Source: Candidatus Berkelbacteria bacterium CG10_big_fil_rev_8_21_14_0_10_43_13 (GTDB taxonomy: Bacteria > Patescibacteriota > UBA1384 > XYA2-FULL-43-10 > 1-14-0-10-43-13). From it: a DNA stretch of 41,519 bases. The stretch's first letter is position 1. Each line of letters begins with the position of its first letter. The notes under the pieces were generated by a model. That model ran no database searches, was not told the DNA's origin, and worked only from the letters and a program-made list of their open reading frames with translations. The translations under genes were made by a program, and so were the position numbers. The stretch spans positions 1 to 41,519 of the forward strand of contig PEZW01000028.1 in NCBI GenBank assembly GCA_002773985.1, in the 5' to 3' direction. Below are positions 1-41,519 of this stretch, one piece after another.

Positions 1-88
1 TTGATGAATTAGCACCCCGAATTTGATATTAACCCAATATTTTCTGATTTGGGGTATACTATAATACAAAGACTAACGAGGAGGAAAT

Positions 89-901
89 GTGCAGGTGAAG
101 GATAAGGTTTTCGCGGTAACGGGTGCTGGAAGTGGGATCGGCAAGGCAATAGTCGTAAATTTGCTCGGCAGGGGTGCGATTGTTGCCGGAGTTGACCTAA
201 ACAAAGATGCTCTGGATGATCTCGTCAAAGAGGTCGGCGTAAAGAGCGATCTACTCTCGACTCATGTCCTCAGTATTACCGACAAGAAGGCCGTCGAGAA
301 ACTGCCCGAGGAAGTGGTAAAAGCTCATCAACACATCGACGCAGTGATCAACGATGCCGGTATCATCCAGCCTTTCGTCAAAATAAATGATCTCGACTAC
401 GACGCTATCGAAAAGGTGATGAACGTCAATTTCTACGGCGCGCTCTATATGACAAAAGCCTTCTTGCCACTTTTGCTGAAAAGACCGGAGGGCTACGTCG
501 TTAATGTCTCGAGCATGGGCGGATTCCTGCCGGTGCCGGGACAAAGCATCTATGGCGCGTCAAAGGCGGCAGTGAAGCTAATGACCGAGGGGCTCTACGC
601 CGAGCTGGCAGATACAAACGTCCATGTCTCAGTCGTCTTTCCCGGCGCAACCAATACCAATATTTCCAAAAATTCCGGTGTGGCAACGCCGGAGGTATCC
701 AGCAATAAGTCAAAACAGCAAAGCTATCCGACATTATCACCGGAGGAAGTGGCAGAGATTATTGTCAGCGGCATCGAGGACAATCGCCCGCAAATTTTTA
801 CCGGCAAAGATTCCAAGATGATGAATCTGCTTTATCGTCTAAATCCGGTATACGCGACCAACCTGATCGCCAAACAAATGAAATCATTACTCTCGAAATA
901 G
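89..901 (+). CDS. Short-chain dehydrogenase/reductase (SDR)
   Basis: TGAGSGIG Rossmann motif, INDAG, NVSS and catalytic YGASK; GAGGAGG RBS before the GTG start. Confidence 0.93.
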   Translation: MQVKDKVFAVTGAGSGIGKAIVVNLLGRGAIVAGVDLNKDALDDLVKEVGVKSDLLSTHVLSITDKKAVEKLPEEVVKAHQHIDAVINDAGIIQPFVKINDLDYDAIEKVMNVNFYGALYMTKAFLPLLLKRPEGYVVNVSSMGGFLPVPGQSIYGASKAAVKLMTEGLYAELADTNVHVSVVFPGATNTNISKNSGVATPEVSSNKSKQQSYPTLSPEEVAEIIVSGIEDNRPQIFTGKDSKMMNLLYRLNPVYATNLIAKQMKSLLSK

Positions 902-927
902 AACGACTCTCGTCAGGACTCGAAAAA

Positions 928-1893
928 TTAGCCTCGAATTATTAGAAAAATCAGATAAGCAACATAAAGTAAAACACAAACGAACCCCTGCCAGCGCTCA
1001 AGGATATGTTTTTTGCCGAAAAAAATAAAAGCAAAAAGCAAAAATGTGACTATCAATAAAATCGCTAGATCGATGATGACTGTTGCTGGAAAAGCAATCG
1101 GGCGAATGACCGATGTCAGGCCCAAGACCCAGAGAATATTAAAAATATTACTGCCGACAATATTACCAACTCCAAGATCGACATTGCCTTTGCGCACAGC
1201 AACGACAGAGGTGATGAGTTCTGGCAGTGAGGTGCCGACTGCAATTACTGTTGCCGAGATCAAAAACTCACTTAGCCCAAATGATCTAGCGATCGAAATC
1301 GCCCCGTCGACAGTCCAGGTTCCGCCCAGGTAGAGTCCGACAAGTCCGACCAATATTGTCAGAATAATTACAATATTTGGCCGCTGATCTTTCGATAAAG
1401 ATATTTCTTTGAAATTTACTCTGCCATCCCTGGCTAACCTGAAAACATGAAAAAGAAAAAAACCAAAAAGCACCAACATGATTGCCCCTTCAAACCTGTA
1501 AAGATAATGCGTCTCTGGATGAGCTAGGTTTGGTAACGTAGCAAAAACGTATAGAACTAAAACAGCAAAAAATGAATACGGAATTTCTCTCAATGTGGTT
1601 GATTTTTTGACTTTGAGGCTTCGAATCATGGCAGCGATACCCAGGATCAAGAGAGTATTTGCCATGTTACTGCCGAGAATATTACCAAAGGCGACATCAC
1701 TAGTGCCTTTGATCGCTGAAACAACATTGACCACCAGCTCCGGCATCGAGGTACCGAAGGCAACAATCGTCAGGCCGACGACAAGTTTCGAGATACCAAA
1801 TTTTTCAGCCAGAAGCGAAGATCCCTCGACGAGGTAATCGGCTCCCTTGACCAAGAAAAATATACCAACGATCAAAATAATGTATGGCAGCAT
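928..1893 (-). CDS. Calcium/sodium antiporter (YrbG/CaCA family)
   Basis: Two alpha-repeats (GTSMPE...GNILGSN and GTSLPE...GNIVGSN); about 10 TM segments. Confidence 0.93.
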   Translation of the reverse strand: MLPYIILIVGIFFLVKGADYLVEGSSLLAEKFGISKLVVGLTIVAFGTSMPELVVNVVSAIKGTSDVAFGNILGSNMANTLLILGIAAMIRSLKVKKSTTLREIPYSFFAVLVLYVFATLPNLAHPETHYLYRFEGAIMLVLFGFFLFHVFRLARDGRVNFKEISLSKDQRPNIVIILTILVGLVGLYLGGTWTVDGAISIARSFGLSEFLISATVIAVGTSLPELITSVVAVRKGNVDLGVGNIVGSNIFNILWVLGLTSVIRPIAFPATVIIDLAILLIVTFLLFAFIFFGKKHILERWQGFVCVLLYVAYLIFLIIRG

Positions 1894-1983
1894 TTTACAA
1901 GAAGTTTAATGGTTTTCTTAATTTTACATTAGAAACAATAAAATATAAACTAAAAGCAGATAATTTCTTTAAAATTACTTGAA

Positions 1984-2565
1984 ATGCTTCACAAACGCAC
2001 ACTACAAATCATCAGTTTTCTGAAAGAAATCGAGAAGCTCAAGCTTGTCTGGCGAGTCAATTATCTATCTGACAAGAGAACGCGCGAAGACGACGCTCAG
2101 CATTCTTGGCACTTAGCGATGATGATTTTGGTTTTGCCGACGAACTCTCAGTCAAATTTGATGTCGGCCATGCGATCAAGCTAGCGCTAATTCATGACAT
2201 GGGCGAGATTTACACTGGTGACAGCTGGTCACTGAAGCCAGACAAGAAACAAAAACATGCTGAGGAAGAAAAGTCCATGAAGAAGGTACTGTCTGTCTTG
2301 CCACAGGATTTGCAAAAAGAATTGTATAATCTCTGGTTGGAATACGAAAATGGTGAGACAATTGAGGCCAAGGTTGCCAAAGCGCTCGACAAGATTATTT
2401 ATTCAATTCAATATGCAACCTCACAAGAAATTGAGTGGGGGGCAAAAAACTTCAATTCATGAATCAAGAGAATACGCGATGCCACATATTAAATTCGAGC
2501 CAAAATTAATCGAGATCATTAATCATCTTCTGTCCGAGGTGCCAGAATATCATAATCCAAAATAA
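1984..2565 (+). pseudogene. HD-domain phosphohydrolase (YfbR/YGK1-like), split by frameshifts (pseudogene or sequencing error)
   Basis: Motifs are spread over three frames: LK..WR...REDDAQHSW (1984-2184), ALIHDMGEIYTGD...EYE..ETIEAKVAKALDK (2106-2462) and a probable tail (2350-2565). Breaks fall at homopolymers near 2131 and 2437-2442. Confidence 0.75.
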
Positions 2566-2573
2566 AATAATAT

Positions 2574-4919
2574 CTATCGATCAATTATTTTATTCAACAG
2601 CAATCTCTTCTCAACCGAAGCGATTAGTTTTTTGGTGGCGATGACGATGTCGGGAGTGACAGAAACTGAGGTTGTTCCGGCCCTCACCATCATCTCAGTA
2701 ATTTCTGGGTAGGTACTTGGTGCCTGCCCACAGATCGAGCAGGTCACATTTAGACGGCGGCAAGTCTTGATGACATATTCGATCGACATCGTCACCGCTT
2801 CATCGCGTTCGTCAAATGTGGCGGCAAGCGTCTGATTATCACGATCAACACCGAGAGTCAGCTGAGTTAGATCGTTCGATCCGATCGAGACACCGTCAAT
2901 GCCGAGAGCGATGAATTTTTCAAGCAATATGACGTTGGCAGGGATCTCACACATCATCAAAATCTTGAAGTCAGGTCCCTGTGACAATCCTCCAGCCTTG
3001 ATCAGCTCCATACACTGTTTCATTTCGTCGACTGTGCGGACAAAAGGCACCATCATGTGGAGATTTTTCAGATCAAGCTCTTCGCGAACTTTCTTGATCG
3101 CTTTCAACTCGTAAGCAAACATATCTGGATCGGCAATATAGCGCGAAGCACCACGATAACCGATCATCGGATTATCCTCGACTGGTTCATATTTATCGCC
3201 ACCTTTGAGACCACGATACTCGTTTGTCTTGAAATCAGTCGCGCGATAGACGACCGGTCGTGGGTTGAAAGCGCCAGCAATTGTCTTGAGCCCCTCGACT
3301 AAAGCATCAACATATTTGTCTCCTCGCCCAGAAGCAACCATCGCTTTTGGATGTTCACCTAGACTGGCGACCATAAATTCCGCCCGGAGTAAACCGACGC
3401 CATCTACTGGTAATTTCGCCACTTCCTCGGCCAAGCTTGGCTCGCCCAAATTGACATAAACTTTGGTGCCGGTTACCGGAATTTCTTCGGAGATCATCGA
3501 CCCAGAACCGGCCGGACCTGTCGCCAAAATATTGTCTTTTCCTGTTTGTGTCTTTGTTTGGATTTTTCCCTTGAAAACTAACCCCTTAGCTCCGTCGACC
3601 GTGATGACCTGACCATTTTTCAAGACGTGGGTCGCTGTTCCTGTGCCAACAACACAAGGGATTCCTAGTTCACGTGAAACAATAGCCGCATGGCAAGTTC
3701 GTCCGCCGGTATCGGTCACGATCGCTCGAGCTTTTCTCATCGCAGGGACGAAATCCGGTGTTGTCATCTCTGTCACCAAAACATCACCGTCATTTATTTT
3801 GTCAATTTCAGTCGGTTTATGAATAATTTTTACTGGGCCTGAGGCCATACCAAGAGAAGCAGCTGCCCCCTTTAAAATTACTTCAGCTTTGCTTTCGTCG
3901 GTGGCTGTATCTTCTCGTTGCTGATCTGTTTGACTGTCTTTGTGCGCCTTTTTTTTACCCAATGTCGTGATTGGTCGTGATTGAACAAAATATATTTTAC
4001 CGTCTTCAATCGCCCATTCGGTGTCTTGCGGCTTTCCATAATGTTTCTCGATTTTGAGACCAATTTCAGCTAGTTTTAATATAGTCTCATCAGAAATTTT
4101 TTGGACTTTTTGCTTGCTTTTTGGCACCGCCATATGTTGATCGCCGTGCTCACCTTTCTTGGCAACCTTCCACTTTTGCTCGTTTATTTCTTTGCTGACA
4201 ATCGAGAGGTTTTTCTTGTCGATAACATAACGGTCAGGAGTAACTTCGCCCAAAACGATTGCTTCACCCAAGCCCCAACCGGCTTCGATGATAAGGTAAT
4301 CAGGATTTTCTTCGACTGGATCAACGGTAAAAAGAATACCAGCGACATCTGAGTTGATCAGGTTTTGAACCGGTGCAGACAAACCAACTTTGAGATGATC
4401 ATACTTTTGCACAACACGATAATAGATTGCTCGTGCTTCGAAAAGCGAAGCATAGCAATTTTTCACCGATTTGACGACTTCGTCCGGAGTTGTCACGTTT
4501 AGGTATGTAGTCTGCTGGCCAGCAAATGAAGCATCAGGCAAATCCTCGGCTGTGGCACTAGAGCGGACAGCGACCGGAAAACCACCAAGCTTGTGATATG
4601 CATCCTTGATCTGCTTCACCAGGTCTTCTGGCATCTTGGCCGTGACAATTGTTCGCTTAATTTCTCTGGCGACAGCGTTTAGTCTCTTGTTGTCGTCAGC
4701 ATTTAAGCCTTTTAGCTCTTTTGCTATCTTTGCTTTAATGCCCGTCTTCTCGATGAAATAATAATATGCCTGGGCCGTGACGCAAAAGCCATTTGGCACT
4801 GGAATTCCAGCATTGACCAGTTCGCCGAGATTAGCGCCTTTGCCTCCGACAAGCGCGATATCCTCCTTGTGAATGTCTTTGAACCACATGGTTAAAGGCG
4901 CCTGTTGCTTCTTGGTCAT
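2574..4919 (-). CDS. ppsA: Phosphoenolpyruvate synthase
   Basis: VGGKGANLGEL, AVRSSATAEDLPDASFAGQQ, GGRTCHAAIVSRELG phospho-His motif, SIGSNDLTQ; start set at the ATG after GGAGGG. Confidence 0.96.
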   Translation of the reverse strand: MTKKQQAPLTMWFKDIHKEDIALVGGKGANLGELVNAGIPVPNGFCVTAQAYYYFIEKTGIKAKIAKELKGLNADDNKRLNAVAREIKRTIVTAKMPEDLVKQIKDAYHKLGGFPVAVRSSATAEDLPDASFAGQQTTYLNVTTPDEVVKSVKNCYASLFEARAIYYRVVQKYDHLKVGLSAPVQNLINSDVAGILFTVDPVEENPDYLIIEAGWGLGEAIVLGEVTPDRYVIDKKNLSIVSKEINEQKWKVAKKGEHGDQHMAVPKSKQKVQKISDETILKLAEIGLKIEKHYGKPQDTEWAIEDGKIYFVQSRPITTLGKKKAHKDSQTDQQREDTATDESKAEVILKGAAASLGMASGPVKIIHKPTEIDKINDGDVLVTEMTTPDFVPAMRKARAIVTDTGGRTCHAAIVSRELGIPCVVGTGTATHVLKNGQVITVDGAKGLVFKGKIQTKTQTGKDNILATGPAGSGSMISEEIPVTGTKVYVNLGEPSLAEEVAKLPVDGVGLLRAEFMVASLGEHPKAMVASGRGDKYVDALVEGLKTIAGAFNPRPVVYRATDFKTNEYRGLKGGDKYEPVEDNPMIGYRGASRYIADPDMFAYELKAIKKVREELDLKNLHMMVPFVRTVDEMKQCMELIKAGGLSQGPDFKILMMCEIPANVILLEKFIALGIDGVSIGSNDLTQLTLGVDRDNQTLAATFDERDEAVTMSIEYVIKTCRRLNVTCSICGQAPSTYPEITEMMVRAGTTSVSVTPDIVIATKKLIASVEKRLLLNKIIDR

Positions 4920-4959
4920 TATCCCTCCAAATATAATTTTAGAATTTAAAATTTTCAAT

Positions 4960-5409
4960 TTATAGCAACTTTTCCATTACATCTTTGACTATGTCCCATT
5001 CGTAGCCCCTACTGATCAAATGTCTGCCCAACTTTTCATATCTTTTCTCTGGTAGAATATTTCTCTGTTTGGCTAGCCATTTTTCTGCCAATTCCGTTGC
5101 TCGCTGCAGCTCATCGTCGGAGTCAATTCCGTTCAAATTTTGTTCTATCAGATCCGCGGGCACTTTCAATTGGATTAATTTTTGCCTGATCTTATATTTC
5201 CCTTTGGTACCAAAATCTGTGTTATTGCGAATTAAATTCTTGACAAATCGCTCATCGTTTATAAAGTCTTTGTCAGTCAGAAATTGAATAGTACTATCAA
5301 TTTCTGCTGGTTCATACTTTTTCATACGCATCTTGTCACGAATCTCACCTTCTGTCCGATCACGCAATTCCAGTAAATATAGGGCACATTCAAGCGGCTT
5401 TTTCTTCAT
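4960..5409 (-). CDS. recX: Regulatory protein RecX
   Basis: LL..RDRTEGEIRDK, FINDERF, G..KIRQKL, LISRGY; lies downstream of recA. Confidence 0.88.
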   Translation of the reverse strand: MKKKPLECALYLLELRDRTEGEIRDKMRMKKYEPAEIDSTIQFLTDKDFINDERFVKNLIRNNTDFGTKGKYKIRQKLIQLKVPADLIEQNLNGIDSDDELQRATELAEKWLAKQRNILPEKRYEKLGRHLISRGYEWDIVKDVMEKLL

Positions 5410-5851
5410 GATTATCTTCGTTCTCGCTTAGTTCAATTTCATCAAGCACTTTTACACAATCATCATCGCTGCCTGTACCAAATAAAATTTTTAGTTGATT
5501 TAGCGCACTTCGAAAACCAAGCTCGTCTCCAATACGTTTACAAACCAGTGCTACGCCGATAGTGATTGTTTTTTGCATTTCAGGGTCTAATTTCCCATCT
5601 TTATTCAGAACCTCATTCGCATATTCAATATAACGCCTAGCTTTTTCACCATCACTCATCTGCCCAGGGTCACCTTCCCCAATCTTCCGCCTTAGATCAC
5701 GAAGTTGACCTGGCTCATTCTTTTTAAAAGCAACTTGAGGACTATCGTCAGGGCTTTGTTCAGTTTTTTGTTCTGGCTGATCAATATGTTCCTCTATAGC
5801 TTGTTGTTCTATTTTCCCATCCATTGGTTCTGATGGTTCTGACAATCCCAT
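5390..5851 (-). CDS. Hypothetical protein between recA and recX
   Basis: 153-aa ORF with AAAGGA RBS, co-oriented, overlaps the recX start; no family recognised. Confidence 0.7.
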   Translation of the reverse strand: MGLSEPSEPMDGKIEQQAIEEHIDQPEQKTEQSPDDSPQVAFKKNEPGQLRDLRRKIGEGDPGQMSDGEKARRYIEYANEVLNKDGKLDPEMQKTITIGVALVCKRIGDELGFRSALNQLKILFGTGSDDDCVKVLDEIELSENEDNHEEKAA

Positions 5852-5868
5852 ATTATCCTTTCAAATAA

Positions 5869-6933
5869 TTATTCTTCCTCTTCCTCTGCATCGGCTGAGT
5901 CTTTGTCCTTTTTGATCTTTTCTAAAATTTTTACTTTTATTTCTTCAGCAATTTTCTTATTCTTCTTCAGGAATTCTCGTGCACCTTCCTTGCCCTGGCC
6001 GAGTTTTTCGTCACCATAGGAGAGCCATGAGCCGGCTTTCTCAATAATCCCATGAGTAACACCGAGATTAATTATTTCACCGGTATAATCAATACCAGCC
6101 CCATAAAAAATATCAAATTCAGCCACTTTGAATGGTGGCGCAACTTTGTTTTTGACCACTTTCACCGTCGTCGCGTTACCGACGACATCATCACCTTTTT
6201 TCAGCGCCGCCCGACGACGAATATCGAGACGAACCGAGGAATAAAATTTCAGAGCATTTCCACCGGTCGTTGTCTCGGGATTGCCAAACATTACGCCGAT
6301 TTTCATACGAATCTGGTTGATAAAGATAAGAACGGTTTTTGACTTTGAGACAGCGCCTGTCAATTTGCGCAAAGCCTGCGACATCAGCCTGGCCTGGACG
6401 CCCATCATCGAATCACCCATCTCACCCTCAATCTCGGCGCGAGGGACCAGAGCAGCAACCGAGTCGACAACGACAACATCAAGCGCGTTCGAACGCACAA
6501 GTGTTTCACAAATTTCCAGCGCTTGTTCACCATTATCCGGCTGAGAAATAAGCAGGTTATCTAGATCAACACCAATTTTCCGAGCATATTCTGGATCAAA
6601 AGCATGTTCAGCATCGATAAAAGCGGCATTGCCACCCTTCTTCTGAGCCTCAGCGATCGAGTGGATTGCCAATGTCGTCTTGCCTGACGATTCTGGACCA
6701 TATATTTCGATAACGCGACCGCGTGGCAGCCCGCCGATACCTAGAGCAAGATCGAGAGAAAATGAGCCCGTGGAAACTGCGTCGACTTTCATCGCCGAGT
6801 TTTGGCTCATCGTCATGATGGCGCCCTTGCCAAACTGTTTTTCGATCGAGCTAAGAGCTGACTGAAGCGCCTCGCTCTTCCCTGACACCGCCTTCGTGGT
6901 TGAAGGAATATCAATATCCGACTTTTTTGCCAT
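5869..6933 (-). CDS. recA: Recombinase RecA
   Basis: GPESSGKTT Walker [44 protein letters not shown]; start set at the ATG after AAAGGA. Confidence 0.99.
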
Positions 6934-6944
6934 TATGGTCCTTT

Positions 6945-7022
6945 CCATTGTTATATTGTTCTATTGTTACATTGTTACTTGCGGGCGAACAACAATGGAA
7001 CAATGAAACAATTGAGCAATTG
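6945..7022. repeat. Octamer array (CATTGTTA-like) followed by its inverse array (AACAATGR-like)
   Basis: cattgtta tattgttc tattgtta cattgtta ... acaatgga acaatgaa acaattga gcaatt. Confidence 0.8.
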
Positions 7023-7023
7023 G

Positions 7024-7731
7024 TTACTGGGTCTGACCTGTTTCGATAAGCGCTGTCTTTGGCTTATACTCTATCGTGATAATCTGACTTGTCTCTTTTT
7101 CAGCTCGATTCGAGGCCTGAACTTTGATCACATTGAGCCCACGTTGGAGCTTCAAATTTGTAGAAAAATGACCGTCAGTCGTAACCGGCACAGCTTCGTT
7201 GTTAATAGTGAGATAATCACCGTTTTCGGCTAAGCCACGAACATTGACCGAGTCCGATTCGACAATCGAATTATTTGACGGGTTCATCAACTGCAAGACT
7301 GGTGCACCAGCAAATCCAGCGACTTGAAAAGCAATGTATGCGAACATCGCAATCAAAAACATACTGAAGGTGGTGTAAACTGCGACTTTTGGCGTTATCA
7401 AAACTTTCTTTTCGCCAAGCGCTTTCTGATAGCTCATATTTTTACCGGCTTGAAAATTTATAAAACCGTATTCGTGTTCAAACTTTTTTTCGACTTCTTT
7501 GCGATCCAGACCAAGACATTTGGCATATGCAAGAACAAAGCCTCGCGTATACGCAAAGGATGGCAATGATTGCCAGTTGCCGGCTTCCAAGTCTTCGAGA
7601 TATTTTGCTTTGACTTTACAGGCAGCTTCACTGTCGCAAATCGACAGCTCTTTTCCTATACGAACAGACTTCAAAAATTCTCCTAGTGGTTTCTCACTTG
7701 CAATTTTTCTTTTTTTAAAGCCGTTGACCAT
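7024..7731 (-). CDS. RodZ-like HTH membrane protein with C-terminal Ig-like domain
   Basis: LGEFLKSVR...YLEDLEAG...LP...YTRGFVLAYAKCLGL HTH, one TM, then a beta-rich tail (G.F...L.L..G.N.I.V). Confidence 0.82.
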   Translation of the reverse strand: MVNGFKKRKIASEKPLGEFLKSVRIGKELSICDSEAACKVKAKYLEDLEAGNWQSLPSFAYTRGFVLAYAKCLGLDRKEVEKKFEHEYGFINFQAGKNMSYQKALGEKKVLITPKVAVYTTFSMFLIAMFAYIAFQVAGFAGAPVLQLMNPSNNSIVESDSVNVRGLAENGDYLTINNEAVPVTTDGHFSTNLKLQRGLNVIKVQASNRAEKETSQIITIEYKPKTALIETGQTQ

Positions 7732-7739
7732 ATCAAAAT

Positions 7740-7862
7740 AATTTTTAATTTCTAATTTCCCCCAAAGGGGAGTCTTTGACTTAATTTCTAATCAAGTCCT
7801 AATTTCTAATTTTTAAACATTAAATCATTGGAAATTGAATAAAAATTTAAAATTTAAAATTA
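7740..7862. repeat. AATTTCT-type heptamer array plus inverse array, with a nested CCCC/GGGG hairpin
   Basis: aattttt aatttct aatttcc ... aatttct aatcaagtcct aatttct aattttt ... aaaattt aaaattt aaaatt. Confidence 0.7.
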
Positions 7863-10055
7863 ATACTGTTTGTTGTCTTCGTGGTAATCGTCACCATAAT
7901 TCTGACCACTATCATTGTAGCCAGAAAATCCACCGGAAACCAAAATGTCGCGCGGTTTGGCACCATCAGATGGACCGATCACGCCATTTTCCTCGAGAAT
8001 ATCGAGGAGTCGAGCAGCCCTGGCGTAGCCAACTTTGAGTCGGCGCTGGAGCAGTGAAGCAGACGCTTTACCAGAAGCAACAACCAGGTCAAGCGCTTCA
8101 CCATAAAGATCGTCCTCACTCGAACCATTACCACCGCTGACACCACCGTGAGCAGATTTGCCAAACGATAAAATCGATTCTTCGTATTGTGGTTCTGATT
8201 CATCCTTGAGAAACTTGACCAGGTCGTCGATCTCCGAATCAGAGACAAAACAGCCCTGAATACGACGTGGTTTGACACCAGCCGCCATGAAAAGCATGTC
8301 ACCATTGCCAAGTAATTTTTCACTACCAGACATATCGAGAATCGTCCGGGAATCGACTTGGCTAGCCGTGGCAAAAGCAAGACGTGAATTGATGTTTGCC
8401 TTGATCAGTCCAGTCAGGACATCGACCGATGGCCGCTGCGTCGCAACGATCAGATGAATGCCAGTCGCCCGCGCCATCTGAGCGATTCGGACGATCGAGC
8501 CTTCAACTTCCTTTGAGGAAGTCGCCATCAGATCCGCCAATTCATCGATAATTATAACGATAAATGGCAGCTTACCATCCGGACCCGGTGATTCATTGTA
8601 GGCACCAATATTGCGCTTGCCCAGATCAGAAAACATCTTGTAGCGCCGCTCCATCTCCCAAACCGTCCACTTCAGTGCAGAGACAGTCTTGTCAACATCG
8701 ACTACGACCGGCGTCAGCAAATGCGGAATATCGTTATAACCAATCAGCTCAACCCGTTTCGGGTCGATCAGCATCAAGCGCAAATCACTCGGAGCATTGT
8801 TGAAAAGCAGTGAAGTAATGATCGAGTTGATACAGACTGATTTACCTGAGCCAGTCGCACCGGCGATCATCAGATGAGGCATTTTTTCGAGATCGATGGC
8901 AACTGGTTCACCAGCAACATCACGACCAAGAGCCAGGGCTAATTTGCTTTTTGTCGCCTTGAATTGACTGGAGAGTAAAATTTCTCGAAGCGTCACCTTG
9001 GCAGTATTTTTATTTGGAAGTTCGACACCGACAGCATTTTTGCCTGGAATTGGTGCTTCGATCCTGATGCTCTTGGCTGACAAGGCCAAGGCTAGATCGT
9101 TTTGACGGGCAACGATTTGATTTAGCTTGACACCCTCGCTCGGCTTGATCGTGTACTGCGTCACTGTCGGTCCGACATTGGCATCGCCCAGAGCAACTTC
9201 AACGCCAAAAGTCTTCAGGCATTTCTGAATCGCTTCAGCGTTCTTGTAAATATTGCCTGGATCAGCCACCTCGTCCAGCTCTTTCAAAATTTCAATTGTA
9301 GGATATTCCCAGTTGACATCTTTCCTGACGATCGGTAATTCGCGCGGTGTCTCCATGACTGGAGCCTTAGCTGCTGGCTGGAGAGAAGATTTGCGTCGGC
9401 CGGAAAACTTACGCCTGACTGATTCGAAAACAGAGACCCTGGCTTCCGGCGCGCAGTTGACGTTGATCTCGTCTTCATCGGATTCCCCAGTCTTGATGCC
9501 GAGGAGTTCGTAGAGCGACAGATTGAAGATCATCATCACAGCGATGACAATCAAGATAATAGTGAGTAAGAAAGTCGGGAAAAGCCCGATCGCGTTGCGG
9601 AGTGGCCCTGAGACAGCATAGCCGATTGAACCGCCGTACTGGCCGTTTGATGCCGCTTCCTTTGCCGCTTCGATTGGGATGAAAAGATGTAGAAAAGCCG
9701 GCACTGAAATTATCAATAGAGCAAGCCCGATAAATTCGGCGATGCGATATTTTTTCTTTGGCGAGAGCAATATCACGCCGGTGTAAAACAAAACGACAAC
9801 AAAAATATAGGCAGTGAAAGAACCGAAAAGCTTGCTAATCAAAACCGAAAAAGTCAGACCAAGCACGCCGGCTTTGCCGATAAATCCAAGCATAAAGACG
9901 ACAGCCAGAATAATGAAAAAAAGTGAGAAAATGATCCGCCAGGTTTCTTTGCTCAAACCAAGCGACCAGTCAAAGACAAAATCACCCCAATCATTTTCTT
10001 TTTGATACCACTTCTTTCGTGGTTTTTTCTTTGGATGAACTCTGCGCCGACCCAT
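7860..10055 (-). CDS. ftsK: DNA translocase FtsK/SpoIIIE
   Basis: N-terminal TMs, MPHLMIAGATGSGKS, IIIDELADLM, ATQRPSVDV, gamma domain LQRRLKVGYARAARL; start is ATG 10055 (alternative GTG 10067). Confidence 0.97.
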   Translation of the reverse strand: MGRRRVHPKKKPRKKWYQKENDWGDFVFDWSLGLSKETWRIIFSLFFIILAVVFMLGFIGKAGVLGLTFSVLISKLFGSFTAYIFVVVLFYTGVILLSPKKKYRIAEFIGLALLIISVPAFLHLFIPIEAAKEAASNGQYGGSIGYAVSGPLRNAIGLFPTFLLTIILIVIAVMMIFNLSLYELLGIKTGESDEDEINVNCAPEARVSVFESVRRKFSGRRKSSLQPAAKAPVMETPRELPIVRKDVNWEYPTIEILKELDEVADPGNIYKNAEAIQKCLKTFGVEVALGDANVGPTVTQYTIKPSEGVKLNQIVARQNDLALALSAKSIRIEAPIPGKNAVGVELPNKNTAKVTLREILLSSQFKATKSKLALALGRDVAGEPVAIDLEKMPHLMIAGATGSGKSVCINSIITSLLFNNAPSDLRLMLIDPKRVELIGYNDIPHLLTPVVVDVDKTVSALKWTVWEMERRYKMFSDLGKRNIGAYNESPGPDGKLPFIVIIIDELADLMATSSKEVEGSIVRIAQMARATGIHLIVATQRPSVDVLTGLIKANINSRLAFATASQVDSRTILDMSGSEKLLGNGDMLFMAAGVKPRRIQGCFVSDSEIDDLVKFLKDESEPQYEESILSFGKSAHGGVSGGNGSSEDDLYGEALDLVVASGKASASLLQRRLKVGYARAARLLDILEENGVIGPSDGAKPRDILVSGGFSGYNDSGQNYGDDYHEDNKQY

Positions 10056-10217
10056 ACATTCCCTCACTTATATTAGAATACAGAATTAAGAATCAAGCTA
10101 ATCCTCTAATCAAAACTCTGGCTGAATTCTTTATTCTGAATTCCGTCCAGCTTTCCTACTATTATAGTTCAATCACATGAGCGTTGCAAATAAACGGAGT
10201 GAAATAAATACTGTTAA

Positions 10218-10263
10218 ACAAATTCTACAAATATGGACGATCGTCCATATTTGTAGAATTTGT
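10218..10263. repeat. Perfect 46-bp palindrome centred on ACGATCGT
   Basis: acaaattctacaaatatggacga|tcgtccatatttgtagaatttgt. Confidence 0.95.
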
Positions 10264-10289
10264 AATTTGTATATAAAATGGATTGTTAC

Positions 10290-10331
10290 AAAAAAAGATC
10301 GCCAGCTCCCCCCTGAGCTCGGCGACCTTTT
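10290..10331 (-). terminator. Intrinsic terminator downstream of rnj
   Basis: Minus strand GGTCGCC-GAGCTC-AGGGGG-GAGCT-GGCGATC then a T-run; the G-U pair forms only on the minus strand. Confidence 0.75.
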
Positions 10332-10345
10332 CACTTTTCTGGCCT

Positions 10346-10408
10346 TAATACATAATACGTTATACATAATACATAATACGTAATACGTAATACGTTATAC
10401 GTTATACG
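10346..10408. repeat. Tandem heptamer array TWATACR x9
   Basis: taataca taatacg ttataca taataca taatacg taatacg taatacg ttatacg ttatacg, directly 3' of rnj. Confidence 0.92.
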
Positions 10409-10412
10409 GTTT

Positions 10413-12359
10413 TTAAACTTCGATAACCACTGGTATGACCATCGGTTTGCGTTCGGTTTCTTTGAACAAGAAGTCAGATAATTCATCGCGTAGTTTTTGT
10501 TTGACTGTGCCAAAGTCAGCTTTGGCACTACCTGCACTCTTGGTCAGATATTTGGCAAAAATTTTCTTGACTTCAGCTCTAGCCTTGTGAACTAGATCCT
10601 CGCTCTCGCGCATATAGATAAAACCGCGGGAGATAATATCGGGTGAAGTCAGAACCTGATTGGTCTGGTGATCGACAGTGACAATGACGACGAAAATTCC
10701 TTCCTCGGCCATCGCCTTGCGATCGCGTAGAACGATATTGCCGACATCACCAACACCAAGACCATCAACCATGACATAGGCCGCCGGAACTCGTTTGTTG
10801 GTCACTTCGCCATGACCTTTACTAAATTCCATCACCTGACCATCATCGCCGACAAGACAGTGATTTTCATCAACAATTCCCATCTCTCGAGCGATACGGC
10901 AGTGCATCATCAATTTATGACGCTCACCGTGAATCGGGATGAGATATTTCGGACGGATCAAGGCTAGCATTAATTTAATGTCTTCCTGATTGGCGTGACC
11001 AGAGGTATGGACATCCATCAATTTCTGATAAATGACCTGAGCACCTGCACGAAAGAGATTATCCATGACATGTGAAACCGATCTTTCGTTGCCTGGAATT
11101 GGTGATGAAGACAGGATAACAAGGTCACCGCGTTTCATCTTGACTTGGCGATGTTCGCCGTTGGCGATTCTCGTCAGTGCGGCATTGTCCTCACCCTGAG
11201 AACCGGTACAGACGATGACAATTTTATCATCAGAATATTTATTGAGATCCTTGGCATCGATAATTGTGTCTTTTGGTACGACTAAGGCCTCAAGAGAAAT
11301 GGCGATTTCGACAGTCGTCAGCATACTGCGACCGACAAAACAAATCTTGCGGTTTAGTTTTTTCGAGACATTTAAGATCTGCTGGATGCGTGAGATTAGT
11401 GTCGAAAATGTTGAGACAAAAATACGTTGATTGGCATTTTCCATAATAGAGAGCAGAGATCTTTCGATTTCTCTTTCAGAGATTGAAACGCCTGCTTTTT
11501 CGATGTTGGTCGACTCAGAAAGCATCACTAGTGGCTTCTTGGCACCGATCATCGCCAAAGCTGAAAAGTCAGCTGGTTTGCCATCGGCCGGTGTATGATC
11601 AAATTTATAGTCACCTGTGTGGACGACTATACCCTCAGGAGTGTCGATTTCGATCCCCATCGCCTGTGGAATACTGTGTGTCAGACGAAAAGTCGAGATC
11701 TTGAAGACACCCTGCTGGATGACATCCTCGCCAATTTTAATCGGTGAGAGTTTGGCGGTTTTATCAAGACCAAATTCTTCGAGCTTGCTCTTGATAATGC
11801 CCAGACTCAATGGCGAACCATAGATAGTTGGCGAACCGATCTTTTCGTAGATATAAGGAATCGCGCCAATGTGATCAAGGTGGGCGTGAGTAATCCAGAG
11901 TCCACGGATTTTTTGCTTGTTCTGTTCGAGATATGTAACGTCGGGCAGAACATAGTCAACGCCCGGCATTGTTTCGTCTGGGAACATAAAACCCATATCG
12001 ACGACGACAATGTCGTTTTTGTATTCGAAAACAGTCGAGTTCTTACCACCTGTCTCCTCGACACCACCAAGCGGGATGATTTTTAATTTTGGTTCGTAAA
12101 AAAACTTCGACTGTTTTTGTGGATTGACCGATTGAGCCGTATAGCGAGGCTCTTCCTGCTTTGTTCTATTGTCTGGTTTCTGACCCATCCTGTCATTTGG
12201 CAGAGCACGGTTTTTGAGTTTTGATCTAGGAGAGAAACGAGTGTTGACAGCATCGTTTTTCAACGCGTTATCTAGTAACTTGCTCCGACTTGTCCCGCGA
12301 AGCCCATTGGGCGAAGTAGGATCAGAACCGGAATGTTTAGTTTGTGTTTGTTCGTTCAT
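10413..12359 (-). CDS. rnj: Ribonuclease J with disordered N-terminal extension
   Basis: IPLGGVEE.G.N, THAHLDHIGA, HTGDYK, SESTN, GSQGE, HTSGHA, PIHGE; start set at MNEQ. Confidence 0.96.
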   Translation of the reverse strand: MNEQTQTKHSGSDPTSPNGLRGTSRSKLLDNALKNDAVNTRFSPRSKLKNRALPNDRMGQKPDNRTKQEEPRYTAQSVNPQKQSKFFYEPKLKIIPLGGVEETGGKNSTVFEYKNDIVVVDMGFMFPDETMPGVDYVLPDVTYLEQNKQKIRGLWITHAHLDHIGAIPYIYEKIGSPTIYGSPLSLGIIKSKLEEFGLDKTAKLSPIKIGEDVIQQGVFKISTFRLTHSIPQAMGIEIDTPEGIVVHTGDYKFDHTPADGKPADFSALAMIGAKKPLVMLSESTNIEKAGVSISEREIERSLLSIMENANQRIFVSTFSTLISRIQQILNVSKKLNRKICFVGRSMLTTVEIAISLEALVVPKDTIIDAKDLNKYSDDKIVIVCTGSQGEDNAALTRIANGEHRQVKMKRGDLVILSSSPIPGNERSVSHVMDNLFRAGAQVIYQKLMDVHTSGHANQEDIKLMLALIRPKYLIPIHGERHKLMMHCRIAREMGIVDENHCLVGDDGQVMEFSKGHGEVTNKRVPAAYVMVDGLGVGDVGNIVLRDRKAMAEEGIFVVIVTVDHQTNQVLTSPDIISRGFIYMRESEDLVHKARAEVKKIFAKYLTKSAGSAKADFGTVKQKLRDELSDFLFKETERKPMVIPVVIEV

Positions 12360-12366
12360 TGTACTA

Positions 12367-12440
12367 GAATACTGAATCATGAATACTGAATCATGGAGTT
12401 TAAAATCCATAATTCATAATTCTTTATTCATAATTCAAAT
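12367..12440. repeat. Heptamer array (GAATMMT) plus inverse array (ATTCATA-like)
   Basis: gaatact gaatcat gaatact gaatcat ... ataattc ataattc tttattc ataattc. Confidence 0.8.
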
Positions 12441-13091
12441 TAGCCTTTCTTGTTTTAAATTAATAGTTTCTTTCTTGAAGCCTTTATCGGCTTCGTTAAT
12501 TTTTTTTATAATTGTGGGGATTTTTTGGAAATCGCCCATCAGTGTTGATCTGAGCCCTCCATTGTGTAGCGCCGCAGCGGGATGATATAGCGGTAAATAA
12601 ATGATACCGTTCGGACGCTTCAAAGCGTGCCCATGAATCGTCGAGATACTTGGCTGTCCCGGTAGCATCGAGGCAGTGGCGTGGCGGCCGAGGCAGACAA
12701 TAATTTTCGGCTTGATTAATTCAATTTGTCGCTCCAGATATGGCCGGCAGATTTTTTTCTCGTCGTCCTCCGGATCACGATTTTCCGGCGGTCGGCATTT
12801 GACTGTATTAGTGATGAAAACTTTGCTTCGGTCCAGATCGATCGACTCGAGCATACTATCGAGAAATTTACCCGAAGCGCCACAAAACGGAATTCCCTGC
12901 TCATCTTCACTTGCTCCCGGACCCTCACCGATAAACATTATCTCGGCGTCATAGCTTCCCTCACCTGGCACTGCATTTGTTCGCGTCTTGGACAAACGAC
13001 AAAGAGTGCAAGATAAAACTTTATCTCTGATCTCACTTGCAGTGAGCCTGTCGAACCTGTCGAATTCAGCTTTTCGCTCTTTTTCATCCAT
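12435..13091 (-). CDS. Uracil-DNA glycosylase family 4 (Fe-S)
   Basis: CTLC, IGEGPG..ED..G.PF.G.SG, NTVKCRPPENRDP, YHPAAALH. Confidence 0.95.
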   Translation of the reverse strand: MDEKERKAEFDRFDRLTASEIRDKVLSCTLCRLSKTRTNAVPGEGSYDAEIMFIGEGPGASEDEQGIPFCGASGKFLDSMLESIDLDRSKVFITNTVKCRPPENRDPEDDEKKICRPYLERQIELIKPKIIVCLGRHATASMLPGQPSISTIHGHALKRPNGIIYLPLYHPAAALHNGGLRSTLMGDFQKIPTIIKKINEADKGFKKETINLKQERLI

Positions 13092-13190
13092 CTAGTATAC
13101 AAATAAGAAAATAGTACTAAATAAAAAATGCACTAAAACCGCATTAGAAAACATAGAACTGCTGAGATCACTCCCTCACAAGTTGCATCT

Positions 13191-13219
13191 AACATATCAT
13201 ATCGAGATTTGTTTGTCAA
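13191..13219 (-). promoter_or_regulatory. Sigma70-type promoter upstream of udg
   Basis: Minus strand TTGACA-17 nt-TATGTT with extended TG. Confidence 0.6.
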
Positions 13220-13241
13220 TGGAAAGTTTTGTAATCACCCA

Positions 13242-13368
13242 CTGTCATTGCGAGCCATTGGGTACTTCCAAGGCGCGGCAATCCTTCGACTTCGCTCAGG
13301 ACAGGTTCTATCATGACAGATTGCCGCGCCTTGATTACAAGTCACAAATCAATGGCTCGCAATGACAG
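13242..13368. repeat. GTCA-type palindromic (REP/MITE-like) element with nested TTCGAC/GCTCAGG element
   Basis: ctgtcattgcgagccattg / caatggctcgcaatgacag arms; aaggcgcggcaatc / gattgccgcgcctt arms; internal ccttcgacttcgctcaggacagg. Confidence 0.9.
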
Positions 13369-13474
13369 CACAGTGAGTGGCTACCGACCGCCAATTTCAA
13401 TTACAACAAGAGAAGTGTCCTCTAAACCCAGCAAAATCGCTTGATAAATCAATGTGATATGCGATAATACTGTT

Positions 13475-15009
13475 ATGGAAAATGAATTTGAATCACAATT
13501 TTTACCAGAACATGAAGCTAGAAAAGCAGAATTGCTGGTAACAGAAAAGACAAAAATAGGAATTTTAATCGATTTGCGAAACTGGACCAAAGAAAATAGT
13601 TTTCTTTCTCTCGACGATTTCGAAAAGCTTATCACCGAAAAAAGACAGTCTGTCTTGGCTCTTTGGGACACCAATTTTAAAGAGAAATACAACTCTTATA
13701 AATCTTTAGTAGACGAGCTGTATAAAAATATCGAACAAGCCGATGAATTATGCGAATCAGAAGCCCCTCTAGACACTGAAACGTTCGATGCATTAGAAGA
13801 AAGACGAAAAAACTTAGATGAATCGATTTATTCAATGCAAGATCCAGATATCACCTTCATGGGGGAAATTGACCGTTTTGTTAAAACTATGGTCACAAAA
13901 AAGAGGCAAGTAGCTGAGCTTGAACAGATAGATAATTCAAGTGAATTATTTTGGGCAAAAATTTCAGAAATTACAAGCATTAATTTTGACGATGTCAATA
14001 CTGATTTAGCGACTATCGAAAGTTCGGGTCATTGTATAAATATTATTTTGCCAGCAAATGAATACCGAAAAATCTTTCATGACCGAAGCGTTGGTACGCA
14101 CCAAGCTAATTCTGCAGTTAGCTTTATAATTCTGGGAGAGGACCAAAACGCTACAATTTCGCATGAAAATAATCACAATCTTTCTGACTCATTTACTCCC
14201 TGTCCATTGGATGATGAGATGATGATAAAATGGATTGCTAGAAGAATAGAAATAATGAAGAAAAAAAAGGGACAGAAGAGTATGATTATCTCCAACAACG
14301 TAACATCAAAAATATCAAGCGCAGTTTTTCAGAATTATTCGGTGAATTAGTCGCAGATTTTGATCAGCAGCCAGGAAGATCGACTGTACACACATTAATA
14401 CACTATGCATTAACATCTTTTGACAGCATCACAAATTTTGTTAAGACCATAAGGGACGAAGAAATAAAATCAGAGCTAATTGAAGCACTAGAGAAACTCA
14501 AGGAAACAATCTGTAAAAACCTGTCTATTCTGGAAAAAATACTATTTTTTAGCGATATAATGGAGAACCGCGAAGAAGTCCAAGCAGCACTTATACTTCA
14601 TGGACCTGATGGATACAGAAAGACGGAGCGCTACCTGGTAAATACTTATGGCGCGGATCTATACAATTCTATCGATATGATGCGCCCTCCCGTTCTGTCT
14701 CGAATTACCGGTACAGGCGAAGCTGTAAGCCAAAGTTACTTTTCTCAACTCAATTTACATCCTGACGATCATCTGATGTTGTACATGTATAGATTGCGAT
14801 TGCCTTCTCAACAAATAAAAGAAAAAATATTTTTATACGAGAAAGAGATGTTGCGTAAAACAAGAAGTCTCAAAAAAATAAAAGGGATTATCAAAAATCT
14901 GATCAAAAGTGGCAACATTGAGATCCTAGAAAATCTTGCCGAGGTATCCCAAAATCAAAAAATGAAAGACCTAATTCTAGATTCTTTGGCTGGTGTGCAA
15001 CGAAAATAG
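13475..15009 (+). CDS. Hypothetical ~510-aa protein with HExxH motif, interrupted by a -1 frameshift at an A8 tract
   Basis: ORF 13475-14350 contains SHENNH; the -1 frame is stop-free from about 14270 into ORF 14560-15009. Confidence 0.65.
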
Positions 15010-15044
15010 TGGATAGACTCAAGAGATCGTCACCGATATAAATT

Positions 15045-16040
15045 TTACTTCGCTTCGTTGATCGTCTTGCCAGCGAGAAAAGCCGCAATGTTTTCTTTGG
15101 TTGTATTCATAATTCTTTGCAGTGCTTCTTTCGAATTAAAGGCGTTGTGTGGCGTGACAATCACCTTGGGATTCTTTAGCAAAATATTGTTTGCCATATC
15201 AATCGTTGCCTGAACCCGCGAGAATTTCTTGGACAATAATTGCCACTCTTCTTTAATATCACTTTCGCCTTCGAGAACATCGATACCGACACCAGCCAAA
15301 GTGCCATCTTGCAAAGCCGAGACCAGCGCCGTCGTTTCGACTAGACCACCGCGAGCAGTATTGATCAGATAGGCACCCTTTTTTATCTTGCCAATATTTT
15401 TAGCTGAGATCAGGTAACGAGTCTTTTCGTTTAATGGCAAGTGAAGCGTTATAATATCAGATTTAGACAATAGATCATCAAGATCGACATAATCCAAGCT
15501 GAAGTGATCGATCAAATCATTGTTGGGAAACGGATCATAAGCGATCGGGCGCATCTCGAAGCCATGAGCCATGCGGACGACGTGACTACCGATCTTGCCG
15601 GTGCCGACGACGCCGATGGTTTTGCCTTTCAGATCGAAACCGCGCAATTGGCTCAAGTCAAAATTACCGAGCCTTGTCTGATTGGCACTCTCGACGATCT
15701 TGCGCGACAAAGCCAAAATCAATGCAAAAGTATGCTCAGCAACTGTATTTTCACCGTACGACGGCACGTTTGAGACAACAATATTGCGTTTTTTGCACTC
15801 AGCGATGTCAATATGATCATAGCCGGTCGAGCGAGTGGCAATGAATTTTAGGTTTGGCAATTTATCAAGAGTTTTAGCGTCTACTTTGGAGTAAATAAAA
15901 ACCGAGACGATTTCGGCGTCGATTTTCTGATCCAGCTCATCGGTCAGCGGTTCATCGACAAAAGACAATTCTTGATCGGCTAATTCTTTTTGAAAATATT
16001 TCTTTTCCCATTCCTCGAGCTCAAAAAAGGCAATTTTCAT
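15045..16040 (-). CDS. D-2-hydroxyacid (D-lactate-type) dehydrogenase
   Basis: TRSTGYDHID, VAEHTFAL, GVVGTGKIG, INTARGGLV, DVLEGE, TPHNAF. Confidence 0.93.
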   Translation of the reverse strand: MKIAFFELEEWEKKYFQKELADQELSFVDEPLTDELDQKIDAEIVSVFIYSKVDAKTLDKLPNLKFIATRSTGYDHIDIAECKKRNIVVSNVPSYGENTVAEHTFALILALSRKIVESANQTRLGNFDLSQLRGFDLKGKTIGVVGTGKIGSHVVRMAHGFEMRPIAYDPFPNNDLIDHFSLDYVDLDDLLSKSDIITLHLPLNEKTRYLISAKNIGKIKKGAYLINTARGGLVETTALVSALQDGTLAGVGIDVLEGESDIKEEWQLLSKKFSRVQATIDMANNILLKNPKVIVTPHNAFNSKEALQRIMNTTKENIAAFLAGKTINEAK

Positions 16041-16131
16041 TTTTACTCCAAAATAATTGTTTGTTAATCAGATTATAGTGTAATTGGAAAATTATGCAAA
16101 GTTTTAAATTTTCAGTCATAAAACGAAGGAA

Positions 16132-16175
16132 GCCCTCCGGTGCAATCGCGTGTGTAGCGCGATGCTCCGAAGGGC
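16132..16175 (-). terminator. Long GC hairpin 3' of the small orphan ORF
   Basis: GCCCUUCGG/CCGGAGGGC outer stem and AUCGCG/CGCGAU inner stem; weak U-tract. Confidence 0.6.
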
Positions 16176-16208
16176 AACCGGTTCTTGCTGGCCCGGGCGG
16201 GGGCGAGG

Positions 16209-16418
16209 CTAGCCGAAATCGAGGTGATATGACCTCTCCTCTCCGTCCTTGGTGAGCATCACCCCCCTCGAAGTGTTCTCGCTCGGCTTCTCCAGCCGGC
16301 AGAGTTCCGAGGTGCCCTTGCCGCGACCCCCACAAGTCTCAGCAACAGAGCAACCCCTTTCACAGGGGAGGTCGACCGTCGGCGCAGGACCCCCCGACAG
16401 TGCATGACAACCCGCCAT
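16209..16418 (-). CDS. Small Cys-containing hypothetical protein (69 aa, GC-rich cassette)
   Basis: GGGAGA RBS before the ATG; upstream TTGACT-17-TATAAG promoter (16458-16486); downstream hairpin. Confidence 0.55.
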   Translation of the reverse strand: MAGCHALSGGPAPTVDLPCERGCSVAETCGGRGKGTSELCRLEKPSENTSRGVMLTKDGEERSYHLDFG

Positions 16419-16534
16419 TTCAAATTCTCCCACCAGCACATTGCTGGTATGCCTAAACTTATACAACAAAAACATTGCCCAGTCAATTGAATTTATTTTT
16501 TCTTTCTGGTACGTTGTGCTTAGTTGACACGGAG

Positions 16535-16600
16535 TGTCATCCCGCACTTGATGCGGGATCTTATTAAATTGAAAGATTCCCGATCAAGTCGGGAATGACA
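16535..16600. repeat. GTCA-type palindromic doublet
   Basis: tgtcatcccgcacttgatgcgggatc ... gattcccgatcaagtcgggaatgaca. Confidence 0.9.
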
Positions 16601-16613
16601 GAACTAAAAAAAT

Positions 16614-16724
16614 ATGAGTTTAAAGATAGGCATCGTCGGATTGCCAAACGTCGGCCCCACTTCGCTAAAGCTACGCGGGGCGAGTCTGCTGAAAGTAATA
16701 TTTGGAGAGTCGAATGTCACTTAA
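16614..16724 (+). pseudogene. Duplicated ychF 5' fragment interrupted by a palindrome (36-codon uORF)
   Basis: Translates MSLKIGIVGLPNVG-PTSLKLRGAS-LLKVIFGESNVT*; the first 14 aa differ from the YchF start at one position. Confidence 0.85.
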
Positions 16725-17871
16725 AATTGCAATAGTTGGGCTTCCAAACGTCGGCAAGTCGACTTTATTCAACGCCCTAGTCAAAGGTTCGAAAGCAGAA
16801 GCTGCCAATTATCCCTTTTGCACTATCGAACCAAACACTGGTATTGTCGAAGTGCCGGACGAACGCCTCGCTCCGCTCGGCGAAATTTCACATTCAAAAA
16901 AAATAATCCCGGCTGTCGTCGAGTTTATCGACATCGCCGGGCTGGTTCGTGGCGCGTCCAAGGGTGAAGGTCTTGGCAATAAATTCCTCGCCCACATCCG
17001 CGAGTGCGACGCTATCGGCATGGTCGTCCGTTTTTTCGAAGACGGCAATGTCACCCATGTCGAGAATAAGATTGACCCGGAGGCTGACATCGCTACTATC
17101 GAAACTGAATTGCAATTAGCCGATATCACCACCGTCGACAAACGGCTTTTTTCGATCGAAAAGGAGCTGAAATCTGGTAGCGCCGAATCAAAATACGCTC
17201 ACTCCGGTTTGCAAAAAATAAAAGATAAATTATACGCCGGCGAGAACGCCCGCGAAGCCGATCTTGACGACTCTGAGCAAGATGCACTCAAAGGCTTGAA
17301 CTTGATGACGCAAAAACCGATTCTCTATATTGCCAACGTTTCAGAAGAACAGTTGAGCAATCCCGCTACTGTCATTCCTGCGAAAGCAGGAATCCAGGAC
17401 TCGCCACATAGATCCCCGGGCACCACTCTCAAGAACACCGCTGGTCCCGAGGATGACAACAAAAAGAATGACAATTTCGTGCCGATTTCGGCTAAAATTG
17501 AAGCTGAATTGAATGAATTGACCGACTCAGAAAAGGCCGAATACCTCGAAACTCTAGGTATTAAGAATACTGGCTTAAACGAACTGATAAAAGAAGCTTA
17601 TAAAACACTCGGGCTCATCACCTACTTCACCTCCGGCGAAAAGGAGACTCGCGCTTGGACGATACGCAAGGGAGATACTGCACCAATTGCCGCCGGCGCG
17701 ATTCACACCGATTTTACCAAGGGCTTCATCGCCGCTGAGATCGTCCAATGGGCTGATTTCTACGCCCAGGGCGGCTGGACCGGCGCCAAAACTCACGGCC
17801 TTGTCCGAACTGAGGGCAAGACCTATGTAGTGAAAGATGGGGACACAATTATTTTCAAGTTCAATAACTAG
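16714..17871 (+). CDS. ychF: Redox-regulated ATPase YchF (Obg family) with in-frame palindromic insertion
   Basis: GLPNVGKST, ANYPFCTIEPN, DIAGLVRGASKGEGLGNKFL, TGS domain (AGAIHTDF, EGKTYVVKDGD). Confidence 0.98.
   Translation: MSLKIAIVGLPNVGKSTLFNALVKGSKAEAANYPFCTIEPNTGIVEVPDERLAPLGEISHSKKIIPAVVEFIDIAGLVRGASKGEGLGNKFLAHIRECDAIGMVVRFFEDGNVTHVENKIDPEADIATIETELQLADITTVDKRLFSIEKELKSGSAESKYAHSGLQKIKDKLYAGENAREADLDDSEQDALKGLNLMTQKPILYIANVSEEQLSNPATVIPAKAGIQDSPHRSPGTTLKNTAGPEDDNKKNDNFVPISAKIEAELNELTDSEKAEYLETLGIKNTGLNELIKEAYKTLGLITYFTSGEKETRAWTIRKGDTAPIAAGAIHTDFTKGFIAAEIVQWADFYAQGGWTGAKTHGLVRTEGKTYVVKDGDTIIFKFNN
17370..17458. repeat. GTCA-type palindromic element inserted in frame in ychF
   Basis: tgtcattcctgcgaaagcaggaatcc ... 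gatccccggg ... cccgaggatgaca, encoding VIPAKAGIQDS...GPEDD. Confidence 0.88.
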
Positions 17872-17991
17872 GCTCGCCAAATCCGCCAACTGGCGGAGGC
17901 GATGTGATCATCTTTCGTTTCAATAACTAAACTATCTTGCGAAATATTGAAATCGTGCTAATATACAAGTCAATGCGACGGGGGGGCGTCG

Positions 17992-18135
17992 ATGCGTTTT
18001 TTGGGTCCGATCTGGCCGCTGTGGCTGGCATCCGCTGCCGCAGTGGTTGTTTTATGGCTCATCATCGTGGCAAATCGACTACTTACAAAGCCGACAACCA
18101 CCGATGACACTACTGCTGACCAAATGGGAGGCTGA
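17992..18135 (+). CDS. Small single-TM protein (47 aa)
   Basis: MRFLGPIWPLWLASAAAVVVLWLIIVANRLLTK...; G-rich RBS; promoter TTGCGA...TGCTAATAT upstream; below the ORF-track length cutoff. Confidence 0.65.
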   Translation: MRFLGPIWPLWLASAAAVVVLWLIIVANRLLTKPTTTDDTTADQMGG

Positions 18136-18137
18136 GG

Positions 18138-18278
18138 ATGAAGCATCTCACACTGGTTGCACTGGCTGGCTGGGCGCTGGCAATCAGGCTGACGGTAGCG
18201 TACTTCAGACTGAAACGTCAGCTGGTTCGCGCTCGAGACATGCTCGACACCGCCAGAATCCTCGCTGACCCGCATTGA
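18138..18278 (+). CDS. Small single-TM protein (46 aa)
   Basis: MKHLTLVALAGWALAIRLTVAYFRLKRQ...; GGAGG RBS; 2 nt after the previous stop. Confidence 0.65.
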   Translation: MKHLTLVALAGWALAIRLTVAYFRLKRQLVRARDMLDTARILADPH

Positions 18279-18299
18279 CACGGAGGAGGAACTGAGACC

Positions 18300-18545
18300 A
18301 TGGTACTGTGGTATTACGTCATCGTCGGAGTGATGATCGGCGTTGTCGTCGGAGCGATCGTCACCTACACTCTCGAGAAGGCGACGTTGAAGGTCTATCG
18401 TCGTCGCGATCACGAGCTGAGAGCAGAGACCATTGGTCTCGAGATTCAGCTTAAGGTAGCACAGGAAGAGGCCGAGCGGTACAAAGCGTGGACCAGGCTG
18501 CACGAAGTGTCTGGTGGGGTGGACCGAGGCGACAAGCCATTCTGA
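18300..18545 (+). CDS. Small single-TM/coiled-coil protein (81 aa)
   Basis: N-terminal hydrophobic helix followed by a charged helix; GGAGGAGG RBS. Confidence 0.75.
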   Translation: MVLWYYVIVGVMIGVVVGAIVTYTLEKATLKVYRRRDHELRAETIGLEIQLKVAQEEAERYKAWTRLHEVSGGVDRGDKPF

Positions 18546-18559
18546 ACCCAAACAATCCC

Positions 18560-18590
18560 GGAGCCGTTGTGGCACTCGCCCAGCGGCTCC
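18560..18590 (+). terminator. GC hairpin closing the first mini-operon (no U-tract)
   Basis: GGAGCCGUUG/CAGCGGCUCC stem. Confidence 0.6.
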
Positions 18591-18662
18591 AAGGAGACTT
18601 AAATTATTTCATTTAAATATACAAAAGTGCTATATTGACCAGAGAGACTAGGAGGCTCGTCT

Positions 18663-18779
18663 ATGCTAATTGTGCTCAAGTGGCTAGGAGGGCTGGCTCT
18701 CCTCGTCATTGGCATCATCGGACTGTTCGCCCTGAACCATTTCTTGGCGAATATGTCGCAAAACGACAGCGCACGCTAG
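18663..18779 (+). CDS. Small single-TM protein (38 aa)
   Basis: MLIVLKWLGGLALLVIGIIGLFALNHFLAN...; AGGAGG RBS; TGCTATATT extended -10 upstream. Confidence 0.68.
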   Translation: MLIVLKWLGGLALLVIGIIGLFALNHFLANMSQNDSAR

Positions 18780-18787
18780 GAGTAGAG

Positions 18788-18952
18788 ATGGAAAAGCTAG
18801 GTTTTCTGCTCGGAGCAGCACTGGTGCTGTTCGTTACGATGGTTGTGATCATCCGTCGCGGTCACCACAACGAGCAGTCGCACCGCGCCACACGACTGAC
18901 GATGGGGGCACCGAAGCCTCGACCGACCAAGCCAAGAGAAAAAGACGCTTGA
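18788..18952 (+). CDS. Small single-TM protein with basic tail (54 aa)
   Basis: MEKLGFLLGAALVLFVTMVVIIRRG...; AGGAG RBS overlapping the previous stop. Confidence 0.7.
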   Translation: MEKLGFLLGAALVLFVTMVVIIRRGHHNEQSHRATRLTMGAPKPRPTKPREKDA

Positions 18953-18981
18953 ACAACGGCTGTCATCGCCCGCTACTGCCC

Positions 18982-19016
18982 GGAGGCTGACGTGCCATCG
19001 TGCATCGTCAGCCTCC
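18982..19016 (+). terminator. GC hairpin closing the second mini-operon (no U-tract)
   Basis: GGAGGCUGACG/CGUCAGCCUCC perfect 11-bp stem. Confidence 0.65.
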
Positions 19017-19198
19017 ATGGAGAACTCGAATCCTTGTCAATCTAATATTTTTCTGCTACTATAAACACACAAATTAATTAACTTTCTTCCATCGAGAAGA
19101 ACCGATGCTCGAACTAAACTGAGCGTCCTTCGACTCCTTCGCCTGCCATGAGCGCAGTCGAATGGCTCAGGATACCTTCGGTACCAAAAGGAGAATTT

Positions 19199-19933
19199 AT
19201 GCGAAAGTACGAAATTACGTACCTTGTTTCTGATCTTGTGCGTGAAAACGATTTGAACAAAGTGACCGGCGCGGTTGCTGGTTTTGTGACTGAGCTTGGC
19301 GGCAAAGTAGAAAAAGAAGAGATCTGGGGACGACGCAAACTCGCCTACCCGATCAAGAAGGCTGACTTCGCTACTTACGTCACGCTCAATTTCGAAATGC
19401 CGAGCGAAAAGTGTCCTGTGTTTGAACGCGATTTGCGTCAAAATACTTCTATCATTCGCCATTTGGTAATCGTCAAAGAACATGGTCATGAGAAGATTTC
19501 ACTTTCCAAGGCGGAGATTGCCGAGTCTGGTGATATAGAAGAAGTTGTTGGCGGTGAGAAATCGTTTGAAGCCATCGAAGGACAGACAGAGGAAAGTCGC
19601 AGTTTGATGGCCAAGCGTGAGGCTGGCGAAGACGAGGCTGAGGAAGAAACCGAGACAAAGTCTGAAACAGAGAAAGAAGAACCCAAGGGAGTTGAGGCAG
19701 AAACAGAAGAGCCTGAAATCAGGGAAGAAAAGGAAGAGGAAAAGCCAGTCGAGAAAAAGAAACCAGCGGCAAAACCAAAGAAGACAGTAACCGAAAAACC
19801 CACTACAGAAAAAGTTGTCGAGGAAAAGCCAAAAGCAGCCAAAGTAAAGAAGGAAAAGAAGACCGAGGATGAAGCTGATCGTTTGTCAAAACTAAACGAT
19901 GAGCTCGACGACATCCTCAAAGATGAGTTATAA
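19199..19933 (+). CDS. rpsF: 30S ribosomal protein S6 with long charged C-terminal tail
   Basis: MRKYEITYL, WGRRKLAYPIKK, IIRHLVI; AAGGAG RBS; rpsF-ssb-rpsR order. Confidence 0.95.
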   Translation: MRKYEITYLVSDLVRENDLNKVTGAVAGFVTELGGKVEKEEIWGRRKLAYPIKKADFATYVTLNFEMPSEKCPVFERDLRQNTSIIRHLVIVKEHGHEKISLSKAEIAESGDIEEVVGGEKSFEAIEGQTEESRSLMAKREAGEDEAEEETETKSETEKEEPKGVEAETEEPEIREEKEEEKPVEKKKPAAKPKKTVTEKPTTEKVVEEKPKAAKVKKEKKTEDEADRLSKLNDELDDILKDEL

Positions 19934-19939
19934 GGATAA

Positions 19940-20070
19940 TGTTCAAATTAAGAATTACTAATGTCACAAATCAATACCCAAAAACCAATGCTTCAATGAT
20001 TTGTTTTGACATTTAGAAATTAGTGAATTAGGATTTGATTAGAAATTAGAAATTAGAAATTCGAATTTCC
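19940..20070. repeat. Degenerate heptamer array plus inverse AGAAATT array
   Basis: ...ggatttgatt agaaatt agaaatt agaaatt cgaattt; its reverse complement resembles 7780-7815 and 39030-39080. Confidence 0.7.
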
Positions 20071-20087
20071 TTTCGAAGAAAGGTCCT

Positions 20088-20558
20088 ATGTTAAACTTAA
20101 ACCGTGCTCAAGTACTGGGTAATTTGACCAAGGATCCGGATATGCGATTCACCCCAAACGGTCAGGCCGTTGCCAACTTTAGTGTCGCGACAAATCGGAA
20201 ATGGAAAGGCCGAGATGGCGCGCCCGACGGTGAAGCGACTGAGTATCATGACATCGTCGTCTGGGGCAAACAAGCTGAAGCTGTCGTGCCGATGATGAAA
20301 AAAGGCGGACCTGTTCTTGTCGAGGGCAGACTGCAGACCAGAAACTGGGAAGGTCAAGACGGCGTCAAGCGTTACAAGACAGAGATCATCGCTGACAACA
20401 TAATCGTCCTTGGCAGTCGCAGTGGTGGCAGTGGAAATTACACACCCAAATCTGAGGGCAGTGGAACGACCGACCCGTCCGACCAGAGTGAGGCGAAGAC
20501 GAACACCCCAGATAAAAACAGTGATGAAGAAATCGATATAGAAGAAATACCCTTTTAA
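20088..20558 (+). CDS. ssb: Single-stranded DNA-binding protein
   Basis: LNRAQVLGNLTKDP..RFTPNG, VEGRLQTRNW, acidic EEIPF terminus. Confidence 0.98.
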   Translation: MLNLNRAQVLGNLTKDPDMRFTPNGQAVANFSVATNRKWKGRDGAPDGEATEYHDIVVWGKQAEAVVPMMKKGGPVLVEGRLQTRNWEGQDGVKRYKTEIIADNIIVLGSRSGGSGNYTPKSEGSGTTDPSDQSEAKTNTPDKNSDEEIDIEEIPF

Positions 20559-20561
20559 CCA

Positions 20562-20657
20562 CGAAAATACGAACGAATACAAAAATACAAACAGACTGTT
20601 GTGGTCTGTAGTCTAAGTTATTTTTCTCTTCGTATTTTCGTATAATTTGTATTTTCG
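20562..20657. repeat. CGAAAATA-type octamer array plus inverse array
   Basis: cgaaaatacgaa ... ttcgtattttcg. Confidence 0.7.
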
Positions 20658-20676
20658 CAATTAATTAGGAGACTTT

Positions 20677-20886
20677 ATGGCTCGAAGAAGTAGATGTTTA
20701 ATTTGTAAGGCCAAAATGGCCGAAGTTGATTACAAAGATGTGACGACAATCGGTCGTTATCTTGACCGTTGGAACAAAATTTCCCCGGCCAGCCGCAACA
20801 ACAATTGCAGCCGTCATCAACGCCAGACCGAAACTGCCATCAAAAGGGCGAGATTTTTGGGATTGCTGCCGTTTACTGTACGATAA
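20677..20886 (+). CDS. rpsR: 30S ribosomal protein S18 (zinc-ligand type)
   Basis: CLIC, VDYKD, CSRHQR, AIKRARFLGLLPF. Confidence 0.96.
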   Translation: MARRSRCLICKAKMAEVDYKDVTTIGRYLDRWNKISPASRNNNCSRHQRQTETAIKRARFLGLLPFTVR

Positions 20887-20897
20887 AAATAAAGGAT

Positions 20898-20986
20898 TAT
20901 TCGAACACGGATTCTTTTACACAGATCAACACAGATAATGTCGAGTGATCCGTGAATATCCGTGTGACAAAATCCGTGTTGGAATA
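20898..20986. repeat. CACRGAT/ATCCGTG palindromic element, copy 1
   Basis: Three CACRGAT units then three ATCCGTG units. Confidence 0.88.
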
Positions 20987-20992
20987 TACATT

Positions 20993-21553
20993 ATGTTGAG
21001 TATAACCAATCTCAAAACCGGCACCAAAATCACTTACGAGGGTGATCCTTGTATCGTTTTGTCGTATTATCATTCCAAAATGGGACGTGGCGGAGCTGTC
21101 GTCAAGACAAAGCTGAAAAATCTCCGCACCGGCTCGACTATCGATAAGACTTTCCAGGGTGCTGACAAGCTTGACGAAGCGGATCTGTCGAAAAAAACAG
21201 CAACTTATCTCTATTCCGACAACGAAGATGTCAACTTTATGGACTCGGAAACTTTCGACCAATTTTCTCTACCACTATCCAAGATTGGCGATGAAAAAAA
21301 ATATCTGATCGAAAACGCACCGATCGACATTCTCTATTTTGGCGACGAAGCACTCAACATCGAGATACCACTAAAAATGACTTTCAAGGTCATCTCCGCA
21401 CCGCCCGCCATCAAGGGCAATACCGCCGGCGCCGTGACCAAAAAAGTTGAGATTGAAACTGGCGCCTTTATCGACTCTCCTGTTTTTATCAAAGAAGGCG
21501 ACAAGATTGTCGTCGATACCCGAGACGGCAGCTATGTCGAACGAGCACAGTAA
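20993..21553 (+). CDS. efp: Elongation factor P
   Basis: HSKMGRGGAVVKTKLKNL.TG, FMDSETFDQ, P.FIKEGD.I.VDTRDGSYVER. Confidence 0.97.
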   Translation: MLSITNLKTGTKITYEGDPCIVLSYYHSKMGRGGAVVKTKLKNLRTGSTIDKTFQGADKLDEADLSKKTATYLYSDNEDVNFMDSETFDQFSLPLSKIGDEKKYLIENAPIDILYFGDEALNIEIPLKMTFKVISAPPAIKGNTAGAVTKKVEIETGAFIDSPVFIKEGDKIVVDTRDGSYVERAQ

Positions 21554-21560
21554 AGGGTTG

Positions 21561-21704
21561 TTCCAGCACGGATCTTGTCACACAGATACACACTGATTAT
21601 TCTTCGAGCAAGCGAAGCGATTCGAGAAGTCTCTATTAGTTCTCGACAAGCTCGAACAATAATTTATATCCGTGAATATCCGTGTAAAGAGATCCGTGTT
21701 AGAA
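21561..21704. repeat. CACRGAT/ATCCGTG element, copy 2, with nested TTCGAG/CTCGAA element
   Basis: Same arms as copy 1; internal ttcgagc...tcgagaa...ttctcga...gctcgaa (about 21604-21657). Confidence 0.85.
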
Positions 21705-21711
21705 TAAACTT

Positions 21712-22221
21712 ATGTTAATTCTCTACTCAAAACTAATCGGGGCACCTATTGCCGAGATAAAGGAAGCAGCCAAGCTCGGCAGTATCACTGATTTTGTCAT
21801 AAATAATGATGATTTGACCATCGCTGCCGCAGTCGTCGAGATCGGACTACCACTGATCTCAAAGAAAAAAATTGTCTCTGCAACTGATTTTGTCAGAATT
21901 TTCAAAGATGGCATCATAGTTAGTAGTGACGACGCTATCGTCGAACTTGACGAGATCGTCAGAGTCGCCAAACTCTACGAGCAAAAATGTCATGGTCTGG
22001 CCCAAAAAGTCGTAACCAAATCAGGTCAATATATCGGCCATGTTTATGATTATCTGATCAATTCCAACACTGGCGCTATCCAAAAGTTTTATGTCAAAAA
22101 AATGTTTACCGACCGCATCATCCCCGCCTCCGCCGTCATCAGTATGGAGGGAAAATTAATCACGATCAAAGATGACAAACCGTATGTTTTCGTTCCAACC
22201 GTTGAAACAGCACTAGACTAA
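21712..22221 (+). CDS. PRC-barrel domain protein
   Basis: Two repeats: LIG.PI...LG.ITDFVIN and KVVTKSG..IG.V.DYLINS.TG.I. Confidence 0.8.
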   Translation: MLILYSKLIGAPIAEIKEAAKLGSITDFVINNDDLTIAAAVVEIGLPLISKKKIVSATDFVRIFKDGIIVSSDDAIVELDEIVRVAKLYEQKCHGLAQKVVTKSGQYIGHVYDYLINSNTGAIQKFYVKKMFTDRIIPASAVISMEGKLITIKDDKPYVFVPTVETALD

Positions 22222-22297
22222 AAAAATCCTCTTGTTTTTTGTCCGTTTGTTTTTTGTCCGTCATCCCGGACTGTAAGCTTGAGATCCGGGATCTTTA

Positions 22298-22343
22298 AAT
22301 ACATCAACAATTTCAAGCGATCGTTTGAAATTGTTGATGTATT
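22298..22343. repeat. 46-bp palindrome centred on GCGATCGT (one mismatch)
   Basis: aatacatcaacaatttcaa-gcgatcgt-ttgaaattgttgatgtatt; a GTCA-type half element lies adjacent at 22260-22294. Confidence 0.93.
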
Positions 22344-22476
22344 AGAATCAATAATCTCAGATTTAGTTCAGCTGCCTCTTAGCTCAAGAATTTGAGATAA
22401 AAGGGGCGTGCGGAAACTTGGGTTGTCTCCGCCGGATTGCCCTCCTGATTCTCGCTCTGGCCGTTTCGCTGCTGGA

Positions 22477-22758
22477 TCACCGCCATCTGAACAGTTGACA
22501 GATCTGTTGCCAGAGTGACGGTTTGAAGACACGGATGTGCCCGCAGTTTTCTTTGTCCTCCAGAATGACAATCATCTGACCACAGCGCAGCGGGTGTTGA
22601 CGACAGATCGCCATGATCTCCGGAAGCGTACGCGCCTCTCCGATTGTCACAGCTCCCTCGAGCTGCTGTTCTGGGGCGTATGCATTCTCATAGACCTGCC
22701 TAGAGACCACGACTGCCTCGCACGATACCATAATCTTCTCCCCAAACCTAACGGTCAC
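22477..22758 (-). CDS. Hypothetical protein (93 aa, GC-rich cassette)
   Basis: GGAGGTG RBS before the GTG; followed by a GC hairpin at 22402-22445. Confidence 0.65.
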   Translation of the reverse strand: MTVRFGEKIMVSCEAVVVSRQVYENAYAPEQQLEGAVTIGEARTLPEIMAICRQHPLRCGQMIVILEDKENCGHIRVFKPSLWQQICQLFRWR

Positions 22759-22864
22759 GGTCGGTTTTCACCTCCGCATCGTTGGACATTCTAATAAATA
22801 CAGTAATTTGGCGCTTTTGTAAAGGAATAAATGGCATTCTGTGTGTAAAATACAAATATACAAC

Positions 22865-22899
22865 AAAAAAATCCCCCTGATTTCTCAAGAGGATTTTTT
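22865..22899. terminator. Intrinsic terminator downstream of groEL
   Basis: aaaaaaatcc...ggatttttt hairpin with A/T runs on both sides. Confidence 0.65.
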
Positions 22900-22919
22900 C
22901 GTCATTAACTTAGTTTAGT

Positions 22920-23033
22920 TGTCATCCCCGCGCAGGTCTTCGATTGTACTCAGACTGTGAGCAACAGTCGAACAGCGGGGATCCATTCCTTAATGTTTGT
23001 GCTACCTGGATTCCCGTCTTCACGGGAATGACA
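22920..23033. repeat. GTCA-type palindromic doublet with nested TTCGA element
   Basis: tgtcatccccgc...gcggggatcca ... tggattcccgtcttcacgggaatgaca. Confidence 0.88.
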
Positions 23034-23041
23034 GTTGTGCA

Positions 23042-24795
<1,754 letters not shown>

Positions 24796-24805
24796 ACCAT
24801 CCTTT

Positions 24806-25084
24806 TTATAAGATCCCGAGGATCTCTTCTTCCTTCATAATCTTGTATTCGACATTATCTATTTTGATCTCGTCGCCGGAATACTTCGAATAAAGAACTT
24901 TGTCCCCTAGCTTGACGGAAAATTCATGTTTCTTGCCGTCTTTTATCTTGCCATTGCCGAGAGCAACTATCTTGCCCTGAGCTGGTGCTTCCTTGGCGGT
25001 GTCTGGGATGATGATGCCGCCTTTTGTCTTGGCTTCAGCTTCGAGTGGCTTGACTAAAACGCGGTCAGCAAGAGGTTTAATCAT
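24806..25084 (-). CDS. groS: Co-chaperonin GroES
   Basis: IKPLADRVLV, TKGGIIIPDTAKE, GDKVLYSKYSG. Confidence 0.99.
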   Translation of the reverse strand: MIKPLADRVLVKPLEAEAKTKGGIIIPDTAKEAPAQGKIVALGNGKIKDGKKHEFSVKLGDKVLYSKYSGDEIKIDNVEYKIMKEEEILGIL

Positions 25085-25168
25085 TTTTCTCCTTATTAAC
25101 TTAAAAAATGGCTACTAATAATAAATATCAATTAGAACAAAAAATGTCAAGTCTACTTTACAATTTGT

Positions 25169-25232
25169 CTACAAATTACAAATTTAAATACTAATTTACA
25201 AATAATTTGTATGTTTGTAATTGATTTGTAAT
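25169..25232. repeat. TTACAAAT-type array plus inverse array
   Basis: acaaattacaaat...ttacaaat / atttgtatgtttgtaattgatttgtaa. Confidence 0.65.
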
Positions 25233-25254
25233 ATGCAGAATTTTGGCAATTAAT

Positions 25255-25298
25255 AAAAAATGCGGCAACAATCCAAGGGGGAAAGATCGCTACCGCAG
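25255..25298 (-). ncRNA. Candidate ~45-nt hairpin small RNA or attenuator
   Basis: TTGACT-18-TATATT (25303-25332) immediately followed by a 13-bp stem with three G-U pairs, a UUUCCCCCUUG loop and U6. Confidence 0.45.
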
Positions 25299-25430
25299 AC
25301 ACAATATACTTGATTTCAGTCTCTGAAGTCAAGCGTAAAATAGACTAGAAATTTTTAATGTCTTTATTTTTTAGCATTATTTTGTTATTCTTCAGCATGT
25401 TTCGACGGGAGAAAGGAAGATCAAATCCCC

Positions 25431-26042
25431 ATGAAACCAATCACTCGTGCTTACATCGATGTCGATAGCAAGAAGGGCTTGGCCCCATTCTCTCGGCACC
25501 TTGTCAAGCACGGTATCAAGATCATCTGCCCGCAGACGATGGTCTCAGAGTTTGGCAGCCGTGGTGTTCAAGTCACTGCTGTCAAAATGGTGTACTCCTC
25601 ACCATTGCTCCAGACAACCAATGGCAAGCGCAGCCCGTGTCAGAGCGCGCTACAAGGAGAAAAACCGAACAGGCTGTTCTCCGTCGACGAGATGTTCTGC
25701 TTCAACGTTGGCGGGGTTGAGCAGATCGGCCTCGTCGTCGTCAACCTGCCGCTGCCCTGCAAGGTGTCACGACCCCAACTCGGTGATCAAAGCACTGAGG
25801 TTGAACGCACTCGGCTCGCTCTGTTGACAGCGGCGACCTACGAATCCGGCGTCATCGTCATCTACGACCCGTTCCAGTATCGATCTTTCGTGAAGAAACT
25901 GGAGTGGCGTGGACTCGATCATCAGGCCGATGCCGCTTACCTGTGTGAGCTGCGACAAAGTGCCTTGGGCTTTCTCGCCGCTTTCACTGCACAGCGCGCC
26001 CAGGCCTGTGCCGCAGCCACCGAGACCAGCGACGATGAATGA
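25431..26042 (+). CDS. Degenerate PurH N-terminal (IMP cyclohydrolase/MGS-like) domain protein
   Basis: ITRAYIDVDSKKGL..F...LVKHGIKII, IGLVVVNL and GVIVIYDP.QY align by eye to the PurH N-domain; conserved active-site motifs absent. Confidence 0.72.
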   Translation: MKPITRAYIDVDSKKGLAPFSRHLVKHGIKIICPQTMVSEFGSRGVQVTAVKMVYSSPLLQTTNGKRSPCQSALQGEKPNRLFSVDEMFCFNVGGVEQIGLVVVNLPLPCKVSRPQLGDQSTEVERTRLALLTAATYESGVIVIYDPFQYRSFVKKLEWRGLDHQADAAYLCELRQSALGFLAAFTAQRAQACAAATETSDDE

Positions 26043-26249
26043 AATCGCGTCGCTACACTCCCCGCAGCCACCCTGAGCAATGTGTTCCAAAAAAAATACA
26101 GAGTTCTCGGTGGCTGCACAGCCCCCAAAATAATTTGCAAAAAAATATTTAGAAGCCAGCATTTAACAGTACTGGTCTTTCTTTTTTTGTCTGATTATGG
26201 TATGGTCGGCTCAACCTCAAGCACTGAACTTGAGACCAGGAGACAGACC

Positions 26250-26873
26250 ATTCTACAGATTCATCGGGCACTACTCTGCCCGCGTGCATTCAACAATCTC
26301 GGCGGATTGACAAGAGGGTTGCTTGATCTCGGTGTTAGGACAGACACAACAAGCGAGATCATCAGCGCCTTGAGTTTCAATTGCATTGAAGATGAACTTC
26401 TCACTGATGTCATCACGCTTCCGGGCATTGGTGGCTGTTACCGCTCCGCGGCCTGGTGCATCCACCCTCGCATCATCGGGGCGATTGCCGCTGCGACACC
26501 TGAAGATGTGACGCGCGCAGACTTCTGCAAGACCATCGGTGTCCAGCCGATCGACCTCGTCATCGTCAACTTCATCGACCCCGAAGTGACGGAAGAAACG
26601 ACGGCTGAGGAAGCGGCGATGATGATCGACGTCATGCGCTACGCCCTGCTTGTCGCGGCGATGAACCCCGAAGTTGCCGTGCTGACTAAGCCGAATGACT
26701 ACGACGAGTTCCTCACTGAACTCCGAAAGCACAACGGCTCGATCAGCCAGGAGTACCTCGACGACCTCAATGCTCTGGCTTGTGACACGCTGATGATTCT
26801 CAACCATGATCTCTTCACGCTGACACAGCCGATCCACGCCGGCACCCACGCCCAGTCGGCACCGACCCCCTGA
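26250..26873 (+). CDS. Second degenerate PurH N-terminal domain protein (start uncertain: ATT 26250 or ATG 26202)
   Basis: IHRALL, IHPRIIGAI, GVQPIDLVIVNF, TAEEAAMMID, VAVLTKPNDYDEFL.EL...G.IS match the PurH N-domain pattern. Confidence 0.78.
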   Translation: MLQIHRALLCPRAFNNLGGLTRGLLDLGVRTDTTSEIISALSFNCIEDELLTDVITLPGIGGCYRSAAWCIHPRIIGAIAAATPEDVTRADFCKTIGVQPIDLVIVNFIDPEVTEETTAEEAAMMIDVMRYALLVAAMNPEVAVLTKPNDYDEFLTELRKHNGSISQEYLDDLNALACDTLMILNHDLFTLTQPIHAGTHAQSAPTP

Positions 26874-26970
26874 TGTTTCCCCATCCCGCCATCACCCGAG
26901 ACTATTGCCTTGTGCGATCCTGTCTCGGGTGGTGGCCCCTGCCCCAAAAATCTCCACAGATTTTCGAAAT

Positions 26971-26999
26971 TTGCAAAAAAATATTGTTTCTAGTATATT
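26971..26999 (+). promoter_or_regulatory. Sigma70-type promoter for the four-helix-bundle gene/pyrG
   Basis: TTGCAA-17 nt-TATATT. Confidence 0.6.
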
Positions 27000-27043
27000 G
27001 GAATAAATACAACATAGTATCCTCAAAAAAAACTCCACGAGCG

Positions 27044-27147
27044 CCAGCGAGTAAGCTAGTCAGCTTATCAGCCGGTCAGTAAAACTAGAAGGAGTTTTTT
27101 GCATGTTATACAGCTGGTCAGCTTATCAGCCGGTCAGTTAGTCAGTT
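27044..27147. repeat. NNNTCAGC octamer arrays 5' of the four-helix-bundle gene
   Basis: tagtcagc ttatcagc cggtcagt; 22-bp direct repeat at 27059-27080 and 27117-27138. Confidence 0.9.
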
Positions 27148-27156
27148 GGGAGGAAA

Positions 27157-27522
27157 ATGGCAAAGATTAACAGCTTCACAGAAATCGTTGCTTGGCAAAA
27201 AGCACATGAGTTAGTGCTTGCAATTTATTCTCTGACAAAGGATTTTCCAAAAGAAGAGATGTTCTGTCTAGCAAGCCAGGTACGTCGCGCTGTCGTCTCA
27301 ATTGCTGCAAACATCGCCGAAGGATTCAGACGAAAAAGCTACAAAGATAGTGACCATTTTTATACAATTTCCGCAGGATCACTGGAAGAAGTAAAATACT
27401 ATCTCGTTCTCTCTCGTGATTTGAGCTATATCACAGAGGCTGAGTATTTAAAATATTTTGATTTAGCAGAAGAAGTTAGCAAAACTCTGAGCGGATGGAA
27501 AAATTCGCAAAATAAATATTAA
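27157..27522 (+). CDS. Four-helix-bundle protein (23S rRNA intervening-sequence protein family, TIGR02436-like)
   Basis: F.EIVAWQKA..L...IY..TK.FPKEE.F.LASQVRRA.VSI.ANIAEG, I..GSL.E. Confidence 0.93.
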   Translation: MAKINSFTEIVAWQKAHELVLAIYSLTKDFPKEEMFCLASQVRRAVVSIAANIAEGFRRKSYKDSDHFYTISAGSLEEVKYYLVLSRDLSYITEAEYLKYFDLAEEVSKTLSGWKNSQNKY

Positions 27523-27523
27523 T

Positions 27524-27568
27524 ACTGGTTAGCTGATAGGCTGAAAGGCTGACGGGCTGACAAGCTGG
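27524..27568. repeat. Inverse GCTGANNN octamer array 3' of the four-helix-bundle gene
   Basis: actggtta gctgatag gctgaaag gctgacgg gctgacaa gctgg. Confidence 0.9.
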
Positions 27569-27575
27569 AGATAAA

Positions 27576-29234
27576 ATGTCAAAGAAGTACATTTTCGTCG
27601 TCGGTGGGGTGATGTCATCTGTTGGCAAAGGTATTGCGACAGCATCAATCGGCACTATTTTGAAATCAAAGGGTTTTCGTGTTACCGCACTCAAGGCTGA
27701 CCCTTATGTCAATGTCGACGCAGGGACGATGAATCCGACTGAGCACGGCGAGGTTTTCGTCACCAAAGATGGCGACGAATGTGATCAGGACATGGGCAAC
27801 TACGAACGATTTCTCGGCGAGGATTTGACGAAAATGAACTATATGACGACCGGTCGAATTTATCAAGCAGTTATCAATCAAGAACGCAATCTCAAATACG
27901 ACGGTAAGTGTGTCCAAGTTGTCCCCCATGTTCCAGAAGAAATTATCTCTCGAATCAACGCCTCAGTTAAAGGGACCAAATCCGAAATTGCTATCATCGA
28001 AATTGGCGGTACTGTCGGTGAATATGAAAATCTACTTTTTCTCGAAGCCGCCAGAATGATGAAATTAAAAAATCCCAAAGATGTCGTTTTTGTTCTCGTC
28101 TCTTACCTGCCTATTCCAGCCAAGGTTGGCGAGATGAAAACAAAACCAACCCAACACGCTTCCCGTGAGTTGAACTCTTGTGGTATTCAGGCTGATTTTA
28201 TTCTTTGCCGAGCCGAAAATCCAATTGATGAAAGACGACGCGAAAAATTGGCAACTTTTTGCTCGATTGATCCAGAAAACGCTATTAGTGCTCCAGATGT
28301 TGACTGTATATATGACATTCCGGTTAATTTTGAAAATGAACATTTTGGCCAAAAAATCCTCAAAAAACTCGGGCTGAGACCAAGGCAAAAAGATTTAGTT
28401 GAGTGGCGACAATTTGTTTCTTTAGCTAAGAGTGCAAAAAAAGAAATCAACATTGGGATCGTCGGCAAATATTTTGAAACTGGGAATTATGTTTTGTCAG
28501 ACTCATACATTTCTGTAATTGAATCAGTCAAAATCGCTGCTTGGACTCAGGGTTTTAGCCCAAAGATGGTTTGGCTCTCCTCGGATGAATATGAGACAAA
28601 TCCTGCAAAATTAAAGGAATTGAGTCAGCTAGACGGCGTCATCGTTCCCGGTGGTTTTGGTTCACGTGGAATTGAGGGCAAAATTTCGGTTGCAAAGTAC
28701 TGTCGTGAGAACAAAATCCCCTATTTTGGTCTTTGCTATGGGATGCAGATCGCAACGATCGAATTTGCTCGCAATGTCTGCAAACTAAAAGATGCTCACA
28801 CTGAGGAGATCAATCCAGAGACTCCCTACCCAGTCATTCACATCATGCCGGAACAAAAATCGAAATTGCGTCACAAAGATTACGGCGGTTCGATGCGTCT
28901 GGGCGAATATGCTTGCCAACTGCAAAAAGGCACAAAAGCCGATGCAGCTTACAGAAACTCTAATTTTCCAATTTCTGACGACAATATCATCTTGGAGCGC
29001 CATCGCCACCGCTACGAAGTGAATAACGACTATCGCGAGCAATTGGAAAAATGCGGTCTGGTCGTCGCCGGTGTCAATCCGGAGCGTGATCTAGTCGAAA
29101 TCATCGAGATCAAAGATCATCCTTTTATGATCGGAACCCAGTTTCATCCCGAGTTTGACTCTCGCCCACTCAGACCACAGCCGCTGTTTAAGGCTTTCAT
29201 CAAGGCGGCCGGCAAGAGACACTCTAGTTCGTAA
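27576..29234 (+). CDS. pyrG: CTP synthase
   Basis: KYIFV.GGV.SS.GKG, DPY.NVDAGTMNP.EHGEVFV, KTKPTQH, GLCYGMQ, ERHRHRYE, QFHPEF. Confidence 0.99.
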   Translation: MSKKYIFVVGGVMSSVGKGIATASIGTILKSKGFRVTALKADPYVNVDAGTMNPTEHGEVFVTKDGDECDQDMGNYERFLGEDLTKMNYMTTGRIYQAVINQERNLKYDGKCVQVVPHVPEEIISRINASVKGTKSEIAIIEIGGTVGEYENLLFLEAARMMKLKNPKDVVFVLVSYLPIPAKVGEMKTKPTQHASRELNSCGIQADFILCRAENPIDERRREKLATFCSIDPENAISAPDVDCIYDIPVNFENEHFGQKILKKLGLRPRQKDLVEWRQFVSLAKSAKKEINIGIVGKYFETGNYVLSDSYISVIESVKIAAWTQGFSPKMVWLSSDEYETNPAKLKELSQLDGVIVPGGFGSRGIEGKISVAKYCRENKIPYFGLCYGMQIATIEFARNVCKLKDAHTEEINPETPYPVIHIMPEQKSKLRHKDYGGSMRLGEYACQLQKGTKADAAYRNSNFPISDDNIILERHRHRYEVNNDYREQLEKCGLVVAGVNPERDLVEIIEIKDHPFMIGTQFHPEFDSRPLRPQPLFKAFIKAAGKRHSSS

Positions 29235-29344
29235 AGTTACAAAGTTTGTAAAGTAAAAAGTTGCGAATTGTCACGTGACGCTATTTTGTTTGTGATCTTG
29301 ATATGAGCGAAGTGTGAAATTAACAACACAATATTTTACTTGAT

Positions 29345-29398
29345 TAAAAATTACATACAAAATTGAAACGGTCGTTTCAATTTTGTATGTAATTTTTA
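29345..29398. repeat. 54-bp palindrome centred on ACGGTCGT
   Basis: taaaaattacatacaaaattgaaacg-gt-cgtttcaattttgtatgtaattttta, between convergent genes. Confidence 0.95.
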
Positions 29399-29407
29399 TA
29401 TTGAGAA

Positions 29408-31945
29408 TTATTTTTCCCTGTTTACCATAAACTCTTTGATTAGTTCAGCGACCAAGAACGAGATAATTACGAAGCCCACGATCGTCAGGCTCTCGTTTAA
29501 TGTCAGACTGACCAGGCCAAAAACTGGAGCCAGCGGCGCAGTAAAGATTAGCAGTTGAATAATTATAATAATTATTGCACTGACGAGCAGATATTTGTTC
29601 TCGAAAAAGCCTTTGAAATCGCGCCAAATCGGCTCACGGTTACGGATTGAAAAGGCATAGCCAAGCTCAACAAAGATTATAAAAACAAAGACAAGCGTCC
29701 TCGCTTTTGCAATTGAGAAATTGAGTCCCCACAGGTATAGGCCAAGACTAAGAATAAAAGAGAGCACAGTCAGGGCTAGGGCGTATTTGATCGACTTCTT
29801 GAGCGAATTTGTATTGACTGGTCGCGGTTTTTGCCGCAATACACTCCGACTCGGCTTCTCAAACGCCAGCGTGATGCCAGAGATATTTTCTGTCACCATA
29901 TTGTTCCACAAAATCTGCATCGTCAGAAGTGGCACTGGTAGACCAAAGAGAAAAGCAATGATAATCAGGGTTACTTCGTTGAAATTACCAGAGATAAGCA
30001 AGGTGACAACATTGCGGATGTTATCGTGAATAGTCCTGCCGTATTCTACGGCCGAGACGATCGTTCCGTAGTGATCGTCCGCCAGGACAATATCTGAGGC
30101 ATCCTTGGCGATGTCAGTGCCTCGGAGCCCCATGCTAATGCCGACGTCGGCTTTCTTCAGCGCCGGGGCATCATTTGTGCCGTCCCCTGTCACCGCAACA
30201 GAATAGCCATTTTCACGCAAAGCCGAGACGATGTTTATCTTGTCTTCCGGTGTGACTCGAGCAAAAACTTTGACTTTTTGCAGCGCGATCGCTAGTTCTT
30301 TTTTATTTAAATGTTCAAGCTCTTCGCCGGAAATTATCTCGTCGTCAGAAGCATCGAATCCAACCGAGTTTGCAACCGCCTTGGCCGTCTCTAGGTGGTC
30401 TCCAGTAATCATGATCGGGCGAATGCCGGCCGCAATCGTCTTCTCTATCGCCTCTTTGACCCCAAAACCGGCCTCATCAGCAAAAGCCATCAAACCAAGA
30501 AATTTCAAGCCACGCAGAGTGCTCGACGCGCCGGCATCTAATTTTTTCTCAGCCAAAGCCAGAACCTTGAAACCAGTGCTGCTTAATTCCTTGGTCGTTT
30601 CCAGAATTTTTAATTGCTCTCCTTTCCGACAATCACAGAGCTGAACAATTTTTTCTGGCGCACCCTTGGCAATAAGATATTTACGATTGCCAATTTTGAC
30701 CGTCACGGCCATAAACTTTTTCAGTGAACTAAATGGTATCTCGGTAATTTTTTTAAACTTTGATTGAGTTTTTTTATTTTTTGCCAGCGAGGCAGCGATC
30801 GCTCGATCAACTGCATCGCCTGACGAAACATTGGTGCAGGCTAAACTTTTTTCAAGAAAATCGACTGTAGCAGGCGCTGAATGTGACGACTGCTTTTCTA
30901 GGTCTTTTCCAGCTAAGTATACTGCCGAAAGTGATAGCTCGTTTTTGGTCAACGTTCCAGTCTTGTCAGTCGCGATCACATTGACACTACCGAGTGCTTC
31001 AATCACGGCCAGCCGCCGGACGATCGCCTTTTTTTGAGCCATCCTTGAGACACCGACAGAAAGAGCAAGTGTAATTGCCGTCGGCAGACTTTCAGGCACC
31101 ATGCCGACAAGTAGAGCAATAGTAAAAGTCGAGAGTTCCCAAACAGGCATATTTGAGCGCCAGCCAAAGATAAAGATGACTGCTGCGAGAACGATGGCGA
31201 TCAGGCCCAAAACTTTCGCTAAATACAAAATTTCTTTTTCCAGGTGTGTTTTCTCTTCTCCAACCTCGACCAAACCAGCAATTTTGCCAAATTCGGTCTG
31301 ATCAGCAACAGCAACGACAACCCCGCGACCATGTCCGGCAGCAATCAATGTGCCGGCATACACCATGTTGCTACGGTCAGCTAGAGCCGTCTCGATCTTA
31401 CAAGCAGTAGTCTGTTTTGGAACTTCAAGTGATTCACCGGTCAGAGCCGATTCGTCGACAGTAAGCGACTCTGTTTTAATCAAGCGAAGATCAGCGGGCA
31501 CTTTATTACCATCGGACAGCTCGATAATATCACCAACAACTATCTTTTCGTTCTCAATATTTCTACCTTTTCCGTCGCGAATTACCGAGGTGTTGGCTTG
31601 GTATGACCGAGCCAGATCAAGCATCGACTTCTCAGCATGATATTCCTGAAAAAAACCAAGCAAAATATTTATTACGATGATAAAAAGCAGGACCAAGGCT
31701 TGCAACATTCCGTCAGCAAAATATGAAATAGCGGCGGCGACAAAAAGAAGCCAGATAAACAGATTGCCAAATTGACGCAGAAATATCTCAAATGCCGAGA
31801 TATTTTTGCGTTTTGAGAGAGCGTTTGGACCGTTCTTTTCCAAAAGAGCTTCGGCCTTTTTCTGCGTCAAACCAAGCTCAGCACTTGTCTCAAAGTGTTT
31901 GACGACATCACTGGATGACCATTGATAAAATTGATATTGCTTCAA
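29408..31945 (-). CDS. Cation-transporting P-type ATPase (type II-like)
   Basis: DESALTGES, PESLP, DKTGTLT, KGAPE, MITGDH, TGDGTNDAPALKKADVG; TTG start after a GGAGGGG RBS. Confidence 0.96.
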   Translation of the reverse strand: MKQYQFYQWSSSDVVKHFETSAELGLTQKKAEALLEKNGPNALSKRKNISAFEIFLRQFGNLFIWLLFVAAAISYFADGMLQALVLLFIIVINILLGFFQEYHAEKSMLDLARSYQANTSVIRDGKGRNIENEKIVVGDIIELSDGNKVPADLRLIKTESLTVDESALTGESLEVPKQTTACKIETALADRSNMVYAGTLIAAGHGRGVVVAVADQTEFGKIAGLVEVGEEKTHLEKEILYLAKVLGLIAIVLAAVIFIFGWRSNMPVWELSTFTIALLVGMVPESLPTAITLALSVGVSRMAQKKAIVRRLAVIEALGSVNVIATDKTGTLTKNELSLSAVYLAGKDLEKQSSHSAPATVDFLEKSLACTNVSSGDAVDRAIAASLAKNKKTQSKFKKITEIPFSSLKKFMAVTVKIGNRKYLIAKGAPEKIVQLCDCRKGEQLKILETTKELSSTGFKVLALAEKKLDAGASSTLRGLKFLGLMAFADEAGFGVKEAIEKTIAAGIRPIMITGDHLETAKAVANSVGFDASDDEIISGEELEHLNKKELAIALQKVKVFARVTPEDKINIVSALRENGYSVAVTGDGTNDAPALKKADVGISMGLRGTDIAKDASDIVLADDHYGTIVSAVEYGRTIHDNIRNVVTLLISGNFNEVTLIIIAFLFGLPVPLLTMQILWNNMVTENISGITLAFEKPSRSVLRQKPRPVNTNSLKKSIKYALALTVLSFILSLGLYLWGLNFSIAKARTLVFVFIIFVELGYAFSIRNREPIWRDFKGFFENKYLLVSAIIIIIIQLLIFTAPLAPVFGLVSLTLNESLTIVGFVIISFLVAELIKEFMVNREK

Positions 31946-31982
31946 GTCCCCTCCATTTCAATTGATGGCCGTGAATAACCAC

Positions 31983-33800
31983 CTACGGTGTTGGCGGTGG
32001 CGTTTCAGTTGGTGCCGGCGGCCCAACTAGCCACTGTTCAGCAATGGCGGTGTAAACTGAGTGAAAACCTTTGTCTTGCAAGACGGTACCATCAGTAGCT
32101 TTGACTGTGTATTGAAAGTCAGTCGTCGCACCTTGGTGTGAGTGACCAACCAGCTTTTTTTCGCCCGGCTGCAGAGTATCGCTGGCAGTCTCGACTGGTG
32201 GTGGTGGTTCAACATAATTGGATACAACGGGGGTGGACATCGTGACGGAGCGCCCATCCTTCGTCCCATAAAATGTAAATGTAAGTTTGGTCCCAACAAT
32301 CTGAGACTGGATGAGAATGTAGCTCGAAAAGTTGTTTACAAACTTAAAATCAGGTGAAGGGTCAAAAATTGTTGCATCCATTCCTGCCGGCGGTTCATAA
32401 TAACTGACACGATAAGCGTGATTGCGCCGCTCGGTAATTTTCATCCCTGAGTTCATCGACGCTCGGAAAAGAGTTGTCGAAACCTGGCAGAGCCCACCGC
32501 CAAAGTCAGGAACGGTTTTGTCATTCTTGATCACCAGCTCGGGTAGATAGCCGGTTGAAGCATCGATTTTACCCAGGTGTCCCAAAGTCGAAAATGTTTC
32601 ACCAGGCTTCAAAAGCACACCATTGATCGCCGCGGTGCCAATGGTAATGTTGTGAACTCGATTGCTCGGAGAGTTGTAAAAGCTTGTTGTTCCACTCCCG
32701 ACAACCTCAGTAATGCCATATGTTGAGATATCATCGGAGGTGACATCTGCCTGTTTTGTCGCGATAGTTAGATTTATCAAACCGGCGTCGACGACTGCAC
32801 TATCGTTGATCCTAGCAAAAAGTGCACTCTGAATATCAGTAATAGTTTTGACTTGATCTAATGTCTTACCAGCTTGCGAAAGTTGAAAGACTCCGACCTT
32901 TCCGTCTGAAATTGTCAGCTTAGCATCTCTCGGTACTACGTCTATACTTGTGGCTAGCTGAGAAACAAAGTTCTTGACACGTTCTGTGTTGAGAACCAGA
33001 TTTAGATCATCGTTATTTGGCTGAGAGATGATGAAGCCGCCAAGCGTATCTGCATCTGCAGTGAAATCAGCTGCGCCAGACTTGAGTGTCAAATCTCCAC
33101 CAGCCAAAATCTTGTTGGCGTCACTCAATGCTCGTTTTGCGTTCTCTTCTGCGATTTGAGGCTGATACTTCTCGAGTGAAAATGAATATTCACTGATTTT
33201 AATTTTTGATACTTGGTTTTTTATCTGCCTGCTAATTTCACTCTGATCCACTCTCTCTCCAGCCGTCCGATCGGTCGATAGTTGAAATTTCTCATCAGAG
33301 TAATAAATCGAATAATCTTTTTCTGGATGATCAAGCTCGGCCGCAATCGCAATGATCTTTTGATCTAGCGCATCGCTGTTTAAAGTGTAAACTGCAGAAT
33401 GATCACTTCTAGTAAAAACAGTTTTTATTTGTTCTTTTAGAGCTGTAACCGCACTTTTATTGCGTCCGCCTGACCAAATTACTGCAACTGTCGCATCGAC
33501 ATCATAGTTGAGACCAATCTCTGCTGGATTAATCTCGTATGTTTTTCCAGAATCAGAATTTTTCAGGGTCAATGTTGACCCGCTAGTTTTAGCAATCCTT
33601 TTTTTGATCAATGTCGTCAAGTCGGTCCGACTCAAACCGGAAAGTTTGGTCTCGCCTAGATATTGGTTGCGGTAGACTTTTGAATTAAAAGATATCGAAT
33701 AGATAGCAAAAGACAAAAGCACTAAAACCAAAAAGGCTCCTACTGCCAGTAGAGTGATTTTGACTGATTTGCGCTTGAAAAATTTATGTCTGATCTTCAC
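31983..33800 (-). CDS. VanW-family protein with peptidoglycan-binding repeats
   Basis: N-terminal TM anchor; NRVHNI, PGETFS, GGGLCQVSTTLFR, ERRNH, G.DATI..P..DFKF.N. Confidence 0.92.
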   Translation of the reverse strand: MKIRHKFFKRKSVKITLLAVGAFLVLVLLSFAIYSISFNSKVYRNQYLGETKLSGLSRTDLTTLIKKRIAKTSGSTLTLKNSDSGKTYEINPAEIGLNYDVDATVAVIWSGGRNKSAVTALKEQIKTVFTRSDHSAVYTLNSDALDQKIIAIAAELDHPEKDYSIYYSDEKFQLSTDRTAGERVDQSEISRQIKNQVSKIKISEYSFSLEKYQPQIAEENAKRALSDANKILAGGDLTLKSGAADFTADADTLGGFIISQPNNDDLNLVLNTERVKNFVSQLATSIDVVPRDAKLTISDGKVGVFQLSQAGKTLDQVKTITDIQSALFARINDSAVVDAGLINLTIATKQADVTSDDISTYGITEVVGSGTTSFYNSPSNRVHNITIGTAAINGVLLKPGETFSTLGHLGKIDASTGYLPELVIKNDKTVPDFGGGLCQVSTTLFRASMNSGMKITERRNHAYRVSYYEPPAGMDATIFDPSPDFKFVNNFSSYILIQSQIVGTKLTFTFYGTKDGRSVTMSTPVVSNYVEPPPPVETASDTLQPGEKKLVGHSHQGATTDFQYTVKATDGTVLQDKGFHSVYTAIAEQWLVGPPAPTETPPPTP

Positions 33801-33882
33801 GCCGAGTTCAAGCCCGATTTAATTTTATTTCGACTTTATTATAACACAGCTTGGTGAAATTCAGAACACAGAATTCAGTAGT

Positions 33883-34033
33883 TGCTCACTCGCCCTCTTT
33901 GTCATCCTCGGGTTCAACGGTGAAGCTCGAGAGAGAAGCCCGGGGATCCATAAAAAATTTGTGCTACATGGATTCCCGCCGGAGTTTACCCCGTACTCTG
34001 ATACGGGGTGGGAACGACAGATACGAGTGAGCA
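33883..34033. repeat. Composite GTCA-type palindromic element inside a 10-bp inverted repeat
   Basis: tgctcactcg / cgagtgagca outer arms; gtcatcctcggg...cccggggatcca ... tggattccc...gggaacgaca; nested ccccgta...tacgggg. Confidence 0.85.
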
Positions 34034-34108
34034 GTTGCGAAATTTGACTTCTTTTTCAGGATAATGAATAATTAGGATGTTAACAAAAAAAATAAATGAA
34101 ACGGAGGA

Positions 34109-34615
34109 GTGATGGGATGGTGGCCATTTGGTAAGAAAAAAAAGGATGAAACACTTGATGGAGTATTAAGTCAAAGTGCGACACAAAATCAGCCTGCTGA
34201 TGCAAATGCAACCCCAGATCCAGCAACAGCAACTACTACTACTACTGCGGCTCCGACCGATACGCCAGCTGATACTAGTGCTTCCGGTACTACCTCAACC
34301 GCAGCTCCAGCTGATAGTTCGTCACAGGAATTATCAGATATTCCTTCACCGCTCAATCCCGATACAGACACATTACAACCCGCCAGTGACGACACAGCTG
34401 CTGCACCGGCAATATCAGATGTTCCGATCGAACGTGACGCCGTTATTGATTTGCCAGAGCACCCAGCTGCAGCTGAGACCGGTGACGGTTCTGAGCCAAC
34501 ACCACCGGCTACGCCAGACCAATCAACTGATGGTGCCACACCACCGGCTACGCCGACTCCTGCTGCCACAGACGACACGACTCCTGATCAACCAACCCCG
34601 CCGGCACAGCCCTAA
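34109..34615 (+). CDS. Pro/Thr/Ala/Asp-rich low-complexity protein
   Basis: GGAGGAG RBS; MGWWPFGKKKK N-terminus then an acidic disordered sequence; followed by a terminator. Confidence 0.75.
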   Translation: MMGWWPFGKKKKDETLDGVLSQSATQNQPADANATPDPATATTTTTAAPTDTPADTSASGTTSTAAPADSSSQELSDIPSPLNPDTDTLQPASDDTAAAPAISDVPIERDAVIDLPEHPAAAETGDGSEPTPPATPDQSTDGATPPATPTPAATDDTTPDQPTPPAQP

Positions 34616-34630
34616 TCTCGACAAAAGTTT

Positions 34631-34671
34631 ATAAATAAAAAAGTCTCCATCACGGAGACTTTTTTATTTAT
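34631..34671. terminator. Bidirectional intrinsic terminator
   Basis: ataaataaaaaagtctcc-atcac-ggagacttttttatttat between convergent genes. Confidence 0.88.
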
Positions 34672-34685
34672 TGTGTTATGCAAAT

Positions 34686-34925
34686 CTAGTCTGAATTGCT
34701 CAAAATTTCGTTTAGGATTTCTTTTGCCTTTGTCTCACGACGCTTGGTCTCGGCTTTCTCAGTCGCGACAGTTATTATCAAAACTTCACCATCTTTGACT
34801 TCTCTTGGCAACAATTTTGCCGATAACTCGATCTTCTCATCATCAGCATCAAGCAAGACCGCTATATCCCCTTCAGTCCGGTCGAGAGTAAGCTCATGAA
34901 TGGCAGTGTCGTTGGATGATTTCAT
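34686..34925 (-). CDS. DUF3006-like small protein
   Basis: LDRTEGDIAVL...LP.EVKDGEVL...ETKRR pattern. Confidence 0.75.
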   Translation of the reverse strand: MKSSNDTAIHELTLDRTEGDIAVLLDADDEKIELSAKLLPREVKDGEVLIITVATEKAETKRRETKAKEILNEILSNSD

Positions 34926-34935
34926 ATAAAGCTGA

Positions 34936-37044
34936 CTAGCTGATAGACTTGTTGGCCTTCTTCCCACTGAGAAGCATTCCGCCAGCGATGAAAATGATTA
35001 GAACGGCGACGATAATGTATTTGGCAGTTGCGGTGACGGTAGTTGTGATCAGGGTGCTGGCGATCAGCAGGGCGATGATGTTAACAACCTTGATGATCGG
35101 GTTGATCGCTGGACCGGCAGTGTCTTTGTAAGGATCACCGACTGTATCACCGGTGACAGCCGCAGCGTGAGCAAAGGAACCTTTACCACCATGCGCGCCA
35201 TCCTCAATGTATTTCTTGGCATTATCCCAGGCACCACCACCGGAGGTCATCGAGATAGCGACGAAGAGACCGGTGATAATTGCACCGATCAGGAAGCCAC
35301 CCAGAGCAACTGGACCGAGAAGAAAGCCGACCAGAATTGGCGAAACGACGGTAATAACTGATGGCAAAATCATCTCGCGAATAGCAGCCTTGGTCACGAT
35401 ATCGACAGCCGTACCGTACTCCGGCTTCGTCTTGCCCTCCATGATACCCTTGATCTCCTTGAACTGTCGTCGAACTTCGACGACAACCGCACCGGCCGCT
35501 TTGCCGACTGCTTCCATCGCCAATGAGCCGAAGTAATATGGGAGGAGTCCACCGAGGAACAAGCCGACCAAGACGTAAGGATTGGTCAGGTCAAAAGATA
35601 AATGCGAACCGCTATTGGCCAATTTCTGCGTGTAGTCAGAGAAAAGAACCATCGCCGCCAAGGCCGCTGAACCGATGGCATAGCCCTTGGTCACAGCCTT
35701 GGTCGTGTTACCGACAGAATCAAGAGCGTCTGTATGAACACGAACATCGGCAGGTAGCTCTGCCATTTCTGCGATACCGCCAGCGTTGTCAGCCACAGGA
35801 CCGAAGGCGTCGATGGCGACGATGATGCCGGTCATAGACAACATTGCCATCGCCGCAACAGCGATACCGTAAAGACCAGCCAGCGAGTAAGCTGAGAGAA
35901 TGGCGACACAAATCATGATGACAGGAGCAGCAGTTGATCGCATCGAAACGGCCAGGCCGGCGATAACATTGGTACCATGGCCAGTGTTTGATGCCTCAGC
36001 GATAGATTGAACCGGCTTGTAATCCTTTGAAGTGAAATATTCTGTGATGACAACCATCGCTGCAGTTACCAGCAGACCGACAAGAGAGGCAAGATAAAGA
36101 TCTTTGACTGCATAAGTGCCGTTGTCTGTCATCAACCATTTGGTAATGTAGTAAAAAACGATTGCCGAAAGAATACCAGCAACAGCCAAGCCACGGTAAA
36201 GCGTGCCCATGATGTTCTTGGACTTTTTATTCAATTTGACAAACCAGCTACCGATAATCGAGGTCGCGATTGAAGCTGCGCCAAGAACCAGCGGGTACAG
36301 GATAGCATTTTCATAACCTGAGAAGAAAAGGTGTCCCATCAGCATCGTCGCAATAGCAGTGACAGAGTATGTTTCAAACAAATCTGCCGCCATGCCAGCA
36401 CAGTCACCGACATTGTCACCGACATTGTCAGCGATTACGGCTGGATTGCGCGGATCATCCTCGGGAATACCGGCTTCAACTTTACCGACCAGATCAGCGC
36501 CAACATCAGCCGCTTTGGTAAAGATTCCACCACCAAGACGAGCGAAGATTGAGATGAGTGAGCCACCAAAGCCAAGTCCGATCAGAGCATCGATATCTTT
36601 GAAAAAGCTATAGAAACCAGCGACAGCCAGAAGTGCCAAGCCGACGACTAGCAAGCCAGTGACGGTGCCGGATTTAAAGGCGACGTCCATACCAGCTGGC
36701 AAGCCTTTGCGGCAAGCTTCAGCCGTGCGGACATTGCCACGGACCGAAACCATCATGCCGATATAGCCAGCCAAGGCTGAAAAAACCGCACCAACGAGGA
36801 AACCGAGAGCAACTTTATAATTTAGAGCGTAGAGCAGAACGACAAAAAGAATGACAGCGACAACAGCAACAGTCGAATACTGTCTGTTAAGATAGGCCAT
36901 CGCCCCTTCCTGAATCGCCTTGGCGATGTCAGTCATTTTCTTGTTGCCACTTTCCATCTTGCTGATGCGCCGCGCCAGAAGCAGGCCATAGATAATCGAG
37001 ATAGCCGCCATGACAAGCGCTATTGTCATCGAAGTCGTGTACAT
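34936..37044 (-). CDS. hppA: Membrane-bound pyrophosphatase (probably K+-independent, H+-translocating)
   Basis: [67 protein letters not shown]. Confidence 0.97.
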
Positions 37045-37262
37045 AATCTCTCCCACATTAATTTAAATTAAAAATGCTGAATCACGAATAAACCTTCATA
37101 ATCCAATAACTTTTAATTTAAACTTCCATCAGTGCCAACTTACCACAAGCACAAAATTTCTTCAATCTTGACGAAAGATAATAATTGTTGTAAAAGTAAT
37201 TATGCCCGACCCGAAGCTCGGCAAATCGCCGAGTTGCTATTCTACCGACTCAGGAGAGCCAA

Positions 37263-37892
37263 ATGACTGACAGTAGAGCCTGCTCGGTCTACCTGCAACT
37301 ACAGGAGATCGACGGAGGGATGGTTGAAGACGGTGACGAACTGAAAGTTGGTCGCTACTACAAGCTCGTCGTCGAAGACCTCTCGAGCGGAGCTGACCGC
37401 CTCGATCCCGAGTGCGGTATCACCGTGACGACAACTCTCAATGGGAACGAACTGCGAACCTTCTTCGACCCGCAAACCACGATAGCTCGGATTGCGGAGG
37501 AGGGGGTGTATGTCGTCAGCCTCAAGATTCCGGGTCGCAACGAACCGGTGGTCTTGACTCTGATTGCCGGCCCTCCACCAGTCTTCGAGTCACAGATCGA
37601 GGTTTACATGGAAGCTGGCGGTATCCACAAGGTCAAGGCGACACCAAGAAATCCTGTCCGGGTACTGATGAGTGTACAGGTCCGAGTGTTTGGCATCGTC
37701 CAGGGCGAGGCCAGACGTGAGTTGAACGCCGACAGAATCGCTGTGTTCGGACCTGATGGCAAGGAGCACAGTCTCAACAAGACCTTCGCCCGGTTTAATC
37801 CGGTTGAACCTGGTCTACACCGAATCGTCTGCCACGTCCACGGTGACAACGATGGACTCCTCGTCGAGACTGAGCTCGAGGTTGTCCAGTAA
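37263..37892 (+). CDS. Hypothetical protein with two Ig/filamin-like beta-sandwich repeats (GC-rich cassette)
   Basis: AGGAG RBS; promoter TTGACG-17-TAAAAG (37168-37196); IAVFGPDG...FNPVEPGLHRIVCHVHG; 3' hairpin at 37930-37960. Confidence 0.72.
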   Translation: MTDSRACSVYLQLQEIDGGMVEDGDELKVGRYYKLVVEDLSSGADRLDPECGITVTTTLNGNELRTFFDPQTTIARIAEEGVYVVSLKIPGRNEPVVLTLIAGPPPVFESQIEVYMEAGGIHKVKATPRNPVRVLMSVQVRVFGIVQGEARRELNADRIAVFGPDGKEHSLNKTFARFNPVEPGLHRIVCHVHGDNDGLLVETELEVVQ

Positions 37893-37983
37893 GGCCGGCG
37901 GCTTGCCTCGTTCAGAAAAGTCGCAGAGCAGACGTCCGCCCCCATGAAGGGCGGACATCTAGCGTTTAATAAATATTCTTACC

Positions 37984-38023
37984 GTCATTGCGAGATCTTG
38001 ACAAGTCTGGATCTCACAATGAT
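37984..38023. repeat. Short GTCA-type palindromic element
   Basis: gtcattgcgagatc ... gatctcacaatgat. Confidence 0.65.
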
Positions 38024-38051
38024 CGCTTGAAATATACTTATAACTTAATAA

Positions 38052-39251
38052 CTATATACTCAATACTGAATTATAAACTTCCAGCGTCTGCTTAGCCGTT
38101 TCGGCCCAGTCATATTTCTTGACCTGCTCTAGGCCAGACTTAATCAACTTTTGTCGTAGGCTGTGGTCAGAGATTATTTTTTTGATCGCACCAGTGATGT
38201 CGTCAACATTTAACGGGTCGAAATAAAGTGCGGCGTCACCCAGAATTTCCGGCATACAGGAAACTTTTGACGAGATGACCGGCGTGCCACAGGCCATTGC
38301 TTCAAGCGGCGGCCAGCCGAAACCTTCGGCTAGCGATGGTATCACGTAAGCAATCGCTCCGGCATAAATAGCGGCCAATTCGTCGTCAGAGCCAACTGGA
38401 CCAGAAGTCACAATTGCTTCATTGCTCCATTGCTTCATTGCTCGGCTGTTAATTCGAGCAATTTCTTTTAGAAGCGTTTTTTCTTTTCTGTCAATTTTGC
38501 CAACTAAAACTAACTGGACAAATTTTTCATTTTCAAAAACGTACTTCTCGTAAGCCGCAAGTAAACGCGATAAATTCTTGTGTGACTTCCAAGCACCAAC
38601 ATAGAGAAGATAATCATTTTCAATTTTATTTTTCTGGCAAAACTTGTCGAGAAGTTCTCGGTGGCTCTTGGCTGTGATATTAAATTTAGAATGATCAATG
38701 CCATGATAGATAAGATTAATCTTTTCCTCGCGACCTCGCAAAGTGTAAATTATTTCTCGTTTTGTTTCCTCCGAAGCAGTGATAATCGCCGCCGAATCTC
38801 GCGCGGCCGATTTTAGCACGGGCAAGAATGCTGCTCTTTTGACGAAATTTGCCTTGGCATGATTTAGCAATATCAGATCATGAATCGTCACGACAAATTT
38901 GCCCCGATAACGAATCGGGTGATTGAATTGAGGAAAATGAACAAGATCATAGTGTTCTTTTTTAAGAAATTTCAACAGACCAACTTGTTCGTTTAGCGAG
39001 TAATGCTTAATATCCAAAACTTTGATTTGTAAATTTCTAATTTCTAATTCCGAATTTCTAATTAAATTCCCAAGTTCCAATTTTTTAATGTCAAAACTTC
39101 CGCCGCAAGCATCTACTCCGGCAGGGCGAATTAGCAAGGTGTAACTATTTTTTTTGTCCAATTCCAAAATGTGTGACAGTAATTCTAGTGTGTACCGTCC
39201 GATCGACTCCCCAACCCCAACGAAACGACCATCAATTAAGATTCTACTCAT
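38052..39251 (-). CDS. GT4 (group 1) glycosyltransferase
   Basis: ILIDGR, VVTIHDL, LYVG....HKN, PSLAEGFGWPPLEAMACGTPV. Confidence 0.95.
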   Translation of the reverse strand: MSRILIDGRFVGVGESIGRYTLELLSHILELDKKNSYTLLIRPAGVDACGGSFDIKKLELGNLIRNSELEIRNLQIKVLDIKHYSLNEQVGLLKFLKKEHYDLVHFPQFNHPIRYRGKFVVTIHDLILLNHAKANFVKRAAFLPVLKSAARDSAAIITASEETKREIIYTLRGREEKINLIYHGIDHSKFNITAKSHRELLDKFCQKNKIENDYLLYVGAWKSHKNLSRLLAAYEKYVFENEKFVQLVLVGKIDRKEKTLLKEIARINSRAMKQWSNEAIVTSGPVGSDDELAAIYAGAIAYVIPSLAEGFGWPPLEAMACGTPVISSKVSCMPEILGDAALYFDPLNVDDITGAIKKIISDHSLRQKLIKSGLEQVKKYDWAETAKQTLEVYNSVLSI

Positions 39252-40461
39252 CTTTTTTTCCTAAATTAGCACCAATCAGTGCAAACAATGTCCAGCTGGT
39301 CGCTGGGCTATCAGCAAAGGTGTGAAGAAATATTGCCGCGATCGACACTGCGATCAACCCGTAAGCCAGACCAGTATTTTTCTTTATCATATCGAGAAAC
39401 AAAACCACTATCAACCAAAGCCAACAAACTAAACCAATGACTCCAATCTCAAGTAAAATTTGCAGGTACCATGACTCGGAGATAAGACCGTCGTGATATT
39501 TCAGCACTAGCGGTCCAGCCGAACTCAGCCCTGAACCAAAAAGTAATTTGACCGGCTGGCGGAGACGTTTTTTCATCTCTGTCAGAGTCGTTGTCGCAGC
39601 AATTTCGTGGCTGACTTGCGATGTATCATGAGTCAAAATTGATGCCGTGGCACTGCCGCCGCTGACCGTTTTGACAGATAAAATAGGGATTAGCATCACA
39701 ATAATTGAGATAAAAATTATTTTAAACCGAACCGACCAACTTTTAAAAACAAAAATCAGTGTGAGCAAGACAATCACTGCCAAGCCGATCCAAGCCGCCC
39801 GAGAATAAGCGAAGCCGAGACCAAGAATTATGATCATGTAATACAAATAATCAGTCCAGTTAAATTTCTTTGCTCGAGCAATTCTTACCAAAACTAGGCC
39901 AGCCGCCAACAAAAGATAATTAGAGAGTTGGCTTGGTCCGTTAAAAATCGAGTCACTTCGTGGCGTCAGGCCGACAAAGTAGTTGCCGAAACCAAAATCA
40001 GGCGAGAAATTCAACAATTTCTGCCAGTAATGAACCGGCAGAAAACGTTCGACAATTGCCCAGGCTGAAATCAACCCAGCCAGAACTAAATAGATTTTAA
40101 TTAGACTCTGCGATAATTTTTCCGGTAAATCAGAGGCGATAAACAGTGTTAGCAGAAAAAACAAATCAAAGCGGAAACCCTCGATACCGCGACCCGCACT
40201 CTTGGACAAGAAGACGGCAGAGATCAGACCAAAAACGATTAAAATCAGGGCGATCACCCGGCCGCTTGAAAGATGTTTTTTGATACGAACCAGAAAAAAC
40301 AAAAGTATGAAAAATTCATACCAATGCGCTAGCCAGAAGGAAGTTCCAGCACTAAAATGGCAGACATTAAATAAAAATTCTTGTGCAAAGACCTGAAATG
40401 GCAAATAGACTATTAGTATCGCAAGAAATATAAAAACAAATTTTTGCCAATTCTTTTTCAT
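39244..40461 (-). CDS. O-antigen ligase/polymerase-like membrane protein
   Basis: Many TMs; R..SIFNGP, YSRAAWIG, FGSG, ESWYLQILLEIGVIG. Confidence 0.8.
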   Translation of the reverse strand: MKKNWQKFVFIFLAILIVYLPFQVFAQEFLFNVCHFSAGTSFWLAHWYEFFILLFFLVRIKKHLSSGRVIALILIVFGLISAVFLSKSAGRGIEGFRFDLFFLLTLFIASDLPEKLSQSLIKIYLVLAGLISAWAIVERFLPVHYWQKLLNFSPDFGFGNYFVGLTPRSDSIFNGPSQLSNYLLLAAGLVLVRIARAKKFNWTDYLYYMIIILGLGFAYSRAAWIGLAVIVLLTLIFVFKSWSVRFKIIFISIIVMLIPILSVKTVSGGSATASILTHDTSQVSHEIAATTTLTEMKKRLRQPVKLLFGSGLSSAGPLVLKYHDGLISESWYLQILLEIGVIGLVCWLWLIVVLFLDMIKKNTGLAYGLIAVSIAAIFLHTFADSPATSWTLFALIGANLGKKDE

Positions 40462-41519
40462 TCTAATTGCTCCTCATTACTATCGGCTGAACCAAGGATT
40501 AATAGAAACGTATAGACGGCAACTTGACCGGTATATAAACTGATAAAAAGACCGGCGACAAGAAAAGCTGGAACTAGCAGACGAGCCGTCCGAAATGTCG
40601 GATTGTCTGACGGTGCTACTACAATTTTGCGCCACAACAGAACTATAATACTTATAAAAAGCAAAAGGCCGATCAAACCAAACTCCTCAAATGTATCTAG
40701 GTAGGTACTTTCTGTCCAGTAATTTGGCCCATCATCAAGTCGATTTTGTGTCGTCGGCCCGGCATCACCAGCACCACGACCAAGCAAGCCGATGTCATGT
40801 CTGGTCTGCCAAATTCGTTTATACTCAGCAAATCGTTCATTTGTCGAAACTCCATGAGTGACAATTTGATTGACTGTCGCCGATTTTCGCGCCAGAACAA
40901 AAATCCCGGCACAAACGATCAATAATATTGCTATAAGTTGTGCAACTTTTGTCACCCTAAATTTGTAACGCGAAACGAGGGCGACAAAAGAAAGCACTAC
41001 CAGCCCAATCCAGACACTTCTCGAAAAAGTCAGTATAGCAATTAAAAAATAAACCCAGATCAACCATTTTGGTGTTTTTAATTCTTTGCCCCAAGATAAG
41101 ACAATTGTGATTAAAACAAGGAGATATAGTCCGAAAGCGTTTGGTCCAGCCAAGACTGATTGGAGCCGATGCAGATTGGCCGCACCGACAAAATGATCAG
41201 CTGAGAGTGTCCCCTGACTCGAGATCGCCGTCACTAGTGGTAGCTTGACACCGATTAGTTCCGGTATGGATAGAGTGACGATGAACACACTGACCCAGAT
41301 AACACTTTTGAAAATGGATTTTTTTTCTGATTGGGTAAAATTAGCCAAACTCAAAGTTAGGAGAAAAAGCATCGGTACGGCTGAAAAACGAACGCCACGA
41401 AGCCACTGCAAGGTGCTTGCCTCGCTCCAGAAATATGATAAAAGAATCCAAAATATATAGACAATAATTAGAAAAATCGGTAATGATTTTATTTTTTGCA
41501 AATTCACCCGAGGCAAAAC
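40458..41519 (-). CDS. O-antigen ligase/polymerase-like membrane protein (5'-truncated by window end)
   Basis: RLQSVLAGPN, TFSRSVWIG, LGRGAG, ESTYL..FEEFGLIG; paralogous to the neighbouring gene. Confidence 0.8.
   Translation of the reverse strand, partial: VLPRVNLQKIKSLPIFLIIVYIFWILLSYFWSEASTLQWLRGVRFSAVPMLFLLTLSLANFTQSEKKSIFKSVIWVSVFIVTLSIPELIGVKLPLVTAISSQGTLSADHFVGAANLHRLQSVLAGPNAFGLYLLVLITIVLSWGKELKTPKWLIWVYFLIAILTFSRSVWIGLVVLSFVALVSRYKFRVTKVAQLIAILLIVCAGIFVLARKSATVNQIVTHGVSTNERFAEYKRIWQTRHDIGLLGRGAGDAGPTTQNRLDDGPNYWTESTYLDTFEEFGLIGLLLFISIIVLLWRKIVVAPSDNPTFRTARLLVPAFLVAGLFISLYTGQVAVYTFLLILGSADSNEEQLE

Follow-up and report, generated by a model that had tools for sequence, protein, structure and literature searches.

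Seven GC-rich units in a 41,519-nt stretch of DNA from a Candidatus Berkelbacteria bacterium (contig PEZW01000028.1; hereafter the window) belong to a genome-wide class of GC-rich genes that is almost entirely lineage-specific and occupies intergenic slots re-used between species. We tentatively interpret the units as accessory genes of the chromosome, comparable to morons, whose turnover within these slots proceeds by DNA recombination. The first-pass annotation had described seven GC-rich, transcript-like units, an observation that is confirmed here. Their coordinates were reproduced within a few bases by likelihood fitting of two change points per intergenic slot, with the exception of the left (5′) edge of u6, which was found to be gradual and not sharp. 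The units, their fitted segments and their parts are as follows (SD, Shine-Dalgarno site).

16132–16486, minus strand: u1, from predicted promoter to GC-rich 3′ tail; fitted segment 16132–16416; tail fold z −4.35
16486–16458, minus strand: u1 candidate promoter TTGACT-17-TATAAG, read by eye from the sequence
16450–16432, minus strand: u1 5′ hairpin, followed by SD GGGAGA
16418–16209, minus strand: u1 ORF, 69 aa, Cys-rich, GC3 0.70
16139–16124, minus strand: u1 terminator hairpin with U-tract, from a terminator scan
17975–18595, plus strand: u2, mini-operon of three small ORFs (from the ORF list), each preceded by an SD; fitted as one segment with u3, 17975–19028; 3′ hairpin z −5.18
17992–18135, 18138–18278 and 18300–18545, plus strand: u2 ORFs of 47, 46 and 81 aa (ORF list)
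18640–19028, plus strand: u3, with a 14-bp 3′ hairpin without U-tract, z −2.60
18788–18952, plus strand: u3 ORF, 54 aa, SD AGGAG, resembling a membrane protein
22403–22803, minus strand: u4, with by-eye promoter TTTACA-17-TATTTA, SD GGAGGTG and GC-rich tail
22758–22477, minus strand: u4 ORF, 93 aa; fitted segment of the unit 22403–22787
22360–22439, minus strand: u4 conserved 3′ module, a variable GC hairpin followed by a conserved 39-nt hairpin
25403–26126, plus strand: u5 (identical to its fitted segment), with a 203-aa ORF at 25431–26042
~26064–26117, plus strand: u5 long 3′ hairpin without U-tract, z −5.33
26134–26945, plus strand: u6, with a 223-aa ORF at 26202–26873; fitted segment 26416–26945
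~26888–26936, plus strand: u6 15-bp 3′ hairpin, z −6.17
37168–37964, plus strand: u7, with the GC switch at 37204; fitted segment 37204–37964; tail z −2.94
37168–37196, plus strand: u7 candidate promoter TTGACG-17-TAAAAG, read by eye from the sequence
37263–37892, plus strand: u7 ORF, 209 aa, preceded by a 5′ hairpin and SD AGGAGAG and followed by two 3′ hairpins

The host is a tiny-genome groundwater bacterium of the CPR, and the units are wedged between its housekeeping genes. Unit GC lies between 0.558 and 0.627, compared with 0.22–0.43 for the 100 bp on either side and 0.451 for the whole window; GC of 0.55 or more is reached in just 2.3–3.8% of genome windows sized 320–700 bp. Earlier hand counts of 35/60 (line 26581) and 24/60 (pyrG line 28201) were both exact on recount. 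The GC3 of the units is 0.60–0.70, except for the first u2 ORF (47 aa, 0.52), and that of neighbouring core genes 0.44–0.55. The units thereby also exceed the GC-rich core genes singled out beforehand as a counter-argument, groEL (GC3 0.52) and hppA (0.55). In all six fitted segments the GC-rich tract overshoots the stop codon by 72–84 nt, and in the five sharp-edged ones its 5′ edge falls between 2 nt inside the ORF and 59 nt upstream of the start codon. The tract begins within ~10–20 nt of the −10 boxes read by eye for u1, u4 and u7, and its end lies just beyond the 3′ hairpin. An AT-rich spacer of 49 nt (GC 11/49) divides u2 from u3.

Each 3′ tail folds into a hairpin (7/7, z −2.2 to −6.2). 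For four tails none of 200 shuffles folded as well as the real sequence, with 2, 7 and 2 of 200 doing so for the other three. The claim of a long 3′ hairpin in every unit, mostly lacking a U-tract, is upheld: u2, u3, u5 and u6 have no U-tract, and one follows the hairpin in u1, in u4 and, weakly, in u7. Every unit is preceded by an AT-rich, promoter-like region. Both promoters quoted in the first-pass annotation are present in the sequence, but in a strict consensus scan none of the seven GC switches had a promoter within 60 nt, as the by-eye −10 boxes lack the final T. Promoters were therefore read by eye, giving candidates in ~5/7 units; these match the promoter type of the clade, and none falls inside the GC-rich tract. 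The SD sites are at the right spacing from the unit ORFs, and GC1>GC2<GC3 periodicity was found in 7/9 unit ORFs checked (within u2 it is confined to the 46-aa and 81-aa ORFs). The units are protein-coding genes equipped with Shine-Dalgarno sites, and their predicted products are two diverged paralogues resembling IMP cyclohydrolase, one protein with Ig-like features, and small membrane proteins.

The u2 ORFs look like N-terminal transmembrane helices, judged by eye, and no Pfam, NCBIfam or PHROG family matched them above cut-off. The u7 protein retrieved nothing but itself among 5.8 billion clusters; its Atlas model resembles tandem Ig-like domains (TM by query 0.50–0.65), which we treat as a lead only. 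No DNA match to u1, u2/u3 or u7 was found in 22 genomes of the family.

A phmmer search of 1.84 billion representatives with u5 returned seven matches besides itself, all of which are PurH-like (best E 7.7e-9, 29% identity). On this alignment, u5 is predicted to be a divergent homologue of the IMP-cyclohydrolase (MGS-like) domain at the N-terminus of PurH. BLASTP aligns u5 with u6 at 32% identity across 69 aa (E 7.5e-5), and u6 is a putative distant paralogue of u5. NCBIfam purH models score u5 and u6 at 18–46 bits against cut-offs of 402–528, so that even the u6 E of 3.2e-12 is sub-threshold, and with an E limit of 0.01 Pfam MGS matched neither. The aligned PurH proteins carry a GRVKTLHP motif that u5 does not retain and u6 retains only in part, and the partner AICAR formyltransferase domain (PF01808) had no match in the genome. 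The 16-mer TTTGCAAAAAAATATT lies behind both u5 (26134) and u6 (26970) and has three copies in the genome. The copy at 26970 overlaps promoter-like −35 hexamers (TTTGCA/TTGCAA), and the one at 26134 could, as read by eye, be a similar promoter element for u6. If the shared 16-mer is read as a promoter, the duplicated u5/u6 unit would have run from promoter to promoter, as DNA. At 17 syntenic loci, none of the u4, u5 and u6 proteins was found.

Genome-wide, 60/854 ORFs (~7%) exceed the median GC plus 2.5 robust SD, compared with 10 below the corresponding low limit. Behind 31 GC-rich ORFs with free 3′ DNA, the first 60 nt after the stop codon keep a GC of 0.55–0.59, followed by a drop to 0.36, whereas GC is flat at 0.35–0.40 behind 145 other ORFs. 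Over the first 90 nt of downstream sequence, folding energies have a median of −32.6 kcal/mol for GC-rich ORFs and −16.8 kcal/mol for the others (p = 3e-11). The proposal that the units form a distinct cassette-like class under its own compositional regime is supported, genome-wide and family-wide, and the class occurs in every sampled genus of the family. Its composition is of a foreign type: third codon positions are rich in C (0.36) and G (0.32), and its proteins are enriched in Arg, Pro, Cys and Trp and depleted in Lys and Ile. Across five genomes the second GC mode seems to follow host GC, which would speak against import but is a trend based on small numbers and partly a threshold effect.

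The class is almost entirely lineage-specific. In a cross-genus test using tblastn against this genome, with ORFs of at least 80 aa from 200-kb samples of four other genera, 1/36 GC-rich ORFs had a match as opposed to 448/720 other ORFs (p = 1.4e-13); a six-frame control gave 2/36 against 51/72. For ORFs of the sister species the counts were 3/52 (GC-rich) and 408/715 (others), and in the opposite direction, from this genome to the sister species, 2/41 and 361/491. Conservation and synteny in relatives had been named as an argument against the cassette proposal: it holds in part, for the slots and not for the genes inside them.

Gains and losses are evident at individual slots. Five of 20 comparable island slots of this genome are bare spacers of 47–204 bp in the sister species, and 6/22 sister-species island slots are bare here (3–280 bp). 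The pyrG-to-P-type ATPase interval holds an island in the sister species and only 174 bp in the window; the ychF|rpsF slot measures ~110–300 bp in five genera, and the PRC-barrel-to-groEL spacer is 820 bp here, with u4, versus about 88–279 bp in 14 relatives. A GC-rich purL is found in 0/18 other genomes of the family (best outside relatives 44–53% identical), and PurH-like genes are likewise missing from almost the whole family. The same strain in four other samples carries the units in place, and no strain without a unit was seen, those samples included.

Under our tentative interpretation, each unit would be a predicted autonomous accessory transcription unit, the chromosomal counterpart of a phage moron: a clade-type promoter lying in AT-rich sequence, then a short structured leader carrying a strong SD, between one and three orphan ORFs, and finally a long GC-rich stem-loop, which may end or stabilise the transcript. 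The genes would be drawn from a GC-richer accessory pool circulating mainly among these CPR bacteria; we infer that units are gained, lost and swapped as DNA, not as RNA copies, at a limited set of intergenic slots, by DNA uptake and then recombination on conserved flanks and end modules. The GC tract would match the transcript extent because the imported segment comprises gene, leader and terminator hairpin, set in AT-rich spacers. No donor was identified for the window units.

Morons of phages HK97 and HK022 are, in the account drawn on here, single genes added between conserved syntenic neighbours, with GC unlike their surroundings and their own promoter and terminator, and missing from related genomes (Cumby et al. 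2012, PMC3594210). The units are similar in GC (0.56–0.63 against 0.22–0.43 in the flanks) and in their position between genes adjacent in relatives (PRC-barrel|groEL, ychF|rpsF). As regards promoter and terminator, hairpins are present in 7/7 units and by-eye promoter candidates in ~5/7, none of which passes the strict scan. The units differ from morons in that the backbone is a bacterial chromosome (groEL, pyrG, ychF, rpsF, hppA) and not a phage, in lacking a phage link, in slot re-use between species and in the persistence of high GC. PHROG returned no family for 7/9 unit ORFs, and tblastn found no match to u6 or u7 among 50,697 phage records. In aquifer Patescibacteria, the same kind of organism in the same habitat, up to 13% of genome length is attributed to horizontal transfer and most single-gene transfers are reported to be between Patescibacteria; the portions of that study used here describe islands, single transferred genes and prophages, and do not mention a uniform GC-rich single-gene architecture, slot re-use or a shared 3′ module (PMC12455944).

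The u4 module bears directly on the alternatives. Its conserved hairpin, CGCCCCUUUUAUCUCAA-N4-UUGAGCUAAGAGGYAGCG, is imperfect, with a variable 4-nt loop and fixed internal mismatches. The first-pass annotation had proposed a covariance model of the 3′ hairpins: model R1, built on the u4 hairpin, scores 68.2 bits here and finds this one site in the genome, and the hairpins of the units are not one family. Including this genome, the module occurs in 10/44 genomes of the order, with one or two copies each, and in the other genomes it follows 16 mutually unrelated ORFs at 40–112 nt. Across six genera it is 82–93% identical, as against 65–75% for groEL and pyrG DNA, and in two relatives (G017 and G010) its site is not the PRC-barrel|groEL slot, as would fit a portable end module. 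A 45-nt flank of the module is 93% identical in the sister species, after which similarity breaks off sharply.

It is possible, if on balance unlikely, that the units are instead resident genes of fixed slots, whose ORFs evolve beyond recognition between congeners and whose GC is kept up by a force acting on transcribed units; this could be GC-biased conversion, a repair bias linked to transcription, or selection for mRNA structure or stability. Among 241 collinear slots, 15 are occupied in both this genome and the sister species (3.5 expected; odds ratio 15.6), as would suit residence. In several of the 15, short edge blocks are 78–93% identical around unalignable interiors, and in one shared slot the two same-strand lipoproteins (205 and 204 aa) show no detectable similarity. 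The u1 unit and its sister-species counterpart are on the same strand (69 and 67 codons) with ORF start and stop aligned, the 3′ tail is collinear and conserved (score 31; 0/500 shuffles as high) and the 5′ hairpin shows a compensatory change. This strong slot sharing and the collinearity of u1 speak against import, so that in-place divergence fits as well as replacement. Furthermore, three GC-rich genes common to both species are 39–49% identical with both copies at GC 0.56–0.61, and a fading import signature is not expected to last so long. The GC tract follows the transcript-like unit class-wide, and enrichment in Cys, Trp and Arg is as seen in weakly constrained or young proteins. Residence is, however, at odds with the clear gains and losses (bare sister slots; purL and PurH-like genes nearly absent from the family), with the occurrence of the u4 module in other genera behind unrelated ORFs at different loci, and with strand agreement of the largest GC-rich ORF in just 7/12 comparable slots. 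Highly conserved core genes also reach a GC3 of 0.45 at most. We know of no mechanism that raises GC in a few transcription units only.

A more far-reaching reading, which we consider improbable, is a dispersed cassette system with standardised ends, in which GC-rich single-gene units with their own promoters would pass between genera and replace one another in fixed slots, at least one subset being guided by the 39-nt hairpin behind a variable terminator stem. If true, this would amount to integron-like gene shuffling in a CPR order without an integron platform or IntI, and the lasting GC-richness would mark a separate gene pool or a mutational regime not relaxing to host composition.

Still less probable is hairpin-directed recombination, with the 3′ hairpins acting as single-strand or site-specific sites that move promoter-bearing cassettes. 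The imperfect u4 hairpin, its pair changes favouring the gene-sense strand (UG 15, UA 5 and CG 1 at one pair), the module's spread behind unrelated ORFs and the sharp break of similarity at its edge would all fit. But the module is present in 1/7 units, the remaining hairpins have no common sequence (no 10-mer is common to five or more of 57 GC-rich ORF units, upstream or downstream), there are neither arrays nor an attI-like platform, the motif had no match in viral contigs, and the u4 hairpin is also readable as a plain terminator with U-tract and second stem. The genome's only two tyrosine recombinases are Xer-like: they pass only the Xer-type model NF040815 and score 125 and 222.8 bits against a cut-off of 265 for the integron-integrase model TIGR02249. 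The statement that the window holds no integrase or transposase stands, with no family match among the 49 larger window ORFs scanned. The attC-like idea is not supported as a general mechanism, with neither IntI nor a common hairpin found, and survives for the u4-module subset because the module trails 16 unrelated ORFs elsewhere.

Integron cassettes are promoterless, are arrayed next to attI and Pc, and come with IntI and attC sites of one structural family. The units resemble them as small, mostly orphan single-ORF elements, each with a terminal imperfect hairpin, and in the u4 hairpin type common to unrelated ORFs. They differ in being scattered among core genes across 22 kb, on either strand, in having their own candidate promoters, and in the absence of IntI, attI and a common hairpin family.

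We regard it as very doubtful that the units are not genes at all, that is, structured non-coding RNAs or spurious ORFs in GC-rich spacers such as REP arrays. GC-rich DNA yields long ORFs on both strands, the u1 peptide is short and unconserved, and Cys and Trp are enriched, as such a reading would have it. Set against this are the well-placed SD sites, the codon-position periodicity, the apparent homology of u5/u6 to PurH, the Ig-like u7 Atlas model and the lack of any Rfam match across units 1–3, even at E up to 1.

RNA-mediated capture, in which units would be reverse-transcribed mRNA copies running from +1 to terminator, is scarcely credible despite the class-wide onset of the tract near the −10 boxes and its end past the hairpin: RVT_1 (PF00078) had no match in this genome (91% complete) although the control search was positive in 3/14 genomes, the unit ends examined showed neither a poly(A) or A-rich tail nor a target-site duplication, the promoters lie outside the tract, the u6 5′ edge is not sharp and the 16-mer after u5 and u6 suggests promoter-to-promoter duplication as DNA. 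Around u4 a single direct repeat is present, an imperfect 19-mer doubling as one half of a terminator hairpin.

The units can finally be compared with REP/BIME hot spots of recombination and insertion. Two REP copies bracket the u4 unit, and elsewhere in the genome the same two are found only 30 nt apart (C18:18195–18300). The REPs differ from the units in being context and not cargo, the unit bodies being unique sequence. REP-like hairpins border several slots.

The seven GC-rich orphan-gene stretches between core genes of the window (units 1–7, u1–u7) are real compositional intervals, with a GC content of 0.558–0.627 compared to 0.22–0.43 in the 100-bp flanks. A two-change-point fit for each intergenic spacer (slot) reproduces the limits drawn in the first-pass annotation, apart from the left edge of u6, which is gradual, and both GC hand counts given there are exact. 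The fitted segments and their contents are as follows.

16132–16416: u1, a Cys-rich 69-aa peptide
17975–19028: u2 and u3, merged in the fit and separated by a 49-nt spacer (GC 11/49); u2 has three small ORFs (47, 46 and 81 aa) and u3 one of 54 aa, with hydrophobic, membrane-like helices at the start, by eye
22403–22787: u4, a 93-aa protein
25403–26126: u5, a distant paralogue of u6 (32% identity over 69 aa)
26416–26945: u6, the second of these paralogues
37204–37964: u7, 209 aa, matching only itself among 5.8 billion clusters

Correctly spaced SD sites precede the unit ORFs, and seven of the nine checked show the coding pattern GC1>GC2<GC3. GC3 is 0.60–0.70 in most unit ORFs compared to 0.44–0.55 in pyrG, recA, groEL, ychF and hppA; apart from the 47-aa ORF of u2 (0.52), the units are richer than even the GC-rich core genes. 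Sequence comparison indicates that u5 and u6 are homologous to the N-terminal IMP-cyclohydrolase (IMPCH) domain of PurH, with the GRVKTLHP motif of that family largely lost. The Atlas model of u7 resembles tandem Ig-like domains, which we take as a lead only, and AlphaFold2 run without an alignment gave an all-beta model at pLDDT 49. A phage origin of u6 and u7 was considered and dropped, as tblastn gave no match in the phage collection; a PHROG search returned a weak phrog_30501 match for u5 and u6 and nothing else.

The surrounding core genes are of ordinary bacterial type (recA, ftsK, RNase J, ychF, rpsF-ssb-rpsR, efp, groES/EL, pyrG, P-type ATPase, hppA). ARAGORN found no tRNA or tmRNA in the window, and no Rfam-type RNA family reached the gathering score there, or an E-value of up to 1 in 16000–19100. 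The sequencing runs containing this stretch are labelled groundwater or aquifer metagenomes. An assembly chimera was ruled out as the source of the units because four independent samples contain one and the same strain, units included, at 0–1 differences per contig.

The GC-rich tract begins no more than 59 nt 5' of the start codon, and continues for 72–84 nt past the stop codon in all six segments. The long 3' hairpins of the first-pass annotation are borne out by stable folds in all seven tails (z −2.2 to −6.2); a U-tract is mostly lacking 3' of the hairpin, as had been stated, but u1 and u4 have one, and u7 a weak one. The two promoters quoted for the units do occur in the sequence, but their −10 boxes end in G and a strict scan finds no promoter at any of the seven units, so the unit promoters are by-eye calls.

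Across the whole genome (838 kb, 28 contigs, 43.2% GC, 91% complete; the window is contig C23), 60 of 854 greedy ORFs of at least 60 aa exceed the median GC by more than 2.5 robust SD, compared to 10 on the low side, and the GC distribution is two-humped, with the second hump at +0.10 to +0.16. For 31 of these GC-rich ORFs with free 3' DNA, downstream GC is 0.55–0.59 for 60 nt and then 0.36, compared to a flat 0.35–0.40 for 145 other ORFs. The first 90 nt downstream fold with a median of −32.6 kcal/mol, compared to −16.8 kcal/mol for the others (p = 3e-11). Third codon positions of GC-rich ORFs in both this genome and its sister species (G001) are A 0.13, C 0.36, G 0.32–0.34 and T 0.17–0.19, compared to about A 0.24, C 0.23, G 0.21 and T 0.32 in the remaining genes. 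Among amino acids, Cys (2.5x), Trp (2.2x), Arg (1.7x) and Pro (1.4x) are raised, and Lys (0.40x) and Ile (0.54x) lowered. GC3 of core genes climbs with conservation from 0.41 to 0.45 and no higher; the GC-rich class is therefore not merely the top of a codon-bias gradient. Paralogues within the class are few, and no 10-mer is common to at least 5 of 57 units, upstream or downstream.

Class members elsewhere in the genome include purL, an adenylosuccinate-lyase gene, an AIR-carboxylase-like gene, a purM-like gene (its second ORF matches the AIR-synthase C-terminal domain), a radical-SAM gene, two S26-peptidase-like genes and one Tad4-like gene. The purine-synthesis genes, all in the GC-rich class, lie at C4:147–3414, C9:15099–19016 and C10:15583–16802. 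The predicted pathway looks partial, because no AICAR-formyltransferase domain was found in this genome. No donor of purL can be named, since the best genome-contig matches (Acidobacteriota, Terriglobia and Patescibacteria MAGs) are just 44–53% identical and spread over several taxa. The Tad4-like gene, C28:6333–6950, is a GC-rich 205-aa ORF scoring 27.1 bits against a Pfam cut-off of 25; the Tad4 family, known from phages, inhibits type I Thoeris. The most extreme island, C21:16151–18347, holds three ORFs without a Pfam family (GC 0.69–0.70, GC3 0.80–0.87) and may have arrived later or from a different source. A further gene in the window, at 34109–34615, encodes a 168-aa Thr/Pro/Ala-rich low-complexity protein that is GC-rich via its amino acids only (GC3 0.32); being conserved in the sister species, it is not in the class despite its look in a GC plot.

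The sister species (71% complete, 544 kb compared) has core proteins ~71–73% identical to those of this genome. Matches there were found for 3 of 52 GC-rich ORFs compared to 408 of 715 others, and in the reverse direction for 2 of 41 compared to 361 of 491. Among 241 collinear slots, GC-rich DNA is present in both species in 15, here only in 10, in G001 only in 19 and in neither in 197 (odds ratio for co-occupancy 15.6, p = 1e-8). By tblastx, seven of the 15 co-occupied slots are without similarity, and some of the other eight have short edge blocks only; a slot on C6 holds an orthologue common to both species. The GC-rich ORFs of co-occupied slots agree in strand in 7 of 12 cases, an uninformative ratio. 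Of 20 island slots that can be compared, 5, that of purL included, are bare spacers of 47–204 bp in G001.

In G001 the u1 slot is occupied by an island of GC 0.68 in the same orientation, with start and stop aligned (69 versus 67 codons) and the 3' tail conserved (score 31 versus a shuffle mean of 14.2; 0 of 500 shuffles as high). The peptide shows no conservation. The u7 slot has two other GC-rich ORFs there, and the pyrG/ATPase-gene spacer has an island in G001 and none in the window. DNA alignment of the u7 and u2/u3 slots with G001 shows nothing conserved beyond the rpsF promoter region. Protein likeness between the window units and ORFs in G001 slots was likewise sought; Smith-Waterman z does not rise above noise (z is 5.6 for the top pair, which joins unrelated slots), and by-eye resemblances are therefore not claimed.

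We tentatively favour, at somewhat less than even confidence, the reading that the units are autonomous accessory units on the chromosome, of the kind of phage morons, which come from a GC-richer pool and turn over as DNA at re-used slots. The next reading, which we consider rather unlikely, is that the units evolve in place and very fast under a force that maintains their GC. The re-use of the same slots between species and the conserved unit ends speak for it, as does the persistence of GC in orthologues common to both species: three shared GC-rich genes are 39–49% identical, with GC 0.56–0.61 in both copies. However, the genome-wide counts contain clear cases of gain and loss, which argue against evolution in place. 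Were GC-richness an equilibrium rather than a fading import signal, a process outside the standard amelioration picture would be needed.

CPR bacteria are viewed as streamlined, with little space for accessory DNA. Here, ~7% of the ORFs form a compositionally separate, almost wholly species-specific layer that sits between essential genes at re-used slots; among its members are acquired purine-synthesis genes and many small proteins with membrane- or lipoprotein-like sequences. No description of a GC-rich single-gene class in CPR genomes was seen in the titles, abstracts and passages covered.

A GC-rich tail of ORFs is visible in 200-kb samples of all four other genera sampled: 15/207 in G002, 12/206 in G013, 9/201 in G010 and 4/203 in G033. 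Only 1 of 36 GC-rich ORFs of at least 80 aa from these genera has a tblastn match in this genome, compared to 448 of 720 others (2 of 36 versus 51 of 72 in a six-frame control), with p-values that overstate independence because the four genomes are kin. The gene order PRC-barrel, groEL, groES, gap, pyrG is kept in the fetched relatives, with groEL, groES and pyrG in 17/17 loci and the PRC-barrel gene in 14/17; none of the 17 loci encodes the u4, u5 or u6 proteins. The PRC-barrel/groEL spacer is 820 bp here compared to about 88–279 bp in 14 relatives, and the ychF/rpsF slot is about 110–300 bp in five genera. In the groES/pyrG slot (25085–27575), 14 of 17 relatives have a conserved nucleotidyltransferase-like gene (~212–283 aa) that neither this genome nor the 544 kb of the sister species contains; u5, u6 and a 23S-rRNA-IVP/bAvd-like gene (27157–27522) stand here in its stead, and several relatives also hold different GC-rich ORFs in the gap. 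At the DNA level, 22 family genomes contain nothing that matches u1, u2/u3 or u7, edge REP repeats excepted. IMPCH-like genes occur in 2 of 22 family genomes; purL was found in none of 18 other family genomes, but 2 of 12 genomes that belong to the order and not to the family carry it.

Hairpin-directed cassette recombination, proposed for the units as an attC-like process, appears improbable and would apply to the u4-type subset. The genome has two tyrosine recombinases, both Xer-like and below the integron-integrase cut-off, and no common hairpin family runs across the units; the u4 hairpin covariance model finds a single copy in the genome. What the u4 type does have is a conserved 3' module. 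The 45-nt flank downstream of u4 is 93% identical in G001, after which similarity breaks off abruptly; it belongs to the module, in which a variable GC stem-loop is followed by a conserved 39-nt hairpin, CGCCCCUUUUAUCUCAA-N4-UUGAGCUAAGAGGYAGCG. An alignment of 22 copies has 14 predicted pairs, three of which stay paired via two-sided changes, and one that reads UG 15, UA 5, CG 1 favours the gene-sense strand. The module was found by BLAST in 6 of 22 other family genomes; with the covariance model, 10 of the 44 genomes tested across the order, including this one, have it at 1–2 copies each. Scanning metagenome contigs for the motif yielded 33 stretches, 16 with the extended consensus by eye. 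The module sits 40–112 nt 3' of ORFs in 16 groups without BLASTP similarity (E up to 1e-3), and in two other genera (G017 and G010) lies away from the PRC-barrel/groEL slot. Rfam gave no match, with chance-level IS128 only around four copies, and viral contigs gave 0 motif matches. Should this common 3' hairpin be a recombination site, it would point to a new means of moving single genes.

Upstream of the module-bearing ORFs, the only common 5' element is a general promoter pattern, a TTGACA-like −35 and a TTGTAT-type −10. The same look, with ~15–17 nt before TTGTAT (e.g. TTGTTGTATAAG), is common to several genera (loci L061–L097) and to u1 and u7, and hints at an extended −10 as a trait of the clade.

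REP copies at 22260–22293 and 22975–23035 bracket u4, 681 bp apart. The same two copies are 30 nt apart on contig C18 (18195–18300), so u4 sits within a REP pair that is closely spaced at this other locus. An allele without u4 was considered for X2 and X3, two runs with contigs that join 22293 to 22975 via 30 other letters; those letters are C18:18241–18270, between the same two REPs, and the joint is therefore the paralogous REP locus. A 46-bp near-perfect palindrome at 22298–22343 (23-nt arms, 96% complementary, without spacer) separates a REP copy from the u4 3' module.

RNA-mediated capture of the units, the other route the first-pass annotation had raised, is very improbable: no reverse transcriptase was found in the genome at 91% completeness, and neither an A-tail nor a target duplication is seen at the unit ends. 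Avd proteins go with diversity-generating retroelements, and the gene at 27157–27522 has a match to the 23S rRNA intervening-sequence protein family and a weaker one to bAvd-like proteins, in a genome without a detected reverse transcriptase. The ychF gene (16702–17871) has ~26 extra in-frame codons at 17356–17479 (peptide ...IPAKAGIQDSPHRSPG...), built from a repeat that recurs on C22, C5, C9 and C18 at 81–96% identity; the sister species has just 46 nt at that position.
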